A stretch of DNA of 56,832 nucleotides from a virus. The stretch covers positions 1-56,832 of the IMG/VR virus record IMGVR_UViG_3300009073_000005, one strand, 5' to 3'. The notes beneath the pieces are model-generated. The model ran no database searches and was not told the origin of the DNA. It saw only the letters and a list, made by a program, of their open reading frames with translations. The position numbers and the translations under genes are program-made. Shown one piece after another: positions 1 through 56,832 of this stretch. Positions within the stretch are counted from its first letter, which is position 1. Every line of letters starts with the position of its first letter.

Positions 1-123
1 AGGCTTCCAATTTCCACCGGTACCACATGCCCGTTAACCTTTAAAAATCTTTCCATATACATTAGTTACCATTATTGTTTGATCTAGTCGATAAAGGATT
101 ACCGAAAACTAGGCTAGACCTTC
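1..123. repeat. Terminal direct repeat, copy 1 (identical to 56710..56832); assembly overlap of a circular or circularly permuted genome, or a short DTR
   Basis: Read directly: bases 1-123 recur base-for-base at 56710-56832, giving a unit length of 56709 bp. Confidence 0.9.
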
Positions 124-3100
124 TTTCCGACTCCGCCTGTATCTGGGCTCTCATTTCAGAAGGGTTGTTAGCAACAACCGTTATCTGGTCTATATTAAAC
201 CCGCCGTTTAGCTGGTTGGCCCCTGAAACGTTGAAAGATGAACTGCCAGATATGTTGTCGTTAGGTATGTTAAACGCGAAAGCACTCGCGGCCCTCTCAA
301 GCGCTCCGGCTGCATCAATAAGCAACAGGCCGCTGCGGTCAAGGTTGGTCTCTGCATCTACGTTATCGAACGCTGGATCTTCAAAATCTATTGCGGATAT
401 TCTGGCCTGAGCGACCTTAAAGCCCTGCGGTATGTTTGATAGGGTCTCGCTGATTTTCTTTGTGCTGTCAGCTATCGCCTCTTCGTCTTTAAGCTGCTCC
501 TTTAGCGCGTCTATTTGCTCTTGCTCCAGCTGCAAGCTCTCAAGGAACGCTTGTTTTTCTTCCTCTGTCGCGCCTTCAAGTTGCTCCGAAAACCTCCTAA
601 CGAGACTCCCTATTTGCTCATCGTCGAATGCGTCGAAAGATCTAAGCACATCCGAAAGCTGGGCCTTTATGTCTCCGTCGATTCCGTCAAGGGACGATGA
701 TATGCCTGTAAGCTCCGAGAACAATTCCGAGAAGTCTATGTCTCCTATGCTCCCGTCACCAAATATTTCTGTTATCTTTGACCCGGCTATCCCAAGTGAC
801 TCAAGAAAACCCGAAAAGAAACCGCCCTCACTTCCAGATCCGAATATGCCGTTACCACCACCGCTCGCGAACGCCCCAATTATCTCTTTTGCCACGGTGT
901 CGAAAGTCTTTTTGGCGGAGTCATCCACCCCGACCGAGGCTGCAAGGTTTGCCCTAGACCTTCTGGCCTGTGCTCGCTCTGCCGCCTCGCGCCTTTCCTC
1001 TCTTAACCGGTCCGATCGAGCCTGCCTTTCGTCGGATATAGCCTCCTTAAGTTCTTCTAGGGATTTTCCTGTAGGATCGACACCGAGCTGTCTAGCTTTC
1101 GCAAGTGACGCCCCGAACTTTTTAAATTCTTCTTCAAGCTTCTTTCTTTCTGCGCTGTCGAATCCGTCCGATCCATCAACATCTGAAAGATCGGCCCCGG
1201 TACCAGAAAGGGTGTCTTCTATCCCCTGGGCCCTGTTTTGCTGACTCCTTCTCTTTCTTGCGTCAGCCTCGGCCTTTGCTTTGGCTTTCGCTCGGTCGGC
1301 TGCTGAGGTTGAATCATCTGACCCGCCACCTAGGGCTTTCTTGAAGAACCCACCTATTGATTTTGCGCCGTCCGAGATGGCCTTGCCGATCTTCTTAACC
1401 GGCTTTGATATGAAGTCCCCAACGCCCTTGAGTTTGTTTGCGAGCCCAGCCAGAAGGTCGGCTACAAACTTTACTGGTTTAGCCAACAGGTTAAGGGCCG
1501 CTCCGACTATCTCTGCTGCTACTTTAAGCTTAAGCATGACCGGGTTAAATTGGATAAAAAGCTCAAGGAGCGGCATGAGGGCGGTAACTATTTCGCTAAC
1601 AACCTCAAGCATGGGCTCGAGCGCCTTAACTATTGGATCAAGAACGGCATTGAAAGGCTCGAGTACGGTAGATATTAAATCGCCTACTACGTCACCTATC
1701 AGCTGCAAGGCTGGACCAAGAACCGTATTTATTATGTCTGTAACCGGCTTAATCACCGCAGTGAGCACATCAAAAACGCCAGCCAGCGAACTAAGTACAG
1801 GCGAAAGTATGGAGGTAACAATGCTCACTACGCCCCCAATCGCAACCCCGAGAGTCTCGATAATAGGTGCCAGGAAGCTGGATATAGATCCAACAAGATC
1901 TGTTATGGGCGATATGAGCTCAATTATCGGCGATATGATATCAGATATGGCCCCGCCAAGGGCCTCCATGACCGGACCCAGGGCCTCAACGATACCGGCA
2001 AGCCCCTCGATTATTGGGGCTATCACGTCACCCACAACCGCCAAAGAGGAGGTCAAAGTGTCCGATATGGCAACCTTCAATATGTTCATCGCATCTATAA
2101 CTGGCTGCATCGCAGACACGGTATCGATTATGATATCAGCAAGAACCTTGAGGGCACTTGTAGCGAGGAACGTGGTCACACCGGTTAGTGCTTGCTGGCT
2201 GTCTATCAGCCCTGTGGTAGAGTCTGTGGCCTTATCTATCTCGTTTGATACCTTGTCGAGCCCAAGGGCGCTGGCTGCGCTTGATATCTTTTTCGACCTG
2301 TCGCTGTTATCGCGAACGGTTTGTCTCTCTATCGCGGCCTGGATTTTTAGTTCTTTTCCTGCCTCTATGTCTTTTACGAATTCGTTGTATTGTGACTGGT
2401 CTATCACGCCATCGACAAGGAGCTCTCGGCCCTCGTCGGTTATTTCGTTTACGTCGTCCTGTATAGACCTTACGTCGCTCTGAAACTCGGTAAGATTTAC
2501 TTCTGGCCTTATGCTGCTTATTTTCTGGGCGAAGTCAGAAACCTGCTTGTTCGCCTCCGCTGCGGCCTTTGCCTGGTCCTCCCTTAGCTTTTTTATTCTC
2601 TTCTGCTCGTTCTCGTTAACTATTGATATCTTATCTTTAGCTATACCTTCGAGGTCAGACTTTAGAGCCGCAACCTCATCGTCCGTCTTACCGAATTCTT
2701 TACCTAGTTCTTCGGCCCGAATAAGAGAAGCTTCTAGCCCCTGCGTTATTTCTTCTATCTCTAGGTTTGCGCCTTTTAGGTCTGAAAGCTGAAAATTGTT
2801 AAACGCCTCATTTGAGAATTCCTCGAACAAGTCTTTAACTTCGTCTATCTCTTTGCCTATTATGCCAGGACCAGAGCCACCCTGGCCGCCTCCCCCCGCA
2901 CCCGACGCACCCGAGAATGCACCCTCGGACGATATACTGCTAGGAACACCTGGACCGACATCATTAGTTACGACCGAAAACTCTTTAGCCTTCTCGGTTG
3001 CGGCGTCATAGGCCCTTTGCGTATTGTAAAGTTCAGCGGCAAGTCGATCAAAGCTGTCCGTGCTAAATTTGCCCTGCCTAAGTGAGCTGTCCAGGTCCTG

Positions 3101-4480
3101 TATGACAGCAGAAAGAAACCGCACACCGACAACGACAGAATTTATCGCATCAACACCGAATTCTAATATCTTAAAAAATACCCTCATCGACCTGACGCCA
3201 GCGTCAGCACCCTCGCCAGTCGCACCAAATTGGTTTGCCAAAAGACTAAGTGTCCCGGCTATTTTTATCATTAGCGGGTTAGTTATTTTCCCTTCGGCGT
3301 TAAAGTTATTAAAGTTTTTAACGACCTCGGAGATCCCGACCACAACCGGCCTCAGCGCATTATTGAGTGCCGTACCTATTGTTATAACCAATGTGCCGAG
3401 GTTCGAATTTAGTATCTCCACCGCACCGTCAAAAGTTTTAAGCTTTTGTTCGTTTAACGTCTTCGCCAGGTCTTCTTTTTGTGCTCTCTTTATTGAGTCC
3501 GATAATTTGTCGATACCGGAGGCACCCTGGGAAACAAGGGCCAAAAGTTTAGGACCGGCGCGATCCCCAAACGCTTCGAATATTTTACCAGAGAATTCGT
3601 TTGCTCCAAGCTTCTCCCTGGCCTCCTCGAGCTTACCGATGAAACCAGAAAAACCCTCACTCTGTAAAGTCTCAATGTCTACACCGAGAATATTCATCGA
3701 CCTTCTCGCGTCACCAGTTGCGCCGACAAGCTGAGTCATTACCTTTCTGAGGCCCGTACCGGAGTCACTTCCCCGGATACCGGCATTAGCCAAGAGGCCG
3801 ATAGCGGTAGACGTCTCCGTCATAGATATTCCAAGACTCTCCGCAACCGGACCCGCGACTTTTATAGACTCCGCGAGCTGCAACAGGTTAGTGTTTGAGC
3901 TGGTTGTTGTGCCAAGAAGAATATTGTTTGCATCGGATAATTCATCGACGTTAAGCTTAAACGATGCCATTGCGTTGGTCACAACGTCGGCTGAGGACGC
4001 AAGGTCTAGCCCGGCACCGGAGGCGAGCTGTGCTACTGGCAGAAGCGCCCCGACGCTCTCGGACGCACTCAGGCCCGCCTGAGCCAAGAAATCAAGAGAT
4101 CCTGCCATCTCTTTTGCTGTAAATACGGTCTCCCCAGCAGCCTTAAGTGCCGCGTCAGATATCTGGGTATAAACCTCATCTATCTTTTGCCCCTCTTTCA
4201 CCATTTTACCGGCTGCCTGGGTTATGCCTAATTCAAATTCTGCGGAGGCGCTTGATAGTTTCTTTATGGCGTTAGTGGCAACGCGGAGCCCCTGAAAAGC
4301 AACGAAAGCTTTTGCGGCGTTTTGAATGTTTGCCACAGAGCCCGTAAAGCCCTTTATGCTTTTTCTTGCGTTTGCCGTGGCACCTTTTACCTTAGTAAAT
4401 CCCGCCTGTAGTTTTCTCACGCCAGACTGGAAGCTGGCCGTGTTCATACCTGCTTTGAATTCTATGTCGTTATTAGGCAT
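62..4480 (-). CDS. Tail tape measure protein (1472 aa)
   Basis: Largest ORF of the tail module, directly downstream of the G/GT chaperone pair. Long hydrophobic helical repeats (PIIEGLAGIVEALGPVMEALGG, PVTDIINTVLGPALQLIGD) are flanked by K/E/R-rich coiled-coil segments. Confidence 0.9.
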   Translation of the reverse strand: MPNNDIEFKAGMNTASFQSGVRKLQAGFTKVKGATANARKSIKGFTGSVANIQNAAKAFVAFQGLRVATNAIKKLSSASAEFELGITQAAGKMVKEGQKIDEVYTQISDAALKAAGETVFTAKEMAGSLDFLAQAGLSASESVGALLPVAQLASGAGLDLASSADVVTNAMASFKLNVDELSDANNILLGTTTSSNTNLLQLAESIKVAGPVAESLGISMTETSTAIGLLANAGIRGSDSGTGLRKVMTQLVGATGDARRSMNILGVDIETLQSEGFSGFIGKLEEAREKLGANEFSGKIFEAFGDRAGPKLLALVSQGASGIDKLSDSIKRAQKEDLAKTLNEQKLKTFDGAVEILNSNLGTLVITIGTALNNALRPVVVGISEVVKNFNNFNAEGKITNPLMIKIAGTLSLLANQFGATGEGADAGVRSMRVFFKILEFGVDAINSVVVGVRFLSAVIQDLDSSLRQGKFSTDSFDRLAAELYNTQRAYDAATEKAKEFSVVTNDVGPGVPSSISSEGAFSGASGAGGGGQGGSGPGIIGKEIDEVKDLFEEFSNEAFNNFQLSDLKGANLEIEEITQGLEASLIRAEELGKEFGKTDDEVAALKSDLEGIAKDKISIVNENEQKRIKKLREDQAKAAAEANKQVSDFAQKISSIRPEVNLTEFQSDVRSIQDDVNEITDEGRELLVDGVIDQSQYNEFVKDIEAGKELKIQAAIERQTVRDNSDRSKKISSAASALGLDKVSNEIDKATDSTTGLIDSQQALTGVTTFLATSALKVLADIIIDTVSAMQPVIDAMNILKVAISDTLTSSLAVVGDVIAPIIEGLAGIVEALGPVMEALGGAISDIISPIIELISPITDLVGSISSFLAPIIETLGVAIGGVVSIVTSILSPVLSSLAGVFDVLTAVIKPVTDIINTVLGPALQLIGDVVGDLISTVLEPFNAVLDPIVKALEPMLEVVSEIVTALMPLLELFIQFNPVMLKLKVAAEIVGAALNLLAKPVKFVADLLAGLANKLKGVGDFISKPVKKIGKAISDGAKSIGGFFKKALGGGSDDSTSAADRAKAKAKAEADARKRRSQQNRAQGIEDTLSGTGADLSDVDGSDGFDSAERKKLEEEFKKFGASLAKARQLGVDPTGKSLEELKEAISDERQARSDRLREERREAAERAQARRSRANLAASVGVDDSAKKTFDTVAKEIIGAFASGGGNGIFGSGSEGGFFSGFLESLGIAGSKITEIFGDGSIGDIDFSELFSELTGISSSLDGIDGDIKAQLSDVLRSFDAFDDEQIGSLVRRFSEQLEGATEEEKQAFLESLQLEQEQIDALKEQLKDEEAIADSTKKISETLSNIPQGFKVAQARISAIDFEDPAFDNVDAETNLDRSGLLLIDAAGALERAASAFAFNIPNDNISGSSSFNVSGANQLNGGFNIDQITVVANNPSEMRAQIQAESERRSSLVFGNPLSTRSNNNGN

Positions 4481-4492
4481 TCACCGGCTCCT

Positions 4493-4753
4493 TTAAAGAA
4501 AAAGATTCTCGGGTGCCGATCGCTCCTTTGCCTCTAACCGCATCGCATCGAATCTGGACATACCCTTGAATTTCGATGGTACCATCTCGACCTCTTTTTT
4601 GAGTTCCTTTATGCCTAGTAGCTTGTTTGCGGTTATGGTTTCTTCGGTCCAGCAGTTCATTATCCAGGAGGCGTGTTGTGCTATTTTTTTGTATGACTCG
4701 GCCTCGTAATCTGCCCGAGCAGAGCAGAATTCGGTCATTTCTCTTATGGTCAT
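4493..4753 (-). CDS. Tail assembly chaperone, T segment (expressed as a GT fusion by -1 frameshift; the open frame continues upstream to the slip site)
   Basis: The frame stays open upstream of 4753 past 4891 and overlaps the 3' end of 4846..5379 in the -1 frame. It lies between the tube protein and the tape measure. Confidence 0.75.
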   Translation of the reverse strand: MTIREMTEFCSARADYEAESYKKIAQHASWIMNCWTEETITANKLLGIKELKKEVEMVPSKFKGMSRFDAMRLEAKERSAPENLFL

Positions 4754-4845
4754 CCCGCTATAAAGATCGCCGTTACCGATGACCTGTTGAGGCGTGAGCC
4801 CCTGCCGGTAACATCGCCTAACCCAATATGTTGCGTTTTCGCAAG

Positions 4846-5379
4846 TTACTTCGTATCGGTCGATTTCTTTTTGGGTTGGCGGGTCTTTTTTACGGCTGTT
4901 TCTTTTTCCAGCTCCTCGACCTCTTCTTCTTCGTCGTCAGAGAATGCCTCTTCAATCGCAGGTATCACGTCGTTCTCGTAAACAACTACCATTTTTCCGA
5001 GCTGCTTAGCGTAAAGCCCCCCGCCACCGATACTGGACATGTAGGCCTGGGCTGTTTTTAAGCACAAAACATCGTAGTTCATATCTACGTCGGAATGTAT
5101 AAGTTCCAGGATCTCGTCGTGAGTTATGGGGTCTTTTCGCCGCTGACTTGCGCTACCGGAAAAGATAAGTGCCGCAACAAAATCTGCGTCCATATCGAAC
5201 ACACCGGCGGTAGACATATCATTCATTGACTCTATAATCATGATTCGAAACTTGGGTCTCTCTTGATATTTAAGTCTCCACAACTTTTTTAATTCTCTTA
5301 TTTCAGAAACAGAAAATCTAAGCGTAAATTCCTTACCACCAACAGATACCTTAAACGCGTCTCTAGCTTTCATGACCAT
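4846..5379 (-). CDS. Tail assembly chaperone G
   Basis: AGGAG lies 7 nt upstream of the ATG at 5379 (MVMKARDAF). Acidic C-terminal region, slippery heptamer near the 3' end, conserved position upstream of the tape measure. Confidence 0.75.
   Translation of the reverse strand: MVMKARDAFKVSVGGKEFTLRFSVSEIRELKKLWRLKYQERPKFRIMIIESMNDMSTAGVFDMDADFVAALIFSGSASQRRKDPITHDEILELIHSDVDMNYDVLCLKTAQAYMSSIGGGGLYAKQLGKMVVVYENDVIPAIEEAFSDDEEEEVEELEKETAVKKTRQPKKKSTDTK
4885..4891 (-). promoter_or_regulatory. -1 programmed ribosomal frameshift slippery heptamer A_AAA_AAG
   Basis: The zero frame reads GTA AAA AAG. A -1 slip reads KKDPPTQKEIDRYEVTCEN, which continues without a stop into ORF 4493..4753. Confidence 0.75.
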
Positions 5380-5456
5380 AAAAATTCTCCTATAGCCATT
5401 TATTAGCACAAAAAAAAGCGAGCACCAAGGCCCGCTCTTGTTTATTTTATCACACT

Positions 5457-5849
5457 TTACGCTTGAATGTCACGAACCAATCCAGATAGCTGGATATCAT
5501 AAGTGACCTCTACGCCCTCGCCAAAGCTTTTGTTTTCGTCGTTTGTAGACATAAAAGCTTTAGAGAAGAACTCAGGAAGGCCGGAGCCCGCAAGAAGCGC
5601 GAAGTTTATATAGAAATCAACCGGTGTAGGTGACGTTGCCGCCTCAAGCACCGCTTGACCTGGGTCAGCATAACATCGAAGCGCGGTAACGCTCAGTGTG
5701 GCAGTCGTCTTACCGATACAGAACTCACGGACAGCGCCGGAATCCATAGTCGTTATATCGATAGTCTCACCGCTTCGGCTTAATCCGAAGGTTTTAATTT
5801 TTCCAACCCGAGTTAGGGTTGCGGAGCCACTTGGGCTCGCGTTGAACAT
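5457..5849 (-). CDS. Major tail (tube) protein, TP901-1/GTA-type (130 aa)
   Basis: AGGAG lies 5 nt upstream of the ATG at 5849. Pattern GLSRSGETIDITTMDSGAVREFCIGKTTATLSVTA and C-terminal EVTYDIQLSG match my recollection of the Phage_tail_2 family. Sits immediately upstream of the chaperones. Confidence 0.6.
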   Translation of the reverse strand: MFNASPSGSATLTRVGKIKTFGLSRSGETIDITTMDSGAVREFCIGKTTATLSVTALRCYADPGQAVLEAATSPTPVDFYINFALLAGSGLPEFFSKAFMSTNDENKSFGEGVEVTYDIQLSGLVRDIQA

Positions 5850-5885
5850 TGATTCTCCTGGTACGCAGCACATATCAAGACTCCT

Positions 5886-6584
5886 TTAGCTTTTCGCTAT
5901 AATTGTGTTATCTAGTTTATCAACAGCGATAAAGCGAAGCCCGACAGTCGTAGTGTTAAGCTTGATTGATCCGCCCCATGCGCCAGTGTCAAAGTTTGCG
6001 TAATAGCCCATAAGCACAGGCTGCGAGGCATCCGTACCTGTTAGTGTTTCGGTTCGGATACGGTTAGAATCCGAAGAGGCACCGCCGCCCGTAACGTCGC
6101 ATGTGTAGGTTGTCCCCGCACTTCCGACCAAAAAGAACAGTGCAATGTTGCCCGCATTAGGGATCACATATTCTTGGCCAGAAACCATGTCATTTGCTTG
6201 GCTTATCGCGTCAGTTGAAAAAAGAGGTTTAGCCTCTGGGTTTGAAGACTTAAAGCCGCCCTCGTCCTTGATAACCGCAAGTCTTGCATCGCCCGAGTTG
6301 AGTGCGACTTTTTGCTCGTCAAGTGTATTGAAGTTACGCGGCTTTGTGCCGAACATGTAAGCTGCTCTTGAGTTAATAGCCGTGACGGATATAGTATCCG
6401 GACCGCCACCGTCCATCGCGTCTACACCCTCAAAGTCTACCGTTCCGTTTGTACCGTCAGCGTACACAACATATAAGTTGTTACCCGCATTGTCTACCGT
6501 ATCTGCCGCCGAAGGCGTTACAAAATCAAGAACCGGTATGGCCCCAAATTGTTGTCGGCATGATTGTCTATCTAGTTTAGCCAT
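5886..6584 (-). CDS. Virion structural protein, function unknown (232 aa)
   Basis: AAGGAG RBS upstream of 6584. Lies in the tail module between the terminator-like and tube genes. G/T/S/N-rich beta-type composition. Confidence 0.5.
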   Translation of the reverse strand: MAKLDRQSCRQQFGAIPVLDFVTPSAADTVDNAGNNLYVVYADGTNGTVDFEGVDAMDGGGPDTISVTAINSRAAYMFGTKPRNFNTLDEQKVALNSGDARLAVIKDEGGFKSSNPEAKPLFSTDAISQANDMVSGQEYVIPNAGNIALFFLVGSAGTTYTCDVTGGGASSDSNRIRTETLTGTDASQPVLMGYYANFDTGAWGGSIKLNTTTVGLRFIAVDKLDNTIIAKS

Positions 6585-6653
6585 TTAAATTACTCCTTGT
6601 CTTGGACCATTTTAGCCCATGTTCTTGTTTTTTCGTTTGATTAAATAACAGCA

Positions 6654-7355
6654 TCAAATACTCACCGTAACGGTGCCGTTATATGAATTATCGCTAGTGA
6701 AATAGTTATAAGTTACGCCGCCTATATCTACTACGGACCCAGCCGTAAAAGCAGAAACAGCACCGTTTGCGTATATGTCCTGCCCAGGCTCTGAGTAGGT
6801 ATCCGGGACAAGCAAGAAAACGGGCTCGTCGCCTGCGACTACGGAAAGGGAGGCCGATCCGCCGTTAAAGTCTACCGACTCGTAAGAAGAAATAATAGAG
6901 ACATTGTAGGAGCCAGCTCCGGCGTAAACAGGTAAAATGTCTCTACATATCTCAAAAGAGTAATTAAGCGAAAACATGTACCTATCATCTTCATCCTTTC
7001 CTATGTTTATCATGCTATTTATTGCACTGAAATTTCCAGCACCTTCGGGTGTGCTTATCTGAAGGTCGCGGTGTATCTTGTCGGCGAGCCTTTGTCCACC
7101 GTCGTAGTCGTCCTTTGCGGACGTAATGAGAACCTGAACCGAGGGTCTCTGTATGGATTCTCGGCCAGATATGAATGTTATATCGGGAAGCCCCCCCGTG
7201 GAGGTGAAATTCACATAAAAACCCCGGCTATCGGAGTTATTATGGACCTCTCTGGGTATTGCGAACTTTGGGCAAGAGAAACAATTAACTCCAGGCACGA
7301 GCTCCGGCATTCTACCAGAAACGTGGTCCATAACTATCTCTTCTGGCATTCTCAT
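6654..7355 (-). CDS. Putative tail terminator (DUF3168-like N-terminus) with an extra C-terminal beta domain
   Basis: RPSVQVLITSAKDDYDGGQRLADKIHRDL resembles the tail-terminator family pattern. Gene order fits, and it abuts the preceding gene. Confidence 0.4.
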   Translation of the reverse strand: MRMPEEIVMDHVSGRMPELVPGVNCFSCPKFAIPREVHNNSDSRGFYVNFTSTGGLPDITFISGRESIQRPSVQVLITSAKDDYDGGQRLADKIHRDLQISTPEGAGNFSAINSMINIGKDEDDRYMFSLNYSFEICRDILPVYAGAGSYNVSIISSYESVDFNGGSASLSVVAGDEPVFLLVPDTYSEPGQDIYANGAVSAFTAGSVVDIGGVTYNYFTSDNSYNGTVTVSI

Positions 7356-7780
7356 TACGACACCAGCCTTTTTATTTCTCTGGCTATCTTTCTCGACAAA
7401 GATGTTCTTGCGCTATCGGCCCACTCCCTAAAGGGTGTCTCAAGGTATTTCGAGCCCGTGCCCTCTGTTGTGTAGTTTGCGTACTGAACCTCGTGAAGTT
7501 TTCGAGCGTATTCCGCGTAATATCCGATAGTTATAGAGACCGAGAACGGGGTTATGCTTACCGGCGAAACCTTGCCGGACTCTCTTAGCTCACCGGGGGT
7601 TCCACCTTTACCTACGCCGTCACCGAATGGGGTTAGGCGCTGGGATTTTGCATAAACCTTGTCGTTTATTTCGTCCTCAAGAGCCCGCGCAATTATCTTG
7701 TTAGCGTTGAGCCTTAGCTTTGCGAACTTTTTCTGTGTCCTGTCTACGGACTTTTTTGTAAGGGTTATCTCAAAGCTCAT
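7355..7780 (-). CDS. HK97 gp10-like tail completion/neck protein
   Basis: TPGELRESG ... GYYAEYARKLHE pattern typical of the HK97 gp10 family. 4-nt overlap with the upstream gene. Confidence 0.5.
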   Translation of the reverse strand: MSFEITLTKKSVDRTQKKFAKLRLNANKIIARALEDEINDKVYAKSQRLTPFGDGVGKGGTPGELRESGKVSPVSITPFSVSITIGYYAEYARKLHEVQYANYTTEGTGSKYLETPFREWADSARTSLSRKIAREIKRLVS

Positions 7781-8115
7781 GACAGGGTGGCCTCGTAATG
7801 GCTATCGCATCCGCATGGATCTATCCGGTGCATGGGTGACTGTATCTCTACGGAGTTCTCTTTCTTTGCGCTCGCCGCATCCGTGTAGTCACCTGGGGCC
7901 CATACCCTATCTCTAAGGTTGAGTGGTTCCACGCTGTATATGATAGTCCTGGTTACGCGGTGCTCTCCGTTTGTGTTGCGGATCATATCTTCCCTTTGTT
8001 CTATCCAGCAATTTATCTCTAACGGCTCTCCGTACGTAGCCACGCCACGGGCACCTGTGCTTTCATATCTTGCTAGAAGACATTTCTGTGTGAGGAGGCA
8101 GTCGATGGAGCTCAT
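7777..8115 (-). CDS. Head closure / head-tail joining protein
   Basis: 112 aa within the connector gene block, with the beta-rich pattern of the head-tail joining family. Supported mainly by synteny. Confidence 0.4.
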   Translation of the reverse strand: MSSIDCLLTQKCLLARYESTGARGVATYGEPLEINCWIEQREDMIRNTNGEHRVTRTIIYSVEPLNLRDRVWAPGDYTDAASAKKENSVEIQSPMHRIDPCGCDSHYEATLS

Positions 8116-10130
8116 TAGTTAACCTTTACGTGACCTATTGTTGCGCTAATATATACGAATTCGGCCATCTCGCCGTCCGTGTCTATGATGTAACTAGAAG
8201 GGTTTACGCCATAAAGATTTCCGCCAAAGTTTATAGTTATGTTATTAGTGGAGGCGTCGTTAGCCGAATCAACAACCGCAAATTTCTCGCCGATCTCCCA
8301 GCCGCCTGCGAGCATCGTTGTCGATGTTGCTCCGACACTGGTGTCTACGGGGGTGAGTTCGCCGACCTCAGCGGTGAAGGACCCCGCAACCGTAACCTCA
8401 GAAGCAATATCAAGCCCTTGCCTTAGCTTTCTGTGATAAACCTTACCTGCGGAGTCAGTGGTTAAAACAAACTCGGCAAGAGTGGAGTCGGTGGCGGTGT
8501 CATCAAAGTTATTAAAGGTTATGTCGGTTGTTATAAACTCGGCCCCGGCCTCGCTAACCTTTATTGTTTGAAGCCCGCCAGAGTTAAAGTTTCCACCGGA
8601 AAGGAGCGATACACCGTTGCTTGCGTTTGTGGATAGCGCGGCGATGTATGGAAAACTCACGACGTTTGAACTAAGACCGGTAGCGGTTGCGCTCAAGGCA
8701 CTCACACCACCCGCTGTTAGGTTTACAGTTTCGTCGTCTGCTCCGCCATCCGGGTTCACCTGCACAAATGTTGTATTATCGCTGTCCTGTATCCTGTCTG
8801 ACGTTGATCCAGATACGTCAGAAAGCATTGCGATTGTTCCGTCTTTGTCTGGCATCGTGTATGTTCTTGTTTGCCCAGAAGATATAGATGAAGTCTCGAA
8901 TCTTGCGACTTTGGTTGTGTCCGCGTCATCGAAGATCCTTAGCAGTGAGTCGCTAAATTCACTAGACGCCGCAACCCCAGTCCCACCCAGCCCCGTACCT
9001 AGCGGTGTCCCGAGCAAACTGTAGGTTCCAAGGTTCTGCCATGTGCCACTGTTTGTCGTTGTGTGCCTTAGAGCAATTCTTGCGATAAGAAACGCGGTTC
9101 CCTTAAACTGGGGTGGCACCGTGTACACTGCTGTGTTGTCACGGTCAGCTATTACCTGTGTGTTGTTGCCGTAGCTCTTTGTAGGTATGTTTATGTATCT
9201 CTTGCTGTCGGTTGCGCCGTTAACCCCACCCCATATAACTAGGTTAAATCTCCGGTTAGACATTGTGGCCGAATTTAGGTCTTGAAGTACCTCGTTAATG
9301 TTATCAATCTTTGAAAACTGGTTGGGTCCGTTTCCGTAGTAGTAGGGACCACCGCTGAATGCTGGAAAATCTTGTCTGTGTAGCTGGTAAACCTGGCCAG
9401 CCGTTGTGTCGATCTGGACATCATCCGGTGAAGCCGCGTTGGTTGTTATATTTACAGTAGGCGTGATTCCTGATATGTATTCAGCACCAATCGCGCGAAC
9501 CCGCTCCCGAACATGTGAGAGGGGGCCTCGCGAGTCGAGAGGTGACTCTGTGTATCTCTGTTTCAAAAAGCTGCCCTCAGTGGCCCATGTTGCGGCGTCC
9601 GGTACGATTACCTCGCCTATCCAGGCAAAAGCGCCTATCGGAAGTGTACTCGAAACGTTGAGCTGCCCAGCCCCGCCGTTGTTTGTTACATATAGGTGGT
9701 TTACTGTGCTTAACCCCTCGGTCAATGCAACCCTTGCAGCACCGCCGACTCCGGGGCCATTCGTGCAGTCTAATGTTATCTCTGCCCCGTCAATCGAAAA
9801 GATCATATCACCGCCGCCCATTTTCTCAACGTCAGCGACCAATCCCCCGTCATTTACTACGGTTATCTCAGGCTGGTCCTGAGACATTCCGTCGGCCAGT
9901 CCATAGGCCACAAGAGTTCTCTGCGCACCGCCGACCTCGGCCCATTCGTACCCGGTCCCCGAAAGATTTTGAACAAGGGCCTCTCCCGGTAGTCCATCCG
10001 AAAACTCCGGTAGGTCAGGTATAATCTCACCCAATAGTTCGGCTGCTGCGTCTTTTCTTAGAACGTAATGCCCGCCCCTTCCGGTCCTGGGTAAATATAA
10101 CTCTTCATTCACGATGTTGTTTTTTGTCAT
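8115..10130 (-). CDS. Fibre-like protein A (671 aa), paralogous N-terminus with 10140..11387
   Basis: N-terminal MTKNNIVNEELYLPRTGRGGHYVLRKDAAAELL is about 80% identical to the neighbour. G/T/S/N-rich beta-type remainder. Confidence 0.6.
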   Translation of the reverse strand: MTKNNIVNEELYLPRTGRGGHYVLRKDAAAELLGEIIPDLPEFSDGLPGEALVQNLSGTGYEWAEVGGAQRTLVAYGLADGMSQDQPEITVVNDGGLVADVEKMGGGDMIFSIDGAEITLDCTNGPGVGGAARVALTEGLSTVNHLYVTNNGGAGQLNVSSTLPIGAFAWIGEVIVPDAATWATEGSFLKQRYTESPLDSRGPLSHVRERVRAIGAEYISGITPTVNITTNAASPDDVQIDTTAGQVYQLHRQDFPAFSGGPYYYGNGPNQFSKIDNINEVLQDLNSATMSNRRFNLVIWGGVNGATDSKRYINIPTKSYGNNTQVIADRDNTAVYTVPPQFKGTAFLIARIALRHTTTNSGTWQNLGTYSLLGTPLGTGLGGTGVAASSEFSDSLLRIFDDADTTKVARFETSSISSGQTRTYTMPDKDGTIAMLSDVSGSTSDRIQDSDNTTFVQVNPDGGADDETVNLTAGGVSALSATATGLSSNVVSFPYIAALSTNASNGVSLLSGGNFNSGGLQTIKVSEAGAEFITTDITFNNFDDTATDSTLAEFVLTTDSAGKVYHRKLRQGLDIASEVTVAGSFTAEVGELTPVDTSVGATSTTMLAGGWEIGEKFAVVDSANDASTNNITINFGGNLYGVNPSSYIIDTDGEMAEFVYISATIGHVKVN

Positions 10131-10139
10131 AATAATTCC

Positions 10140-11387
10140 TTAGACATGTAGCCAAACTATGTCGGTGTAATTTCCAGTCCCAGAGACCATTGAAATTTCG
10201 GTAAATAGATTCGTTTCCGTTGAGGTGTCTACGTATGTGAAAATAAGGGTGTCTTTATGGTACGCCTTAACCACGCCAGCTATTCTTGATATCTCCATCT
10301 CGTCACCCGGTGTGGTTGTTGCCACGTTGGTGTTCACTACGGCCCCGTTCTCTACTGGTTTTACGCCGTTAGTGGTTGAGCCGAAATAAAGCCCGTACTG
10401 GATCGTGGTCCAATTGGCGTCAACATAGGTCTCTGAGAATCCTATCATCGAACGCTCTAGGTTTTGTGTGTTTATCTTGAACCTTAACCTGAAATCAACA
10501 CCATTAGCTACTGAACCAAAAGTCGCCCCTGCGTCCCAATCACCACCAGAGCCGCCATTCTTAAGTATGGCGCCCAGAGACGTTGTAACGTTTACGGCGT
10601 TTTGCCATGGGTTTGCGGTGGAGCCTGGGATCTGAACGTCGCTGTAGGTCTCAAGGATAGATGTCGTTCCAAGTGCGTCACCGGAAACTCCGGCCTGCGC
10701 TGTCTGATTTCCTGACGCCGAAGGGTTAACGACAAGTATAGCTTTGTTAGGGGTAATTATATCAGTGCTTACGACAGAGACATCGGGCCCGAAGTCGAAA
10801 GCTGTTGCCCCATTGTAGTTCTCACCCGCAACCTCTATCGTGTTATTTTGACCGTTCTTTGCGTAGTAAGGATCAAGAGAAAGAGTATTGTTATCAAGTA
10901 GCGGGACTGGTACTGAATTTCCAGAAGAATCTCTATAGTAAAGTCCAGGCGAATCAATCGGGGCCGGTAGCGGTGATACCAGAAGATCCCCGTTAGCGTC
11001 CAGGTACATTACGTTATCGACAGCCCTGGTCGCGGTGTCGTCGCTTAGGGCGTTCTTATGTACTATGTTTATGTTTTGGGTGTTTATTTGAACCTGCTCA
11101 GAGCCTGGGGTCTGTAGCACGGTTAAGGAAGAAAGCCCTCCGCCGAGTATCTGAAAGCTCTCACCAAGAAGCAATCTCCGACTACCGTTGAGTCTTCCAC
11201 TTATAAGGTCACTGTCGGAAACATCCATGCTGGAGCTCGAGTCAGCGTTCTGTATCTTGTCGGAGGCTCCTGCCGATATCGCATCAGCAAGAAGCTCTAC
11301 GGCGGCGTCTTTTCTCAATACGTAGCTACCGCCAAGCCCCGTTCTTGGGAGGTGCAGTTCGTCGTTTACTATGTTGTTTTTGCTCAT
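10140..11387 (-). CDS. Fibre-like protein B (415 aa), paralogous N-terminus with 8115..10130
   Basis: N-terminal MSKNNIVNDELHLPRTGLGGSYVLRKDAAVELL. The C-terminal region looks like a jelly-roll/lectin fold (WDAGATFGSV..FRLRFKI). Confidence 0.6.
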   Translation of the reverse strand: MSKNNIVNDELHLPRTGLGGSYVLRKDAAVELLADAISAGASDKIQNADSSSSMDVSDSDLISGRLNGSRRLLLGESFQILGGGLSSLTVLQTPGSEQVQINTQNINIVHKNALSDDTATRAVDNVMYLDANGDLLVSPLPAPIDSPGLYYRDSSGNSVPVPLLDNNTLSLDPYYAKNGQNNTIEVAGENYNGATAFDFGPDVSVVSTDIITPNKAILVVNPSASGNQTAQAGVSGDALGTTSILETYSDVQIPGSTANPWQNAVNVTTSLGAILKNGGSGGDWDAGATFGSVANGVDFRLRFKINTQNLERSMIGFSETYVDANWTTIQYGLYFGSTTNGVKPVENGAVVNTNVATTTPGDEMEISRIAGVVKAYHKDTLIFTYVDTSTETNLFTEISMVSGTGNYTDIVWLHV

Positions 11388-11396
11388 ATCTTAAAC

Positions 11397-12122
11397 CTAC
11401 GCTCTGTCGCTATAGTACCTTTTGTACCTATCAAGTATGTCCAGGTGTGAAACCGAAAGCCCCCTTATCACTGGCCTTCCTGTGTTGTTAAGCTCGCTCG
11501 GCGAAAAGTAGCTAACGGAAACGCTGCCTATCTTTTTGCTCTTAATATCACCGCAATTGCTAACTTTTCCGTTATAGAGCTCGGCAGCCCCAGCCATAAC
11601 GGCGTCCTTTATTGGCCAGGGCAGGGTGCAGATACTATCGTCTTCTGGGTCGCCACCGTCGGCGAGGCAGTAGCCGCCCGAATATGTCACCTTATAGCTG
11701 TAGCACTCAGCGCCAGCCTGTTTTCTTCTATTTGAAGAAGTAATCCTTTTCTGGGCTGTCCACGAAAACTGGCAGCAAGAATTGACTACGCCAGCCCCGG
11801 AGTCAACTAGGTACTTATCGTCACAGCAACATGAGCACATGCTTTCGCAGCAATTATCTTCAAGCTCTATCGACTTTAGATTAGATATTGGGTAGCGGGA
11901 TAATATGAGAGAGTTTTGGCCAAATCCCTGCACGTATTCAACGTGATCCTCAACGTATCCCAATTTTCTGTCCAAGTAATTTTCTATAAGTTCTGAAGAT
12001 ATTTTTATGTATCTCTCTGCCTTAGCCTCGTCGATAACCTCAAGCCCGAGGTAATCCTTAAGATCCTCAACGGAGCATAACATTATCTCCTTATTACCGG
12101 TTGTGTCGCATACTGATGGCAT
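11397..12122 (-). CDS. gp6-like head-tail connector (adaptor) with a Cys-rich insertion
   Basis: VEDLKDYLGLEVIDEAKAERYIKISSELIENYL is the classic gp6-like adaptor N-terminus. The start may instead be the internal M (MLCSVEDL). Confidence 0.6.
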   Translation of the reverse strand: MPSVCDTTGNKEIMLCSVEDLKDYLGLEVIDEAKAERYIKISSELIENYLDRKLGYVEDHVEYVQGFGQNSLILSRYPISNLKSIELEDNCCESMCSCCCDDKYLVDSGAGVVNSCCQFSWTAQKRITSSNRRKQAGAECYSYKVTYSGGYCLADGGDPEDDSICTLPWPIKDAVMAGAAELYNGKVSNCGDIKSKKIGSVSVSYFSPSELNNTGRPVIRGLSVSHLDILDRYKRYYSDRA

Positions 12123-12139
12123 ATGGTAATAATACAGCT

Positions 12140-12340
12140 TTAGAGATTTTTACGTATTAACTTCTCATCGTCGAAGACTTTGTTTTTAGACTTTACGCTC
12201 TTTCTCTTTTTGGGTTTTTCTGGGAAAAATTCTCTGGCAATGTTCTCAAAAACAAGAAAAGAGGCGGTCTTGTCATCAAGCTCCGCCTCTTCGTCTCGTT
12301 TGTAGTTTTGCCATCCTGTCAGGAAAACTACGCTTCTCAT
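12140..12340 (-). CDS. Hypothetical protein (66 aa)
   Basis: ORF within the head module, abutting the upstream gene. Basic C-terminus. Confidence 0.45.
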   Translation of the reverse strand: MRSVVFLTGWQNYKRDEEAELDDKTASFLVFENIAREFFPEKPKKRKSVKSKNKVFDDEKLIRKNL

Positions 12341-12927
12341 TAAAGCTCCGTAACTACGGCTTTGGAAACTGCGTGCTGGCGCTCAAGTGATCCTAGGATA
12401 TCAACAGAAATAGCATCCGCTGACGTTCCGTTGAACTCCTGGTCGATAGCCGCAAGTCTAACGTATCGATTAAGTCGCCCGGCGTCGATGTTGGTTGCGA
12501 GGTAAAGGATTGAACCTGCCCCTGCATTACCGGCACGAATCTCGCCTTCAACTTTAATTGTGTTAGTTGCAGCATCAAAACCATCGATCAAGTCTTCACA
12601 GTAAAAGTCAGTTATCGTGACCTCAGTCCATGTCGAAGCGTCGGTGGATTGCTCCAGCTTGAAAGCGATCTCAAACTTGTCTCCGACCTGCGGAAAGACT
12701 GTGCTTCCACCTGCCGCTGACGCGTCAATTACCGCGTGAATGCCGATTCCGTCGTGCCGCTCAACCTTGGTTAATTCAGCTACAGGGTCATAAACCCGTG
12801 GAAGTCGATCTATGTAATAATTACTTGCACCAATAGCCGCACTCGCATCTGTCAGGCCACTTGCGCGAGCAAGTACCTGGTAGTATGTGGTGTCAGCTGG
12901 TGATCGGTATGTTCCGTATAAACTCAT
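12340..12927 (-). CDS. Head-associated protein, function unknown (195 aa)
   Basis: Lies directly downstream of the major capsid gene. Confidence 0.5.
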   Translation of the reverse strand: MSLYGTYRSPADTTYYQVLARASGLTDASAAIGASNYYIDRLPRVYDPVAELTKVERHDGIGIHAVIDASAAGGSTVFPQVGDKFEIAFKLEQSTDASTWTEVTITDFYCEDLIDGFDAATNTIKVEGEIRAGNAGAGSILYLATNIDAGRLNRYVRLAAIDQEFNGTSADAISVDILGSLERQHAVSKAVVTEL

Positions 12928-12938
12928 CTCAATACTCC

Positions 12939-14072
12939 TTATGCGATCCAGTCGATGTTTTCAAGAACCGCAATCTCTTTGCCGTCGTGACGGAAGCCGA
13001 TGTCCACGTTTGTTTCAGCGTAGAAATCAACATGCGTAGGACATGCTCGTGTTTTTGCCAATCGCTCAAGCTTCATCAAGGGCGTACCCGTACCGTAAAG
13101 CACATGACGGAAGTCAACCAAGATCAACTTGTCCGATGGAACGTTGTTAGATGAAACATATTTGTAACCTTGAAACATTCCTTGGGCCATTTCAGGGAAT
13201 GCAATGTTTCCGTTGCCGTCTGAAATCTGAACCAAAGCCTCTTCAACTTCGTAACTCATTAGGATTTTTCCGCTGTCGCGAGTAGGTCGAACGTTTTTCT
13301 TCTTCAATACCAAGCGAAGCTTAGACATGAATTTTCGTACTTCCTCAAGCGTAACTTCTGCTCCGGCCTTAGCGCCATCAACAAAGTTTTCCGCAGGGCA
13401 CTTGTTAAGCAATCCCAAAGGCTCGCCGTTTGCGCCTGTTCCGTATATGAAAGCCTGGTCGATAAGTGTAGCTAATCCGTCAAACATGTCTGCTTGAAGA
13501 ATGCTCACAACGCCAAAGCTTGAAAGACTTAATAAGTCCTCGCACACTGGAACGATTAAGCTGGCTTTCTTTTGTTGCATTTGCATCATATCAAAAGTAG
13601 GCTGGCTCTCATCTGCTGGGCCGCAAGCGCCACCCCATCCGCCTTGTGAACCAGTCGCGTGACGTGGTACAACTAGGTGGCCGTTAACTAGCTCAACTCG
13701 TCCCGGATTGCACTGAAAAAATACAGATTCGTTACGAAGCAATTCGATAACTGAAGCTGAATAGTTAGGTGCGATAAGGGCCGCGCCGCCGCTAATGCTT
13801 AACGGGCTAAGGTCCTTCGCTACGTCGTCAAAGCCTTTTGCTTTAGCGATTTGCGGGGCCTGCCATGGTTGCTGTGCAGCTGCTACGCATGAGATAGCCT
13901 TCATCAAGTCGTCAGTTGTTCTCTCTGCTTTACCAGAGATACCCTGATGCGCCTTAACGAATGCGCTCGTGTAATCTTCTCGGTTTGATTTCAAATAACC
14001 TTTCAGCTCTTCCTTAATAGGTGCAAGAGCATCTTGGGTCATTTCTTCAACCGTCTTGTTTGTTTCGGTCAT
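12939..14072 (-). CDS. Major capsid protein, HK97 family
   Basis: 377 aa immediately after the prohead protease. N-terminal delta-like helical region followed by the pattern LLRNESVFFQ..VVPRHATGSQGGW typical of HK97-type capsids. Confidence 0.8.
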   Translation of the reverse strand: MTETNKTVEEMTQDALAPIKEELKGYLKSNREDYTSAFVKAHQGISGKAERTTDDLMKAISCVAAAQQPWQAPQIAKAKGFDDVAKDLSPLSISGGAALIAPNYSASVIELLRNESVFFQCNPGRVELVNGHLVVPRHATGSQGGWGGACGPADESQPTFDMMQMQQKKASLIVPVCEDLLSLSSFGVVSILQADMFDGLATLIDQAFIYGTGANGEPLGLLNKCPAENFVDGAKAGAEVTLEEVRKFMSKLRLVLKKKNVRPTRDSGKILMSYEVEEALVQISDGNGNIAFPEMAQGMFQGYKYVSSNNVPSDKLILVDFRHVLYGTGTPLMKLERLAKTRACPTHVDFYAETNVDIGFRHDGKEIAVLENIDWIA

Positions 14073-15050
14073 TTACTTTTCTCCTTTAATTTCTTTTATC
14101 ATTTCGCTCATTTCTTTGGCTACGATTCTTGCAACAGTCACCTCGACCGGAGTTTCATCGTTCCCTTTGTGAGTGGTTTTTGTTTCTTGCTCTTCACCCT
14201 CAGATTCGCCATCGACTAAAGCAGTTGCTGATTTCGAAACAAGGTTCGAAACCAATCCCTTAACTTCATCCATGTCTGCACGGAGCGCAATCAAGGTTTT
14301 CTCTAGGTCGAAAGATTTATCAGATTCTGGGGCGTCTGGTGCCTCCTCTTCTGCGTTATCTTCTTTCTCTTCTTTTTCGCATTCGCAAGGCTCACTTCCG
14401 CACTCGCATTGCTTTTTATCTTCTGACGCCTGTTCAGGTTCTGCGACGTTATCTGTCGCTTCATCTTCGACGATTTCTGTGTTTTCACTCATCGTTTTAT
14501 CCTTAAAGAATTGCTCGAAAAGTTTAGTGCGGCTCTCCGCACACAAACTATCCGAGCTTTTATTAAATTCTGCCACCGACCGTGGGTTGTCCGGGATCGT
14601 AACTATCGACCATTCAAGCAGCTCCTGCTCGTGAAAGTCTACAGGCCGGTCAAAGTCTTTCGATCTCTCTTTGTTTGGAGTGGCGCGTATTGGTCTCATG
14701 CCTATCGAAACAGCCTTGAATGCACCAAATGCCGACATCTTACCGATCTCGTTCGCAACCTTTGACACGATCTCTGGCGGGTAATGGGCGATTCCCCAAA
14801 GGGCACCCTTCTCCACAAAAACACTACCCTTAGCGGCTGGTATGCTTTTTCTGTCATGGTTAACAAGTACTACCGGGTTGCGGTTGTAGTTGTCTAGGTG
14901 CCATCCATCCTGGTTTATTGTATCGCCGCTCCGGTCAGGTATGGAATCGGAAAGTTTGTATTTAACCTTAATGCCGTTTTTAGTGGCCTTTTCCCAGTCA
15001 AACTCCTTGTCCTCTTCGAGTATCTCGCCGAAATACTTATTGATAATCAT
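14073..15050 (-). CDS. Prohead protease (HK97/S78 family) fused to an acidic scaffold-like C-terminal region
   Basis: DRSGDTINQDGW..NPVVLVNHDRKSIPAAKG..EWSIVTIPDNPRSV matches the S78 protease pattern. The C-terminal 130 aa are E/D-rich and include CECGSEPCECE. Confidence 0.75.
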   Translation of the reverse strand: MIINKYFGEILEEDKEFDWEKATKNGIKVKYKLSDSIPDRSGDTINQDGWHLDNYNRNPVVLVNHDRKSIPAAKGSVFVEKGALWGIAHYPPEIVSKVANEIGKMSAFGAFKAVSIGMRPIRATPNKERSKDFDRPVDFHEQELLEWSIVTIPDNPRSVAEFNKSSDSLCAESRTKLFEQFFKDKTMSENTEIVEDEATDNVAEPEQASEDKKQCECGSEPCECEKEEKEDNAEEEAPDAPESDKSFDLEKTLIALRADMDEVKGLVSNLVSKSATALVDGESEGEEQETKTTHKGNDETPVEVTVARIVAKEMSEMIKEIKGEK

Positions 15051-17164
15051 AACCGAGAACCCTCAAGGGCTTTTCCGGTTTCACGAGCTGCCGTTATTAT
15101 TTTCTTTTCAAACATAGATTTCAACAGTTTAACAGTCTTCATTAATTGTTCGTCTTGCTTTTTAACAGCCTTGAGCCTTTCGGTCTTTGTTCGTTTGGAT
15201 TTCTCTCCGTTAGGGTCACTGGCCAGGCCAATCATCGTGCATCTGCAATTGATATTATTAACCGGCTGCGTAAACGATGTAGGGTACTCGGCGGAGTCCA
15301 TATAACCGTCAGGGCCGGTCACGGTAAACACATCGTTATAGCGAACGACAGCCCCGTCTATCGCCTTGTGATAGTCCCTAGACCCCTTGCCGAAGCTGTT
15401 GTGTACCCATTCTTTGTAGTTTATTCTTCCAGAAGCTTGAAAGCTTCTGTTTTTGGCAAAGTTTGAAGCTTTGGCTGATTCCGTTCTAGCAATGACTAGG
15501 GCTTTCTTTTTCGATATTCCATCAACGGCAGACATTAACCTTTTCACAGTATCCCGTGCGGTGAAACCATCCAAAGCCGCATCCCTCATTATGTTTCTAA
15601 ATTGTGATTTAAGGCCAGCCGTGAACGCCTCATCGCCAAGAGATCTTACCGTGCTCGTTATGTATGCCTCGGTCGCTTCGTCACCTAACTGGACCGATTC
15701 GCTCGGGTCAGGGTTAGTAATTCCTATCTCTTCCTCAGCTATCTTGTTGAATTTTCCCATGGCATCGCGAAGGGCCTCTTCGACCTCCTCGCTACCGAAT
15801 ATGTCGTCCCAATCAACAGAGGATAAGGCGGTATCGATATCAGCAGAGGTGATTGCACTCTTATTGACGGGATACAAACCTTCGGCGATATTTTCATCAA
15901 AAGATTTAGAGCCCGAAGCCGATGGCTTGTCCCTAGCGTTTGGGTCTTCCCGGCTTCCATTAGGCGATCCAAAGCGAGAACCGACCTCTGGGTCCGGTAA
16001 AGGTTTAAGTCCAATGTTAGCGCGCACCTCATCGTATGTGACCACCTCTTTATGGGCCTCTAATTGTTGCCTTATCTTCTCGTTGTCATCCGGTACACTT
16101 GTTCGGCAAGCCAGAACCATGCCTGAGTCGGGCCAGAACACATCGATAACCTGTGATTGAATCTCGCTAACTATATAAGATATGCGAGGCTCGATAACTG
16201 TTCTTGCGTATATGTACTCTGCCGCGTCTATGGTTGCGCGGTTAGAATTTGTGATGATCCCGAGCATCTCCGGTGGTATACCGAATGTCTGTATGATCAT
16301 GTCCCGCTGGTACTTTCTGAGATCTATCATCTCCAGCTGGCTTAAGTTTTGCTGTAGTTGCTGGTAGTCTATCTTTCTATTGGTGAACCTGACGCCGGAG
16401 GTTTTTTCAACCCCAAGATGTCTATTCTGCCAGTCAGCCTTCGCTTGTTTCAGCTGGTCCGTAGTCATGTTCTCGAACGATACGATCGCAGACGGCTCTG
16501 CATTGTTCGCAAGAAAAGCCCGCAAGTACTTTGAGGCCATTTCGTCGGTGTCTATCTCGTCCGACAGGGCACGGGTCGCGGAGCTCCCTATGTGGGCGTA
16601 TGGTTGTGTCGGGTCCGTGTTGGCGAACTTTACTACCTGGTGGGGATCAACTGTAAGCGAGTCTGCCCCGTTATCGTCGAATTTTACAGTGTAAGTGTCA
16701 CTGTCATGATTAAACTGGCACCAATTCGGCGGTATAGGCCAATACATCGAAGGAGATCCTGATCGATCAAGTTGAACGAACCAGTAGTATATACCGGGAA
16801 GCTCGTAATACATCTGGCCAACCTTAAAGGCTGTCTGTTTCGACATGACCGGATTAGCCTTGTTTATGAAATCAAGTATCTCGTGTTTCGTAATTGGGGT
16901 CTTATGTTCTGAGGAATCGTTTTTATCGTAAAGATAAAGATTCCCAGATATATGGTGCGAAACAGTGTCAGATATCTTTCCAACAGCGGCCCGGACCCAT
17001 GGAATATTGGAGTAGGAGTCAAGAGGTGTCCGCGTCTGTCGCGATGTTTCCGACATATCAAAAAGAGATTGGAGCGTTGATCCGCCCTCTGCATTGACGC
17101 TCGATGTCGAATAAACCTGCTGGGATTTTGACAGCAGGGAGCCGAAGAAAGATTTTTTCTTCAC
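15047..17164 (-). CDS. Portal protein with C-terminal MuF / SPP1 gp7-like head morphogenesis domain
   Basis: 705 aa between terL and the protease. C-terminus ARTESAKASNFA..YKEWVH..RDYHKAIDG..NNINCRCTMI is the Phage_Mu_F signature. Confidence 0.7.
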   Translation of the reverse strand: MKKKSFFGSLLSKSQQVYSTSSVNAEGGSTLQSLFDMSETSRQTRTPLDSYSNIPWVRAAVGKISDTVSHHISGNLYLYDKNDSSEHKTPITKHEILDFINKANPVMSKQTAFKVGQMYYELPGIYYWFVQLDRSGSPSMYWPIPPNWCQFNHDSDTYTVKFDDNGADSLTVDPHQVVKFANTDPTQPYAHIGSSATRALSDEIDTDEMASKYLRAFLANNAEPSAIVSFENMTTDQLKQAKADWQNRHLGVEKTSGVRFTNRKIDYQQLQQNLSQLEMIDLRKYQRDMIIQTFGIPPEMLGIITNSNRATIDAAEYIYARTVIEPRISYIVSEIQSQVIDVFWPDSGMVLACRTSVPDDNEKIRQQLEAHKEVVTYDEVRANIGLKPLPDPEVGSRFGSPNGSREDPNARDKPSASGSKSFDENIAEGLYPVNKSAITSADIDTALSSVDWDDIFGSEEVEEALRDAMGKFNKIAEEEIGITNPDPSESVQLGDEATEAYITSTVRSLGDEAFTAGLKSQFRNIMRDAALDGFTARDTVKRLMSAVDGISKKKALVIARTESAKASNFAKNRSFQASGRINYKEWVHNSFGKGSRDYHKAIDGAVVRYNDVFTVTGPDGYMDSAEYPTSFTQPVNNINCRCTMIGLASDPNGEKSKRTKTERLKAVKKQDEQLMKTVKLLKSMFEKKIITAARETGKALEGSRL

Positions 17165-17165
17165 T

Positions 17166-17441
17166 TTATTGTTCTTTCTTGTTTATTAGATTTCGGAGAG
17201 AAAGTTTTCCCGTTTTAACTTCGGCATCTTCTTTTACCGCGATCGGCTCGGGATCTTCGCTATCGGCTTTCGCCTCGGAGCCGGATTCCAGCTCAACTTT
17301 GTCCTCTAATTCTTCTTCTTGCTCTACGTGTTTTTCAAGCTCTTCTATTAACTTTGTCTGGTTGTAAACACCGATCGACACGTTTCTTCCTGCTATTTGT
17401 TTAAGTCTCTCTAATTCTTTGGCTTTCATTTGTGACTCCAT
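17166..17441 (-). CDS. Hypothetical acidic protein (91 aa)
   Basis: ORF abutting the portal start, E/K-rich. Confidence 0.5.
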   Translation of the reverse strand: MESQMKAKELERLKQIAGRNVSIGVYNQTKLIEELEKHVEQEEELEDKVELESGSEAKADSEDPEPIAVKEDAEVKTGKLSLRNLINKKEQ

Positions 17442-17497
17442 GATGATTCTTTTGTGCTATTGTAAGCATAAACCAACTTTTAACGGGGGATTAAATA

Positions 17498-17812
17498 ATG
17501 ATGACTAAGGTTATAACCAGGGTGCTAACAATAGTCACCCCTCTGGTGCTGGATTTGCTACTAAAGTATGTTGATAAGTGGATCAAAGAAAACAGAAACA
17601 ACAACGAAGGCGAAAAAATAGAGGACCTAGAATTAAAAGTGAAAGAATTATCCGGTAAAACAGAAACAATGGTCAAAAAGCTAGACATTGCCAAGGCTGA
17701 AAAATTGGAGCTCGAAGAAGCGCTTCTTAGGTTGCGGCAGGCCCGGCTAGAGGTCTCGATGAACAAGGCCACGGCAAGAAACCCGAGCCATACTCACCAC
17801 ATAGACCGCTAG
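17498..17812 (+). CDS. Membrane-anchored coiled-coil protein (holin- or i-spanin-like architecture), opposite orientation to the late operon
   Basis: GGGGGA lies 8 nt upstream of the ATG. N-terminal TM helix VITRVLTIVTPLVLDLLL followed by a K/E-rich coiled coil. Confidence 0.55.
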   Translation: MMTKVITRVLTIVTPLVLDLLLKYVDKWIKENRNNNEGEKIEDLELKVKELSGKTETMVKKLDIAKAEKLELEEALLRLRQARLEVSMNKATARNPSHTHHIDR

Positions 17813-18246
17813 GGAATTGAGAAAGACATCCCTCTGTTCTTTTCGATCCGGTTGCTTACATGAACCCATCCGCTTTGAGGGTCTGAGTCGTTATGAAATT
17901 CTAAGATTAGCTGGTCGTAATCTATTATGCCATCCCGTCTTAGCTTTTCGTACACTTGAACTAATTCTCTATTGCTCATGCCGGGACTCTCTGTATCAGC
18001 AGCACTGGCTGTCAGGTGATCGCTAGTTCGCGATCCCCCTGCCTTCTTATTTACCAGGGGTACACGCAGCCCGGAGCTTATATTTAACGGCCTCCCGATA
18101 TAGGTTCGAACCGGCTGTAGGACGCAATGAACCAGACGGGCTATGTTCATTCTTTGAGTAGAGCTTGCGGAATTGTCTATTCCGTGACGTGAAGCTATTT
18201 GTGATCTTGTAAATTCTTTAAGCCAGAAGTCTTTTGATATTCTCAT
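17809..18246 (-). CDS. Peptidase M15 (D-Ala-D-Ala carboxypeptidase-like) cell-wall hydrolase, probable endolysin
   Basis: FWLKEF..SSGLRVPLVNKKAGGSRTSDHLTASAAD..GWVHVS matches the Peptidase_M15_3 zinc-ligand pattern (H..D..H). Confidence 0.7.
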   Translation of the reverse strand: MRISKDFWLKEFTRSQIASRHGIDNSASSTQRMNIARLVHCVLQPVRTYIGRPLNISSGLRVPLVNKKAGGSRTSDHLTASAADTESPGMSNRELVQVYEKLRRDGIIDYDQLILEFHNDSDPQSGWVHVSNRIEKNRGMSFSIP

Positions 18247-18258
18247 CCGATCACAATA

Positions 18259-19647
18259 TCAGATAAGACAAAAATCCGGCTGGTCTTCTGAATCAAGGTG
18301 CCTGCCTATGGCCCAGCACAACGCGTCAAGACGGTCAGGGGAGTACTTAGAAGTCTCAGGAGACCATTGGGTCTGCTCTTGTTCGAGCTCGTCAAATACC
18401 CTTGTGTGATGCACGCGGCCCTGCTCGTAAAGAGCGGATACTGGCTCTGCCCTTAGTCTTTTACCGCGCTTTCCGGTGTATGCGTCATCTATTACGATAT
18501 TCGGGTTTACGCCCTTAAGGATCGTAGGACCCATCTGGCCGCCCTGGTTTTTCTCGAATACGACCTTATCGGCCTGGTATCTCTCATAGGCCAGGTTTAC
18601 TTGCTTTGCCCAGGTTATAGGTGATCCGCTTTTGCTCATATCATCAAGAACCCAGTAATGATAAATATCACCGATCTTTCTTATTCCGACCACGACAATT
18701 CCAGTCATGTTTGTGTCGATATCCCTCTTGGCCTCTTCTATCTGCGGATCGACACCAATAAATACGTGCGAAAACCCCTCCTCCGGGACCGGGAATTTTC
18801 TGCCGCCGTCTATCATATCCAGGGTCCAAAGTGCTCCGGTGACCTCTAGTAAGATCTCCGCGTGTATCTCTTGCTTGCCGATACTCGTTCCTTCGTACTT
18901 TCTCTGCATTTTGCTTAAAAACTTCTTAGATAGATTGTCCTGATTCTCATACATAGATCCACGGATAAGGTGAGTATCTTCGTCCTGTATGATGTCCAGG
19001 ATTGTCTTGTTTACACGGGGGGTGCTTGTTATGAGCACCAGTGGATCGCCGAAGTCCTCAAGGCGAACACAGAACTCAAGCATCTCCCAAACGTAACCAG
19101 AGTTTTTCCACTTACACAGCTCGTCTACCCATGCAAAATTATACTGATAACCGACAACATCGTCAGGCGCGTCCGAAGTGAAAACATAAGCAATCGAACC
19201 ATTGGGCCAGGTTATCTGCCCTTTTGCTGGCTCGTAATGAGGCTCAAACCACGGGGGAGAGTTCTTTATTATGCCAGACTTTCCCTCTATCATGACGCGT
19301 CGGCAGTCTTTGTAGTTCTTGCCCATTATGCAGATAATCGCGCCAGGATTTTTCCATGCGTACTCTATGGTGTTATTTGCGCCCATATGGGTTTTGCCAA
19401 AACCGCGACCGCAGCAGGCAAACACGACGCCCTTTCCGTTGTTCGGCATTCTTTGCTTTGGTCGCGCATTAAGTGACCAGTCGTAACGAATAACGTCTTC
19501 GAGCTTTCTTGGCTTTAATCCGTGCGACACAAGCTCTTTGTTATTCTCTCGGTTTCTCTTGGCCATTTCGTTTAGGAAGTCTGGCCACTTGCCGGTCTCG
19601 ACAAGCTGGTCTTTTAAACTCATGTCTTCAAGCGCTAGAGCCTGCAT
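18259..19647 (-). CDS. terL: Terminase large subunit
   Basis: Walker A CCGRGFGKT, Walker B FAWVDELCKW, C-terminal nuclease-like half. 462 aa, upstream of the portal. Confidence 0.85.
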   Translation of the reverse strand: MQALALEDMSLKDQLVETGKWPDFLNEMAKRNRENNKELVSHGLKPRKLEDVIRYDWSLNARPKQRMPNNGKGVVFACCGRGFGKTHMGANNTIEYAWKNPGAIICIMGKNYKDCRRVMIEGKSGIIKNSPPWFEPHYEPAKGQITWPNGSIAYVFTSDAPDDVVGYQYNFAWVDELCKWKNSGYVWEMLEFCVRLEDFGDPLVLITSTPRVNKTILDIIQDEDTHLIRGSMYENQDNLSKKFLSKMQRKYEGTSIGKQEIHAEILLEVTGALWTLDMIDGGRKFPVPEEGFSHVFIGVDPQIEEAKRDIDTNMTGIVVVGIRKIGDIYHYWVLDDMSKSGSPITWAKQVNLAYERYQADKVVFEKNQGGQMGPTILKGVNPNIVIDDAYTGKRGKRLRAEPVSALYEQGRVHHTRVFDELEQEQTQWSPETSKYSPDRLDALCWAIGRHLDSEDQPDFCLI

Positions 19648-19874
19648 CTTGAGCTGGCCTCGTCGTATAGATTTTCCATAAAATCACACATAGCAAAAAC
19701 ACTTTTGTCCCCGCTGAATATGTAAGAAAGGGCTACGTTTCTCGGGAGCGATAAGGTGCATCCGTAGTGCATGCCCACAATATAAGACTGAAGGATAATC
19801 TCGTTTATAGCGTCAGAAGTGTATCGTCCAAAGCTTGCCAAATTATCCCTCCGCCGGTTCTTCTTCCGGGTCAA
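19635..19874 (-). CDS. Hypothetical protein (79 aa)
   Basis: ORF overlapping both terS-like and terL ends. No motif recognised, so coding status is uncertain. Confidence 0.35.
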   Translation of the reverse strand: MTRKKNRRRDNLASFGRYTSDAINEIILQSYIVGMHYGCTLSLPRNVALSYIFSGDKSVFAMCDFMENLYDEASSRCRL

Positions 19875-20337
19875 CAGTTATGACTTCACCCTCCAGATGT
19901 TCCGGTATCTTTTTTCCTGCCGCCTTCAACATCGCCAGGGCTATGCTTTGAACCACAAGTGGACCGTCATATATCTCGTAGTCTTTCTTTGTCATTTCCT
20001 GATGAACGACTATAGGCGCGTCCGTGCCTTTTGTCTTCGCGATCCTAGACTCTATCTTTACCATCAAGTCCGCATCGCCATTTAACCTTGCAGAATTAAA
20101 CATATCCCTAAGTGATACCAGATTCTCGGTACGCTTACCTATGTCGTCAAACATATTCTCGCCTTCCGTCTTTTTGTCTATGATCATCTTAACGAAGTCG
20201 CGTGCCTGCGCCATAGTTAATCCGTTCTTATCGCATAAGTCATATGCAATATCGATCGGATTTTTGCGCTCCTTGAATCTCTCGACCACGTAGTCGCTTA
20301 ATATGCCACCGTACTGTAAGTCTTCATCCGAAACCAT
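19843..20337 (-). CDS. Putative terminase small subunit
   Basis: 164 aa just upstream of terL. Helical N-terminus with an HTH-like segment (GLTMAQARDFVKMI) and an acidic tail. The call is based on position. Confidence 0.45.
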   Translation of the reverse strand: MVSDEDLQYGGILSDYVVERFKERKNPIDIAYDLCDKNGLTMAQARDFVKMIIDKKTEGENMFDDIGKRTENLVSLRDMFNSARLNGDADLMVKIESRIAKTKGTDAPIVVHQEMTKKDYEIYDGPLVVQSIALAMLKAAGKKIPEHLEGEVITVDPEEEPAEG

Positions 20338-20524
20338 CTATCTGGACCCCTTCTCTCCCCGATGCGCTGCATACGCATTCGCGCATTTCAACATCAAGTA
20401 TCTGTATTATTTCATCTTTTACAGATTTTAGGGCGAGAAAGTAGTCATCCAGAGACGGGTTATCACCGCATCTCTCAAGTGCGCATGTAAATAATTCTTT
20501 TATTGCATTGTCTGGTACGCTCAT
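20324..20524 (-). CDS. Hypothetical protein (66 aa)
   Basis: 4-nt overlap with rusA upstream and overlap with the terS-like gene downstream. Confidence 0.5.
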   Translation of the reverse strand: MSVPDNAIKELFTCALERCGDNPSLDDYFLALKSVKDEIIQILDVEMRECVCSASGREGVQIDGFG

Positions 20525-20997
20525 TCTTCACCCACTATAAACTTATAACCCTTAAACCCTTTGAGGTCACGCGTGTGATGCGCTTGGGCGAAAACTTTAG
20601 TGCTCCAGTGATCGGAAAGAACCTTTTTAACAATTAATGTAGTGACCTGTGAATCATCAAAAAACGCGAGTCCGTTCATCCCGTCGAGTACGCACTTTGC
20701 CAGGTTGTCGCAATCTCCTTTGCTTTTTTGCGTGCATATTGGGCTCCCCAGAATATGCGGCATTTTTTTTATGACAGACTCTGAAGCCTTAAGGTTGAAA
20801 ATTATCTCAACCGAGAATATGTTCTCGAGCGGCTTAATTATGCCTGCGTGCCTCATTTCTCTTTTTATGAGGTTCTGGTGCTTTGTTATCCTTGGGTCGC
20901 GGTAAAACCTTGAGCCAGACTTACGGGTGGATTGTTTCGGGACCGGTTTTCCGGGAACGGTAAACTCGAAGAAGGTCGCGGGGTAATCACCTAGCAC
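20521..20997 (-). CDS. rusA: Holliday junction resolvase RusA
   Basis: FTVPGKPVPKQSTR..DCDNLAKCVLDGMNGLAFFDDSQV is the RusA catalytic Asp pattern. Confidence 0.8.
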   Translation of the reverse strand: MLGDYPATFFEFTVPGKPVPKQSTRKSGSRFYRDPRITKHQNLIKREMRHAGIIKPLENIFSVEIIFNLKASESVIKKMPHILGSPICTQKSKGDCDNLAKCVLDGMNGLAFFDDSQVTTLIVKKVLSDHWSTKVFAQAHHTRDLKGFKGYKFIVGEE

Positions 20998-21155
20998 TCT
21001 TTCGTCTCGTATTCGTAGGCGTCCATGGCGTCTTCAAGTATCTCCAGGAACTCCTCGGCGATATCGTCACGCATTCTTATTTTCATGCTGTCGATGCCCC
21101 TCGCGATCGTCTCACATATAACAAGATCGAAGTCGTTCTCTACTTCCAGTATCAT
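20991..21155 (-). CDS. Hypothetical acidic protein (54 aa; start trimmed to the ATGA overlap)
   Basis: The ATG at 21155-21153 overlaps the TGA of the upstream gene at 21154-21152. Confidence 0.5.
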   Translation of the reverse strand: MILEVENDFDLVICETIARGIDSMKIRMRDDIAEEFLEILEDAMDAYEYETKEC

Positions 21156-21418
21156 ACCAATTTGTCCCCGAGCCAGTTCTGATCGTTTGACCGCCAGCTC
21201 AGTATTTCTTTTTCGCGCATCTTCATTAGGTCGAGGTGCTCCTCGTCCAAATTGCCCTGCATGTGGAGGCATTGCATCTCTAGGTAGTCAATATAAATAT
21301 CAGACTGCTCAAGCGTGAGATCAACGATGTCCACTTTGGGCATGTTCGTGTCAATCTTTTGACCGTTAAGGACACCCCAGCCTTTTCTTTTTGAAAACTT
21401 ACTCATGAAACCCACCAC
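21152..21418 (-). CDS. Hypothetical protein (88 aa)
   Basis: Operon member, overlaps its neighbours. Confidence 0.5.
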   Translation of the reverse strand: MVGFMSKFSKRKGWGVLNGQKIDTNMPKVDIVDLTLEQSDIYIDYLEMQCLHMQGNLDEEHLDLMKMREKEILSWRSNDQNWLGDKLV

Positions 21419-21819
21419 CTCTTAAAAATAAAACCATTATCGATATGATAACCTTCCTGCAATTCCCATTTCATGAAATCAAAAGGAGCCTCTCGGTGAT
21501 CCCTTGAATCAAAAAACAGGACGCTTACACATTCTGATAGCTCATCTAATAATTCTTTAGATTGAAAATCACAAACCTTATCGCCATCAAACTCTACGCC
21601 GACGGCTATTATGTATTTCCTGTATCCGGAATTGTTCAGTCTAGAGCAGCGCTCGCATCCTACTACGTATAGTGAACCATCAACCCTGCCGACAAGGTGT
21701 TTGTACCTAAGACGCCCCCTGGCGTGCCTGGCGCATTCTCGCAGCTTATCGCATATCCTCGGATAAAGAGAATCCATCTCGCCTGAAAGCGCAACCGAAA
21801 ACTTCTCAATCTCTGACAA
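21403..21819 (-). CDS. Hypothetical protein (138 aa)
   Basis: Operon member with a Cys pair pattern (CDKLRECARH..GCERCS). Confidence 0.55.
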   Translation of the reverse strand: MSEIEKFSVALSGEMDSLYPRICDKLRECARHARGRLRYKHLVGRVDGSLYVVGCERCSRLNNSGYRKYIIAVGVEFDGDKVCDFQSKELLDELSECVSVLFFDSRDHREAPFDFMKWELQEGYHIDNGFIFKRWWVS

Positions 21820-22327
21820 TTAATGTCACCCCGAATTCCTTGAATACCTTGTTAAATCTGCTCCTGATTGCCTTGTCCTGACTGAATAAGAAAACCGTGA
21901 CACCCTTCTTTGGTCGCGTGCCTATAGTGAAGTCCGGGCGTACAAACTTTACGCGGCCAGATGGCATGGCCAGGGAGTCGCAGCTCTTCGCGGCTTTTTG
22001 CCACCACTTAACGTCCGTATTCGAGTGCGTTATGAGTATCACGCTCCCGCCACCCCTGACGGAGCAGCACTTATCGACCCACGGCGTAACGTCGCTGAAT
22101 GGTGGGTTTAGAAATACGTTACCGGCCCATGGCTTAGAAAGCCCATCTTCCTCTTTTGTATATATCTCTTTAGCCTTAACTTTGGTGTTGGCCTTGTCAC
22201 ATGAGGCCGGGTCCAGGTCAATGCTTCCACCGAAACACGATCTAGCGGCCTCTGTAACCCATTCAGGCGTGTACCATTCGTCGTTCAAGATACCACCTCT
22301 AAGTCTTCGATGCCGTGCTCGCGGCAA
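21806..22327 (-). CDS. Phage Dam-type DNA N6-adenine methyltransferase
   Basis: DEWYTPEWV..IDLDPAS..LSKPWAGNVFLNPPFS is the pattern of the phage N-6-adenine methyltransferase family (NPPF catalytic motif). Confidence 0.75.
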   Translation of the reverse strand: MPRARHRRLRGGILNDEWYTPEWVTEAARSCFGGSIDLDPASCDKANTKVKAKEIYTKEEDGLSKPWAGNVFLNPPFSDVTPWVDKCCSVRGGGSVILITHSNTDVKWWQKAAKSCDSLAMPSGRVKFVRPDFTIGTRPKKGVTVFLFSQDKAIRSRFNKVFKEFGVTLIVRD

Positions 22328-22476
22328 CGGTCAACCATTCTCGAAAAGTATTCTTCGGGGATCACTGAGTCACAGTTACATACAGTGGTCCAATGCGGTG
22401 GATCATACAAAACCATGTCAACAGAATCTGGTTCGATCTCGACTTCTAAGCAGTCACCGTGCATTAGCTTAATCAT
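22285..22476 (-). pseudogene. N-terminal fragment of a beta-class N6/N4 DNA methyltransferase (63 aa, DPPH instead of DPPY)
   Basis: MIKLMHGDCLEVEIEPDSVDMVLYDPPH is the canonical methyltransferase N-terminus, but the ORF stops 35 aa later. Confidence 0.5.
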
Positions 22477-22891
22477 TATTCACACCGGACCATGACGATG
22501 TGACCTCTATGTCGCATCGTGTTTTTTGGAAATTGTGCGGTATAGGTTCCGCGTCAGCGAGGGCCTTATCGCTTGGACGCCCGCCCCATGAATGAGGCCA
22601 GGTGCATCCGTGATCTACCTGTCGCTCTTTTCGGTAGTCGATTTCCATAGAAAGGAATTCGCGAGACTTTTCGATATCTTCTAATTCTTTTGTTGGGTCT
22701 TTTTTTCCGAGTCGGAAAAGGTACTTAATGCAAGAAGCCAGGGGCCATGACTCGTAAAAGCCAAGCGCCTGGATCAGGTCCTTACATTGTATGTTTACAC
22801 GAACGATGGAGCCGTTAAGCTCCGCCCGTATAGGTAGTTTATAGTGGCTGGGTTCGTGTACATTGTCGTGCATCGTTAGAACATTGCACAA
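22469..22891 (-). CDS. DUF3310-like protein
   Basis: PSHYK..IQCKDLIQALGF..ASCIKYLFRLGKKD..EDIEKSREFL resembles the DUF3310 pattern. The start may be the internal M at 22873. Confidence 0.45.
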   Translation of the reverse strand: MCNVLTMHDNVHEPSHYKLPIRAELNGSIVRVNIQCKDLIQALGFYESWPLASCIKYLFRLGKKDPTKELEDIEKSREFLSMEIDYRKERQVDHGCTWPHSWGGRPSDKALADAEPIPHNFQKTRCDIEVTSSWSGVNND

Positions 22892-23042
22892 TTTTATTTA
22901 TACCACAAGCCAGCGTATTGGATATATCTAAAAACAGATCTGTATCATAATGAATCAAAAATGCTGCCCACTTTTCCTCGGTAAACGTTTTCAGTCTTTC
23001 CAGTTTGTACCTTTTCCCCATGTATTCAAAATTTACTTTCAT
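22839..23042 (-). CDS. Hypothetical protein (67 aa)
   Basis: 4-nt overlap with the recombinase stop. Confidence 0.45.
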   Translation of the reverse strand: MKVNFEYMGKRYKLERLKTFTEEKWAAFLIHYDTDLFLDISNTLACGINKIVQCSNDARQCTRTQPL

Positions 23043-23737
23043 GTTACCCCCGATATGTTGTTTTCTTTTTTTGAATTTCTTAATATGTATCCAACACGCC
23101 TGCTGTTGAATTCCTTACCCGTTCTTGTTTTGTGACCTTCGCTGTCTAGCTCGTTTGCTATCTTTCTGTGCGTGATACCTTTTGACTCCATCTCTAGGGC
23201 CTTCTCCAGTATGTAGGTCTCCATCTTATCGATGACTATGTTTTCACCGTCCGACGTGTAGCCATAGGGAAGGCACCCATCGACTTTGCCGTTCGACCTT
23301 CTGTTCTTTTTGTATGCCCGCATCCTTTCGCTGGCCTTCTCAGACTCATAGGCGGCGAGGCACATCGCGAGAGACCTCATAAGGCGGGCCTCCGGCGTGT
23401 TGTTGTTAAGGCCGACACTCGAAGCCTCCACGAGAAAGCACCCCCTCTTCATTATCATTTTTTCGATATTCAGGGCGTCCCTCAGGTCCCTTGAGAACCG
23501 GCACATCTTGGCAACAAGAACTATATCGCCAGACTCTAAGCTATCAAGCATCTCCGCGAACGCTGGCCGTCTCGACGGGTGCTTTTTTCCAGAAACAGCC
23601 CCGTCTTCGTACACTTTGACATCCAAGATTTCTCTTTCGTCGCAGTATTTTTTACAGGTTGCGATTTGTGTCTCCAGGCCGAGCCTAGTCTCTTTTTGTT
23701 TATTTCCAGAGACCCTTGTGTATATATGCGCCCTCAT
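23039..23737 (-). CDS. Serine recombinase (232 aa; resolvase domain plus a partial recombinase domain)
   Basis: IYTRVSGNKQ (catalytic Ser), GAVSGKK..RRPAF..GDIVLVAKMCRFSRD, then GCLPYGY..RRVGYILRN as seen in large serine recombinases. Confidence 0.85.
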   Translation of the reverse strand: MRAHIYTRVSGNKQKETRLGLETQIATCKKYCDEREILDVKVYEDGAVSGKKHPSRRPAFAEMLDSLESGDIVLVAKMCRFSRDLRDALNIEKMIMKRGCFLVEASSVGLNNNTPEARLMRSLAMCLAAYESEKASERMRAYKKNRRSNGKVDGCLPYGYTSDGENIVIDKMETYILEKALEMESKGITHRKIANELDSEGHKTRTGKEFNSRRVGYILRNSKKENNISGVT

Positions 23738-24222
23738 GCCCGGTCACCACTTATAGCCGAGGCAACGCTCTCGGACAACATAAGCATCCTGGCCGACTCG
23801 GTGAGTGATCTTCCGCCCTTTAGCATTTTTCTTATTTTTGCTCGCTTGGACTTCATGCTGCTGCTGCACGCCTCTGAGCATGTCATTTTTGCCAGTCTCG
23901 GCTTGGGGTCCGAGCTGTGTTTCCTGAAAAAATCACCATCGCACATAATGCAATTTGCGACATTGAACCCCATAGAAACTATAAGAGTGTAACATGCGCC
24001 AAGAAATCGTTCCCTATCAGTAAAGCAAACCTTCGTCTTTCCGTTTTCAGTGCTTATAAGTATCCTGGCGTCGAATGAGGAAATCGCCCTTATATTTTTT
24101 GTTTTTGATATCAGGTGAAGTACGTGATCCATGTCGTGAAGAAGCGAAATACCTCGCCCCATGCCTGCATCAAAAACGTACTCACAAGGAATTTTCTCAA
24201 TTGTCTTTTTTAGATTTGTCAT
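23734..24222 (-). CDS. Hypothetical protein with C-terminal HTH-like segment (162 aa)
   Basis: First gene after promoter Pa, 4-nt overlap with the recombinase. C-terminal KGGRSLTESARMLMLSESVASAI looks like an HTH. Confidence 0.55.
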   Translation of the reverse strand: MTNLKKTIEKIPCEYVFDAGMGRGISLLHDMDHVLHLISKTKNIRAISSFDARILISTENGKTKVCFTDRERFLGACYTLIVSMGFNVANCIMCDGDFFRKHSSDPKPRLAKMTCSEACSSSMKSKRAKIRKMLKGGRSLTESARMLMLSESVASAISGDRA

Positions 24223-24239
24223 TATTGTCTCCCAGTTAA

Positions 24240-24278
24240 ATATTAATCTAGGAAAGCGTCATTGTAAAGTACTTTGAT
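24240..24278 (-). promoter_or_regulatory. Early leftward promoter Pa with palindromic operator
   Basis: Minus strand: TTTACA (24268-24263), 17 bp, TAATAT (24245-24240). Operator TGTAAAGTACTTTGAT at 24263-24278. ACTGGGAG SD downstream. Confidence 0.65.
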
Positions 24279-24315
24279 TCTTTATTTGATCGGGCTTTGA
24301 TTTTAAACAACAAAA

Positions 24316-24332
24316 ACGGGGTAGGCCCCCGT
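24316..24332. terminator. Bidirectional rho-independent terminator
   Basis: Hairpin ACGGGG-tagg(c)-CCCCGT flanked by an A-run on the 5' side and TTTTATTTT on the 3' side. Confidence 0.7.
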
Positions 24333-24366
24333 TTTATTTTGCTTTTCTTATTTGATCGTTATTTGA

Positions 24367-24564
24367 TTACGGCATAAAATAAGCAGACTCTAACTTTGGA
24401 TATCTTGGTTTTTCATCTTCGCTTATGATCTTTGCGATCTTTTCCATCGCGTCTTCAAAGTCGGTGAACGATATACTGAACTCAATATCAGAGTTAGATA
24501 TAACCAGCGAGTTCATCTTGTGTTCTGGCGGGTCAATCTCTATCTGCTGAACGGAGAGGCTCAT
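24367..24564 (-). CDS. Hypothetical protein (65 aa)
   Basis: Last gene of its operon, followed by the terminator. Confidence 0.5.
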   Translation of the reverse strand: MSLSVQQIEIDPPEHKMNSLVISNSDIEFSISFTDFEDAMEKIAKIISEDEKPRYPKLESAYFMP

Positions 24565-24938
24565 TAAAATATATTCCGATATTCAACCGTGACCCCGATG
24601 TCTTCCCAGAACTTTATGCCCTTTTTCATGCCCGCACTTATTCCGAAATCCGTGTACACCGCAGCCAAGGTAGCAGAAGACTCACCTATCTTTAGCCCGA
24701 AGCTTATACCGTCATCTCTCTCTTCTTTGACGAGATCGTTCATGAATCTAGTGTACAAAAGGTGCGACGCGAACGGCACCTCGCCCCTCTCGTACGAGTC
24801 CCTGGCACACTTCATCGCGTATTGCTCGTTTCTCTCAAAATCGCCACCGTACGGTGACTCGATGATCGTTAAAAACTTGTTTTCAACTCTTGGGCCGAAA
24901 AGCTTTCTCTTAACTTTGTTTACTGTCTTCTTGATCAT
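24564..24938 (-). CDS. Nucleoside 2-deoxyribosyltransferase-like (DUF4406-like) protein
   Basis: Start trimmed to an ATGA overlap with GGTGGAG RBS. IIESPYGGD..NEQYAMKCARDSYERGEVPFASHLLY..AVYTDFGISAGM family pattern. Confidence 0.5.
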   Translation of the reverse strand: MIKKTVNKVKRKLFGPRVENKFLTIIESPYGGDFERNEQYAMKCARDSYERGEVPFASHLLYTRFMNDLVKEERDDGISFGLKIGESSATLAAVYTDFGISAGMKKGIKFWEDIGVTVEYRNIF

Positions 24939-25231
24939 GACTCCACCTTCTTTTCGGTAAGCTGTCCGGGCGCGTATCCTTTGTTGCATCTCACCAGATA
25001 CACCTGGTCGAAGCACATCTCGTCAATGACAGCAGCGGTTGCGTTTGTGTACGAGTTGAACTCCATTATGACCTTTGTTTTGTCGTTAGAGATATGAGAC
25101 GAGTGCGTCAGCATGGAGTAGTTATCGAGCCCGCCGTTTTCCTTCATAAAGTCGGCAGCCTGTTGAGTCTTACCAGAACCTGAATGTCCGCAAAATATAT
25201 ATGCCTCACAGCTTGGGTTTTGTTTGTTCAT
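24935..25231 (-). CDS. Small P-loop NTPase (98 aa)
   Basis: Walker A GHSGSGKT. Confidence 0.55.
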   Translation of the reverse strand: MNKQNPSCEAYIFCGHSGSGKTQQAADFMKENGGLDNYSMLTHSSHISNDKTKVIMEFNSYTNATAAVIDEMCFDQVYLVRCNKGYAPGQLTEKKVES

Positions 25232-25233
25232 AA

Positions 25234-25503
25234 CTATGTCCCCTTTCCTAGTTCTTGCTCGTCACGATATTCTTGTATCATGTTCTCGGCCTCGTATATG
25301 CACTCCATTAAAACATCTTCTGCGCTTGCCGTCTCCATAAAGTAGGTATCCACAGACAGTTTGTTGCTTGGCAGCCCGTAGCCGTCCAGGTCAAAAACGC
25401 ACTGAATAACTCCGTCAAAAGTGCTGCCAGATTGCGGCCCCAGCTTCACTATGTCAGCAGAGCTGATCTTATCCTTAAGGTTTATCTCGTTGTATTGGTT
25501 CAT
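25234..25503 (-). CDS. Hypothetical protein (89 aa)
   Basis: Operon member, acidic. Confidence 0.5.
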   Translation of the reverse strand: MNQYNEINLKDKISSADIVKLGPQSGSTFDGVIQCVFDLDGYGLPSNKLSVDTYFMETASAEDVLMECIYEAENMIQEYRDEQELGKGT

Positions 25504-25691
25504 TCTCCGTAATCCTCCAGTATCTGTTCAAGTTCAAGGTGCGATTTCTGCGCCTGAATCATATAGTAGTCATCTTTGTGTGACATCTTGTGATACATTT
25601 TTATATCGTCTCTGAGACCCTGTACCCGCAAACTGTGCCAGCAGAAACCCTTATCCGAATCTTGGCACATTTCATGTATGCAATTTGTCAT
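25500..25691 (-). CDS. Hypothetical protein (63 aa)
   Basis: 4-nt overlaps on both sides. Confidence 0.5.
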   Translation of the reverse strand: MTNCIHEMCQDSDKGFCWHSLRVQGLRDDIKMYHKMSHKDDYYMIQAQKSHLELEQILEDYGE

Positions 25692-25882
25692 TCTAAGCAG
25701 TCCTCCAGATCCTTTATTCTTTCGCCGTGATCTTCTATGGTTAGGTTTGCGGCGTCAATCTCGGACTCCGCCCACTCCACCCAGTCATAAACCGAGTTAA
25801 TCTGGTTATTCTTTAGGTAGGCGTCCACCAAAAGGTATGAAAGAGCGGACCATATCAATATTTCTCTAATAGTTTTAATCAT
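25688..25882 (-). CDS. Hypothetical small membrane protein (64 aa)
   Basis: N-terminal hydrophobic helix ILIWSALSYLLV, 4-nt overlap. Confidence 0.5.
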   Translation of the reverse strand: MIKTIREILIWSALSYLLVDAYLKNNQINSVYDWVEWAESEIDAANLTIEDHGERIKDLEDCLE

Positions 25883-26072
25883 CTAATTCTACCCCGATTT
25901 TTCCGTTAACAACTACGGCGTACGAGAGCGGCATCTCCTCGCGAATCGTCCGTGAAAGCTGGTACAACTCGTCTTTTGAAAAGTTCTCTGCGTTTATTAT
26001 GTACTTCTTGCCATCGACAAGCTCAAATACATTCAAGCCGGAATTATCCCTTATCGTTATTTCTTTTTTCAC
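25875..26072 (-). CDS. Hypothetical protein (65 aa)
   Basis: Operon member. Confidence 0.5.
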   Translation of the reverse strand: MKKEITIRDNSGLNVFELVDGKKYIINAENFSKDELYQLSRTIREEMPLSYAVVVNGKIGVELDD

Positions 26073-26235
26073 TCTTCGCCTCCTCCAGTTTCGACTCTAT
26101 GTTTTCGAGGTGCTCTACGATGTCATCAAGCTTGTTATTATTTGATAACCTTTCCTCAAACATCTTCCAAAGACCACCACCGGCAGCCGCTGCGAAGGCA
26201 ATAAGCCCAGCCTTTCCTATTCCGTCATTTGACAT
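26044..26235 (-). CDS. Hypothetical small membrane protein (63 aa)
   Basis: Hydrophobic GLIAFAAAAGGGLW segment followed by a charged tail. Confidence 0.45.
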   Translation of the reverse strand: MSNDGIGKAGLIAFAAAAGGGLWKMFEERLSNNNKLDDIVEHLENIESKLEEAKSEKRNNDKG

Positions 26236-26599
26236 TTCTCTTCACCAATCCTATTGAGGTTATGTTTATCTTGTCGAATCTCATTCTATCCGAATCCCCA
26301 GATATCCTTGCACTTACAGGCACGAACGCCGGAAGGAATGCGTACCCGAGATCGATCCATTCATCCGGGGGCATTTTTCTGTACTTTCCTTTGGAGAAAA
26401 ATACCCCAGAATCGTCTACATCAAGCTTAACAAGCATCTCCGGCTCCGATTCGTGGTCGTGGCTCATAAATACACGCTTGTTTATTTCCACAACATCGAA
26501 GCACCCGGAAGCGTAAACATCTCCCTCGTGGTCAGGTTCCTCGTACTTTATAACGTATTGCTTCTCGTCGAGATCGAATTTCTTAAATCTATCACTCAT
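26225..26599 (-). CDS. Hypothetical protein (124 aa)
   Basis: Operon member. Confidence 0.55.
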   Translation of the reverse strand: MSDRFKKFDLDEKQYVIKYEEPDHEGDVYASGCFDVVEINKRVFMSHDHESEPEMLVKLDVDDSGVFFSKGKYRKMPPDEWIDLGYAFLPAFVPVSARISGDSDRMRFDKINITSIGLVKRNVK

Positions 26600-26952
26600 A
26601 AATTGAACGCCTCTGTCGCGACATCTTTAATCATCTGACTATCGCCAGATTTTAAACGGTAAACACAGTAAGAAATCACTTCATCCGAGAATGTTCTTGT
26701 CTTGATCGACTCGGAGTTAATATCCGCGATAAGAGCCGCCGAAAGAACGCCAGAGGCATTTTCGATTATCTGATTTTTGAAGCTTTCCGGTAAGTCAGGT
26801 AGCGATTTCAGGTTTGTAGTAAGCAGGAAGTCGAACACCTCTCTAATGCTTTTCTGCGAAGCCTTTTCGTCTTCTTTGTCGATCTCAGCTCGTATATCTG
26901 AATCAATATAAAGCTCGACGCACTGCTCAATTTTTCTTTTAATTTCTGTCAT
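26596..26952 (-). CDS. Hypothetical protein (118 aa)
   Basis: Operon member, 4-nt overlap. Confidence 0.55.
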   Translation of the reverse strand: MTEIKRKIEQCVELYIDSDIRAEIDKEDEKASQKSIREVFDFLLTTNLKSLPDLPESFKNQIIENASGVLSAALIADINSESIKTRTFSDEVISYCVYRLKSGDSQMIKDVATEAFNL

Positions 26953-26953
26953 C

Positions 26954-27235
26954 TTATTTCCCTATTGCCTTTTCTATTAAAATCATAACAACCATGTTTT
27001 TTATGTCTTCTTTTAGTTCTTTTATCTTTTCTTTTTTTAGCCTTACTAGATAGTTACCCGATATGATGCTGTAAGATTCGCTCACAGACCTTTCGATAAT
27101 CTTCGCGAAATCTGATGGAAGTATAACCGAAGGATCGGCGCAAACATAATCACAAACATCATCTATTACCTCATCGAGAATGAATCCCAGCCTCTTAAGG
27201 CATACATCATATGTCCATTCATTTAAAGTCTCCAT
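26954..27235 (-). CDS. Hypothetical protein (93 aa)
   Basis: Operon member. Confidence 0.5.
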   Translation of the reverse strand: METLNEWTYDVCLKRLGFILDEVIDDVCDYVCADPSVILPSDFAKIIERSVSESYSIISGNYLVRLKKEKIKELKEDIKNMVVMILIEKAIGK

Positions 27236-27275
27236 AGTGAAAAACTTACACCATGTCCGAACAAATGCAACATTT

Positions 27276-27563
27276 TTATAGGCCGTCCCCTTTGGCGTGT
27301 CCTATTATTTCCTCTTTGCTTTTCCGCAGCATTCCTGAACGCTCCGGGCAAAAAGCAGAGTGCTTGTCTATCATCATCAAAATAAAATTCTCGTCACCGG
27401 GAGCTACCCCGTGAGCGATAAGGTCCAGGCCGTGATCGACGATCGTTTTTGAGCTCATCGTGCCTATACCCAGCCCGAACATCAACCAAGAGTATTCAGG
27501 GCTCCCCTCTTCCATGTGGTCCAGTATGTCTATCATAATATTCTCTCTGGCGGGTTTCGCCAT
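27276..27563 (-). CDS. Hypothetical protein (95 aa)
   Basis: Operon member. Confidence 0.5.
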   Translation of the reverse strand: MAKPARENIMIDILDHMEEGSPEYSWLMFGLGIGTMSSKTIVDHGLDLIAHGVAPGDENFILMMIDKHSAFCPERSGMLRKSKEEIIGHAKGDGL

Positions 27564-28198
27564 TTATTCCTGAGTCTTTTAGGATAGTTTTTGGCGGTTA
27601 TGAGTTTGTGGTTTATCGAGTTACCATAAAGATCGTACTCATGATCTGTTATTGATAACTTAAAGAACGTCCTAACGCCTTCGGTTCCGCATTCGTTTAC
27701 ACGGTGCGGCACGTTTGGCCGTAGCATTATCAAACTCTTGTTGTGAAAAGAGTACTCCTTTTCGGCTGGCAGGTTTTTTCGCATATCCACCAACGACTGG
27801 TCGTGGCAGTCGGTCATCGTAATTTGGTAACGGTTAAAGATAGTCGGTTGCGTGTTTGACCATATGTAGTTCATGTCATTGGTTCCGAACCCATCGCAAT
27901 GATACCCTCTCCGGTTGTATTGAGTTCTGTCGAACTGATACAGGTGCTTAAGCGTAACGTATACGTTTTTGCCGAAGGCAGAGTCTTTTGGGTTTCTATC
28001 ATCGAAGTCCTTAAGGCACTCGTTTATCATCGCAACACAGGGCCTCATGCGCTTTTCTAACACAACCCTCGATGTGCCTTTATTTTTGCACTTAAAGTAC
28101 TGATAAAAACACAGCTCGTCCATCGACATTTCAAAAACGCCAAGAGACTCCGGGTGCCCAGTCCTTACTATTTCACTATCCATTCCAGATCCTCCCAT
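27533..28198 (-). CDS. Putative 2OG-Fe(II) dioxygenase-fold protein
   Basis: GYHCDGF (HxD), NVPHRV (distal His) and RTFFKLS (RxS) occur in the order and spacing typical of the 2OG-Fe(II) jelly-roll. The exact start is uncertain. Confidence 0.45.
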   Translation of the reverse strand: MGGSGMDSEIVRTGHPESLGVFEMSMDELCFYQYFKCKNKGTSRVVLEKRMRPCVAMINECLKDFDDRNPKDSAFGKNVYVTLKHLYQFDRTQYNRRGYHCDGFGTNDMNYIWSNTQPTIFNRYQITMTDCHDQSLVDMRKNLPAEKEYSFHNKSLIMLRPNVPHRVNECGTEGVRTFFKLSITDHEYDLYGNSINHKLITAKNYPKRLRNKWRNPPERIL

Positions 28199-28341
28199 TT
28201 CTCAAGTATCTCATCGATTCGGTGAGACTGATATCCGATATCTTCGCCGCTTAGATACATCTCGCACAGCCTGGTCGCGTATATAAAAGAGAAGCCATAT
28301 TTGCGGTTTAGTTCATGCACTATGTATTCAGATTCGCTCAT
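28168..28341 (-). CDS. Hypothetical protein (57 aa; start trimmed to the ATGA overlap)
   Basis: The ATG at 28341-28339 overlaps the TGA of the upstream gene at 28340-28338. Confidence 0.5.
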   Translation of the reverse strand: MSESEYIVHELNRKYGFSFIYATRLCEMYLSGEDIGYQSHRIDEILEKWEDLEWIVK

Positions 28342-28703
28342 TTCATTAGCTCCTTGTAAAGCGATGGCCGTATCTCTTGCCAATTCATCGCGTCGTAGTT
28401 CCCAACAGACCAGTAGCACTTGCCATCAAGCACGCCAACACAAAGGCACCCATAATAATTACCGGGTCCGACCTCGACAACGTTTCTTATGTTCTTTTCT
28501 ATGTATTCGGCACGCCTTTCTTCTTCATCAAGCTTCGCAACCCTTAGCTGCTCGGCCCTCTCGCGTCTTTCGTGCTCGGAGGCAATCTGCTCAGCCGCCT
28601 TTCCCTTTTCGGTCCAATGTCTTTCATCGTCAAAGGCCGTTACGTCTACTTTTCCATGGCTTCTGTCGTTTTCATCGACACGGGACCTGCAAAATTCTCT
28701 CAT
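28338..28703 (-). CDS. Hypothetical protein (121 aa)
   Basis: E/R-rich helix then a Cys-containing C-terminal domain. ATGA overlap with the HTH gene. Confidence 0.55.
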   Translation of the reverse strand: MREFCRSRVDENDRSHGKVDVTAFDDERHWTEKGKAAEQIASEHERRERAEQLRVAKLDEEERRAEYIEKNIRNVVEVGPGNYYGCLCVGVLDGKCYWSVGNYDAMNWQEIRPSLYKELMK

Positions 28704-28879
28704 TTTTCCACCAGTACGTGCATAATTTTAGTGTTTTCGTCTACCCAGGACTCAAGATCTGGAAACAGCTCGACCTCGCCACGGTCGCTCTGCTTCAAAT
28801 AACCCTTCCTGATCCAGTTACTGACCGTCTGACGGGTCACGTTACAACGTTCTGCAACCTCAGAAATAGTACAGATCAT
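28700..28879 (-). CDS. Small HTH DNA-binding protein (59 aa; absent from the supplied ORF track, which lists nothing shorter than 60 aa)
   Basis: My translation: MICTISEVAERCNVTRQTVSNWIRKGYLKQSDRGEVELFPDLESWVDENTKIMHVLVEK. Classic HTH (VAERCNVTRQTVSNWIRKG). The TGA overlaps the ATG of the next gene. Confidence 0.7.
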   Translation of the reverse strand: MICTISEVAERCNVTRQTVSNWIRKGYLKQSDRGEVELFPDLESWVDENTKIMHVLVEK

Positions 28880-28880
28880 G

Positions 28881-29078
28881 CTACTTTACCTCCGGGAAAA
28901 GCGCCTTAAGTAGTTTTATCTCGCGTTCTTCGAGGAATTCAAAGGACCACGGGACGATAAGATCGCCGTTCTCGTCAGGGTTTGGGTATGGTCGCGATAG
29001 TTTAATCGCAAGCACGATCCTATCACCAATAGACAGCCGACGCGCGGCCTCGTTTTGTTCTTCTGTATATTTAATCAT
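28881..29078 (-). CDS. Hypothetical protein (65 aa)
   Basis: Operon member directly upstream of the HTH gene. Confidence 0.5.
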   Translation of the reverse strand: MIKYTEEQNEAARRLSIGDRIVLAIKLSRPYPNPDENGDLIVPWSFEFLEEREIKLLKALFPEVK

Positions 29079-29196
29079 CGTCTTCTTCCTTTTTCATTAT
29101 CCTTTTTGCACACTCATACACGAAGGCCGCTGTGAAGATGGCAAAAACCAACTTCCAGCAAGCGATCGCAGTACTAAACAATAGATCGACTATCAT
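29071..29196 (-). CDS. Possible small membrane protein (41 aa; not in the ORF track)
   Basis: My translation: MIVDLLFSTAIACWKLVFAIFTAAFVYECAKRIMKKEEDDD. It fills the gap between two genes and overlaps the start of the next. Confidence 0.4.
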   Translation of the reverse strand: MIVDLLFSTAIACWKLVFAIFTAAFVYECAKRIMKKEEDDD

Positions 29197-29200
29197 ATCT

Positions 29201-29746
29201 TTATGCCTTCATCGCAGAGATACATCTTTTCAGATCTTCAAGGGCAACCAGAATTTCCATCGCCTTTTTAGGGTCAAATTCTACCTCTTCGTCCTCATTA
29301 ACCTCTTCTGGTTCCTTTTCCTCGTCAGAATCATTATTCATCGAGAAGATTTTAGAAAAGAAGGCCGGAGATACACTCAACTCTTCGCTATCAACATCTT
29401 CAGCTTCAGCTTCCTCTTCCTCGATCGCCGCGTCCCGTGCTTTGAGTACTTCTTTTATGCCGCGAATCAGTACAATAAAAAACGCATCCTCAACGCTTGT
29501 ATTTAGAACCTTTGCGATATCGGTTCCAAGCAAGAATTTCATACTTGCAGATAAGTCCTTTACAAACTTTTCGTTCATGTCCGAGTCTTTAATGGCACCG
29601 GCGATTCGGTGAAGATTGAATCCTTCAATACTACCTAGGTCTAGCCACTCTTGTTTCGTGATTTCGTGGTCCGCATTTTTGAAATATTGCTCCATCGTTG
29701 CGGTTCCGATCTTTTCTTTCATTGTTCTGTTAACTTCATTTGTCAT
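29201..29746 (-). CDS. Early protein with a strongly acidic C-terminal half (181 aa)
   Basis: First gene after Pb, starts MTNEV. Runs EEEEAEAEDVDSEE and DSDEEKEPEEVNEDEEVEFD. Confidence 0.6.
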   Translation of the reverse strand: MTNEVNRTMKEKIGTATMEQYFKNADHEITKQEWLDLGSIEGFNLHRIAGAIKDSDMNEKFVKDLSASMKFLLGTDIAKVLNTSVEDAFFIVLIRGIKEVLKARDAAIEEEEAEAEDVDSEELSVSPAFFSKIFSMNNDSDEEKEPEEVNEDEEVEFDPKKAMEILVALEDLKRCISAMKA

Positions 29747-29825
29747 TTCATTTTCCTTTGGCCTTTAGCCGTTAGTTTTCACTTAAATTTTTGATTTCCA
29801 GATTTAGATTCCCAGTCTTTTTGTT

Positions 29826-29864
29826 AAGCTATTACACATAATCCATTACAGCAAGTACTTTACA
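29826..29864 (-). promoter_or_regulatory. Probable early leftward promoter Pb with an operator half-site
   Basis: Minus strand: TGTAAAGTACTTGCTG, with TTGCTG as -35, 17 bp, TAGCTT. Weaker than the other copies. Confidence 0.4.
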
Positions 29865-30150
29865 TACATTCCGCGAAAAAATCGTTCAGGATATCTCCCA
29901 TGTGCATCGACATTAGCCCGGCGCTGAACTTAAGCATGGCGGTTTCCTGCTCACGCCCCAATTTTGCGGCCATAATCGCAACCGAAATCTTATTTGACTC
30001 TCCCTGTAGCTTTGGGCTTACTATTTTCGTGAAATAGTCAATATCCGCGCTTTTTGCGGGGGGCCGGTACAGGTCATAGGCGGTTTCGCGCCTAATCCTG
30101 TCTATAGCGCCCTGTATCGCGTTGTTTATGTGATTTTCAAAGTCACGCAC
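29860..30150 (-). CDS. Hypothetical protein (96 aa)
   Basis: Second gene of the Pc operon. Confidence 0.5.
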   Translation of the reverse strand: MRDFENHINNAIQGAIDRIRRETAYDLYRPPAKSADIDYFTKIVSPKLQGESNKISVAIMAAKLGREQETAMLKFSAGLMSMHMGDILNDFFAECM

Positions 30151-30171
30151 AATAAAACCCCAAAGGGTGGA

Positions 30172-30486
30172 CTAAACCACCTCAAAAGCCATCTCAAGGT
30201 TGCCCAATGTCGCTTTTTTCGCCATTTCAAAGTCATCTCCAATCAATTCGGAATAAGCATCAAGAGAAGCCTCTATTACAATCTCAGAAAAGCATAAAAG
30301 CTTACTCCTTAGCGCATTTATTCCGAACTTCTTAACAAATTCGATGTCCTTGTTTAGTTCTGGCATTCCAATGTAACCGCCAAGCTCCCAATTATCCTGT
30401 GTCATCATGTGAGTGACGGTTTTGTATCTTTCTTTGTATTCTCTAGCCGAACCTGCGATCTCTATAATAATTTTTGCGTTTGTCAT
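30172..30486 (-). CDS. Hypothetical protein (104 aa)
   Basis: First gene after Pc. ACTGGGAGG SD, starts MTNAK. Confidence 0.6.
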   Translation of the reverse strand: MTNAKIIIEIAGSAREYKERYKTVTHMMTQDNWELGGYIGMPELNKDIEFVKKFGINALRSKLLCFSEIVIEASLDAYSELIGDDFEMAKKATLGNLEMAFEVV

Positions 30487-30508
30487 TTTGACCTCCCAGT
30501 CTGATATC

Positions 30509-30547
30509 AGATTAATTCATTGATTCGATGTTGTCAAATACTTTGCA
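30509..30547 (-). promoter_or_regulatory. Early leftward promoter Pc with operator variant
   Basis: Minus strand: TTGACA (30537-30532), 17 bp, TAATCT (30514-30509). Operator TGTCAAATACTTTGCA. A/T-tract DNA upstream at 30560-30600. Confidence 0.65.
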
Positions 30548-30979
30548 ACAGTTAATCACGATTTTTTTTAAAAATTTTCAATTTCAAATTTCGAATTTGG
30601 ATTAACAAAAACAAAAGATGGCCGATATTCGCTGGCTTTACAACTGTATCAAATTTTGACAAATAAATTTTGCGTGTAGATCGACCGTTTTAAGGGCTCA
30701 AAATGGTAAACGGACTTTTGGCGCAACGAGGGCGATTCTAAGGCCCGCTGTCGGCTCAGCGTCCACGTCATAGGGGCACACGGCGCACACCCCGCAGAAT
30801 CGAAACTGCGAAGCCTGGTGCGGTATTATGTTCTCAGGTGTGACCGTTTCACTGGGCGCAATGGTTGCGGGGTCGGTGCTTGGACTACCTCGTACACGAG
30901 AACCCAATAAAAACAAGGGGTTGCGGTTGATAGGCTAAATAAAAGTGTCTCATTCACCGCAAAACCGCTGTCTTATGCG

Positions 30980-31896
30980 CGTCGCACTTTATATTAAAGA
31001 AAAAGACCAATCAATGCGGGCACATACGATGCCGAAATTCTAAAGCGCGACATTTTGCACCCCCTAAATTGCCCTATTTCGTGTTTGTCGCGTTTTAGAT
31101 TCTCTTTTGTTTCCGGGGGGTTAGGTGCCAAAAAGTGCCCAAAAAAGTTAAAACGCGACAAATTGGGGGTAACACAATATTCCGCATCGACGAATTACCG
31201 TACACTCGCGCGTGTTTAATTATTAAAATAAATATATAGTTAACTCCCTTTATTTAGCGCCACTTATCCCCATGTCTTACCCCCTGAATACAATTCTGCT
31301 TTTTTGTGTGTTTTAAAGGCTTACCCCCCAATTTGTCGCACTTTACGTTTTTGAGGGGTGTTTTTGCGTGTAAGTATCTAATATCATTGACGAATCTAAA
31401 GTGCGACACGGTGGAATGCGGGTTTGCGGCGATGCGCCCCGAATAACCCAATGATATCGGTGTATTACATAAGTGCGACATTTTGGCAGATCGTTCTATT
31501 ATTTTGTCGCGTTGTCGCGCTTTAGATTCTAAAACCGCCACCTGGGTGCCATAATCGGGGTAGATCGTTGATATAAATCGAACGGCCTATCGCGTATATT
31601 TTAATCACATACACTATATCTTGGCCCGTTCGTGTGTGTTCACCGTACACCAAATAGGCCGACCTAATCTCGGGGATTTCGGGAAAGTTTGGTCTGCGTT
31701 TTTTGTGTACGGTCTGAATATTTGATTAGCACTGTATGATAAATAACACCGGAGCGTGCGCCCTTTATTGTATATATTAACCGAATGAGTGGTGTGCGGC
31801 CAAATACTTGTCAAAGTACTTTGAATTACCCCTGTCCGATATGATACACTTCGCGTTTTCAAGTTAAAGTGCGACAAAGTGTCGCGTTTTAGATTT
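30980..31896. repeat. Array of 11 copies of a 12-17-nt motif (GAATC)TAAA[G/A][T/C]GCGACA in both orientations
   Basis: Plus-oriented copies at 31036-31052, 31149-31160, 31392-31408, 31469-31480, 31865-31876. Minus-oriented copies at 30980-30991, 31086-31102, 31334-31345, 31505-31511, 31513-31529, 31880-31896. Confidence 0.85.
31809..31825. promoter_or_regulatory. Orphan operator-like palindrome inside the ORF-free segment
   Basis: TGTCAAAGTACTTTGAA shares the core AAAGTACTTT with the early operators, but no -10 box sits at 17 bp on either side. Confidence 0.4.
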
Positions 31897-32156
31897 TGCA
31901 TCATATTGATACAGAAATAGTGTCTCACCTGTAAAGCCAGAGCAACATATATGTTGCCCCAGGTATACATTAAAGGCCCCAATGTATACCCCAATGCACG
32001 GTCATGCACGCACCGATTTGTGCCTAATGCCGTCACGTGATAGGGTTAGGTGTGCCCGCATACTAACTAGCGAGCGCGTTCCGGGTCTAAGTCATCCAGG
32101 CATTCCCGGCCTAGCATGGGGATAGGTAAAAACCTCTGGTTGTCATAGGCGTAGCT

Positions 32157-32513
32157 ATGACCATTCTGGGTGTGTGTGTAAACCCTGGCGCGTGCTGTGG
32201 CCATCCGGTGCGGGTAATCACGGAGGGATGGATACCCGTCGAGATGGCTTTACCTATTTACAGGCCGTATATGGTGTGCAAGCGTCTATATATGATAACA
32301 AGAAAATACGACCAAATAACAGAAGAATTCACCGTTAAGAGTACGCTGTCCGGGGACAAGAAATCACTACAGGTTATCGTTAGCGGCGGCGATGAAAGTT
32401 ACGAATACAACCTGATGCGTGCCACAAAGCTTAGCCGGAAAAGGGTGTACTCTGGAATAGATCACGCCATAGGAAAGTACCGAACATTGCGGTGTCGTGA
32501 TTACATTGGATAG
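32157..32513 (+). CDS. Hypothetical protein (start uncertain; possibly an internal ATG)
   Basis: Plus-strand ORF in an otherwise leftward region with a weak RBS. The C-terminal two thirds look protein-like. Confidence 0.35.
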   Translation: MTILGVCVNPGACCGHPVRVITEGWIPVEMALPIYRPYMVCKRLYMITRKYDQITEEFTVKSTLSGDKKSLQVIVSGGDESYEYNLMRATKLSRKRVYSGIDHAIGKYRTLRCRDYIG

Positions 32514-32883
32514 ACCAACACCCGCCCAGACGTCACTATTTATCGGCGGGCTAGGCATACCGGTTTCTTTCAATGCAACCTGGGACGATGAATTTCAGGG
32601 CGCTTTTTTGGGTCCTGGTGTACCTACCCATTGTATAGTCGCGCCGCATTATTACGATAGCGCCGGGCAACACTTAGCCGCATCGATGATAAACACAATT
32701 TGCAAAATTGAAGGCTGGCTTATGATTTACACAGAACACGATCACAAGAACTACGGAGTACCGCTCGATCATGTCTATGTTGATATGGTGTTTAACCGGA
32801 GCGGTATATTTAAAGAAGAATACGGCAGCGCGTCCGTTATAACCTTTAGCTTTCGGCATGAGCACGTAAAAGCCCTCGACTAA
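32497..32883 (+). CDS. Hypothetical protein (128 aa, GTG start)
   Basis: Plus-strand ORF overlapping the previous one, followed at once by a strong terminator hairpin. Confidence 0.45.
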   Translation: MITLDRPTPAQTSLFIGGLGIPVSFNATWDDEFQGAFLGPGVPTHCIVAPHYYDSAGQHLAASMINTICKIEGWLMIYTEHDHKNYGVPLDHVYVDMVFNRSGIFKEEYGSASVITFSFRHEHVKALD

Positions 32884-32915
32884 GTGTTACACCTAAGTAA
32901 CACCCAATCGAGGGC
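32872..32915. terminator. Bidirectional terminator between convergent genes
   Basis: Outer stem GCCCTCGA/TCGAGGGC and inner stem GTGTTAC/GTAACAC, with T-rich runs on both sides. Confidence 0.65.
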
Positions 32916-32934
32916 CCTTTTGTACCTTTTCCGC

Positions 32935-33243
32935 CTATTCCTTAACGACAATGCTCCCATCGTTCATTAGCGTGTATTCGTATTCTTCACCCCATGACTC
33001 ATCGAAAGCAACAACCCCCCACCCGGTCGTGTCGGACGTGTCTAGGTTGTGTTTTTTTCCAAGAAAAACCGAACTGCGTAACAGTTGCGCGAATTTGTAA
33101 TTTGGGTCTGTCCCCCTTTTTGCTACAAACATCTTGTTGAATTCAACCAGCCATCCTGCGGTAGCCTCTGGGTATCCGTCCCAGTGCTTGTAAACCTTAG
33201 CCAAATTGAAACCTTCTATCTTTATCGTTGCTCGTGTTGCCAT
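32935..33243 (-). CDS. Hypothetical protein (102 aa)
   Basis: Last gene of the Pe operon. Confidence 0.55.
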   Translation of the reverse strand: MATRATIKIEGFNLAKVYKHWDGYPEATAGWLVEFNKMFVAKRGTDPNYKFAQLLRSSVFLGKKHNLDTSDTTGWGVVAFDESWGEEYEYTLMNDGSIVVKE

Positions 33244-33274
33244 CTTAATCTCCTTTTTTTTAACCAGGTTTTAT

Positions 33275-33565
33275 CTACTTTAATCCTTCAAAGGCTAGTG
33301 CTCGTTTAATCTTGTCACCAAGTGCCACAGACTCTGAAATAGTTTCGCCTAGCTCGATCATCGCTCTAGCTAAACCAGAGAAAGGACCAGTTATAGCGCC
33401 ATCAACCTCGACTATCTCGATAACTCTTTTAGCGTGTACAAGTGCAAGCTTGTTTTTGCCTATATTTAAAGCATCCCCTTTTGGGCCGAGTCTTCCGTCT
33501 CTAGCCATTTCTGCTGTCTTTGCTGCTAACTTGATTTGTGCGATTTGTAGTTGTGATGTTTTCAT
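33275..33565 (-). CDS. Hypothetical protein (96 aa)
   Basis: First gene after Pe, AGGAGG SD. Confidence 0.55.
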   Translation of the reverse strand: MKTSQLQIAQIKLAAKTAEMARDGRLGPKGDALNIGKNKLALVHAKRVIEIVEVDGAITGPFSGLARAMIELGETISESVALGDKIKRALAFEGLK

Positions 33566-33588
33566 TTCGACCTCCTAGGTACATACCC

Positions 33589-33627
33589 AGTATAAACGAT
33601 CACTTTGCACTTGTAAAGTACTTTACA
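33589..33627 (-). promoter_or_regulatory. Early leftward promoter Pe with perfect palindromic operator
   Basis: Minus strand: TTTACA (33617-33612), 17 bp, TATACT (33594-33589). Operator at 33612-33627, extended to the 20-bp palindrome CTTGTAAAGTACTTTACAAG. Confidence 0.65.
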
Positions 33628-33662
33628 AGTATAAAGGTCGATTTGTGTCGAATCGTTACGAA

Positions 33663-34076
33663 TTAAACAAAACACCTATAACCCGGAAAACTTTCTGCAA
33701 CACTAAAGGTTAACGAATAAAGCCCTCTGCCATTAACACCGGCCACAAAAGATTCGACGCTGCACTTGTGGGGCTCCCCGTCCAAATTAAGATCTATAAG
33801 CTCGGCTGTTCGGTGTTTTTTTCTTGCGTATGTGAGCAATGTTTTCGACATAATCCCCGAAATATTTATTTTTCGCGGATTAATGTAATGCCCTACTACC
33901 TTTATCCGAAGATCTTCTGTTTCGAACGTTCTTGGCCTATATTGACCGTTAAAGACATCTACAGCCGATATGGCAGGTGGCCTTACCCCTTGAACGCCCG
34001 TATCGATGCAGAATGTCCCAAAAGCTACCGTTCTTTTGGTGGCTGCCTGATTACTGAATTTTATATAGTCCAACAT
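33663..34076 (-). CDS. Hypothetical protein (137 aa; start set just after the upstream stop)
   Basis: The ATG at 34076 follows the upstream stop at 34078. Confidence 0.5.
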   Translation of the reverse strand: MLDYIKFSNQAATKRTVAFGTFCIDTGVQGVRPPAISAVDVFNGQYRPRTFETEDLRIKVVGHYINPRKINISGIMSKTLLTYARKKHRTAELIDLNLDGEPHKCSVESFVAGVNGRGLYSLTFSVAESFPGYRCFV

Positions 34077-34077
34077 A

Positions 34078-34446
34078 TTACGCCTCTTTCGCCAGAATTT
34101 CAAAGTGTGCTTCGGTTGCGTGAAGTGTCGCGTTTGTACTTTCTCCCAGTACCGTCATTATCAATTCAAAGGCCGAATGATCTTCTTTTCTATCTATCTT
34201 CACAGAGACCCTTGATACGAAAGTGGGCCCACCGAGCTTTCCGATGTCCAAGTACACGCTGCGATCGCTTAAAGCGTCCGTTCCCTTATCTTCAAGAACA
34301 GAGACCCGCGAGGCGTCTTTTCTTATGTCCACACCCATCTCAGCGAGCTTGCCTATAAAGTGTTCGTCCTCGGCTTTTGTTATGTTCTCTGAGGCGGTGT
34401 AAATATCTGTTGTTCGTTCTTCTTGTTCTTTCATTGTTGTCTCCAT
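34078..34446 (-). CDS. Hypothetical protein (122 aa)
   Basis: Operon member. Confidence 0.5.
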   Translation of the reverse strand: METTMKEQEERTTDIYTASENITKAEDEHFIGKLAEMGVDIRKDASRVSVLEDKGTDALSDRSVYLDIGKLGGPTFVSRVSVKIDRKEDHSAFELIMTVLGESTNATLHATEAHFEILAKEA

Positions 34447-34796
34447 GTCTCGTAGCTGGTTTTATTTACTTTGAGCTCGATTCCGTTTTTCATGTAAAAG
34501 GCGTAAACCTGGGTCGGTGATACGTATATCTTCTCGGTGTCGTTAATCTTTTGTCTTTTCTTCATCTTTCGGTATTTTCTGCCGAACGGTGACATCTTAA
34601 GCTTTTCGAAGTTCTTAATGTATAGCTTGGTTGCGAATACCCGCGCCGCATGTTCTGACCTTTCGATCGTGTTAACCATTTCAATCGGTAGCCCGAGCAT
34701 ACTTTCGCTCGATAGTCTCAAAGTCGGCATTTTGGGCTCTTCGGGGTAAACGTTGTGCGGTAATAGCTTAGGGATCTTTTGGTATACGCGACCCAT
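34431..34796 (-). CDS. Hypothetical basic protein (121 aa) with a KMSPFGRKYRKMKK motif
   Basis: The ATG at 34796 follows the upstream stop at 34798. Shares the motif with 35514..35720. Confidence 0.5.
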   Translation of the reverse strand: MGRVYQKIPKLLPHNVYPEEPKMPTLRLSSESMLGLPIEMVNTIERSEHAARVFATKLYIKNFEKLKMSPFGRKYRKMKKRQKINDTEKIYVSPTQVYAFYMKNGIELKVNKTSYETWRQQ

Positions 34797-34797
34797 A

Positions 34798-35061
34798 TTA
34801 AACAACCCGCGCGAATCGAACAGTGCCTTTTGCCGGGTGATACATATATGCAACACCTAACAGGTCGAAAACTTCCGGGTCTATCTTGTAAAAGTAAAAT
34901 CCGTCTGTCATTAGACCTGATCGTTTGCATGAAAGAGACGAGCAAGCTGATCGTATGTCTGAGCCGTTGAATGCCTCAAAGTTTGAACTTAGCGATGACA
35001 TTTTTACCGCGCTTACTGCTTTGTTGAATTTTTCGATTTGTTGTTCTTTTAGGTTTGTCAT
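34798..35061 (-). CDS. Hypothetical protein (87 aa)
   Basis: First gene after Pf. ACTGGGAGG SD, starts MTNLKEQ. Confidence 0.55.
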   Translation of the reverse strand: MTNLKEQQIEKFNKAVSAVKMSSLSSNFEAFNGSDIRSACSSLSCKRSGLMTDGFYFYKIDPEVFDLLGVAYMYHPAKGTVRFARVV

Positions 35062-35085
35062 TTGTAGCCTCCCAGTTACCTATCC

Positions 35086-35124
35086 AGATTAACCTATCGT
35101 TTCTGTATTGTAAAGTACTTTACA
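35086..35124 (-). promoter_or_regulatory. Early leftward promoter Pf with perfect palindromic operator
   Basis: Minus strand: TTTACA (35114-35109), 17 bp, TAATCT (35091-35086). Operator at 35109-35124. Confidence 0.65.
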
Positions 35125-35311
35125 ACGAATAATTAGGGTATTTGTCGTTTTTTACGCCTACCCGGACAATTTCGCCGTTAACCGTGCATCTGAAATCTAA
35201 AAAGTGCCGGTAACGTATCTCGCGAACCGAAAAGCAGAACAACATAAGATCGTAATGGATATACTCGATCGGCTTTTTTAATCCGAAAGCTATGCGGAAA
35301 TATTCCATCAC
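35120..35311 (-). CDS. Hypothetical protein (63 aa)
   Basis: Operon member, 4-nt overlap upstream. Confidence 0.45.
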   Translation of the reverse strand: MMEYFRIAFGLKKPIEYIHYDLMLFCFSVREIRYRHFLDFRCTVNGEIVRVGVKNDKYPNYSL

Positions 35312-35517
35312 CTAGTTTCCTTTGGCATTTTTGGTCTCGGCATCCAATAAAAAATATCCCCGCAGCAAGATATGTCGTCTATGATCTCGCTGTGGAAGTA
35401 CGCTGTACCGTCATCTTCGATTCGCCTAAATTCTGCCTCAACTATTCTGCCAGAAACTATCACAAGTACGGTATCTCCCTCATTCGGCGGGGTCTCTATT
35501 GTTAAAAAATCATTCAT
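35308..35517 (-). CDS. DUF551-like protein (69 aa)
   Basis: TVLVIVSGRIVEAEF..FYWMPRPKMP resembles the DUF551 C-terminal WMPLP pattern. Confidence 0.5.
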   Translation of the reverse strand: MNDFLTIETPPNEGDTVLVIVSGRIVEAEFRRIEDDGTAYFHSEIIDDISCCGDIFYWMPRPKMPKETR

Positions 35518-35720
35518 TTCTTACCTCTCCTGATCTTTCGCCATTTGCTGCCGAATGCGGACATCTTTCTGTGCTCCCACGCGCTTGCGTTAATGCAGAG
35601 AATAATTGTGGACATAGTTCTACCAGAACCGCGCCCGGCCATATCGTTTTCGAGAACCTTGCGAACATCTTCTGGCATTTCTGCGTCCGGGCGCAGGTCC
35701 TTTTGTTTAAAAAATATCAC
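35514..35720 (-). CDS. Hypothetical basic protein (68 aa) with a KMSAFGSKWRKIRR motif
   Basis: 4-nt overlaps. Shares the motif with 34431..34796. Confidence 0.5.
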   Translation of the reverse strand: MIFFKQKDLRPDAEMPEDVRKVLENDMAGRGSGRTMSTIILCINASAWEHRKMSAFGSKWRKIRRGKK

Positions 35721-36217
35721 GATATCTCCTCGCGGAGCATGTTAAAGATCTCCGCATTTCTTCGCGCATCGTCGAGTGCGTCGTGTGTGTGTTTTTGTTT
35801 TGTCTTTATCTTCCTGATATTCGACCGCAGGTTTTTCTTTATGCCTTTATAGAGACTGTTTAGGTTCAAACAGCTATAACCTAGCGCCGAGCTCTCACCA
35901 TATTCGGCAAGATAAGAGCAGGTGAACATCCAATCAAAGGCATTATCTACAACCGCTACCTTTCGGGATGGTGTTTTGCTTAACCACCTGTCGAATGCCT
36001 TCATGCCTTCCTCGGGAGGTTTAAAATTCATTGATTGCTCCCTGGTTACTCCTGAAACCTTCAAAGCACTGTCGAGGTAACATAAACTTACTGGCCGCAA
36101 GTAACTCATAAACTCCTCGCCAGTATCACAGTTTACTGCACCGATCTGTATCATCGAATACCTTAATGGGTGAGGGCCGTCGGCCTCAATGTCTATCGAT
36201 ATGTGCTCTATGCTCAT
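35717..36217 (-). CDS. DnaQ-like DEDDh 3'-5' exonuclease
   Basis: ExoI SIDIEADG, ExoII VVDNAFDW, ExoIII HDALDDARRNAEIF. Confidence 0.75.
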   Translation of the reverse strand: MSIEHISIDIEADGPHPLRYSMIQIGAVNCDTGEEFMSYLRPVSLCYLDSALKVSGVTREQSMNFKPPEEGMKAFDRWLSKTPSRKVAVVDNAFDWMFTCSYLAEYGESSALGYSCLNLNSLYKGIKKNLRSNIRKIKTKQKHTHDALDDARRNAEIFNMLREEIS

Positions 36218-36789
36218 ATCTCATTGCCCCAGTTATCCCACCCTTCTTTTTCTCGCCTTGCGAACATCTCGAGCCTGCTTACGTCACCTAGGGATTCCAC
36301 GATCATGTCTTGAACGATATCTGGCTTAACGCTATGTCCGAGCTTTGGGCACTTGATATCCACTGTAGTTTCAAATAGCTGTGGCACTTTCTCGCTCGCA
36401 AGTTTTAGCGGCCTGCCCTTTCGGTCTTTTGACGCCCAAAGGCAGAACTCGCTGTTTGGTTTTGTTAGCGATGCCCTGGGACCTTGCGAGCCTACCAGGG
36501 TCTCGCCATCTTTTTTTGTTTTAAACCAATTAAATGCACAGCCCCGATACACGAGTCCCCATGCGTCGATCGCCTCGATGGCGTTCTCTAGCTTTGGCCA
36601 CGTGCCCCAGACGAATACGACGCACTTATCGTTTGTTAGGTCATAAACCGGAAGATCGTTTATATCGTCCTGCGTCATTAGGCTGTAGTGATTACCAGCA
36701 GCGCCCATTTTTGTTTGCGATCCGTAGTAAGGCCAGGGCGGGTCTAAGAGAACTACGTCGTATTTTTTGTTTGTTATGTTTTCGATCAT
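36214..36789 (-). CDS. MT-A70 family DNA N6-adenine methyltransferase
   Basis: YDVVLLDPPWPY catalytic motif, GHSVKPD, EMFARREKEGWDNWGNE C-terminus. Confidence 0.8.
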   Translation of the reverse strand: MIENITNKKYDVVLLDPPWPYYGSQTKMGAAGNHYSLMTQDDINDLPVYDLTNDKCVVFVWGTWPKLENAIEAIDAWGLVYRGCAFNWFKTKKDGETLVGSQGPRASLTKPNSEFCLWASKDRKGRPLKLASEKVPQLFETTVDIKCPKLGHSVKPDIVQDMIVESLGDVSRLEMFARREKEGWDNWGNEI

Positions 36790-37163
36790 TTTATAGGCTC
36801 CACTGTGTAGCTGTTTGGTGTGTTTGTTTTTATTATCCGCACCGGGTATTTTCTCTTTATAAATCTAAGAAATGGCACCCCGGGGAAGATGGGAATTCTT
36901 ATGTACGCTATCTCGTGGTCATATATCCATGACGAATCGCTGTAAACCAGGTTCAGGTTTTCGTGCTCAACGAGGCCAAGGCAGTATCCTTTTGCGTCTG
37001 GGATATCGCTCTCTACGTCTTCCTTTGTTATCTTTAGAACGCCTTTAAAGTCTCTCCCGAAGTCCTCGATAACTGCGTTACCTTCATCTTTTTTACAATT
37101 CATGTCTGCACACCCTTTTACCCTTATAGCCCTTCCGTAGCATTGGTGAAAGACTTTACTCAT
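36786..37163 (-). CDS. Hypothetical protein (125 aa)
   Basis: 4-nt overlaps on both sides. Confidence 0.55.
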   Translation of the reverse strand: MSKVFHQCYGRAIRVKGCADMNCKKDEGNAVIEDFGRDFKGVLKITKEDVESDIPDAKGYCLGLVEHENLNLVYSDSSWIYDHEIAYIRIPIFPGVPFLRFIKRKYPVRIIKTNTPNSYTVEPIK

Positions 37164-37444
37164 AAATACTTTCCAGTAAGCTCTACCAATTTCTTGTAGT
37201 TAATTCTTTCTAGGTTCACATGTTCGCTTACGAGCGAGAGAGCGTACTCTTGACAGTTTTTTTTGTCGTGATCGCCCTGGTAGTCCATGTTCATCTTCGC
37301 AACCGCAAAACAGCGAATAAACAATTGATCCAGGCATTTTGAATTCCCTATGTAATTTTGTTCATCCGATGCAGTGTTCATGTTCTTGTTCATTAGTAGT
37401 TTTGAAGCTTCCAGTGATACTTTATTTTTAATTGATGTTTCCAT
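37160..37444 (-). CDS. Hypothetical protein (94 aa)
   Basis: First gene after Pg, GCTGGGAGG SD. Confidence 0.55.
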   Translation of the reverse strand: METSIKNKVSLEASKLLMNKNMNTASDEQNYIGNSKCLDQLFIRCFAVAKMNMDYQGDHDKKNCQEYALSLVSEHVNLERINYKKLVELTGKYL

Positions 37445-37464
37445 TTTGCCTCCCAGCTATATAA

Positions 37465-37503
37465 AGATTATCACCTATATTTATAAATGTAAAGTACTTT
37501 ACA
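37465..37503 (-). promoter_or_regulatory. Early leftward promoter Pg with perfect palindromic operator
   Basis: Minus strand: TTTACA (37493-37488), 17 bp, TAATCT (37470-37465). Operator at 37488-37503. Confidence 0.65.
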
Positions 37504-37638
37504 TATAAAAATTAAAGATTACTCATTTTGTTAACGGTCGGCGGTCCTTATGTTAAAAAATGGCGATTATTAAAATAAAGCACTTTAGGGAATTGTTCCC
37601 CCCTCCCGTATATATTAATACGGCTGTGATCTATATAT

Positions 37639-37677
37639 AGATTAGCATCCCGGTTTTCGATTGTAAAGTACTTTGAT
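37639..37677 (-). promoter_or_regulatory. Early leftward promoter Ph (tandem, upstream of Pg) with operator variant
   Basis: Minus strand: TTTACA (37667-37662), 17 bp, TAATCT (37644-37639). Operator TGTAAAGTACTTTGAT at 37662-37677. Confidence 0.6.
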
Positions 37678-37697
37678 TTGATTTATCGATTTTGTTG

Positions 37698-37726
37698 TTT
37701 ACATGTCTCGATTTGTGTAATAAAAA
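37698..37726 (+). promoter_or_regulatory. Candidate rightward promoter, divergent from Ph
   Basis: TTTACA (37698-37703), 17 bp, TAAAAA (37721-37726), upstream of the GGGAG RBS and the ATG at 37752. Confidence 0.35.
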
Positions 37727-37751
37727 TAACTCAAGACTTACGGGAGTTGAT

Positions 37752-38084
37752 ATGAAAGAAAAACAAAAAGAAGCGCTTGCTGTTCTTGAGTCGTGCATAA
37801 AAAGGCGAATAGGCGGCAATTTTAAAATGTCTGCATCAATATGCAAAGACTTCGACAATTACTGCGAAAGCAACGATTTTTGCAATTTAATGTTCGATGT
37901 ATATATAACCATGGAAGATGTGAGATTTTTCTCAATACCTAGGCTATACACAAGAATAGATCTTACGTTCTGCGAAGGCAGCGGCGAACCACAAGAAGAG
38001 GTGGACAGGGCAATACTTAACGCTTTTGGACTCCTGTACAGAATGAACGAAAAGAACAATGCAAGGTGGGATATCGATGAGTGA
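37752..38084 (+). CDS. Hypothetical protein (110 aa; start moved to an ATG with RBS)
   Basis: GGGAG lies 6 nt upstream of the ATG at 37752. The track start at 37692 is a TTG without an RBS. Confidence 0.55.
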   Translation: MKEKQKEALAVLESCIKRRIGGNFKMSASICKDFDNYCESNDFCNLMFDVYITMEDVRFFSIPRLYTRIDLTFCEGSGEPQEEVDRAILNAFGLLYRMNEKNNARWDIDE

Positions 38085-38643
38085 TCAAAAAGTCATAGAC
38101 ATGGAGCAGGTGGAGGAGTTTTCCATAACCCAATCAAGGGAGTCGATAGATGTTACTTCCGGTTTCGTCAGAGAGTACATACCAGGCGAAACAACTGATA
38201 TTATATCCTTCCTGCATGAAGGCACAACCTACAAAATGAAGTGTGAAAGGCTGCCGGGCGTGTCTGATGCCGGTAAAACATTTCGAAGAATAATGGCCGC
38301 CTCCAGGGCTTTGAACGTATTCGATGATAATCTTTGGCGCTATGGCGACAGCAGAGTGCCCCTAGACATGATCTCCAAAATAGAAGGGGGAAGTAGGCAA
38401 TGGCGAAATTTCGATCACCCGGAAACACCTGACTACATAGGAGAGCTCGTTATGGCCAAAATGAGCCCATTCACCTATAGCGATCACAGGCCGATAGAAA
38501 ATGAGGGATACCCGGAGCACGAGGTCGTTTCCCGAATAACCAAGACGGACGTTTTCAAGATGTACTCTGTAAACACGATCGAGCCCGTAATGCCTATCCA
38601 GGGCGTAAAGTACCTCGCAACCCGTTGGCGTCCCATTTCTTAG
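38077..38643 (+). CDS. Hypothetical protein (188 aa)
   Basis: AGGTGGG RBS upstream of the ATG at 38077. Overlaps the stop of the previous gene. Confidence 0.55.
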   Translation: MSDQKVIDMEQVEEFSITQSRESIDVTSGFVREYIPGETTDIISFLHEGTTYKMKCERLPGVSDAGKTFRRIMAASRALNVFDDNLWRYGDSRVPLDMISKIEGGSRQWRNFDHPETPDYIGELVMAKMSPFTYSDHRPIENEGYPEHEVVSRITKTDVFKMYSVNTIEPVMPIQGVKYLATRWRPIS

Positions 38644-38710
38644 CCATTAATGGTTTACAAAACATGAGCACTGTGCAATTTGTTTTTAACTTTTACTTAA
38701 GGAGAGTTTA

Positions 38711-38893
38711 ATGAAATTTTTATCTGCATTTATTATTTTATACGTTGCGGTTATGTTTTTTTACATATCGAAGCGGTTTTTCGATAGGTCAAAACCAGAG
38801 GACGGAAGCGTCGCTGAAAAGAACCTTAACAAGAAAAGCATAGTTACTGAAATCAAGGAAACTTTACATGACCTCGGAGGCATGAATGACTAA
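38711..38893 (+). CDS. Small membrane protein (60 aa)
   Basis: AAGGAGAG RBS. N-terminal TM helix FLSAFIILYVAVMFFYI. Overlaps the start of the SPFH gene. Confidence 0.6.
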   Translation: MKFLSAFIILYVAVMFFYISKRFFDRSKPEDGSVAEKNLNKKSIVTEIKETLHDLGGMND

Positions 38894-39683
38894 ATTAATC
38901 ACTATACTTTGTTTTGCTTTTATCTCATCGGGTTGCGCCTATGAGACGGTTTCACCGGGACACAAGGGGGTCCAGGTTTCGTGGGCAGGTGAAACTAATA
39001 TGAAAAGAGTTTACTCCGAAGGATATCACGGCGGAATGCACTGGCTCATTGACGACATGGTCGAGTATGATTGCCGGGAGCAGACTGCTGTTGCCAAATT
39101 TCATTTTAATGACGCTAACAACATGGTGACTGGTGTTGAGATTGCAGTCGATTATAGCAACGACCCCGATCGTGTGAACCTCTTACACACCAAGATATCC
39201 GACGTTAAAACTAAAATGGAAAAAACGATCAAGAGCGCCGGAAAAGAGGTTGTCCCAAGTTACGCCGCTGTGGATTTAAACCTCACAAAGAGGGGCGAAG
39301 CGGAAGAAAGACTTGCTGAAATACTCTCTGACGAGTTCCCGGAGTTCTTTCTTTTACTGAAGAGGGTTCAGATAACCGACGTAGACATTCCCAGTGTTAT
39401 ATCCGAACAAGCGATGCGAACTGCGGAGCAAATAGAAAAGAACAAGCTAGCGGCCGAGATGGCAGAGGAAAAAACCAATTTAGGTCATGCAATCGTAGCG
39501 GAGGCAAAAGCTAAAGCAGAAGCGGCAAGATACGAGGCTGAGGCTGCCAAGATGCTATCGACACCGGAGATCATAAAGCTCCGAGAAATAGAGGTCGAAG
39601 CACTATGGGCCCAGAGCGGAAATTCCAAGTACGGATCTCATAATATGTTCGGAACCGCAAACGCTTTTAAGCTGGTAAAATAG
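38886..39683 (+). CDS. SPFH / Band-7 (prohibitin/HflC-like) lipoprotein
   Basis: Signal plus lipobox ILCFAFISSGC. SPGHKGVQV..EGYHGGMHWLIDDMVEYDCREQT..VEIAVDYS..VQITDVDIP, then an A/E/K-rich helix, as in SPFH proteins. Confidence 0.7.
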   Translation: MTKLITILCFAFISSGCAYETVSPGHKGVQVSWAGETNMKRVYSEGYHGGMHWLIDDMVEYDCREQTAVAKFHFNDANNMVTGVEIAVDYSNDPDRVNLLHTKISDVKTKMEKTIKSAGKEVVPSYAAVDLNLTKRGEAEERLAEILSDEFPEFFLLLKRVQITDVDIPSVISEQAMRTAEQIEKNKLAAEMAEEKTNLGHAIVAEAKAKAEAARYEAEAAKMLSTPEIIKLREIEVEALWAQSGNSKYGSHNMFGTANAFKLVK

Positions 39684-39690
39684 TGATTTC

Positions 39691-39765
39691 GGACGGGTAG
39701 TTCAGCGGTAGAGCAGTCGGCTCATAACCGATCAGTCGCGGGTTCAAATCCCGCCCCGTCCACCA
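39691..39765 (+). tRNA. tRNA-Met (anticodon CAT at 39723-39725), elongator type or tRNA-Ile2 precursor, CCA encoded
   Basis: Hand-folded cloverleaf. Acceptor GGACGGG/CCCGTCC, D arm GTTC-AGCGGTA-GAGC, anticodon arm GTCGG-CTCATAA-CCGAT, T arm GCGGG-TTCAAAT-CCCGC, then ACCA. Confidence 0.9.
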
Positions 39766-39814
39766 TTTGCGCGTCTTTTTAGCATTCTGCGCGCGATTAG
39801 GCCCTCCCTGGGTG

Positions 39815-39871
39815 CCGTCCGGTAGGCAAAGCTGATTTAAGCTTGCTCATTATCCGGGCGGATTTTGTTTT
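39815..39871 (+). terminator. Long hairpin plus T-run downstream of the tRNA
   Basis: CCGTCCGG (39815-39822) pairs with CCGGGCGG (39854-39861), with an inner AAGC/GCTT stem, followed by ATTTTGTTTT. Confidence 0.5.
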
Positions 39872-39980
39872 ACTTATAGCTTTTTAGTGCTACAATAGAG
39901 TGACAGTACCCAACACGCTACCCATTAGAACAGCGTCCCAGGTTGGGTCATTTTTATTTGCATTAAAAACGGGAGAAATA

Positions 39981-40175
39981 ATGGCATTTTTTGAGACTGA
40001 TTTTAAATTTGGGGACTCGTGCTTAGGGAAAACAAGTTCAACGATTAAAATGGAACATTCAGATGTTGTTGTTTTTGATAGCTTTTTTAGTGGTAAAAAC
40101 CTGATCCTTATGAGATTAATAAGTGCATTTAAAGAATACCCAAAACTTGATAGTTGTTTCTGGTTCAAGGGTTAG
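39981..40175 (+). CDS. Hypothetical protein (64 aa), AT-rich
   Basis: GGGAG lies 5 nt upstream of the ATG at 39981 (MAFFETDFKFG). The overlapping minus-strand ORF 39890..40168 has no RBS. Confidence 0.5.
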   Translation: MAFFETDFKFGDSCLGKTSSTIKMEHSDVVVFDSFFSGKNLILMRLISAFKEYPKLDSCFWFKG

Positions 40176-40185
40176 TTTATTTTTT

Positions 40186-40257
40186 GAGTCTTTAGTGTAA
40201 CGGTAGCACAGGCCCAGTGTGGGCGCATCAAGAGCAGGTTCGACTCCCGCGAGACTC
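40186..40257 (+). other. Degenerate tRNA-like element (72 nt) lacking a foldable anticodon arm
   Basis: Acceptor GAGTCTT/GAGACTC, D arm GTGT-AACGGTA-GCAC, T arm GCAGG-TTCGACT-CCCGC (one A-C mismatch). The central GGCCCAGTGTGGGCGCA gives no 5-bp stem with a 7-nt loop. Confidence 0.4.
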
Positions 40258-40276
40258 TTTAAGCTTGGAGGTTGTT

Positions 40277-40486
40277 ATGAGAATAAAAAGAATACTGTCA
40301 AGAAGCAGAAGAGACCTGGAATGCGAATATATTTGTGATTTCTGCGGTCACGAGCACGTGGACTATGGGTATGATGATCTCAATTTTCACGAAGAGGTAA
40401 TACCTAATTTTAAATGCCCTGATTGCGGAAAGAATGGTGGCAAACACAAGAGTTCACCAAAGTATGAGGACTCCAAGGTTATTTAA
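40277..40486 (+). CDS. Zinc-ribbon protein (69 aa)
   Basis: GGAGG RBS upstream of the ATG at 40277. CDFCGH .. CPDCGK, two CxxC pairs. Confidence 0.6.
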   Translation: MRIKRILSRSRRDLECEYICDFCGHEHVDYGYDDLNFHEEVIPNFKCPDCGKNGGKHKSSPKYEDSKVI

Positions 40487-40694
40487 GTTTTGATTGTATC
40501 TCGTACATGAGAGCTTGCATCGACTTAAATTCCCTGTTGAGAGACTCTATCTCGCTAGACTGGTGTTTCTCGGCAGAGGCAAGTCTTGATTTCAGCTTGA
40601 ATATCTTTGTCGAGTAAAATGTCATACCGGCCACAACCGCAATTATGACGATCAACCTCTCGACTCCAGCCAGGTAGTAATTAGCGCTGCTCAT
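40479..40694 (-). CDS. Membrane-anchored coiled-coil protein (71 aa), paralogue of 40691..41008
   Basis: ERLIVIIAVVAGMTF TM segment followed by a coiled coil. Confidence 0.55.
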   Translation of the reverse strand: MSSANYYLAGVERLIVIIAVVAGMTFYSTKIFKLKSRLASAEKHQSSEIESLNREFKSMQALMYEIQSKLK

Positions 40695-41008
40695 TCTAGT
40701 ATCATATCATCCGTTGGATAATATCTTTTCCCGTTTCTGTAGTGAGGCATGCGATCGTGCTTTTCTATCTTGTTGATAAAATATCTTCTGACCTCGGACA
40801 GTGAGTCTCGCATTCTATCAGAATAGTTTTTTAGGTTTCTAATCTCTACGTCCTGGACCTGCTCAACAATTGTCACCCTTTCGTTCAAGTCTGATATCAC
40901 GGTAGCGTATCCGAATGTGGCCGCAACCAGGGCAACGATAACCGTTATCCGCTCGGCCTTTCCGACGTGATCGTGACTCATTAATTCAGCTTTTTCTTCT
41001 GAGCTCAT
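40691..41008 (-). CDS. Membrane-anchored coiled-coil protein (105 aa from the ATG at 41008)
   Basis: ERITVIVALVAATFG TM segment followed by a coiled coil. 4-nt overlap with the downstream paralogue. Confidence 0.55.
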   Translation of the reverse strand: MSSEEKAELMSHDHVGKAERITVIVALVAATFGYATVISDLNERVTIVEQVQDVEIRNLKNYSDRMRDSLSEVRRYFINKIEKHDRMPHYRNGKRYYPTDDMILE

Positions 41009-41101
41009 TCCACACCATACACCCAATCTTTAAAAAATGTAAGCAGAACTGGGCCGTCAAACTAAAAAAGACCCATGGGGGTTTAAATAACTGCAAAATA
41101 G

Positions 41102-41323
41102 GTGTATCAGTTAAATATGAGTTCAGAAGAAGTTTTCAACGCATATATGATAAACAGCCTTTCGGAGCATATGGATCTAGACCATGAAACTGCAAAAGCA
41201 AAGGTCTCCTGCTATTTCAAGGGCGATTGCTGTTCTACTTATGCAAAGTATCTCGACATGTGCTCACTAACCTATAACGGTCCATCTTTTGACCTAACCG
41301 GAGGATATCTTGATCCAAAGTAA
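41102..41323 (+). CDS. Hypothetical protein (about 70 aa; start GTG 41102 or ATG 41117)
   Basis: Plus-strand ORF overlapping the next gene's start. Confidence 0.45.
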   Translation: MYQLNMSSEEVFNAYMINSLSEHMDLDHETAKAKVSCYFKGDCCSTYAKYLDMCSLTYNGPSFDLTGGYLDPK

Positions 41324-42221
41324 AAAACGCGTTCTCGTTCTGCTGCTAATCGGGGCACTTTTAAGTCTTGGAATGGCATCGACATCTGCCGTTATGGACG
41401 CAACATTTAACCCCCATTCCGGTTTAAACGTCCTTACCTCATGGGACCACTTAAACGCGACAAGGTACGACAGTTCAGATCGTGTTCGTGACGCATGGGC
41501 TCAGACCAATTACACAAGTCACCACACCGACAACATAGATCGACCGAAGACTGGAAAAACAACCCCTGTTCTTCTCGATGCTCGAAAAGCAAGAGATGGT
41601 GAACTCGAGGAGGCGTACGCCCTTATCGAAGAATACCAGCTCGAATACCAACCTGTACAGGGGGAGCGGAGTAATGGCAAAAAGTACAAGTTTAACAAAC
41701 TGTTTAATTTCGATGATATAAACCAGTGGCGAATTCACCACCCTGTCCACTACGTAAGAACGATAGACGAGAACGGGGTAGCGGGGGAAAGCACGACGGT
41801 TAAAGACCTGGCGCTCCAGCTTTGTATGACCGATGCTGGGAAATACTACGAGCCCGCCTCGTCGGATACATGTACCCCCGACGTAAAGATATCAAGGCCA
41901 GAGACCTATACCATATTCGCCGAGTACGACGACAAGGGCGGTTTCAATCTAGGTACGCACCTCTCCCAGATAAACTACAGTAAATCGGGTCACATAAAAA
42001 GCATGGGGAACGGGGACATCTATTTTGAAAAGGGGCCAAAAGAAGACCCCTCTCCGCTTATTCGGTTTTTGGCGCGAGCCGGGATAATCGACTATTACGA
42101 TGAATTCGTAGAGGAGAATTCGGAGGGTGATAAATTTTTAAGGGTAAGACACGTAGGAAGCCATGGATACGGTGATGTGATGTTTATGCCAATTCTCACA
42201 AAAGCGCAGGCTGGGCTTTAA
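41310..42221 (+). CDS. Secreted protein of unknown function (303 aa, TTG start)
   Basis: GGAGGA lies 4 nt upstream of the TTG. Signal peptide KKRVLVLLLIGALLSLGMASTSAVMDA. Confidence 0.65.
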   Translation: MIQSKKRVLVLLLIGALLSLGMASTSAVMDATFNPHSGLNVLTSWDHLNATRYDSSDRVRDAWAQTNYTSHHTDNIDRPKTGKTTPVLLDARKARDGELEEAYALIEEYQLEYQPVQGERSNGKKYKFNKLFNFDDINQWRIHHPVHYVRTIDENGVAGESTTVKDLALQLCMTDAGKYYEPASSDTCTPDVKISRPETYTIFAEYDDKGGFNLGTHLSQINYSKSGHIKSMGNGDIYFEKGPKEDPSPLIRFLARAGIIDYYDEFVEENSEGDKFLRVRHVGSHGYGDVMFMPILTKAQAGL

Positions 42222-42298
42222 TCTATAACTTCATGTATTGACTACTGCATGTAAAAATGTGATAAAGGTTAAGACAGACCTCCAGGTAATGTCACCTA

Positions 42299-42335
42299 GG
42301 GCCGCTTTCAACTCCCAGTTAGGCGGCCCTTTTTA
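42299..42335 (+). terminator. Rho-independent terminator
   Basis: GGGCCGC (42299-42305) and GCGGCCC (42323-42329) with a 17-nt loop, then TTTTT. Confidence 0.7.
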
Positions 42336-42356
42336 TTAAATTTAAAGGACGTAAAA

Positions 42357-42776
42357 ATGACAAAAAAGAGAGCAAGCACAAAAAAGAAACCGCAAAAAAC
42401 AAACAAGGCGGTAAAGCCAACACTCCGTCAAGCGATAAAGGCAAAGGCAGAGGGTAAGGATGAAAAACCTAAACGTTTAACTCTCAAATCACTTCGCCAG
42501 GAGTCAATAGAAAGTGGCAACAAGTTATTGATAACTATCAGACAGCTTTACCAGGAGTTTAGCAGTCATCGCGAGGAGTCAATAGAGCAGATCGAAGATG
42601 TAAAAAAAGTGGTCGAGATGCTTGGTGACAAGATTGACGAAAATAAGGGAGCGGACGATGGAAGATATATGCACGTAGAGGCAAATACGGGGGCGATACG
42701 GATAAACCAGCTATTTATAGCCATAACCTTCTGCGCGTCACTGGCGAACATCGCCCTGCATTTTCTTTCTAAGTAG
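42357..42776 (+). CDS. Tail-anchored membrane protein, lysine-rich N-terminus (139 aa)
   Basis: AAAGGA RBS. K-rich N-terminus and C-terminal TM segment LFIAITFCASLANIALHFL. Confidence 0.55.
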   Translation: MTKKRASTKKKPQKTNKAVKPTLRQAIKAKAEGKDEKPKRLTLKSLRQESIESGNKLLITIRQLYQEFSSHREESIEQIEDVKKVVEMLGDKIDENKGADDGRYMHVEANTGAIRINQLFIAITFCASLANIALHFLSK

Positions 42777-43179
42777 TGCCGCGAGCTTCTTTAAATAACC
42801 TGTAGAGTTCCCCTTTTCTTTTGGGGAAATCTCGGGTTATTTCTTTTATGAACGGCACCATGTTTGACTTGTTCTCGTCGATGGACCCGGCAATTGCCAT
42901 TTGCCCGGATATCTTCTCCCGAGCCGTCAGAACGAAGGATATTTCTATAAGCTTCTGAGCAACCTCTAGCTGGTTGTAGAATTTTATATCCATACCGTTT
43001 CCTATGTCCGCATCGTTAAGCGATATAAGATAAGCCATCGAGTTCCCCTTGTCTGTCAGGAACTCTATCTTTTTACAGACAACGCCCCAGTCTACAAGTT
43101 TTCTGCACAATTGCTTAGGTATAGAGAATACGCTTGCGATCTCTTTCTCGTTATAAGTTTTTGAGGTAACACTTCCCAT
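42769..43179 (-). CDS. Hypothetical protein, divergent from the replication operon (candidate regulator)
   Basis: 136 aa. Segment EIASVFSIPKQLCRKLVDWGVV looks HTH/winged-helix-like. The call is weak. Confidence 0.45.
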   Translation of the reverse strand: MGSVTSKTYNEKEIASVFSIPKQLCRKLVDWGVVCKKIEFLTDKGNSMAYLISLNDADIGNGMDIKFYNQLEVAQKLIEISFVLTAREKISGQMAIAGSIDENKSNMVPFIKEITRDFPKRKGELYRLFKEARGTT

Positions 43180-43214
43180 TCAACACTCTAGCATAAGGTG
43201 CCGAATTTTAACGA

Positions 43215-43242
43215 TTGAAGACGTTTGTTAAATTTTTATTCT
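43215..43242 (+). promoter_or_regulatory. Candidate promoter of the replication operon
   Basis: TTGAAG (43215-43220), 16 bp, TATTCT (43237-43242). Confidence 0.3.
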
Positions 43243-43325
43243 AATGTTTTGTTCATTTGGCTTGTCGATATGGAAAAACGGTGCCATTGTCTTATTTCAA
43301 TCTTTACGGATCGGGAGGCCCAATA

Positions 43326-46223
43326 ATGAGTATTAGTGACTTGAAAGATCGAAGAGATCTTGCAAAGCAATTTCTGGAGGTAATAAAGGGGTCGGAAGAT
43401 AAGCGGATAGGGATAACATCGCTACCGGGTGCAAAGAAAAAAGACGGCACCTCTTACCCTAATTACAACGGCGTTTTTGACAGCATACCGGCAGCGATAG
43501 ATGCGATCTTCGAACACGAGAGAATGAAGTTCGACGAAAAGCCGCAGTTCTTTCCATTTGTTAACAAATTAAACCCTGACACCGTAGAGGTAACGAATGG
43601 TTTTGTCAGGGGAATGTCCATAAAGCAGAACCAGATCGATGCGATCACGGTTCTGTGCGTGGACATTGACCCACCGGACAATTGCCCGCGACCGGTTGAG
43701 CGATCTACCTTGAACGAGTGCATAGATGCTGCAAAATTTATCGACCTGAAAATGAGAGAAAAACATTACCCGTCTGCGCTCATAACATCGAGCGGAAACG
43801 GTGCGCAGATGTTTTATAAGTGCGGCGAAGTTGAATATTTACCAGAGGAAGCCGAAGAGGATCTTGGGCATGTTTTCTTAAGGTTTATGCAGTTACACAG
43901 CGCAAACCCAAGACACGGTTTCGACTTTGACGTAACCGTTGACGTTAGCGTAGGGAACGCGGTAAGGATCATGCGCCTTCCCGGCACTAGAAACTGGAAA
44001 AAAAGAAATCGCGAAGGTAAGGATATCGTTTTTAGAACAGCTGATATCGTAACCGACATGAAACACTTTAACGCGCAACCTATACACCCGGACATGGTGA
44101 GTCTCCTTCGCGAATGGGGCAATGAAAACCCCAGCCATAAAAAGAAGACATTCTTTGGCGAGCTAAAGGCTGCGCCGATAACCGAGAAAGACTACGAAGA
44201 GGCCGAGGCTCGATGCTCATATGAGACAAGGATAAAGAGAGCCATAAAGTATGTTAAATCATGGGACCCGGAAGGAGAGGGAAATCGTTCAAATACCGTA
44301 TTCTCGACATCTGGACAATTTCTTACGCGCGGACTGCTTATAAGGATCGATGACGCCGCAAAGATAATGCACGAGCATTGGAATGTTAGAAACAAAAGCC
44401 CGCTACCGTTCGGTGGTCCCGGAATACAGAGCGGGCTGTGGTATCACACCTATAGATCTGCGATGCACGGAAAGAACGTGATGATGCTCGGGTCCGAGAT
44501 AGGCGAGTTATCAACAAAAGAGATTGAAGACGAGGCAAAAAGACTGGCCGGTTGGAATGAGGAGGCTGCCAGAAAACTTTCGATTGAGGCGTTGTGCCAC
44601 GCCGATATGGAAGTTGAGAACCTAATAAAACATACCAGTGAATTGGCGGACAAGGACCTGATACGGTCAGAGTCGAGAGGCACATACTTTGAGAAGTGCG
44701 CAATGACACCGGATATGATATGGGCGCCTGGCGGCAAGTCAAACGTGCTAAATCTTTTTACAGAATTCTGTATGGGTGCAAAGGGTGATATGCCCGCTGG
44801 AAGCTTGCTGGCGTCGCTGTCGCTTTTCTCGCAGCTTTTAAGCAAGAAATACAGCACACCCATATTCGAGCGACTCAAGGGCAATCTGGACCTCTGGAAT
44901 TGCCACATTGCGCGATCTGGTACTGGTAAGTCTTTTCCAGTCAAAAAGATATACAAGGCAGTGAAGGGTGCTGGTTGCGAATATATGATCGGAGGTGAGA
45001 CGATCGTGTCCAAAAAGTCTGCGCTTAATAAGTTGGTCATGTCGCCTGGTCACGGTGTTCTTTTCCCTATCGATGAAGCGGGCGATTTTTTCAGGGGGTT
45101 GCGGGAGGGAGGCGCAGGTTATCAGAAGGCAATAACCACCTTCCTAAAGGCTACTTATTCGGTGGATGATTATTGCGACGATATGTCGAACGAAGAATTC
45201 AAAGCGCAGAAGGGAAAGAAAAAGGTATCAATAAAGGTTGATAGGCCGTGTTTAGGAATTCACGCATCAATGACACCTGGTCAATTCAAGGATCTGTTCG
45301 ATGACCGGGACAAGGAGTCAGGCATGGCTAACAGGTGGCTGTTTCTTTACGACCTCATAATGCTCGTGGAGGACGAAATAGTGACGGACCCTAACCGAAA
45401 CGGGGGCTGCTTCGAGGAGGCGCTTGTGCCTTCCAAAGTAATTGACTTTATGAAGCTCATACCTGAAAAGTCTGAGCTGCCAGAGGGGTCAAAGCTTCAA
45501 GAGTACGATAAAGAGACAGGTGCAATAAAGGAGCCCGAGGGCGAAGATATAACGCCTTACTTTAATGTGGCGGACGTCATCGTTTGCGATTTCTCTGAGC
45601 TTGCCCATAGTGTGGCCTGTAACGTTAGAATGTTTGAGAACAAGATAAGGAAAAGACTGGATATAACGAGGAGCTATGTTCGGGAAAACAGCCTCGGCAG
45701 GTATTATCAAAACATAGTCAAGATCGCTTCCATATCCGCAATATGTCAATCCAAGAATTTGAAGAAGGTCATAATATCGGAGGACGATATGCGATGGGCG
45801 GCAAATATCGTAAATAGGAGCGTCGCTACTTTCTGGTCGATAGACTCCGAGTCTTCTTCGGTTTCATCTAACGAGAGGTACTATGACGAGCTCATTTCAG
45901 AACTAGAAAAAAGGTTTTCTCTGATGTCAGAGGAAGAAAGGATTTACAAGGGAGGTCTAACAAAAAGAGACCTTGTTAGGAACTCCAGAATGTGCGCATC
46001 GCTAAAGAAGACGCGAGTCAGTCACGGTGTGACGCAGCTGGACTCCGTGATCGATATGGCCCTCGCTAACGGTGACATCGTGGAAGTTTCAAAGGGCGAT
46101 CAGATAAAAAGAATAAGGGTAAGAGGCGAAGAGGCGCCGAAGCGAATAACCGAGAGATACTTGCCAACGTACAAGGACAGAAACGACCCAATGCTGGATA
46201 TGATGATATCAAAAAGATTTTAA
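43326..46223 (+). CDS. Bifunctional primase-polymerase (AEP) / helicase (DUF3987-like P-loop)
   Basis: GGGAGG RBS upstream of the ATG at 43326. AEP motifs VLCVDID, SGNGAQMFY, RIMRLPGTRNWK. Walker A ARSGTGKS and Walker B FPIDEAGDF in the C-terminal half. Confidence 0.8.
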   Translation: MSISDLKDRRDLAKQFLEVIKGSEDKRIGITSLPGAKKKDGTSYPNYNGVFDSIPAAIDAIFEHERMKFDEKPQFFPFVNKLNPDTVEVTNGFVRGMSIKQNQIDAITVLCVDIDPPDNCPRPVERSTLNECIDAAKFIDLKMREKHYPSALITSSGNGAQMFYKCGEVEYLPEEAEEDLGHVFLRFMQLHSANPRHGFDFDVTVDVSVGNAVRIMRLPGTRNWKKRNREGKDIVFRTADIVTDMKHFNAQPIHPDMVSLLREWGNENPSHKKKTFFGELKAAPITEKDYEEAEARCSYETRIKRAIKYVKSWDPEGEGNRSNTVFSTSGQFLTRGLLIRIDDAAKIMHEHWNVRNKSPLPFGGPGIQSGLWYHTYRSAMHGKNVMMLGSEIGELSTKEIEDEAKRLAGWNEEAARKLSIEALCHADMEVENLIKHTSELADKDLIRSESRGTYFEKCAMTPDMIWAPGGKSNVLNLFTEFCMGAKGDMPAGSLLASLSLFSQLLSKKYSTPIFERLKGNLDLWNCHIARSGTGKSFPVKKIYKAVKGAGCEYMIGGETIVSKKSALNKLVMSPGHGVLFPIDEAGDFFRGLREGGAGYQKAITTFLKATYSVDDYCDDMSNEEFKAQKGKKKVSIKVDRPCLGIHASMTPGQFKDLFDDRDKESGMANRWLFLYDLIMLVEDEIVTDPNRNGGCFEEALVPSKVIDFMKLIPEKSELPEGSKLQEYDKETGAIKEPEGEDITPYFNVADVIVCDFSELAHSVACNVRMFENKIRKRLDITRSYVRENSLGRYYQNIVKIASISAICQSKNLKKVIISEDDMRWAANIVNRSVATFWSIDSESSSVSSNERYYDELISELEKRFSLMSEEERIYKGGLTKRDLVRNSRMCASLKKTRVSHGVTQLDSVIDMALANGDIVEVSKGDQIKRIRVRGEEAPKRITERYLPTYKDRNDPMLDMMISKRF

Positions 46224-46251
46224 TGGGTTGACAAAAACGAGGGATAGAAAT

Positions 46252-46668
46252 ATGAAAAGGTATGATTACAATAAAGATAAGAATGTTAGCGGAGGAGGTT
46301 GGAGTGTCACGGCAAACGATCTACTCACTAATAAAGAAGGGAATGATAAAACAGTTAAAACCTGGACTGGTAAGAGTCCAGAGCGTTACCTTTGTGAGAA
46401 ACATGATACAGGAGAGGTATCGAAATTGATAAGCGAGAATTGGGCAGAGTTTGATTTTGAGACCGGCGATTTCTTGCTTAAAAAAACGGAAAACAACGAC
46501 CCGCAAACCGAGACGGAGGTCCTGTCACACGTTTTTGAATTGGTAACTATAATGGACTGGATACTGCATGGTTTCGATGTCATGGAAAAAGCACAAGTAG
46601 AGATGGAAAAAGTAATAGCAAGCGCCCATGAGGACGCATACAACGGAGAGATGGATTATGGCGTTTGA
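46252..46668 (+). CDS. Hypothetical protein (138 aa)
   Basis: GAGGGA lies 7 nt upstream of the ATG at 46252. Confidence 0.55.
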   Translation: MKRYDYNKDKNVSGGGWSVTANDLLTNKEGNDKTVKTWTGKSPERYLCEKHDTGEVSKLISENWAEFDFETGDFLLKKTENNDPQTETEVLSHVFELVTIMDWILHGFDVMEKAQVEMEKVIASAHEDAYNGEMDYGV

Positions 46669-47368
46669 TTTAAGCAAGTACAAGAGCACTAAGGAATGTG
46701 GACCTGATAAGCAGAGTAAGAAATATTTCTACTACGGCCCACCTGAAGCCGGGAAAACTACACTCACAAAAGGACTGATAGAAGAAGGTGTCTTCCTTAT
46801 TTCGTCAGAGCGAGGAAGCAGTTCTCTTGCCGATTACGACATCCCGACACAGGAAGTTTCAAATATAGAAGAGTGCATCGAGATGGTTAGAAAGATTATC
46901 AACGAAGACAAGGGCGAGACGATTAAGCATATCGTAATTGATTCTCTTTCCGATCTACTAGGTCGCGATGTGGCTGCTGGGTCCGGTGACGGAAGAAAGG
47001 TCTACGGTACCATGTTTGCGAAATTCCAGAAGCTTATGCTTTTATTTGAGGGTCAAAATGCCCCTACTTTCTGGGGGATATCTCACCAGGAAGACGAGAA
47101 AAAGTACACATCATCCGAGAATTTTATTCTCACCGGAAAGGTTATGCCCTCACTTCCGGGCTCGGCCTCGTGGAATAAGATCCAGTATGAGTTTGATCTC
47201 ATAATGCGACTTACTGTTATCGACGGCGTTCGAAAGCTACAGTGTCGGGACTCAGATAAGGGCTGGGCAAAGGATCGAACCGGGCTTCTCGATAAGTGGG
47301 AAGAGGCAGACTTGGGCCATGTCTTGAAGAAGCTAAGAGGCGGTAAGATTGAAGAAGACGCAACATGA
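46658..47368 (+). CDS. Sak4-like / AAA_24 RecA-fold ATPase
   Basis: GGAGAG RBS upstream of the ATG at 46658. Walker A YGPPEAGKTT, Walker B HIVIDSLSDL. Confidence 0.7.
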   Translation: MAFDLSKYKSTKECGPDKQSKKYFYYGPPEAGKTTLTKGLIEEGVFLISSERGSSSLADYDIPTQEVSNIEECIEMVRKIINEDKGETIKHIVIDSLSDLLGRDVAAGSGDGRKVYGTMFAKFQKLMLLFEGQNAPTFWGISHQEDEKKYTSSENFILTGKVMPSLPGSASWNKIQYEFDLIMRLTVIDGVRKLQCRDSDKGWAKDRTGLLDKWEEADLGHVLKKLRGGKIEEDAT

Positions 47369-47531
47369 TGATTGCATCAAGAAACGTATCGGACGTCATT
47401 CGTTTGATCATAGTTTTTATTGCGCTGATTGTGATGTAGTCATTGTCGATTTCGACTTAGAGGGCTACACCAATCATTTATACGAGGTTTTTAGGTCCAG
47501 AAGGATCTACTTAAACGAAACTAACAACTAA
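47349..47531 (+). CDS. Possible small Cys/His protein (60 aa, TTG start)
   Basis: GAGG lies 8 nt upstream of the TTG. DDC..H..H..CADC pattern. No in-frame ATG. Confidence 0.35.
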   Translation: MKKTQHDDCIKKRIGRHSFDHSFYCADCDVVIVDFDLEGYTNHLYEVFRSRRIYLNETNN

Positions 47532-47553
47532 CAACTAACAACTAACAACTAAG
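47521..47553 (+). repeat. Heptanucleotide tandem repeat (CTAACAA)x4 plus a partial unit
   Basis: Read directly: CTAACAA CTAACAA CTAACAA CTAACAA CTAAGG, ending 10 nt before the ATG at 47564. Confidence 0.9.
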
Positions 47554-47563
47554 GAAAAAAAAT

Positions 47564-48016
47564 ATGCATGATCTATCAAAATTCTACCAAGAATTCGACA
47601 ATGGTACACTCAAGACAGGCGGCAACAGTGACGACACTATCCCGGACGGAAAGCACCTAGTACAGTATGACGAATACAAGTCTGGAGTATCAAAAAGCGG
47701 TAACGCGTATGAGCTTTATGAGCTTGTTATCTTGAGCGAGAACAGTAAAGGGCTGCGGACATCAAAGTACGCAAACTTTAATAGCAAAAACGAGAAAAGC
47801 CGAGACTACGCATTCAAAGAGGCTGCGATCGTTTGCGGTGTTAACGGGATTCGCCCAGCTCCTTTTTCCGGTGAGAAGCTTGAAAAGTGTGTCGTTTGGG
47901 CAGACTTTGTAACGAAAGATTACCAGGGGCAGCCTCATCAGAATATTTATATTCTCAACGAGTCAGTGCCAGAGGGGCAGGCCAAGAAGGATCAAGACCC
48001 TTTCGCCAATGCCTAA
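47564..48016 (+). CDS. DUF669-like putative ssDNA-binding protein
   Basis: 150 aa between the Sak4-like ATPase and the helicase, the usual DUF669 position. The TIPDGKHLVQYDEY..SKSGNAYELYELVI pattern fits loosely. Confidence 0.4.
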   Translation: MHDLSKFYQEFDNGTLKTGGNSDDTIPDGKHLVQYDEYKSGVSKSGNAYELYELVILSENSKGLRTSKYANFNSKNEKSRDYAFKEAAIVCGVNGIRPAPFSGEKLEKCVVWADFVTKDYQGQPHQNIYILNESVPEGQAKKDQDPFANA

Positions 48017-48024
48017 CATTTAAC

Positions 48025-48048
48025 GGCGGGCTTCGGCCCGCTTTTTTT
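48025..48048 (+). terminator. Rho-independent terminator
   Basis: GGCGGGC-TTCG-GCCCGC followed by TTTTTTT. Confidence 0.75.
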
Positions 48049-48059
48049 AACTGGGAAAT

Positions 48060-49850
48060 ATGAAAAAAGATAAATACTACTGGCAGGGTGAGGCCGTCGA
48101 TGCCGTCTTTAAATTCGGAAAAGCACACCCGGACAAGAACGGACTAATAGTTGCCCCTGTCGGCACCGGAAAATCACACGTTATAGCGAGAACCGCAAAA
48201 AGAGTAATAGATGCCGGTGGCCGGGTTTTACTTATAACAGACAGCCCAAAGCTTGTGATGCAGAACGCGCTAAGGTGCGAGGAGTACACAAAAACTCGAT
48301 GCGGTATCTACTGCGCAAAGCTTAAAACTAAAGACGTTAAACAGTCGATCATATCCGCCTCCATATATTCGATAGCTTCTGCTCTAAAAAAAGACATAAA
48401 CGCAATTGGCAAATTCGATCTAGTCATGATCGACGAATGCCACATGATAAATTTAAAGGACGTCGGCACGTACCGAAGGGTGATAAGACAGCTACAGGAC
48501 GGTTACAAAAGGCCGCCCCGAATAATAGGTCTAACCGCTACCAATTACAGATTAGGTCAGGGATACATAACCACCGGTTATGACGCGCTCTTTGATACGA
48601 TAATATACGAGTACACCGTAACACAAGCCCTTCTGGACGGCCTATGGTGCCCTCCCGTATCACCCGCAACCGTAAAAGTTTTTGACACATCTTTACTAAA
48701 AAAGAGCGGTGACGATTTCACGAAGGCGTCGAGAAAAAAATACGCTGGAAACAAGGAAACAACCGCACAGGCTGTAGACGATGCTTTGCGAAATTCTAGG
48801 GATAGACACTCTACTATGTGGTTCGCGGCGTCAGTTGAGCAGGCTGTGTGGATAAGAGACATACTATCTGATCGTGGAATAGTTGCGGGCCTGATTGTCG
48901 GTGACAGGAAAATAGCCCCTGATAAGTACCAAGAAAACATGCTCGAAAAATTCGAACGAAACGAGATAAAACATATCGTTAATTGTGAGATGCTAACGAA
49001 GGGTTATGATTGCCCTCGGGTTGATTGCGGTGTATTGTTTTTTGCAACAGCAAGCGCGGCTAAGTTTATGCAAGTCTGCGGTAGGATTTTAAGGTTATAC
49101 GATGGCGAAGATTACAAGAAATATGACGCATTACTACTTGATTACGGTGGCAATTTCGATAGGCATGGTCCTCTTAACAAGCTGCAAATTAAAGACAAGT
49201 TACGAGATAGACCGCCAAGCGGAGACAATTACTTACCGCTCAAGACCTGCCCGAAGTGCAAAGCTGGAAAAATTGCTCTATCTGCTAGAGTCTGCCCGTT
49301 CGAAACGTGCGGATACGAATTCCCAGTAGGGGCGATAAGAAACACCGAGGCCGAGGTAATTGATCCAATAGACTTCGATATGGGCGGGGTTAATGCAAAG
49401 CTTTACGCCGTGGACCAGGTTTATTATTCAATACATGACAAAAAAAGAGTAGGACTGAACAAGTACGTACCGGTAAAAATTCCATCGATGAAGGTAACAT
49501 ATCGATGCGGCAACATCGATGTTGTGGAGTGGGTCCATTACGATCACTATGGCGAGCTAAAGAGACAGGCCAAGATATGGCACTCTATCTTTTCCGAGTC
49601 CAGAATGGTGGAGAGTACGATGGCTAACCTCAAGAACCATAAACAGTTCGCTTGGCCCACGGTTGTTTATGCCTATAAGTCAAAATCAAAATGGTTCCCG
49701 TGCGCATACGGTCTGGGTGGAGATATAGTTTATAAGCCCGGCTTCTTTGGAGGGGTTGCGAACGACATAGAAGAGGTTAAACCCGCAACCATGGAAACTC
49801 TATTTGATCTTGGCTCATTTACAGATACGGGAGCAGTTAATGACAGGTGA
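48060..49850 (+). CDS. Superfamily 2 DEAD/DEAH-type DNA helicase with C-terminal zinc ribbon
   Basis: Walker A VAPVGTGKS, motif II VMIDECH, motif III GLTAT, CPKCKAG..CPFETCG. Confidence 0.8.
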   Translation: MKKDKYYWQGEAVDAVFKFGKAHPDKNGLIVAPVGTGKSHVIARTAKRVIDAGGRVLLITDSPKLVMQNALRCEEYTKTRCGIYCAKLKTKDVKQSIISASIYSIASALKKDINAIGKFDLVMIDECHMINLKDVGTYRRVIRQLQDGYKRPPRIIGLTATNYRLGQGYITTGYDALFDTIIYEYTVTQALLDGLWCPPVSPATVKVFDTSLLKKSGDDFTKASRKKYAGNKETTAQAVDDALRNSRDRHSTMWFAASVEQAVWIRDILSDRGIVAGLIVGDRKIAPDKYQENMLEKFERNEIKHIVNCEMLTKGYDCPRVDCGVLFFATASAAKFMQVCGRILRLYDGEDYKKYDALLLDYGGNFDRHGPLNKLQIKDKLRDRPPSGDNYLPLKTCPKCKAGKIALSARVCPFETCGYEFPVGAIRNTEAEVIDPIDFDMGGVNAKLYAVDQVYYSIHDKKRVGLNKYVPVKIPSMKVTYRCGNIDVVEWVHYDHYGELKRQAKIWHSIFSESRMVESTMANLKNHKQFAWPTVVYAYKSKSKWFPCAYGLGGDIVYKPGFFGGVANDIEEVKPATMETLFDLGSFTDTGAVNDR

Positions 49851-50676
49851 TTTTAAATATTTCGACAGCGCTGGGATAGGTAGACCCAGAGTGAGCCAGG
49901 TAATAAAGCACTGGGAAGGTGATCGGAGCTTTCTGGATAACTACAATAAGAAAAACGTTTTTCACCATATGGTTAGAGAATTTTTACCGTCTATTTTTGC
50001 GCCAAAAATAGAAAGTGCGATAAGTGGGATAATTGGTGGTGATATATCCAGCGAAAAACAGATAACCAAGGCTATAAAAGACATCGTAAAAGTAAGGATA
50101 AGCCGGGGCGGAGATCATGAAAAACAGGTCCTGGAAGGATCGGATAACTTTTTCGCTGCCGATAACGGCACAGCAGTTCACAACATCGGCGAGATGCGAA
50201 TGTGTAAGTACTCGGGGACTCTTTACAAGGGGACCGACCCGCATGTCGATTATATAAGAGAAGAGGCGCCGAGAGAATACATTTATGCGATGAATAGCCT
50301 GGATATGTGGTGGGAAGATTTCAAGAAAAAGAACATGGCGATCGTTGAGGTTGAAAAATCTATGTGCTCCGATCTGCACGGTTTCGGCGGCGAGCCTGAT
50401 CACATCGTAGAGTGGGAGCACGGGGGTTTAAAGATAGGCGACTTTAAGGTTTCACGAGAGATGCGAACGTCCCATATGGTGCAGCTGGGCGCATACTCAA
50501 TACTGGGTAAAGAGTTCGACCTAGACATCCGCGCAACCGAGATAATTCACATACATAAAACAAAAAAACCTGGTTACGAGACCAGGTTAATTTACGGAAG
50601 AGAGCTCGCGGCGTGTGAAAATGCCTTCATGACGTGCTTGTCTATATTTAAACAGAAGGATATGATAGTTATATGA
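49840..50676 (+). CDS. PD-(D/E)XK (Cas4/RecB-like) nuclease
   Basis: GGGAG RBS upstream of the ATG at 49840. GGEPDHIVEW..LKIGDFKVS..MVQLGAYS corresponds to the D..D/ExK..QxxxY motif order. Confidence 0.6.
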   Translation: MTGDFKYFDSAGIGRPRVSQVIKHWEGDRSFLDNYNKKNVFHHMVREFLPSIFAPKIESAISGIIGGDISSEKQITKAIKDIVKVRISRGGDHEKQVLEGSDNFFAADNGTAVHNIGEMRMCKYSGTLYKGTDPHVDYIREEAPREYIYAMNSLDMWWEDFKKKNMAIVEVEKSMCSDLHGFGGEPDHIVEWEHGGLKIGDFKVSREMRTSHMVQLGAYSILGKEFDLDIRATEIIHIHKTKKPGYETRLIYGRELAACENAFMTCLSIFKQKDMIVI

Positions 50677-50903
50677 AAATAGTTAAATCTGGAAGAAACA
50701 GCATAACAGTTACAGCGGAGCCTAGCGATGATAGTGTCGAGTTTCAAAAAAAAATGAACGACACAGTTACCGTTTACTCCTTGTACAACACAACATTAAT
50801 GAGTACTAAAGAAATATCAGATATGATGGGAGAGGAAGAATCCTACGTACTTGAAATAGTAAGCAATATAGAAGAAAGCATAGGAGCAGTTAGAGATGGC
50901 TAA
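50673..50903 (+). CDS. Hypothetical protein (76 aa)
   Basis: 4-nt overlap with the nuclease gene. Confidence 0.5.
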   Translation: MKIVKSGRNSITVTAEPSDDSVEFQKKMNDTVTVYSLYNTTLMSTKEISDMMGEEESYVLEIVSNIEESIGAVRDG

Positions 50904-51204
50904 AAAGATAAAACAAAAAGATAATTCAGTAGATGGAAAGATTGAGAACAAGAGACACAAACGGGTACGGTTAAACCTTATGAAATACTCCGCCCTTTCC
51001 GGGCAGGTAAACCATGTTATGAACCTTATACAAAGAAGCAGTTTCTTTATCGAGAATGACGATATCGGTTTTGACGAATCTGGAAGGTTTTATGTTGACT
51101 GCAAATTTAAATCAGAAGACGGATCTTTTCTTAACCTTTCCGAGCTTGTTGCTTTAGCCGACGGGCTTCAATCTGAAGACTCAGAAACTCCCGACAGCGA
51201 ATAG
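50896..51204 (+). CDS. Hypothetical protein (102 aa)
   Basis: Last rightward gene. Its 3' end overlaps the convergent HNH gene. Confidence 0.5.
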   Translation: MAKKIKQKDNSVDGKIENKRHKRVRLNLMKYSALSGQVNHVMNLIQRSSFFIENDDIGFDESGRFYVDCKFKSEDGSFLNLSELVALADGLQSEDSETPDSE

Positions 51205-51625
51205 CGTACTCGTTTATTACGTCTTCGGTTATGGGGCTCACGTAGGCCCCTATTTCTTTATCCCCGAACCCTTCTATGTTGTGGTGCATTCTGTGGTGAT
51301 TTGAGCATAATGGTATGCACTTCTTAACCTCTCGCATTATGACTTCTGTCTTTTTGTATATAAGCTCTGACGGGTTAAATTCTTTATCTCCAGATATTAC
51401 GTGATGATAATCTATTACGGAGCTATGAAATTCCTCGAAACATATCATGCACTTTGTACCGACAACTTCGGCTAGGCATTCTCTGTTGAACTCGGATATT
51501 TCTGCGTTTATCTTTGAGATACATATTTTGCACCTACTATTCCATTTGTTCTTTCCGTTTCTGTGAAATTCCGATAGGCTTCTTGTTTCATCGCATAGCC
51601 TGCATTTTTTTGTTTCTGATTCCAC
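51131..51625 (-). CDS. HNH endonuclease with N-terminal zinc-finger pairs
   Basis: CRLC..CKIC, CMIC, IDYHHV..NP..CIPLCSNHHRMHH. Confidence 0.7.
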   Translation of the reverse strand: MESETKKCRLCDETRSLSEFHRNGKNKWNSRCKICISKINAEISEFNRECLAEVVGTKCMICFEEFHSSVIDYHHVISGDKEFNPSELIYKKTEVIMREVKKCIPLCSNHHRMHHNIEGFGDKEIGAYVSPITEDVINEYAIRCREFLSLQIEARRLKQQARKG

Positions 51626-51671
51626 TTTTGGAACTAAACACTATTTAAAGCCGCAGTCACCCATACCAAAC

Positions 51672-51692
51672 AAAAAAACCGCCCGAAGGCGG
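51672..51692 (-). terminator. Rho-independent terminator at the end of the late (tail) operon
   Basis: Minus strand: CCGCC-TTCG-GGCGG followed by TTTTTTT. Confidence 0.7.
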
Positions 51693-51715
51693 CTAAAATT
51701 TAATATGGTATTTAA

Positions 51716-51868
51716 CTATACCCCGGCGTCTGACTTCTCAGATTCGACATCGAGAGATATTCCATCCATGACTTCGCCCAAACTTCCTGGGCACTGGTCA
51801 AAAGCGACCCCGAGAGAAACGATTAAGCCAAAGATCGCAACCTTAACTTTTGTAGATATTTCACGCAT
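51716..51868 (-). CDS. Small membrane protein (50 aa from the ATG at 51868)
   Basis: AAGGAG lies 6 nt upstream of the ATG. TM helix VKVAIFGLIVSLGVAF and acidic tail. Confidence 0.55.
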   Translation of the reverse strand: MREISTKVKVAIFGLIVSLGVAFDQCPGSLGEVMDGISLDVESEKSDAGV

Positions 51869-51922
51869 ATTTGCTCCTTTGTTAATGGGTAACATTAACA
51901 CCTGGAAAAAGTGATTGTTTAA

Positions 51923-54900
51923 CTATTCTGCCAGTCTCATTTTAAGCTCGGCAAAAGTTCCACCCGCTGTGGTAAGGAACGACCATGTGCCGAGAGATCC
52001 GTTCTCGAAAACAAGGCTAAGTTTGTCCCCCTTTTCCGCAAAAAAGGTGGAATTCATATCTAGCCTTATATTCCAGAAATTGGTCCCGTTGGTGTTAATT
52101 ATGGTAGCGCCTACCCTTTCTATTACCTCGCCCGTTCCCGATGTCCACTCCTGTCCTGGTCCGCCGTTTGGCGTAAATGTGCCGTTTTTAACTAGCAAGA
52201 GATGTATGTCGAATGGCCTGGCCCCGCCACCGCCGTTTGCAAGGTTTGTGGCGTACCTCATATTAAAGGTTCCATCTTCTTTAACTTCAAAATAATTCAT
52301 GGCCCCAGCGTTTACCACCGGAACGCCATAGTATTGATGATAGAAATTGGCCCCGTAGTCATACCCCTCTGCTCCATCCGGTATTGACGGGGAACTTGCG
52401 GGTACGGTCCCGGCGTTGTTTAGTATTACTAGGTGATTTGTGTCTGCCGGTAGGGTGCTATTAGGGAATACGCTATTATCGGCCATGGTGGTGTAATCCT
52501 TGTATACTTTCACGGCCCTGGCTGTCCTGTAGCCGGAAACACTATCAACATAACAACCGGCGCTCGCGGTAAGAGCCGCCCCAATCAGTATCTTGCAGAA
52601 CTTCGACCCAGCCGGTGCGGATATCCCATCTATCCTGGATTTAGACCACTTAAGTATCTCGAATGCGTTGTCTTTAAAATCTACAAAACTTGTGCCAATT
52701 ATTGTCAATTTGTCCTCCCCTATCCATTCTATCATCATTCCGACCCCAGGAGTGCCTGATGCCGAATCACTTGTCCAGGTTACCTCAAAACTATAGGGAG
52801 TGCTATCATCGCCTAAAATTGGGACAATATCCGATGATAATCCGCGTCTTTCTCCGTTTGTTGTGAATAATGGGCTGTTGCTATTGCTCTCAAAGCTTAT
52901 ACTTTGGGTCCCAGAGGCAGTTACCGTCTTTGAGGGATTTATACCGGAAGAGCTGAGCCATCTGATGCCGGTCCTGTCTTTCCATCCGTCAGGCGTGTAT
53001 CTTTCGCCCCTGGTCATTTGCTGGAAGTTCTGGTTTCTTATTCCAAGGTATTTTCCGCCTGTGTAGTAATCCGTTCTGTCCATAAAGGTTCTAACGGTTG
53101 CGATCATATCACCTGTTCTAACGTCGGTCAGTGATTCTTCGGTGTCCAGTACGGGGGGTTGAGCTATCCCTGGCCTTGCCTCTATTTGTAGCCATTTCTT
53201 GAAACCGGCTGAAGGCTTCCCACGCAGCTTTAACTGGGTGGTTTTCTTTTGATTATCAATGGTATGCGCGACCGACTGCACAGCCAGTATCTGGGAAACC
53301 GTATAATATAGCGGGTTAGGCGTCATGATCGCCTTATCGTTAACAGATACTGTCGGATCGTAATCAACGGTGACGCTGTGCGAGAATTGTGGCTCATCCA
53401 GGTCCTGTATCATCCCCAGGGCGAACCTTCCGGCCTCTTTGACCGTATCGATCTGGCTCGAGCTCTCCTCCGCTACCTCCATGAATTTTCTACCGTATTT
53501 TGCTATAGATGCCGGGTTTTCTATCTGGACGTATGCTGGCGTGCTGTTTCCGTGATTATCGGGACCCATGTTGTCGTTTGTGGCGATATATGACCCCGGT
53601 ATAGTAAGTGCCGTATTAACGTCTGGGCGCGAAGCAGCGTCCGCGTAAGGCTCGCGAGACTGGTATATGACCCGAACTACGTTTCTGACCGTTGTGTCGT
53701 CTATGCGGGCATCTGAGGCCGCCAGAACGTCCTCTGGTTTTATGACTTTTGCCGCAGACACAAGGTCGCGGTCAGGGTCGTGAAAGTCTAGCTCCCAGGC
53801 CGATGTGTCGTTTTGGTACCTGTATTTGCATATCCAGGCCAATTGGGACGCCCTCTCTGTTATAGCACTAAGAACGGGCTCCCGCCTCTGTTTATAGGCT
53901 GCAATATTCCAATCCGGTGATCCCGTGACTCTTAGAGTTATCGGCGAATACGAACCAGTTTTTGCGGGTCTCCCGACCAATTGTTGAGTGTCGTCGTTAT
54001 CGTCCAATATTTTCTGCATTTCACCTTGAACTGGCAAGGTGGACGAAACAACCACAGCTCCGTCATCGTTTTTGTATTGTGCCCCATACTCGTATTCTGT
54101 CTCGATATATGCATCGATTAGTGGGCCAGAAAGGTCCCGGCACTCTATCGATATCTCCTCGGTCCCTCCGAAGTCTATCTGATTTATAGATCCCTTGAAG
54201 ACGCTCATGTAGTCGCTGCTGTCCGGTGATATCAGGTGTGGCGTCATCGCTGAGAACACTTCTATACCTGCACGAGACCTAAGAAGCTCGGAATATGAAA
54301 GAACGTCCAATTTGTCAGAAAAGTTAACAGGGCTGTCCGTCTTAAGCGGTGCCATTGACTTTTTTCTTTTTGATCGCTTTAAAGATATGGTCGCGAGACC
54401 TGTAACCTGGTCGGTCTCGTCTCCGTAAGATATACCAGAAATCCAATCCTCATCAAGAAAGTCTTCAAGCTTTTGGGCAGAAGAATTCTGATCTTCTATT
54501 TCAACAGAAAAGCTTCGCGCCACGTTAAAACTGTCAAGCTTGCCTCGCCTAAAGTCGCCTCGTATTTCTTCATCCGTCAGAGGTCTGTCCCAAAAATAAA
54601 GGCCAGAGCATAGCATGTCCGTATTTGAGACATCCGATGAACCGCTAACCACGCCACCTATGTTAAAACCCGCGAGACTTCCTCCCGTAGGCTTTCCTTC
54701 TCCTGGGCTAAAGTAACCCTGAACCCCATTAACTATTATCTCCAGATCTCTATTCGCCCCGGCCTCTGTGGACCTTATAAGTAAATAGTACCACTCGTCT
54801 TCTTTTAGGTATATGTCTGTTGATCGTTGCGTGAACGTACCACCAGACCTCCATGATGTACGAACCTGCCCACTGTTGAGAACAAAAATACCGGCCTGCC

Positions 54901-55273
54901 CCTGGTATGCCGCTGTCCCCTGTTGCGTGTTGTCTCCCCATACCGCGAAAAGATAACCGCTAGAAGAGGGCATATTAGTTATCTTAACCCATCCCCCAAA
55001 AGTGAAGTCCCCGGAGTTTGTTGCTGCGCCGGTATTAGAATTCCCGTTTGCGTATGATGTGCTATTTGAATAAGAATTGGCTTTCCCGACTATGCCGTTA
55101 ACCTGGGTTATCGTGCCGGTGTGTGTTTGCATGTTGTAAGTGGTGGAAGAAGAAAACTGCCAGCACGCACTATTCGTGTTTGAGTCCGTATCGAGGTGAA
55201 AGTGCCTATTCGATACAGATTTGTAATGTATTTTTGGGTGTACGCCTCTATCATTCTCGTAATATCTTCTCAT
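51923..55273 (-). CDS. Large tail-tip / host-specificity protein with N-terminal LamG (concanavalin-like) domain (1116 aa)
   Basis: FTFGGWVKI..GYLFAVWGD..WYYLLIRS..LEIIVNG..GLYFWDRPLTDEEI is the LamG_3 pattern. It is the last large gene of the tail module. Confidence 0.7.
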   Translation of the reverse strand: MRRYYENDRGVHPKIHYKSVSNRHFHLDTDSNTNSACWQFSSSTTYNMQTHTGTITQVNGIVGKANSYSNSTSYANGNSNTGAATNSGDFTFGGWVKITNMPSSSGYLFAVWGDNTQQGTAAYQGQAGIFVLNSGQVRTSWRSGGTFTQRSTDIYLKEDEWYYLLIRSTEAGANRDLEIIVNGVQGYFSPGEGKPTGGSLAGFNIGGVVSGSSDVSNTDMLCSGLYFWDRPLTDEEIRGDFRRGKLDSFNVARSFSVEIEDQNSSAQKLEDFLDEDWISGISYGDETDQVTGLATISLKRSKRKKSMAPLKTDSPVNFSDKLDVLSYSELLRSRAGIEVFSAMTPHLISPDSSDYMSVFKGSINQIDFGGTEEISIECRDLSGPLIDAYIETEYEYGAQYKNDDGAVVVSSTLPVQGEMQKILDDNDDTQQLVGRPAKTGSYSPITLRVTGSPDWNIAAYKQRREPVLSAITERASQLAWICKYRYQNDTSAWELDFHDPDRDLVSAAKVIKPEDVLAASDARIDDTTVRNVVRVIYQSREPYADAASRPDVNTALTIPGSYIATNDNMGPDNHGNSTPAYVQIENPASIAKYGRKFMEVAEESSSQIDTVKEAGRFALGMIQDLDEPQFSHSVTVDYDPTVSVNDKAIMTPNPLYYTVSQILAVQSVAHTIDNQKKTTQLKLRGKPSAGFKKWLQIEARPGIAQPPVLDTEESLTDVRTGDMIATVRTFMDRTDYYTGGKYLGIRNQNFQQMTRGERYTPDGWKDRTGIRWLSSSGINPSKTVTASGTQSISFESNSNSPLFTTNGERRGLSSDIVPILGDDSTPYSFEVTWTSDSASGTPGVGMMIEWIGEDKLTIIGTSFVDFKDNAFEILKWSKSRIDGISAPAGSKFCKILIGAALTASAGCYVDSVSGYRTARAVKVYKDYTTMADNSVFPNSTLPADTNHLVILNNAGTVPASSPSIPDGAEGYDYGANFYHQYYGVPVVNAGAMNYFEVKEDGTFNMRYATNLANGGGGARPFDIHLLLVKNGTFTPNGGPGQEWTSGTGEVIERVGATIINTNGTNFWNIRLDMNSTFFAEKGDKLSLVFENGSLGTWSFLTTAGGTFAELKMRLAE

Positions 55274-56047
55274 TTAAATCTCCGAAAATTCAACACTAAG
55301 GCTCACCAGATCGCCGTTCGGCCCCATGCCGTCGTGCGTAATATTTACCACCCCAGAGGAGCACTCTACCTTTCCGTTCAGCTTCCCGCCAGAAACTATT
55401 ACGCCCGTTCCGGGTTGATAGTAATCAGAAAAAAGCCTGGCGGCGTGATTGCTTGTTATGTAATTATCGCAAAGGGTGAAATAGTGTATCTGCATATTCG
55501 CGAGAACCGATCCTGCCACGTTGAAACCGGTACCAACCTTGTTTATGTAAGGGGCCACCCCATCCACCCTAATTCCGTTCACGAAGTGCCAGTCTCTGTC
55601 CGTCACGCAATAGTGATCCCAGCTAGAATCGTCACCGACATTGCCCGATCTGTATCTTGCGAAATTTATTGACCATTGGTCTTTAAATCCGACGTCAAAA
55701 GTAGTGGAGGTTGTCACAAGATAACCGGTACCGAATGGCGTAGTTATGCCGAGACCTGCGGTGTTATAAGTTGATCCTAGTTCTGGCATGATGCCGCCGT
55801 CCGAATAGATGGCTCCGTCGAAGTCCCATCCATCATTAAGCCCAGAGAAAAGGTTACTGATCGTATCTGCGTCTTCTTTTTTTATATGTGATATGGCGAG
55901 TGACCATCTTCGTTTTATCTGTGATGATTCTTTTTTTTGTGTCCCATCTATCGACAGGCCCCGCGACGAAGTGGGGGCATATACAACTTTAAGGGAGGCA
56001 TCCTTTGCCGGCACTGTCCACCCGTTAACCTTGATCGATGACATCAT
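55274..56047 (-). CDS. Tail-tip protein (257 aa), paralogue of 56025..56771
   Basis: Shares IKVNGWTVP, KRRWSLAISHI and C-terminal SGGKLNG..LVSLSVEF with its neighbour. Position is downstream of the tape measure. Confidence 0.55.
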   Translation of the reverse strand: MMSSIKVNGWTVPAKDASLKVVYAPTSSRGLSIDGTQKKESSQIKRRWSLAISHIKKEDADTISNLFSGLNDGWDFDGAIYSDGGIMPELGSTYNTAGLGITTPFGTGYLVTTSTTFDVGFKDQWSINFARYRSGNVGDDSSWDHYCVTDRDWHFVNGIRVDGVAPYINKVGTGFNVAGSVLANMQIHYFTLCDNYITSNHAARLFSDYYQPGTGVIVSGGKLNGKVECSSGVVNITHDGMGPNGDLVSLSVEFSEI

Positions 56048-56771
56048 CGCCCCCTCTGATCGTTAAAGACATTGTTACGAATCCGGTTTTCTCTGACTCG
56101 GATATTTCATCAACGGATATGTGGCAGTTCTTTGCTTCGCCATCGAATAGCCTACCTGTTACCGCAACCAGGGGGGCGGGGCCGTACCGGTTTTTGTCAT
56201 AACTATACTCTGCAAAAAAAACATCATCTAACCTATAAGGGAAGATAACAAGGTTGCAGAGATCATCAAGTACCGTGAAATTCAGGTTAACCTCTCCAGC
56301 CGAGTGAGTAGCTATTACTCCGGTCGCGGTTGTGTTGTCGTTATCAAGAAAGAACGGTTTACCGCCAAGGTTTCCAAATACTGTCCAGTCGTCTGATTGA
56401 ATATCATATGCAACATTGCCGCCGACGACGGTTGATCCGTTCGTATTGTACGGGGTCGATGCGTCAGGGTCCACAACACATGACGACATAAGGTAAGAAG
56501 ACGGCCTTATACCGGTAGATCCCTCGTTGCCGTTCGAGAAGTCTATATGATGATACTGGCCTTCACATATCTTTCTCAGTTGCTCGGCTATGTTTTCTCT
56601 CATTAATGATGTTTTAAGGTTGTAAACCTTTCTTCGGTTCCGAACACCGTCGAACATTATCCCGCCAACAGACCTGGTATAGCTTCCGATGTATTCGAAG
56701 GTCTCTGTGAGGCTTCCAATTTCCACCGGTACCACATGCCCGTTAACCTTTAAAAATCTTTCCATATACAT
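56025..56771 (-). CDS. Distal tail protein candidate (248 aa); its start overlaps the tape measure stop across the window junction
   Basis: The ATG at 56771-56769 equals positions 62-60, so TAATG overlaps the tape measure TAA (64-62). LKVNGHVVP, RRKVYNLKTSL, TGRLFDG..FVTMSLTI. Confidence 0.6.
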   Translation of the reverse strand: MYMERFLKVNGHVVPVEIGSLTETFEYIGSYTRSVGGIMFDGVRNRRKVYNLKTSLMRENIAEQLRKICEGQYHHIDFSNGNEGSTGIRPSSYLMSSCVVDPDASTPYNTNGSTVVGGNVAYDIQSDDWTVFGNLGGKPFFLDNDNTTATGVIATHSAGEVNLNFTVLDDLCNLVIFPYRLDDVFFAEYSYDKNRYGPAPLVAVTGRLFDGEAKNCHISVDEISESEKTGFVTMSLTIRGGDDVIDQG

Positions 56772-56832
56772 TAGTTACCATTATTGTTTGATCTAGTCGA
56801 TAAAGGATTACCGAAAACTAGGCTAGACCTTC
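56710..56832. repeat. Terminal direct repeat, copy 2 (identical to 1..123)
   Basis: Read directly. Confidence 0.9.

Follow-up and report, generated by a model that had tools for sequence, protein, structure and literature searches.

The operators of the lambdoid phages (OR and OL of lambda, 434 and P22, bound by CI and Cro dimers) are dyad sites of 14–18 bp whose half-sites are centred one helical turn from each other; such operators overlap the -35/-10 boxes of sigma70 early promoters, and several of them cluster in a divergent control region. In the C1 regulon of phage P1 and in the stoperators of mycobacteriophages L5 and Bxb1, one repressor word recurs at many dispersed transcription units, which lets a single protein silence much of the genome. 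The near-identical early promoters of Streptomyces phage phiC31 each have a conserved inverted repeat, bound by the phage repressor. At promoter A2b of Bacillus phage phi29, an inverted repeat overlaps the -35 box of an early promoter, which the small phage dimer p4 switches off. Felixounavirus cassettes (e.g., Escherichia phage EC6, 82.4–84.6 kb) and T4-type promoter-early stem-loop cassettes are units repeated between small early genes, and the former have an extended -35 (AAAGTACTTTACA or AAAGTATTTGACA) placed 17 bp from TAnnnT.

Each of these layouts has a counterpart in the stretch of DNA analysed here (56.8 kb, hereafter the window), including the identical extended -35 of Felixounavirus. 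The window is a previously unseen tailed phage whose small early genes, so called from their gene content, lie behind six to seven look-alike host-type promoters. A short palindrome encloses the -35 box and is probably the docking site of one repressor; a palindrome at the promoter is an already familiar type of phage switch.

There are also differences. The lambdoid sites form two triplets, whereas here each promoter has a single site, with no fewer than six promoters over 13.4 kb; the dyad centre is the most conserved part, and neither a CI/Cro-type protein nor an intact integrase was found in the window. The sites of P1 C1 and L5/Bxb1 are asymmetric (17 bp and 13 bp), while ours are palindromic and fixed at -37.5; the L5/Bxb1 stoperators lie within operons and block elongation, ours are at promoters. 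In phiC31 the promoters are not sigma70-like and the repeats stand beside them, whereas here the repeat forms the -35. The p4 sites have 6-bp arms 15 bp apart and p4 also activates a late promoter; we found no p4-like protein in the window. Finally, in Felixounavirus cassettes conservation extends over about 80 nt and a hairpin (GGGGCTTA..TAAGCCCC) spans the -10, whereas the window promoters conserve functional blocks only, without hairpin or stem-loop, and no protein common to the two is detectable.

Promoters and palindromes of the leftward arm

The sites and associated features are listed below. The coordinates and sequences given for the sites in the first-pass annotation were correct on re-check, and the 17-bp spacing to the -10 is exact at six of them, on the minus strand.

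37639–37677, minus strand: P1, ATCAAAGTACTTTACA-N17-TAATCT, outermost leftward promoter of the divergent control region
37576–37587, no strand assigned: middle operator-like site, TAAAGCACTTTA, which differs from the 12-bp core at one position
37465–37503, minus strand: P2, perfect TGTAAAGTACTTTACA-N17-TAATCT, GGGAGG, ATG of a 94-aa gene (37160–37444)
36214–36789: MT-A70 adenine methylase, within the P2 operon
35086–35124, minus strand: P3, perfect palindrome-N17-TAATCT, then an 87-aa gene (34798–35061)
33589–33627, minus strand: P4, perfect palindrome-N17-TATACT, then a 96-aa gene (33275–33565)
31811–31824, no strand assigned: orphan site, TCAAAGTACTTTGA
30509–30547, minus strand: P5, TGCAAAGTATTTGACA-N17-TAATCT, then a 104-aa gene (30172–30486)
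29826–29864, minus strand: P6, degenerate seventh promoter, TGTAAAGTACTTGCTG-N17-TAGCTT
24313–24335, no strand assigned: bidirectional intrinsic terminator, 9-bp stem with 5 G-C pairs, 35 bp upstream of the P7 palindrome
24240–24278, minus strand: P7, ATCAAAGTACTTTACA-N17-TAATAT, then a 162-aa gene (23734–24222) and a serine recombinase gene (23039–23737)
21806–22327: Dam-type adenine methylase

Over the whole window, six sites are within three mismatches of TGTAAAGTACTTTACA, against 0.31 expected, and none of 100 shuffles reached six. Three are perfect (33612–33627, 35109–35124, 37488–37503) and three are three-mismatch variants (24263–24278, 30532–30547, 37662–37677). The 12-bp core YAAAGTACTTTR is kept in seven sites; a search for it with at most one mismatch gave six matches (0.24 expected), and AAAGTACTTT occurs six times (0.1 expected). 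All six sites read AAAGTAyTTkACA-N17-TAnnnT on the minus strand. The pattern TT[GT]ACA-N17-TAnnnT has only these six matches on both strands of the window, all on the minus strand, for a chance expectation that we estimate at about 0.9. This architecture and its statistics are read directly from the DNA.

In five of the six sites, GGGAGG and then ATG follow 17–24 nt past the -10, a gap previously put at 20–35 nt. P1 instead runs into P2: there is no ORF behind it, only a non-coding leader of about 130 nt with an unremarkable fold (z = -1.5). The hexamers, the 17-bp spacing, the orientation and the placement just 5' of Shine-Dalgarno and ATG give good support to an assignment as sigma70-type promoters, and the leftward arm very probably holds such a family, as had been proposed.

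Mean pairwise identity is 0.79 in the left half of the palindrome, 0.92 in the right half and 0.83 in the -10, while in spacer and flanks it drops to 0.36–0.37 (0.25 for random sequence). The conserved blocks are thus the 16-mer and the -10 hexamer, and since spacers and flanks have diverged, the motif is maintained by selection rather than by recent copying or duplication. P1 and P7 have a 19-nt identical stretch in common (repeat family D5). At P5, the -35 is the consensus TTGACA and the dyad is weakened.

Some features of the first description had to be amended. The half site at 29853–29864 is present and is not isolated: it is the left two-thirds of P6, where the left half is intact, the -35 is weak and a leader of about 80 nt precedes a 181-aa gene (29201–29746). 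The orphan, given as 31809–31825, indeed has no -10 at 16–18 bp, and is itself a perfect 14-bp palindrome, with symmetry-preserving changes from the main palindrome at positions ±6 and ±7; it is situated in a 2.3-kb ORF-poor, iteron-bearing region. All sites had been placed between genes, but the TAA of the palindrome doubles as the stop codon of an upstream ORF at P3 (35120–35311) and P6 (29860–30150), so these two are not strictly intergenic. The region, first given as 17 kb long, spans 13.4 kb. P7 sits beyond the strong bidirectional terminator and heads a separate unit (162-aa protein, serine recombinase, Dam methylase and RusA, toward the terminase); the P2 operon encodes, among others, an RNase_T exonuclease and the MT-A70 methylase.

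Operator or promoter element

The palindrome could plausibly be the operator of one dimeric regulator. In the three perfect sites the left half mirrors the -35 half, for which we know of no need of RNA polymerase. The stretch AAAGTAC at -42 to -36, which lies outside the -35 hexamer, does not vary in five of the six sites and exactly mirrors the -35 side; the left halves, unconstrained by the -35, keep YAAAGT in every case. The left half does not serve as a second promoter, since a direct reading of the sites revealed no divergent -10 on the plus strand. The dyad is also retained in two copies that have no matching or usable promoter: the orphan, and the middle site, whose centre lies 86 bp from that of one neighbour and 88 bp from that of the other, these neighbours being the P1 and P2 palindromes. 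The two half-sites are centred 10 bp from each other, the distance known from classical operators of HTH dimers (lambda, 434, P22). Against an operator, HTH dimers usually leave the operator centre free, whereas here the central GTAC is the best-conserved part of the dyad.

We propose that the host primary-sigma RNA polymerase would transcribe the leftward arm from six good promoters (P1–P5, P7) and the degenerate P6, all of one family. Their -35 hexamer (TTTACA or TTGACA) would be the right end of a 12–16-bp dyad, TGTAAAGT/ACTTTACA, centred near -37.5 and recognised by a dimeric DNA-binding protein, most likely phage-encoded. The bound dimer would repress all promoters together because its site covers the contact of sigma region 4, and the position of the centre suits repression, whose role would be either early shut-off during lytic growth or silencing in lysogens. 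P1–P6 would form one nested read-through unit closed by the terminator at 24313–24335, and P7 would restart transcription under the same dyad control. P1, the middle site and P2, 86–88 bp apart, together with the orphan at 31.8 kb, would permit cooperative or looped binding. We infer promoter firing, protein binding, the sign of regulation and the identity of the protein. Taken whole, with a dedicated phage-encoded repressor at the dyad, this model is tentative, at slightly under an even chance.

Another possibility, which we consider unlikely although it is the most serious competitor, dispenses with a dedicated regulator: AAAGTAy would extend the -35 element upstream as an intrinsic part of the promoter, for instance as a proximal UP-like A-tract (-42 to -40) in a context favouring sigma region 4. 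These would be the strongest promoters for the host polymerase, with palindromy as a by-product, and the whole promoter-SD-ATGACAAA unit would spread as a regulatory cassette, like the T4-type ones. Every sigma70-like promoter of the window has the extension, in one fixed register in all six generic promoters, and promoter and operator are therefore inseparable within the window. In early regions of unrelated Felixounavirus coliphages, which have no detectable protein in common with the window, the 13-mers AAAGTACTTTACA and AAAGTATTTGACA, as well as AAAGTACTTGACA, stand at the -35, 17 bp from TAnnnT; the two 13-mers were found ahead of N17-TAnnnT in no fewer than three distinct promoter contexts. 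Together with the lack of an extension-free promoter, this means that the motif could be an intrinsic promoter element. Conservation also reaches the Shine-Dalgarno context ACTGGGAGG and the first codons (four first genes start MTN despite unrelated proteins), and the window candidates yielded no regulator for the palindrome. Yet RNA polymerase is not known to need TGT at -45 to -43 or exactly GTAC at -39 to -36, the -35 side has its precise reverse complement in three sites, and the orphan and middle sites retain the dyad without a usable -10. As for spreading cassettes, the flanks are fully diverged, so copying is not recent, and no stem-loop accompanies the promoter.

Searches for a relative covering the early arm, for conservation comparison, found none. 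In favour of an operator, the recovered fragments of two relatives (L058 and L059) lack the AAAGTAC-extended promoter and show one generic sigma70-like site, without the extension.

Candidate regulators and other uses of the palindrome

Returning to the repressor model, four small proteins are candidates, the first three from the first-pass annotation:

28700–28879, minus strand: 59-aa MerR/HTH_17-type winged HTH protein, encoded inside the regulon
23734–24222, minus strand: 162-aa protein, first gene behind P7
42769–43179, minus strand: 136-aa protein, antisense within the rightward replication arm
46262–46429, plus strand: uncalled 55-aa HTH ORF (MITIKIRMLAEEVGVSRQTIYSLIKKG...), directly 3' of the primase/helicase gene, new here

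Searches of these candidates for families, homologues, PDB relatives and structure models tied no protein to the palindrome. The first three all stay candidates, and a family-level HTH match exists for just one of them, the 59-aa protein (PF00376, 30.1 bits; PF12728, 30.2 bits). It also matches phrog_57, terminase small subunit (5e-6), and may just as well be a DNA binder of the small-terminase or Xis type. The 162-aa protein has no family match and no homologue among 1.84 billion representatives, and its structure model is poor (pLDDT 47). By eye, its C-terminus has a CxxC...CxxxC motif and an HTH-like stretch (RSLTESARMLMLSESVASAIS); its DNA binding we only infer. The 136-aa protein resembles a winged HTH by eye at its N-terminus, has no family match, homologue or PDB relative, and its model is poor (pLDDT 36).

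It is improbable that the phage exploits a host global regulator, such as an NtcA/CRP-family or TyrR-like dimer, which would tie early transcription to host physiology. The perfect copies do read TGTA-N8-TACA, the NtcA consensus, TGTAA-N6-TTACA, agreeing with CRP at 8 of 10 consensus positions, and TGTAAA-N4-TTTACA, with the arms of the TyrR box. On one metagenome contig (L005) a bacterial gene for an HxlR-type regulator has the exact 16-mer upstream of it, so the word is in use by cellular regulators. However, an NtcA or CRP site would need the opposite conservation pattern (here the inner 10 bp do not vary, and P1, P7 and P5 have lost the outer GTA/TAC), the centre is near -37.5 rather than -41.5, direct reading shows no TAnnnT 22–23 nt from TAC, and the spacing is 4 bp rather than the 6 of TyrR.

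Even less credible is repression by a replication-linked HTH, the 55-aa ORF, acting on the palindromes like plasmid Rep proteins; early transcription and replication control would then use one DNA word. An AT-rich phage lineage (L026, L051, L049, L042, L036, L055 and others) has two or three identical 16-mers inside TGTAAAG arrays, which lie just 5' of a Prim-Pol/DUF3987 primase-helicase gene (L026, L049, L051) or 0.2–5 kb from it (L042, L036, L055). The primase of these palindrome-array phages terminates in an HTH (..LLGVSRQTIYNFIK), whose HMM matches the 55-aa ORF with an E-value of 2.9e-6, against 0.03 for the next ORF of the window; three sites lie within the window's own divergent region. 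But GVSRQTIY is a very common HTH signature, and we found no other convincing homology between this lineage and the window. No such ORF follows the primase of relative L058, and a different iteron array (30980–31891) is the better origin candidate. The ORF itself has poor Shine-Dalgarno spacing and overlaps a called 138-aa gene out of frame; it has sub-threshold matches to HTH_17, AbiEi_4 and MerR, and a codon score of 0.24 (0.17 for the called frame).

Least credible of all is that a phage adenine methylase targets the GTAC/AGTACT core and that methylation state, not a repressor, sets promoter activity over the infection cycle: two such enzymes are encoded, one in the P2 operon, and AGTACT has 16 copies against 6.5 expected, half of them inside palindrome sites, but conservation is far wider than any 4–6-bp methylase site, and GTAC as a whole occurs about as often as expected (158 copies against 146).

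Predicted promoters and transcription units of the leftward arm

The palindrome TGTAAAGTACTTTACA recurs in the window well beyond expectation: with up to three mismatches it has six sites against 0.31 expected, a number reached in 0 of 100 shuffles. Read on the minus strand, all six give AAAGTAyTTkACA, then 17 nt, then TAnnnT. The first-pass annotation had proposed them as a family of sigma70-type promoters, with coordinates that were every one correct on re-check. It had also listed a half site at 29853-29864; the sequence is present, but it is part of a degenerate seventh promoter (P6) and not a mere half site. The predicted promoters, and two palindrome copies without a usable promoter, are:

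37639-37677, minus strand: P1
37465-37503, minus strand: P2
35086-35124, minus strand: P3
33589-33627, minus strand: P4
30509-30547, minus strand: P5
29826-29864, minus strand: P6, TGTAAAGTACTTGCTG-N17-TAGCTT, ahead of a 181-aa gene
24240-24278, minus strand: P7
37576-37587: middle site, a further copy of the palindrome core, TAAAGCACTTTA, centred 86 and 88 bp from the P2 and P1 sites, respectively
31811-31824: orphan, a perfect 14-bp palindrome, TCAAAGTACTTTGA, with no -10 hexamer at 16-18 bp

The -35 hexamer is TTTACA in five sites (5/6 matches to the consensus TTGACA), TTGACA itself in one (6/6), and TTGCTG in P6 (3/6). All seven members have a spacer of exactly 17 bp. The -10 hexamers are TAATCT (four sites), TATACT, TAATAT, and TAGCTT in P6; TAATCT matches TATAAT at just three of six positions, but it keeps the critical -12T, -11A, and -7T. 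All members lie on the minus (coding) strand at gene boundaries, with GGGAGG and an ATG 17-24 nt past the -10 hexamer in five of the six sites, and P1 reads into P2. The pattern TT[GT]ACA-N17-TAnnnT has six matches on the two strands of the window (about 0.9 estimated by chance), and they are exactly the six family sites. The palindrome is absent from the promoter-like sequences of the rightward arm. Averaged over pairs of sites, identity reaches 0.79 for the left palindrome half, 0.92 for the right half, and 0.83 for the -10 hexamer, against 0.36-0.37 for spacer and flanks (0.25 for random sequence). Because identity is confined to discrete blocks, the motif is held by selection and not by recent duplication. 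In its hexamers, its exact spacing, its strand, its location at gene starts, and its conservation by blocks, the family fits predicted promoters of the primary-sigma (sigma70) type, an assignment that we regard as well supported.

The first genes behind the promoters are unrelated small ORFs, not paralogues. Four of them, with first codons at 24222, 29746, 30486, and 35061 (minus strand), start ATGACAAAy (MTN...) and have in common the Shine-Dalgarno context ACTGGGAGG, so conservation spans from -45 into the second codon.

The palindromes of P3 and P6 provide the TAA stop codon of the ORF upstream, and transcription from the upstream promoters therefore passes straight through them. The arm has a single strong terminator, a bidirectional hairpin (24313-24335) placed 35 bp upstream of P7, so that P1-P6 are one nested unit of 13.4 kb. 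The P7 unit encodes the 162-aa protein, a 232-aa serine recombinase, DUF3310, a Dam-type methylase, and RusA, and runs toward the terminase. The recombinase (23039-23737, minus strand) has a full Resolvase domain and only the start of a Recombinase domain, falls short of the length of a large serine integrase, and is followed by ORFs unrelated to it (DUF3310 and others). Behind P1, about 130 nt (37504-37634, minus strand) are without an ORF; they include a GGGAGGGGGG run and small hairpins (CCGTAT..ATACGG, GGGAA..TTCCC). Downstream of P1 the RNA folds no better than shuffled sequence (z = -1.5); the stretch may serve as a leader or represent a short RNA.

Operator and extended -35 readings of the palindrome

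Three copies of the palindrome are perfect at 16 bp and one at 14 bp; the 12-bp core has seven copies at up to one mismatch (0.24 expected), and AAAGTACTTT occurs six times (0.1 expected). The right half contains the -35 hexamer, and the dyad is centred near -37.5 if transcription is assumed to start 7 nt past the -10 hexamer. Positions -42 to -36, outside the -35 hexamer, are as invariant as the hexamer and are its exact mirror image, and YAAAGT is kept in every left half, though the -35 box imposes no constraint there. The changes that set the orphan apart from the main palindrome are paired and leave its symmetry intact. Neither the orphan nor the middle site, which has a poor -35 and an 18-bp spacer, has a usable promoter, and either could be a decayed one. 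That the left half is a divergent promoter was rejected, since the plus strand has no -10 hexamer for it. Between the centres of the outer hexamers, TGTAAA and TTTACA, there are 10 bp, as between the half-sites of classical HTH-dimer operators. On these sequence features, the palindrome is plausibly the operator of a dimeric phage repressor, and a single-operator switch is the best reading, with roughly even chances. Repression is the likelier sign, because a dyad centred near -37.5 overlaps the contact of sigma region 4 and does not suit class II activation at -41.5. Counting against an operator, the central GTAC is the best-conserved part of the dyad, whereas HTH operators usually leave the centre free, and the extension upstream of the -35 box (AAAGTAy) is present in every promoter of the window, so that promoter and operator functions are not separable within it.

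The main rival explanation takes AAAGTAy as an intrinsic extended -35 promoter element. It is favoured by an identical extended -35 in Felixounavirus coliphages (e.g., Escherichia phage EC6), with which the window phage has no detectable proteins in common; those sites are, however, compatible with a regulator in these phages too. They comprise repeated early-region cassettes, AAAGTACTTTACA-N17-TAAAGT/TACCTT/TATCTT, and separate promoters with AAAGTATTTGACA (identical to P5) or AAAGTACTTGACA. The genome paper on Felix O1 (PMC3185647) names no promoters beyond generic sigma70-like ones and describes temporal control as unknown. In the cassettes (EC6, L056/L057, at 82473, 83785, and 84591; loci L028, L050, and L053), a hairpin GGGGCTTA-N13-TAAGCCCC spans the -10 hexamer, and its variants (GGGGTTAT..ATAGCCCC) retain pairing; we found no description of it in the Felix O1 genome paper (PMC3185647). 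The extended -35 common to both raises a small general question, whether AAAGTAy is a polymerase-level enhancer or a protein site.

Known host regulators account for the sites less well. The perfect copies do fit TGTA-N8-TACA (NtcA) and have the arms of a TyrR box. A class II site of the NtcA/CRP family has a conserved outer GTA..TAC (or TGTGA..TCACA) around a free inner spacer, is centred at -41.5 with about 22 nt between it and the -10 hexamer, and lacks a -35 box. We rejected it on its conservation, since here it is the inner 10 bp that never vary and the outer triplets that P1, P7, and P5 have lost, and on its geometry: TAC lies 18 nt from the -10 hexamer (4 bp too close), the dyad is centred at -37.5, and the promoters have a good -35 box. 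The TyrR box (TGTAAA-N6-TTTACA) was rejected on its spacer, which is 4 bp here, its arms being identical. A mobile promoter cassette of the promoter-early stem-loop type, in which a conserved early promoter and then a conserved stem-loop flank variable small genes, was discarded: there is no conserved hairpin after the promoters, the flanks have diverged, and the downstream small ORFs are unrelated.

If the operator reading is true, about a quarter of the genome would be under the control of a single small protein and a single 16-bp word, and the pair would be a compact, portable repressor and promoter and a direct entry to the temporal programme of the phage. For now the gain lies in annotation: seven transcription units, a terminator, and four regulator candidates open to test, in a genome whose early proteins are nearly all orphans. 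Overall, this is a phage control system of a well-known kind in an otherwise unknown phage.

Sampling of the phage, other palindrome loci, and candidate regulators

The window phage is siphovirus-like, with these landmarks:

62-4480, minus strand: tape measure
15047-17164, minus strand: portal fused to a MuF domain
18259-19647, minus strand: large terminase (TerL)
37.45-37.75 kb: divergence point of the leftward and rightward arms
37.75-51.2 kb, plus strand: replication arm, including an SF2 helicase
43326-46223, plus strand: DUF3987 primase/helicase, in the replication arm

Its lineage is barely sampled. The window spans almost all of a metagenome contig that contains it (ENA ERZ27241782 k141_383880, 56,850 bp), and stretches of the replication arm were found at 100% identity in one JGI contig and one Logan contig. 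Among 50,697 phage records, megablast with 30-38 kb gave no nucleotide match, and tblastn of the primase gave none either. Among 5.8 billion proteins the primase has one distant homologue (27% identity), and a homologue search found one relative of the 303-aa protein. Since the TerL and portal matches are below 40% identity and come from hosts unrelated to one another, the host is not inferable from them; that its promoters are conventional is suggested by strong Shine-Dalgarno usage and by sigma70-like sites in two relatives of the phage, L058 (SRR33375164) and L059 (ERZ27315841). The motif is absent from these two relatives, the only ones found, whose recovered sequence does not cover the early arm.

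A literature search for the motif returned just 16S rRNA and primer matches. The exact 16-mer is present at 30 loci in IMG/VR, near the chance number, but two groups, the Felixounavirus coliphages and an AT-rich lineage, have it in repeated functional elements. The full promoter pattern has no match in IMG/VR, and a protein-seeded scan of that database was likewise empty. A metagenome scan with the promoter pattern gave 22 single-copy loci, none homologous to the window and most of them cellular promoters. One 1.6-kb metagenome contig (L005) has at 309-344 the exact 16-mer, followed at 17 bp by TAATCT; this site directly precedes a bacterial HxlR-type regulator gene and is probably that regulator's own operator.

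AT-rich phages from IMG/VR (GC about 30%) have two to three exact copies of TGTAAAGTACTTTACA, 66-153 bp apart, in arrays of direct and inverted (G)TGTAAAG. Three arrays closely precede a Prim-Pol/DUF3987 primase-helicase gene:

4892-5040 of locus L026: TGTAAAG array
439-587 of locus L051: TGTAAAG array
4056-4230 of locus L049: TGTAAAG array

In L042, L036, and L055 the arrays are 0.2-5 kb from this gene, and in L032, L034, and L055 they adjoin a gene with, by eye, a sigma-factor-like N-terminus. The primase of this lineage has a C-terminal HTH. Profile searches detected no homology between these phages and the window. By eye, -7-type boxes (TAnnTTTG) near the arrays suggest Bacteroidota-type promoters; if so, the word cannot act there as a sigma70 -35, which would show that it can by itself be a site for protein binding.

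Four proteins of the window phage are candidates for the regulator:

28700-28879, minus strand: 59-aa protein
23734-24222, minus strand: 162-aa protein
42769-43179, minus strand: 136-aa protein
46262-46429, plus strand: uncalled 55-aa HTH ORF (..EEVGVSRQTIYSLIKKG..), directly after the primase/helicase gene

No computational link of any of the four to the palindrome was found. Pfam and PHROGs searches of all early and replication-arm proteins, including concatenated small proteins, gave a single HTH protein, that of 59 aa: a MerR/HTH_17 winged helix, the only one of the four candidates above the Pfam threshold, with a small terminase as its best PHROG. The 162-aa and 136-aa proteins have no family match in Pfam or PHROGs and no homologue; their single-sequence AlphaFold2 models (no alignments) are unusable (pLDDT 47 and 36), and HTH-like stretches in them are a reading by eye. 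Sequence searches of the PDB yielded nothing of use. An HMM of the C-terminal HTH of the AT-rich-lineage primase matches the 55-aa ORF at E = 2.9e-6, against 0.03 for the 59-aa HTH; the Pfam matches of this ORF are below threshold. It overlaps the called 138-aa gene 46252-46668 in a different frame, and codon statistics do not separate the two. The sequence is identical in three independent contigs, so an assembly frameshift is not the cause; either a genuine overlapping gene or a fusion by frameshifting may be present. We treat this fourth candidate as a lead and not as a result.

We give very little credence to a wider interpretation, in which TGTAAAGTACTTTACA would be a regulatory word common to phage lineages and read by a small primase-linked HTH module. 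In the AT-rich lineage the module would be fused to the Prim-Pol/DUF3987 primase-helicase, with the word arrayed near that gene; in the window phage it would be the separate uncalled 55-aa ORF adjoining the primase gene, with the word at the -35 of every early promoter, and the DNA-binding module of the replication initiator would also shut off early transcription. The interest of the palindrome rises if this is true.

The ORF-poor region and minor features of the replication arm

Between 30550 and 32860 (2.3 kb) there are no convincing ORFs, codon scores being near or below zero, and Rfam finds no known RNA in the ORF-poor region at 30.5-33 kb. At 30980-31891 it has nine copies of TGTCGCRYTTTA(GAWT), a putative iteron written TGTCGCRYTTTAGAWT, in strictly alternating orientation and including three plus/minus pairs 61-63 bp apart; the whole window has 10 matches against 1.2 expected. 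The TAAAGYGC of the repeat resembles the operator half-site TAAAGTAC. By its arrangement, the array looks iteron-like and may be an origin or a partition site.

In the replication arm, a second tRNA-like gene (40186-40258, plus strand) lies 420 nt downstream of tRNA-Met (39691-39765). It scores 30.8 bits against the Rfam tRNA model (gathering score 29), has an anticodon arm 2 nt too long, and was missed by ARAGORN and by the whole-window Rfam run. At about 47515-47555 (plus strand), a tandem heptamer (AACTAAC)n, written CTAACAACTAACAACTAACAACTAACAACTAAGG, lies immediately 5' of the Shine-Dalgarno of the gene at 47564-48016.

Follow-up and report, generated by a model that had tools for sequence, protein, structure and literature searches.

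In the classical iteron origins (lambda ori, RK2 oriV, P1 oriR and pSC101), initiator sites of 17–22 bp are accompanied by an adjacent AT-rich unwinding element, and RK2 also carries a G+C-rich stretch. In these origins the iterons form direct repeats with a helical phasing of about 22 bp, DnaA boxes are usually present, and the rep gene is adjacent or overlapping. The alpha protein of P4 is a multifunctional primase, helicase and origin-binding protein with repeated sites in both orientations at two separate cis elements, ori and crr, one of which lies kilobases from the other. The sites of P4 are octamers (TGTTCACC), and crr is composed of two 120-bp direct repeats.

The SaPI proteins Rep and PriRep, self-loading helicases from the AAA+ pre-sensor II insert clade, bind 6–12 iterons that are split round a central AT-rich region and have the opposite orientation on each side. 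In SaPI5, the initiator helicase is fused to a primase and the sites are read by the C-terminal winged-helix domain (PMC9371898). The PLE satellite has a 2.7-kb repeat-rich non-coding region (NCR) that holds the origin. It contains four repeat families, one of which is the initiator-bound iteron, and it is needed for replication and sufficient when combined with repA (PMC7145576). The DUF3987 proteins are MCM-like (SF6) replicative helicases, often fused to a primase and carrying a C-terminal wHTH domain (PMC4889955).

The window, that is, the whole stretch of 56,832 nucleotides analysed here, holds a phage genome of 56.7 kb that was assembled as a circle. By far the longest non-coding gap in this genome extends from 30487 to about 32291, and there is no second long gap. 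It is slightly longer than the 1.6-kb segment without a credible ORF (30548–32156) described in the first-pass annotation, since the ORF at 32157 does not score as coding until about 32292: the 73-aa form that starts there has a coding score of 6.3 versus 2.15 for the 118-aa form, and the JGI call is also 73 aa. The segment is 100% identical in three independent assemblies, which rules out an assembly artefact.

The coding score is that of a 3-periodic Markov model trained on 33 long genes of the same genome; it gives 6.75 ± 1.65 for real genes (leave-one-out) and −7.4 ± 5.5 for shadow ORFs. The three minus-strand ORFs of the segment, already considered doubtful in the first pass, score like shadow ORFs and have no Pfam or PHROGs match, and coding-like periodicity is absent from every frame. 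They also lack Shine–Dalgarno sequences, as had been claimed: in a scan of both strands of 30480–32320, the sole start that bears one is that of the real gene at 30486 (GGGAG), and hidden small genes in the segment were rejected on that account. At E ≤ 0.1, the 10 stop-to-stop frames of at least 54 aa yield a single Pfam or PHROG match, which is meaningless (0.097). The segment is therefore non-coding. The features described below are listed in table 1.

Table 1. Positions of the features in and around the non-coding segment, and of the phage genes discussed in the text.
Feature	Position	Strand or orientation	Characteristics
TerL	18259–19647		
Putative TerS	19843–20337		by position only; no family match
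Leftward promoter of 36-kb minus-strand transcription unit	30509–30547	−	assigned from sequence; left border of segment
A/T-tract DNA upstream of leftward promoter	30550–30680		AAATTTC tandem, T8/A5 runs
GC-rich spacer	30690–30950		up to 58% GC; without ORF, repeat family or excess structure
72-aa ORF	30698–30916	−	coding score −3.8
Left iteron cluster, copies 1–4 of GAATCTAAARYGCGACA	30980–31160	alternating	PWM 21–28 bits
Iteron 1	30980–30996	−	
Iteron 2	31036–31052	+	
Iteron 3	31086–31102	−	
Iteron 4	31144–31160	+	
Second motif, ACCCCC/GGGGGT cluster	31059–31328	31059(+), 31116(−), 31165(−), 31279(+), 31323(+)	around AT tract
Longest inverted repeat of the genome	31127–31367		43-nt arms 31127–31169/31325–31367, 74% complementary
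Third motif, ACCGTACAC	31197–31713	31197(+), 31642(+), 31705(−)	3/3 genome copies
AT tract TTTAATTATTAAAATAAATATATAGTTAACT, candidate DNA-unwinding element	31215–31255		30–40 bp
95-aa ORF	31254–31541	−	coding score −3.0
Right iteron cluster, copies 5–9	31334–31529	both	
Iteron 5	31334–31350	−	
Iteron 6	31392–31408	+	63 bp spacing from copy 5
Iteron 7	31470–31480	+	1-nt deletion
Iteron 8	31505–31513	−	half copy
Iteron 9	31513–31529	−	
140-aa ORF	31614–32036	−	coding score −8.5
Perfect 14-bp palindrome TCAAAGTACTTTGA	31811–31824	+	symmetric variant of the genome's promoter/operator palindrome
Distal iterons	31849–31896		degenerate copy and copies 10, 11
Degenerate iteron copy	31849–31862	−	
Iteron 10	31860–31876	+	
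Iteron 11	31880–31896	−	
Two adjacent perfect dyads	31942–31990		GCAACATATATGTTGC and GGTATACATT-N9-AATGTATACC
Rightward two-gene unit bordering the segment	32292–32883	+	73-aa and 128-aa ORFans
73-aa ORF	32292–32513	+	coding score 6.3
128-aa ORF	32497–32883	+	coding score 2.5
Bidirectional intrinsic terminator	32871–32925		GCCCTCGA...TCGAGGGC, T-run flanking on each strand
988-aa primase-helicase-type protein	43257–46223	+	PHROG 3022 'DNA primase' 6.4e-28; Pfam DUF3987 1.9e-11

The leftward promoter at the left border has a −35 box TTGACA (30532–30537), a 17-nt spacer and a −10 box TAATCT (30509–30514). It sits inside a degenerate version of the promoter/operator palindrome of this genome (TGTCAAATACTTTGCA) and is one of the six members of the motif family TGTAAAGTACTTTACA, for which the chance expectation is 0.31. 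The A/T-tract DNA noted upstream of it is indeed present, with 82% AT at 30550–30599 and a period-7 array found by TRF at 30572–30598; this is probably promoter-upstream DNA of a curved or UP-like kind. The next stretch had been described as GC-rich with many local hairpins. Its composition stands out (58% GC against a genome mean of 46%), but its hairpins are at the level expected by chance, the RNA fold compared with shuffled sequences giving z = −0.08 on the plus strand and +0.31 on the minus strand. Its coding score is negative in all frames. This 0.26-kb spacer and the stretch 31530–31860 (0.33 kb) have no recognisable feature.

On the right, AlphaFold2 gave a model of pLDDT 68 for the 73-aa protein, with no significant match in Foldseek; the model of the 128-aa protein (pLDDT 49) was of too low confidence for a Foldseek search. 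The terminator sits between the convergent genes for the 128-aa (+) and 102-aa (−) proteins and, judging from its sequence, would shield the segment from the leftward operon beginning at 37.4 kb.

The 17-nt motif array seen in the first pass is real and highly non-random. There are 11–12 copies, a number that includes indel and half copies, and all of them lie in 30980–31896, in both orientations. The 12-mer TAAARYGCGACA (at most one mismatch) has 10 matches in the genome, nine of which fall in 30980–31891, and 1.28 are expected genome-wide. With the PWM, the nine full copies reach 21–28 bits and the best site elsewhere in the genome 17 bits. An additional motif match at 41451 was discarded; it has just 8 bits and lies within the gene for a protein with a signal-peptide-like N-terminus. 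The spacing across the array is irregular (11–352 bp) and the orientation alternates within each cluster, the (−,+) pairs of the left cluster being spaced by 61 and 63 bp. The 10-nt core (TAAA..GCGACA) is near-invariant among the 11–12 copies and the flanks are diverged, which indicates selection on the sites. None of the iterons overlaps a recognisable promoter, and none of the other intergenic regions of the genome contains an iteron-like array.

Several familiar types of repeat were considered and rejected. A CRISPR or tandem array does not fit copies in both orientations with irregular spacing, and TRF reports three trivial arrays of 2–4 copies (four overlapping rows). In a resolvase res site, the half-sites would have to point the other way, since TGTC is innermost in the close pairs here. 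A serine-recombinase gene is present 7 kb off the segment; its product is only 232 aa. Transposon ends are discounted by the alternating orientation of the sites and by the assembly of the genome as a circle.

The AT tract between the two main clusters ranks second for instability among the 40-bp windows of the genome, at −0.966 kcal/mol per step (mean −1.366 ± 0.10). It is bracketed by the arms of the longest inverted repeat, which hold iterons 4(+) and 5(−). With one cluster on each side of the AT tract and the innermost copies in this inverted repeat, the layout is mirror-symmetric about position 31247 or so. Two more motif families occur exclusively or in excess in the same 0.7 kb, which speaks for an origin, as origins typically carry several types of site. 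For ACCCCC, five of the 18 genome copies are found within 270 bp, where about 0.09 are expected; copies 31642 and 31705 of ACCGTACAC form a 26-nt imperfect inverted repeat (31642–31667/31688–31713).

It had been suggested that this much non-coding DNA acts in cis or encodes RNA. The first part of this suggestion is partly supported, for clustered repeats about an AT tract, in gene-free DNA that is unique in the genome, have the look of a cis-acting DNA site; for the RNA part there is no evidence. On the basis of the sequence features, we tentatively read the core of the segment (about 30980–31530, possibly with the distal sites to 31990) as the replication origin of the phage, a reading to which we give somewhat less than an even chance.

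We infer that a phage-encoded initiator would bind the 17-nt sites. The likeliest candidate for this trans-acting role is the 988-aa primase-helicase, which may recognize the iterons via the C-terminal winged-helix domain typical of DUF3987 (MCM-like) helicases; it has no PDB or NCBIfam match. Binding and oligomerisation on both flanks would melt the AT tract, after which helicase rings would be loaded in opposite directions and the primase part would prime synthesis. We propose that a host polymerase would then take over, because no DNA polymerase gene was seen among the larger ORFs scanned against PHROGs and Pfam (precomputed Pfam for 20–40 kb). The phage encodes the recombination genes Sak4, exonuclease and RusA, the products of which could support later stages of replication, and the ACCCCC and ACCGTACAC motifs may bind accessory or host factors.

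Other features count against an origin at this place. The array is far from the primase-helicase gene (11 kb; 11.3 kb upstream), with an operon on the opposite strand in between. Its sites are long (17 nt), alternate in orientation and are 45–63 bp apart, whereas short or contiguous direct repeats are the rule among classical iterons. The genome shows no enrichment of DnaA boxes (15 versus 12.3 expected) and the region contains one imperfect box, so that a DnaA-dependent origin was rejected. An iteron origin of the plasmid type (RK2, P1, F, pSC101) was likewise set aside, as direct-repeat phasing and DnaA-box enrichment are lacking and no Rep-family gene was found in the precomputed Pfam annotation of 20–40 kb or in the scans of the other blocks. 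No non-coding DNA abuts the primase-helicase gene itself. Another site, 37445–37751, combines the least stable DNA of the genome with the minimum of the cumulative GC skew (37606) and divergent transcription, and is a plausible second location for an origin; its only repeats are two tandem promoters. Many phage origins also sit within genes, where they are invisible to an analysis of this kind.

The rightmost part of the segment (the palindrome at 31811, iterons 10 and 11 and the dyads at 31942–31990) more likely controls the 73-aa/128-aa unit or activates the origin by transcription. The palindrome 31811–31824 faces rightward and the −10 box downstream of it is poor (GATACA); it may serve as an operator or, alternatively, as a weak promoter of the rightward unit. 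Iterons 10 and 11 together form a 13-bp stem with a 3-nt loop. The palindromes singled out in the first pass at 31942–31990 are exceptional for this genome: GCAACATATATGTTGC (31942–31957) is among only four perfect 16-bp palindromes, and GGTATACATT-N9-AATGTATACC (31962–31990) is among only three loci with perfect inverted-repeat arms of at least 10 nt.

The entire array might also be regulatory and serve as a multi-operator, sink or silencing site for a phage protein that binds DNA without being the replication initiator, for example the product of one of the adjacent ORFans (73 or 128 aa) or the 59-aa HTH_17/MerR-like protein that the phage encodes. Such an array would switch the rightward ORFan unit against the 36-kb leftward unit, or titrate a regulator. 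The location of the segment between divergent units (leftward promoter 30509–30547, rightward ORFs from 32292) agrees with this, as does the presence of the symmetric variant of the promoter/operator palindrome and of the two perfect dyads just upstream of the rightward genes. The C1 operators of P1 are asymmetric 17-bp sites that occur singly or as inverted pairs. However, 11 sites over 0.9 kb, centred on a melting-prone AT tract, exceed what the control of a promoter needs; the iterons avoid recognisable promoters and the sites are found nowhere else in the genome, and the neighbouring ORFans show no DNA-binding fold or family. We consider a purely regulatory array unlikely, though it deserves to be kept in mind.

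The dyads bear on a further reading, in which the segment is a packaging region or a physical end of the genome (cos, or a direct-terminal-repeat boundary), the iterons are sites for the small terminase subunit and GGTATACATT-N9-AATGTATACC is a cos-type cleavage site. The dyad is perfect, and with its 9-nt G+C-rich spacer it resembles the symmetry of a cosN. Since the contig was assembled as a circle, the physical ends are not fixed by the sequence; the segment is at the head of 36 kb of co-oriented genes, among them those for terminase, portal and tail, and in several of the phages with the nearest TerL (36–37% identity) TerL is 20–25 kb from coordinate 1 of the record. The terminase genes, including the candidate TerS, are nevertheless 10–12 kb and about 30 genes away from the segment, and pac and cos sites are usually directly upstream of terS or inside it. 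An AT-rich centre with mirror-image flanking sites is a feature of origins rather than of cosB. A packaging site, which was among the cis functions first suggested, is thus disfavoured by a position some 11 kb from the terminase genes, and we regard it as quite improbable.

A partition site was another of these suggestions. Clustered repeats in both orientations resemble some centromeres, and the array might accordingly be the plasmid-type centromere of a phage-plasmid. Against this, ParA, ParB, ParM, ParR, plasmid Rep and integrase are all missing from the precomputed Pfam annotation of 20–40 kb and from the scans of the other blocks, and PLSDB contains no match. A partition function is in our view extremely improbable.

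Could the segment act as an RNA, for example as a long leader or non-coding RNA that controls the rightward ORFan genes or phage immunity through its 17-nt boxes, by means of alternative hairpins or of pairing in trans? The P4 CI RNA with seqA/seqC and the P1 c4 immunity RNA are models for an RNA with pairing boxes. As the boxes occur in both orientations, any transcript would hold complementary pairs: pairs (3,4) and (5,6) are fully complementary (14/14 and 12/12, with a 51-nt loop each), and (10,11) would add its 13-bp stem. The two variable positions of the box differ by transitions only, and the paired copies carry the same variant, AC in both copies of 3/4 and GT in both copies of 5/6. 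In parts of the segment the GC skew is mildly positive on the plus strand. Searches for RNA were negative, however. Rfam 15 gives no family even at E ≤ 10, the best sub-threshold match being RAGATH-13 (19.5 bits against a gathering score of 80), and the sole find of ARAGORN is a tRNA-Met at 39691. Folding is no better than that of shuffled sequences except at the DNA palindromes, where the excess is equal on both strands (z of −3 to −4 across 31800–32040). A structured RNA was rejected on these grounds; the Rfam scan proposed at the outset proved empty. Moreover, no convincing promoter or terminator brackets a transcript, the box is absent from any other potential target transcript, and wobble compatibility is inconsistent on one strand, holding for three of the four adjacent head-to-head pairs (2/3, 4/5, 7/9, 10/11; p ~ 0.3). 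An RNA function is therefore rather improbable.

We give still less credit to a regulatory device that has no described counterpart, in which a leader or non-coding RNA of about 1 kb, or an extruded-DNA structure, would use 11–12 complementary boxes to control the ORFan operon or immunity; it would be a much expanded analogue of P4 CI RNA/seqA–seqC or P1 c4. The sole hint in this direction is the double compensatory change (AC versus GT) that distinguishes pair 3/4 from pair 5/6.

A last alternative is that the segment is largely non-functional and consists of decayed ORFan genes or acquired filler, the repeats being remnants of local inverted duplications. The GC-rich 0.26 kb and 31530–31860 are featureless, and as nearly all genes of this phage are ORFans, a dead ORFan would not be recognisable by homology. 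Phage genomes are tightly packed, though, and this is the only such gap here; the core of the sites is near-invariant despite diverged flanks, the symmetric layout about the AT tract appears organised, and coding-like periodicity is absent. The first-pass annotation had also named a decayed pseudogene as a possible outcome; neither Pfam nor PHROG gives a signal in any frame, and blastn finds no match in phages or plasmids. It is very unlikely that the segment is such debris.

The sequence of the segment is new and has no relatives in the collections searched. It has no blastn match among INPHARED phages or PLSDB plasmids, and tblastn of the primase-helicase against phages is equally negative. 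Among 5.8 billion proteins, the flanking proteins of 104 and 128 aa, like the 988-aa protein, find only identical or near-identical copies of themselves; the 128-aa protein has no homologue among 1.84 billion cluster representatives, and a 99%-identical variant of it is encoded on a 16.1-kb JGI contig. No match was obtained in IMG/VR with the 104-aa, 221-aa or 128-aa protein, and none of the 66 IMG/VR relatives of the 102-aa neighbour is syntenic. Patterns of iteron pairs retrieve only isolated chance hairpins, with no shared proteins, from IMG/VR, GTDB genomes and JGI metagenomes, and the promoter palindrome has three unrelated matches in IMG/VR. Comparative support for the origin reading is consequently absent.

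If the array is the origin, it would be the first cis-element to be matched with a phage primase-helicase of the DUF3987 (MCM-like) type, and this in a lineage without cultured or sequenced relatives. It would indicate that origins of this type can consist of long, alternating sites at wide intervals far from the initiator gene, which would be useful for the prediction of origins in metagenomic phages and for studies on the positioning of self-loading helicases. With the 17-nt site and the primase-helicase there is a protein–DNA pair that can be tested directly. The impact is limited by the fact that origins with iterons and an AT-rich element are well known, and no new principle is shown. The early expectation of something undescribed is likewise not supported, the layout fitting a known kind, an iteron and AT-rich origin for a self-loading primase-helicase.

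The combination of repeated sites with an AT-rich element is shared with the classical iteron origins, from which the array differs by its alternating orientation and long, irregular spacing, by the absence of DnaA-box enrichment and by the lack of a detected Rep-family gene. Like the PLE NCR, the segment is kilobase-scale gene-free DNA in a compact mobile genome, although PLE is a satellite and not a phage. P4 sets a precedent for the separation of origin and initiator gene, as well as for a distal cluster of sites (compare iterons 10 and 11), but its alpha protein has an SF3 helicase and not a DUF3987 domain. The iterons of the SaPIs are 5–6 nt long, closely packed and immediately downstream of rep, whereas the present sites are 17 nt long, 45–63 bp apart and alternating within each cluster, span 0.55–0.9 kb and are 11 kb off the helicase gene. 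There is no sequence similarity between the two systems. As in the SaPIs, the repeated sites form two groups around an AT-rich centre, accompanied here by a DUF3987 MCM-like protein of the primase-helicase type.

The window is a tailed-phage genome recovered from a metagenome and assembled as a circle. One unit measures 56,709 bp, and the exact 123-nt direct repeat at the ends of the window (1-123 and 56710-56832) arises from assembly overlap, the genome being circular or terminally redundant. It matches ENA ERZ27241782 contig k141_383880, and 29.5-34.7 kb is found at 100% identity in two more assemblies (Logan SRR5754787 and JGI 3300005647), which shows the segment described below to be genuine DNA rather than a chimera. 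Recognizable genes encode a portal, TerL, a RadD-like SF2 helicase, a Sak4 annealase, an exonuclease, RusA, two adenine methyltransferases and a 988-aa DUF3987 primase-helicase-type protein (43257-46223, +). Nearly all the remaining genes are ORFans, and the closest TerL among GenBank phages is 38% identical. A 232-aa serine recombinase (23039-23737, -) aligns with large serine recombinases (CcrB 9-230/542, XisF) over their N-terminal ~230 residues only; a truncated or split integrase is one possible identity, a small resolvase or invertase another. No repressor and no further integrase was recognized in the phage. The sole tRNA-Met (CAT) (39691-39765, +) lies directly 3' of a Band_7/SPFH-family gene (38886-39683).

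The first-pass annotation had pointed to a segment without credible ORFs at about 30548-32156, and this is borne out. The three ORFs on its minus strand (72, 95 and 140 aa) all score as non-coding (-3.8, -3.0 and -8.5) by a 3-periodic Markov measure that gives 6.75 +/- 1.65 for real genes (leave-one-out) and -7.4 +/- 5.5 for shadow ORFs. They also lack a Shine-Dalgarno sequence, as claimed, the only one in 30480-32320 belonging to the real gene at 30486, and no frame of the segment matches Pfam or PHROGs. The segment is the sole long non-coding gap of the genome, the remaining apparent gaps being small genes overlooked by a crude gene caller. Its right border, however, had been placed at an ORF beginning at 32157, which codes only from about 32292, and the gap is thus somewhat longer than proposed. 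This 118-aa ORF (32157-32513) is probably mis-started: the 73-aa form from ~32292 has a coding score of 6.3 and is also the form called by JGI. Neither start is preceded by a Shine-Dalgarno sequence.

Iteron-like array, putative promoter/operator copies and transcription units of the phage genome
Feature	Position	Strand	Remark
Copy 1	30980 (start)	-	
Copy 2	31036 (start)	+	
Copy 3	31086 (start)	-	
Copy 4	31144 (start)	+	
AT tract	31215-31255		
Copy 5	31334 (start)	-	
Copy 6	31392 (start)	+	
Copy 7	31470 (start)	+	1-nt deletion
Copy 8	31505 (start)	-	half copy
Copy 9	31513 (start)	-	
Gap, copy 9 to degenerate copy			330 bp
Degenerate copy	31849 (start)	-	
Copy 10	31860 (start)	+	
Copy 11	31880 (start)	-	
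TGTAAAGTACTTTACA family	24263-24278, 30532-30547, 33612-33627, 35109-35124, 37488-37503, 37662-37677		
Leftward unit	30486, round the circle to 51131	-	36 kb
Leftward block	37444 to 32935	-	
Rightward replication block	37752 to 51204	+	
Small rightward unit	32292 to 32883	+	

The A/T tract described within the segment is present (82% AT). The GC-rich stretch has the composition attributed to it (58% GC) but not the richness in hairpins, its folding energy being that of dinucleotide shuffles (z = -0.08 and +0.31 on its two strands). The sole folding signal of the segment (z -3 to -4) falls on the rightmost palindromes and is equal on both strands, which is what DNA dyads give. An Rfam scan of the segment gave no support to the suggestion that it encodes RNA, and a leader transcript or non-coding RNA whose boxes are self-complementary, a reading backed by neither Rfam nor folding, appears improbable. 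The dyads at 31942-31990 are indeed among the very few perfect palindromes of the genome: perfect 16-mers number four, three of them promoter/operators, and perfect arms of at least 10 nt occur at three loci. One dyad, with a 9-nt spacer, is cos-like, as would suit a genome end or a site of packaging; with the terminase genes 10-12 kb distant, however, we give this reading little probability.

The array of a 17-nt motif is highly significant: nine of the 10 genome matches to TAAARYGCGACA lie within 30980-31891, 1.28 being expected across the whole genome. The consensus site is asymmetric, about 17-20 nt long, (G/A)AATCTAAA-R-Y-GCGACA-AA, and has 11 copies and a further degenerate one. In the (-,+) pairs the spacing is 61 bp (1/2) or 63 bp (3/4 and 5/6). 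Copies 4 and 5 are held in the genome's longest inverted repeat (43-nt arms, 31127-31169 and 31325-31367), so that the core, the array around the AT tract (~30980-31530), is mirror-symmetric about ~31247. The AT tract between the arms is the second least stable 40-mer genome-wide, 4 SD off the mean; five of the 18 genome copies of ACCCCC lie inside 270 bp around it, and all three of ACCGTACAC within the segment. Array sites score 21-28 bits with a PWM versus 17 bits for the best site elsewhere in the genome, and an iteron-like array is absent from every other intergenic region. Box pairs 3/4 and 5/6, each perfectly complementary, are distinguished from one another by a double change, AC versus GT, which could be covariation or mere inverted duplication. 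A non-replicative array or sink binding a regulator is an unlikely reading of these sites; non-functional or decayed DNA is very improbable, and a partition site extremely so, because no partition genes were found.

The left border of the segment carries a good-quality leftward sigma-70-type promoter, TTGACA-17-TAATCT (30537-30509), within a member of the six-copy palindromic promoter/operator family TGTAAAGTACTTTACA. This 16-bp palindrome has three perfect and three variant copies (0.31 expected by chance). In all five copies read, the palindrome shares bases with the -35 (TTTACA or TTGACA) of a promoter pointing leftward, whose -10, TAATCT or TATACT, lies beyond a 17-nt spacer; for the sixth (24263), overlap is deduced from an identical 19-nt motif. 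A CTGGGAGG or CTAGGAGG leader then follows at 30532, 33612 and 35109. The family looks like a phage-wide early promoter doubling as the operator of a dimeric regulator, and no rightward promoter of its class was found for the replication block. Within the segment, the symmetric, rightward-facing variant TCAAAGTACTTTGA (31811-31824) is followed only by a poor -10. To its right come iteron pair 10/11 (13-bp stem), two perfect dyads and the 73-aa and 128-aa ORFans (32292-32513 and 32497-32883), an order suggesting that the rightmost 350 bp may be a control or leader region of the rightward unit and not part of the array's core function. Both proteins are complete ORFans; AlphaFold2 models the former as beta-beta-beta-alpha (pLDDT 68), for which Foldseek gives dsRBD-like matches only, all non-significant. 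Where the 128-aa (+) and 102-aa (-) genes converge there is a bidirectional intrinsic terminator (32871-32925; GCCCTCGA...TCGAGGGC, with a T-run on either strand and a hairpin inside), which shields the segment from the leftward operon beginning at 37.4 kb. The 102-aa protein (32935-33243, -) matches phrog_1987 weakly and, alone among the products of genes near the segment, has many relatives (66 IMG/VR loci, identity up to 64%); as none of these loci has another gene in common with the phage, it looks like a mobile module made up of a single gene.

An origin of replication is, tentatively, the best explanation of the segment, at somewhat less than even probability. It is preferred because of the primase-helicase, the lack of a DNA polymerase among the larger ORFs scanned against PHROGs or Pfam, the SaPI-like layout and the PLE and P4 precedents. 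We know of no characterised phage origin for the DUF3987 helicase family. Residues 516-948 of the 988-aa protein match 'DNA primase' PHROGs and Pfam DUF3987; the N-terminal ~515 residues (43257-44801, +) have no Pfam, PHROG, NCBIfam or PDB sequence match and could represent a new primase or origin-binding domain. The DUF3987 family comprises replicative helicases of the MCM-like (SF6) type that are frequently fused to primases and have a C-terminal winged helix (PMC4889955). The anatomy of the segment and its uniqueness in the genome are established. In an origin of this kind the primase-helicase would bind the 17-nt sites, the AT tract would melt and the helicase would load in both directions.

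Several observations count against an origin. DnaA boxes are not enriched, and the array lies 11 kb from the helicase gene. P4, whose origin elements are kilobases from one another and from the primase-helicase gene, provides a precedent for such a distance. There is also an alternative origin candidate, 37445-37751, an AT-rich (31% GC) divergent early-promoter control region where DNA stability is lowest genome-wide and cumulative GC skew reaches its minimum (37606); two tandem leftward promoters are its only repeats. Nor does comparison lend support: beyond identical or near-identical copies, the flanking proteins and the primase-helicase had no homologues among 5.8 billion proteins, nor the 128-aa protein among 1.84 billion, and searches for iteron-pair patterns in IMG/VR, GTDB genomes and JGI metagenomes returned only unrelated single hairpins. 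The AARYGCGACA core occurs four times each in two unrelated metagenome-assembled genomes, one of an Anaerovoracaceae bacterium and the other of an Epsilonproteobacteria bacterium (L089 6646-6875, two separate hairpin pairs; L083/L122 159-5774). These have no proteins in common with the phage, and the copies are regarded as chance occurrences or an unrelated repeat element.

Among comparable self-loading helicases of bacteria, SaPI Rep and PriRep, of the AAA+ pre-sensor II insert clade, are the best studied. They recognise 6-12 iterons in two opposite-orientation groups around a central AT-rich region and melt that region without ATP (PMC9371898). The core of the segment shares this arrangement. 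Its sites differ from the iterons of SaPI and of plasmids in their length, their wide spacing and the switching of orientation inside each cluster, which counts against an origin. The PLE satellite origin, a non-coding region on the kilobase scale whose repeats fall into several families, only one of them the iteron (PMC7145576), is a precedent for the size and repeat content of the segment. The first-pass annotation had expected something undescribed here; this holds for the sequence and the phage, which are new, but finds no support for the kind of element, since the best-supported reading puts it in a well-known class, for which the arrangement of its array is atypical.

Follow-up and report, generated by a model that had tools for sequence, protein, structure and literature searches.

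An eleven-copy motif array in the largest gene-free gap of a phage genome, most likely a protein-binding control region

Why does an otherwise tightly packed phage genome, whose early genes are nearly all ORFans, hold a 1,670-nt gap that contains eleven copies of one short sequence? The gap (30487–32156) is the largest intergenic gap of the genome, the next-largest measuring 511 and 247 nt, and lies in IMG/VR record IMGVR_UViG_3300009073_000005, which was analysed over its whole stretch of 56,832 nt (the window). An initial annotation made from the letters alone had noticed the copies and offered two interpretations, an array of DNA sites for a binding protein and a set of RNA helices. The internal evidence fits the former and gives the latter no support. 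The eleven-copy array is genuine, though the kind of element is probably ordinary; rather than a folded RNA, it is most likely a protein-binding control region, for example a replication origin.

Eleven copies of one motif in a gene-free island

The positions of all eleven copies in the initial annotation were confirmed, as were the spacers of 33, 164, 104 and 3 nt between facing copies. From left to right, the array consists of M1 (30980–30991, minus strand; TAAAGTGCGACG, one mismatch), P1 (31036–31052, plus strand; AATTCTAAAGCGCGACA), M2 (31086–31102, the full 17-mer GAATCTAAAACGCGACA on the minus strand), P2 with its extension (31149–31169, plus strand; TAAAACGCGACAAATTGGGGG), M3 (31325–31345, minus strand), P3 (31392–31408, plus strand), P4 (31469–31480, plus strand; ATAAGTGCGACA, a degenerate copy starting ATAA with two mismatches), M4a and M4b (31505–31529, minus strand) and P5-M5 (31864–31896; TAAAGTGCGACA-AAG-TGTCGCGTTTTA), the only fully palindromic version. 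M4a and M4b are overlapping direct copies 8 bp apart, M4a being a 7-nt partial copy (TGTCGCG) that abuts the full 17-mer M4b. Centre-to-centre spacings of the sites, which alternate in orientation, are 61, 45, 63, 185, 63, 72, 36 and 8 bp.

The perfect 12-mer TAAARYGCGACA is found in eight copies (P1, M2, P2, M3, P3, M4b, P5 and M5). Allowing at most one mismatch, the window holds ten matches vs. 1.28 ± 1.17 expected from 100 dinucleotide shuffles (maximum 6), an enrichment of about 8-fold, and nine of the ten fall within 30980–31891, i.e., 912 bp of the 56.7-kb genome. The motif is about 20 bp long and asymmetric: a block from −3 to +12 is conserved at 1.0–2.1 bits of information content per position and is followed by a weaker TG at positions +16/+17, giving the consensus AA(tc)TAAA-RY-GCGACA-(a)n(t)TG. 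Variation among the copies is limited to the two R-Y positions. Because information is high in the core and only about 0–0.4 bits in the unconserved flanks, the copies are conserved sites in diverged surroundings and not recent duplicates.

Conserved cores within decayed flanks indicate selection on the sites, which speaks against relic or selfish DNA, i.e., nested MITE-like remnants with 5'-TGTCGC...GCGACA-3' ends, or old duplications, without present function. M1/P1, M2/P2 and M3/P3 do look transposon-like, forming 73–75-bp units with TGT...ACA outer ends, and the units A and B described below are inverted duplicates. However, the unit ends lack target-site duplications, the unit interiors differ except for the A/B duplication, and the phage carries no copies elsewhere. 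Neither an array nor a multi-copy family was found in IMG/VR, the scanned metagenome collection or GTDB genomes. It is rare for a phage genome to retain 1.7 kb of DNA without use, and we regard a relic as very improbable.

Six of the eleven copies contain TGTCGCG and four of the other five TGTCGCA, whereas M1 reads CGTCGCA. For the alphaproteobacterial SciP, a 5'-TGTCGCG-3' motif at CtrA-dependent promoters has been proposed, but this is contested (PMC4083442). CtrA boxes were looked for in the array and none was found. A very improbable reading takes the array as neither origin nor operator: it would be a decoy or sink, an island of high-affinity sites that titrates, by itself or through its hairpin transcripts, a host DNA-binding regulator of TGTCGCG-type sequences while the phage infects. 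Alternatively, the array might be an origin of new architecture, remote from its initiator and firing head-on into early genes.

The island probably reaches 32291, if the plus-strand ORF at its right border begins at an internal ATG. In each of the six frames its codon log-odds lie below zero, no gene was placed in it by independent gene callers, and Pfam and PHROG searches of the ORFs inside gave no match and no detectable hidden pseudogene. The small plus-strand gene that follows (32292–32513, 73 aa; coding score 0.116 from the internal ATG) resembles one SprB repeat. The 73-aa form of its product is independently on record, and the structure model (pLDDT 68) is beta-rich, with three strands and a helix, and not HTH. 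Together with a 65-aa ORFan (32686–32883, plus strand) it makes up the right part of the island, and neither product looks DNA-binding. A kinship of the small plus-strand ORFs with the 102-aa neighbour was rejected, the similarity not being significant.

At the left border lies a phage-type promoter on the minus strand (30493–30550; TTGCAAAGTATTTGACA - 17 nt - TAATCT - CTGGGAGG - ATG). Since it serves the leftward gene at 30486, the array is not the leader of that gene. A degenerate copy of the promoter palindrome (TTCAAAGTACTTTGACA; 31804–31821, minus strand) has no recognisable −10 and falls below threshold in a scan with the phage's own promoter matrix, which found no promoter inside the array. 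Promoter-like matches in the array region number seven vs. 6.5 by chance, and at P4 a weak sigma-70-like match is formed by GCGACA, 16 nt and TATTAT. The binding motif is absent from the six real promoters of the phage.

These observations bear on the main rival of an origin, an operator or insulator array in which a phage regulator would bind the sites, loop or coat the DNA and control or block transcription. P5-M5 would be a high-affinity dimer operator, and the other sites would each combine a strong and a weak half-site. Several features of the layout suit such a function: the array lies between two phage-type promoters and adjoins convergent plus-strand genes, and would part two leftward transcription units (p33613 and p30533) from the opposite small-gene pair 32292–32883; P5-M5, a palindrome of 27 bp, has the form of a classic operator; TG is kept in eight of the ten other sites where a second half-site would begin; and the integral-turn spacing of the pairs (see below) suits looping too. 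Phages are also known to use asymmetric multi-copy repressor sites, e.g., the P1 C1 operators and mycobacteriophage stoperators. Against it, however, the sites are missing from real promoters and elsewhere in the genome, and promoter-like matches in the array stay near chance. Moreover, no repressor-like gene is adjacent, the neighbours being ORFans or SprB-like, and 1.7 kb is much DNA for an operator region. We consider an operator or insulator array doubtful.

No relative carrying the array was found in any collection searched (deposited phages, plasmids, IMG/VR, metagenomes and GTDB genomes). A DNA search against deposited phages and plasmids returned none, nor did searches of IMG/VR that used the 104-aa and 221-aa flanking genes as queries. 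Two neighbours, of 104 and 128 aa, are ORFans. Synteny and the motif are both missing from the 64 IMG/VR loci that share the 102-aa gene, and the nearest relatives of this gene in a set of 5.8 billion proteins are located in unrelated phages. With the promoter palindrome as a lineage marker, 30 loci were obtained, none of which shares a protein with the window. Scans of IMG/VR, metagenomes and GTDB genomes for the motif architecture yielded lone palindromes only, which on inspection proved to be ordinary terminators or one long palindrome located where two genes converge. A 51-nt spacing seen in one other sequence was dismissed as a shared architecture and attributed to coincidence. Three other contigs carry the region and are 100% identical to the window there.

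Pairing of the copies and the RNA reading

The initial annotation had arranged the copies as four convergent inverted pairs. This layout is only one of several equally valid schemes: any plus copy can pair with any minus copy at 10–12 of 12 positions, and five combinations are perfect over all twelve (P1:M4b, P2:M2, P2:M5, P3:M3 and P5:M3). The accompanying argument, that substitutions within pairs turn into G-U wobbles in one transcript direction, loses its force on counting, as the directions divide four to two (two-sided P = 0.69, not significant).

A structured RNA would require that the region is transcribed and that its inverted copies form long helices, either within one large RNA or as processing or termination hairpins. 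Adjacent inverted pairs indeed fold far below shuffled controls (z −3.2 to −6.6), but strong folding is automatic for any inverted repeat, and the motif-free parts of the gap show no excess folding relative to shuffles (z +0.4 to −1.5). The perfect pairs M2/P2 and M3/P3 differ from each other by two compensated positions; however, the chance that two of three divergent pairs share a variant is about 0.3, as computed from variant frequencies. Among the Rfam covariance models only tRNA reaches its gathering score, and relaxing the threshold to E ≤ 5 adds two sub-threshold matches at chance level. One helix sequence reused eleven times would also favour misfolding, and no promoter stands above chance. 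A single sequence for every helix fits binding sites and not structured RNAs. The RNA-helix interpretation is unsupported, and a structured RNA appears highly unlikely.

The exception may be P5-M5, plausibly the only part of the array with an RNA role. On the plus strand, 31864–31892 forms a 13-pair GC-rich stem with a 3-nt loop, followed by the T-run ATTTTG, with TTTTAGATTTTG following the hairpin and a folding energy of −11.3 kcal/mol (z −2.6). Stem, loop and T-run are shared with Rho-independent terminators, so that the element looks like a plus-strand intrinsic terminator, and in an unrelated genome near-identical palindromes downstream of tRNA genes serve as plain terminators. Unlike those of a plain terminator, the arms of P5-M5 consist of a motif that recurs nine more times nearby, which makes a terminator function alone unlikely. 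Judged by its sequence, P5-M5 is a candidate dimer operator and a candidate terminator-like hairpin on the plus strand.

Symmetry around an AT-rich core and the origin reading

Units A (31086–31169), with M2 as its outer and P2 as its inner site, and B (31325–31408), with M3 and P3, are the left and right arms of an 84-nt inverted duplication (43-nt arms, 74% complementary). M2/P2 and M3/P3 are perfect divergent pairs, each with exactly 51 nt between the arms and 63 bp from centre to centre, i.e., 6.0 helical turns. A5/A6 tracts adjoin P2, and the extension of the inner site, GACAAATTG, may resemble part of the F-plasmid RepE iteron. The strongest dyad centre of the array, at 31247.0, reaches 41.7% vs. 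a background of 25.2 ± 3.2%, about 5 SD above, and coincides with an AT-rich core (31211–31259), the sole block of the array with at least 80% A+T over 40 nt and a candidate DNA-unwinding element. Within this core, 31216–31255 is the second least stable 40-mer of the 56.8-kb window (99.99th percentile). About four sites lie on each side, M1 (minus), P1 (plus), M2 (minus) and P2 (plus) to the left and M3 (minus), P3 (plus), P4 (plus) and M4a/b (minus) to the right. One DnaA-box-like match (8/9; TTATCCCCA) stands at 31264 beside the core, and GATC is depleted in the island (3 in 1.67 kb vs. 4.2 per kb genome-wide).

Our tentative reading, to which we assign a probability of about 0.37, is an array of DNA binding sites whose layout corresponds to that of a replication origin at which helicase is loaded, similar to the SaPI ori. 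It is favoured by the confinement of the enriched motif to one spot, by a core of about 20 bp that is kept while its flanks diverge, by the position of the array in the longest gap that an otherwise tightly packed genome leaves free of genes, by a dyad that falls on the only AT-rich block of the array, and by the 6.0-turn phasing of both perfect divergent pairs with A-tracts by the inner sites. It is further favoured by the fused primase/helicase that the phage encodes and by the described SaPI origin, which has the same logic (PMC9371898).

Under the origin reading, the eleven copies would be double-stranded DNA sites recognised by a single sequence-specific protein, which the phage itself probably encodes. 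Initiator molecules would fill the sites on both sides of the AT-rich core, and the phased 63-bp pairs with their adjacent A-tracts may aid wrapping or bending of the DNA; the segment 31216–31255 would melt next, and helicases would then be loaded in opposite directions. The obvious candidate initiator is the fused primase-helicase (43257–46223), which matches DUF3987 (Pfam) and phrog_3022; compared with PDB chains it gave no sequence match, its helicase half not even at E ≤ 10. A 59-aa HTH protein (28700–28879) is an alternative candidate for the site-binder. The structure model of a 136-aa candidate was unusable (pLDDT 36.5). The isolated P5-M5 might act as a dimer-type operator and/or as a terminator that shields the array from transcription. 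In this account the sites with their enrichment, the symmetry, the AT-rich core and the lack of genes are observed, and the binding of a protein, which protein it is and the start of replication are inferred.

Other features weigh against the origin reading. SaPI-type origins and most iteron origins adjoin the gene of their initiator, but 11.3 kb separate the array from the primase-helicase gene. The sites of the array, 12–20 bp long, alternating in orientation and 45–72 bp apart, are not short, close and phased direct repeats. The helicase has no detectable sequence similarity to solved Rep proteins, and the island shows no GATC cluster and a single 8/9 DnaA-like box. At 37.5 kb the genes diverge in orientation and the genome has its least stable DNA (37476–37515), and this point would be a more conventional place for an origin; from 31.2 kb, a fork would be driven head-on into 6 kb of leftward genes.

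The array could also serve another DNA transaction, as a partition centromere, a pac- or cosB-like packaging region or a set of crossover sites for multiple inversion by a serine recombinase, but taken together these are unlikely. A centromere finds no partner, as no ParA/ParB family occurs among the ORFs searched or in the Pfam lists, and hence none adjoins the array. Packaging is suggested by the 59-aa HTH protein, which matches small terminase and excisionase families in their N-terminal HTH, and by inverted site pairs about 50 bp apart that recall the R sites of lambda cosB; the array, however, lies 11 kb from the terminase genes, and TerL (18259–19647) is of T4-like type. A serine recombinase is encoded at 23039–23737 and the alternating sites recall shufflons, but this protein of 232 aa is only the N-terminal part of a large serine integrase and is encoded 7 kb off. 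The arrangement is the same in three independent assemblies, none of which is broken at the repeats, and the segments between sites are non-coding and carry no promoter, unlike those of shufflon, Min or Gin systems.

As an origin, the array would define a cis element and point to a candidate initiator in a phage lineage without cultured or sequenced relatives, and it would exemplify an origin remote from the gene of its initiator. As an operator or insulator array, it would mark a regulatory node of the same lineage. Either way it represents a compact, easily testable target of about 600 bp. That binding sites are repeated around an AT-rich core is a well-established principle, and the array would add a case, not a concept.

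Comparison with known origins and operators

SaPI origins contain 6–12 iterons around an AT-rich centre, with half of the iterons on each side and at least two per side pointing oppositely; they are bound by a self-loading Rep initiator that has a C-terminal winged-helix domain and is sometimes fused to a primase (PMC9371898). The array resembles them in its eleven copies, eight of which are perfect 12-mers, and in its core at 31211–31259 with at least two opposed repeats on each side, and a primase fused or adjacent to a helicase is common to both. In contrast, SaPI iterons are penta- or hexanucleotides (5–6 nt) immediately downstream of rep (PMC9371898), whereas the conserved block of the array spans about 16–20 bp, its sites are 45–72 bp apart, and the nearest replication gene is 11.3 kb away, the neighbours being ORFans or SprB-like.

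Classical iteron origins of plasmids and lambdoid phages (reviewed in PMC4980987) place 17–22-bp initiator sites beside an A+T-rich unwinding element. Repeated sites of about 20 bp and an A+T-rich element are thus shared with the array, and an inverted-repeat 'operator' iteron accompanies the asymmetric copies, similar to P5-M5 here. The sites of phage P4 (ori and crr) likewise occur in both orientations, and P4 has a second cis region, several kb away from its origin, to which its primase-helicase binds. The array differs from these origins in its alternating orientation and irregular spacing, as classical iterons are repeated directly and at a regular helical phase, and in its location, as iteron origins sit in or beside a rep gene and no Rep gene is adjacent to the array. 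Neither Rep_3, RepA or lambda-O-like proteins nor any other Rep family was found among the phage ORFs searched, including against Pfam.

P1 C1 operators and mycobacteriophage stoperators are asymmetric repressor sites of 13–17 bp, present in multiple copies and sometimes as inverted pairs. They share with the array the asymmetric site, the high number of copies and the occurrence of some inverted pairs, but they are spread over the genome at promoters or inside transcription units, whereas all copies of the array are crowded into a single gene-free island in which no promoter could be demonstrated.

Genome and gene-free gap

The tailed-phage genome is complete, and because the window ends overlap by 123 nt (1–123 recurs at 56710–56832) the assembly is circular, with a length of 56,709 bp. 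Its approximately 88 genes are closely packed and include minus-strand genes for a T4-type large terminase, a portal protein and an HK97-type capsid protein, a rightward replication module (988-aa DUF3987 primase/helicase, Sak4-like annealase, exonuclease and RadD-like SF2 helicase) and one tRNA-Met. The phage is without close relatives: among 50,697 deposited phages there was no DNA match and terminase identity reached at most 38% to anything, and a tblastn search with the primase/helicase was without match. Three further assemblies (ENA, Logan and JGI) carry the identical sequence, with 100% identity over the array region. At 232 aa, the serine recombinase (23039–23737, minus strand) covers only the N-terminal portion of the large serine integrases it matches (phrog_95), and would be either a truncated or an unusually short form. 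A perfect tandem repeat (AACTAAC x 4.9) is located at 47519–47552, in the gap ahead of gene 47564.

The 1,670-nt gap at 30487–32156 is by far the largest in the genome, the next two measuring 511 and 247 nt. A codon-usage model trained on the long genes of the phage detected no coding signal there in any frame, independent gene callers likewise left it empty, and its longest ORFs matched no Pfam or PHROG family. The left edge holds the phage-type promoter of the leftward gene beginning at 30486, and the array is therefore not the leader of that gene. To the right lie two small plus-strand ORFs, neither of which looks like a DNA-binding protein. The first (32292–32513) is best interpreted as encoding 73 aa, is on record independently in this form, and has a structure model of three strands and one helix; the start annotated for a 118-aa product is probably incorrect, as the coding signal starts at an internal ATG. 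This ORF runs in the opposite direction to its neighbours and is similar to one SprB repeat, an element of giant cell-surface proteins. The second is an ORFan. Between the two, a terminator-like hairpin with a T-run (32579–32606, plus strand) supports two separate short genes over overlapping 118-aa and 128-aa ORFs. The genes flanking the array are ORFans, and the only conserved neighbour is a 102-aa mosaic gene present in unrelated phages.

A symmetric array of conserved sites

All eleven motif copies reported in the initial annotation (plus-oriented P1–P5; reverse-oriented M1, M2, M3, M4a, M4b and M5) were found at their coordinates within 30980–31896. Allowing at most one mismatch, TAAARYGCGACA occurs 10 times in the window vs 1.28 expected, a count reached in none of 100 shuffles, and nine of these matches fall in 30980–31891. 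Elsewhere there is a single near-match, TTAAACGCGACA at 41451–41462 with AGGTACGACA after it, within the 303-aa ORF heading the replication module; it is consistent with chance, as about 1.3 such matches are expected. When the copies are aligned, AA(tc)TAAA-RY-GCGACA stands out as a conserved block, with (a)n(t)TG less well conserved behind it. The whole motif spans about 20 bp, and the two central positions are exclusively purine then pyrimidine (GT, GC or AC). Positions beyond the block carry essentially zero information, which argues that the copies are selected sites amid diverged surroundings and not recent duplications.

The array is genuine, has firm statistical backing and shows more organisation than was described initially. 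The four convergent pairs proposed earlier represent a possible pairing, but neither a unique nor the best one: any plus copy pairs with any minus copy at 10–12 of 12 positions, five of these combinations without a mismatch. The divergent neighbours M2/P2 and M3/P3 also pair perfectly, with exactly 51 nt separating the arms in each; their centres are thus 63 bp, or 6.0 helical turns, apart. Both form part of an 84-nt inverted duplication (unit A, 31086–31169; unit B, 31325–31408). When all possible centres across 30700–32000 were scanned, the best dyad centre was 31247.0, with 41.7% complementarity over ±199 nt vs a mean of 25.2% (SD 3.2). This centre coincides with the only block of at least 80% A+T in the array (31211–31259), and 31216–31255 is, by nearest-neighbour energy, the second least stable 40-mer in the whole 56.8 kb. 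Four sites lie left of the AT core (M1−, P1+, M2−, P2+) and four to five to the right (M3−, P3+, P4+, M4a/b−), with the inner sites flanked by A5/A6 and T5/T5 tracts. The P5–M5 palindrome is isolated, 340 bp beyond the right-hand sites; it is the sole fully symmetric version (GCGACA-AAG-TGTCGC) and, read on the plus strand, is also predicted to be an intrinsic terminator.

RNA helices, promoters and protein sites

The suggestion that the pairs form RNA helices is not supported. All adjacent inverted pairs fold far better than shuffled sequence, but this is not diagnostic because any inverted repeat gives it. Helix partners are ambiguous, an Rfam search returned nothing even at E ≤ 5, and the motif-free 250–330-nt segments of the gap show no excess folding on either strand (z +0.4 to −1.5). 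The argument from G-U wobbles did not hold up either, as substitutions in the four proposed pairs favour the plus strand by only 4 to 2 (P = 0.69). Variants are identical within M2/P2 and within M3/P3, resembling compensatory change; from the variant frequencies, two of three divergent pairs would match by chance with a probability of about 0.3. Promoters are not enriched in the array (7 generic sigma-70 sites vs 6.5 expected), and none was found there with the phage's own promoter matrix. A single sequence used eleven times, in both orientations and with two variable positions, bears the signature of a protein recognition site.

A distinct promoter class consists of the palindrome TTGTAAAGTACTTTACA(A), 17 nt, TAATCT or TATACT, about 12 nt, CTGGGAGG and ATG, with a −35-like TTTACA or TTGACA. 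Six such leftward promoters were identified on the minus strand (37663, 37489, 35110, 33613, 30533 and 24264), and a degenerate palindrome copy at 31804–31821 is without a −10 element. These elements show that promoters of the sigma-70-like type, each with a strong Shine-Dalgarno sequence, are employed by the phage, and the palindrome suggests that one dimeric regulator controls all early leftward units. They also show that the GCGACA motif, absent from the real promoters, is a separate system. No relatives of the phage were found via the promoter palindrome. The same 16-nt palindrome, TGTAAAGTACTTTACA, occurs in 2–3 copies at 66–153 bp spacing in five IMG/VR contigs (L107, 4892–5040; L132, 439–587; L113; L115; L136) that have no protein in common with this phage, and may be a widespread operator type.

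Candidate functions of the array

Most likely, the array belongs to a familiar class of cis-acting regions that bind protein, and would be an origin-like element or else a regulatory array. We favour a helicase-loading replication origin, with a probability of only about 0.37 because of its distance from the helicase gene, the form of its sites, the helicase itself, host-factor sites and an alternative location. The array lies 11.3 kb from the primase/helicase gene (43257–46223), similarity of the encoded helicase to solved Reps was not detectable, and the array contains no GATC cluster and only one DnaA-like box (8/9 match). Its sites differ from the regular direct repeats of plasmid origins. 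Furthermore, an origin would more conventionally be expected at 37.5 kb, where transcription diverges and the DNA of the genome is least stable. The intergenic region there (37445–37691), between the leftward and rightward operons, has its least stable DNA at 37476–37515 and also contains two 44-nt direct repeats.

As the main rival, which we consider less probable than an origin, the array would serve a putative regulator as operator or insulator, with P5–M5 as the dimer operator. A MITE-like relic is unlikely: target-site duplications are absent, no further copies were found anywhere, and the core is conserved while the flanks have decayed. Centromere, packaging and inversion-system functions each lack at least one defining feature: no Par genes were found among the ORFs searched, the terminase genes are 11 kb away, and an inversion system is opposed by a distant and apparently truncated recombinase and by the identical arrangement in three assemblies. 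Searching IMG/VR, a metagenome collection and 185,579 GTDB genomes for the paired-site architecture recovered lone palindromes only, which on inspection proved to be either unremarkable terminators or one long inverted repeat. An unrelated freshwater contig (L079, 3800–3925) carries a perfect palindrome with arms of about 45 nt between convergent genes; it holds four TAAAATGCGACA copies, and its inner spacing of 51 nt, as in the array, is coincidental. The array calls for no new principle and offers a clean experimental target in a phage without known relatives.

Preference for the origin reading rests on the likeness to SaPI origins, although SaPI iterons are far shorter and more closely spaced than the array sites. 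SaPI origins comprise 6–12 iterons around a central AT-rich region, half on each side, with at least two per side in opposite directions, and the protein that binds them is a self-loading Rep helicase, which in the case of SaPI5 forms a fusion with the primase (PMC9371898). The layout of the array matches this organisation, and the phage also encodes a fused primase/helicase.
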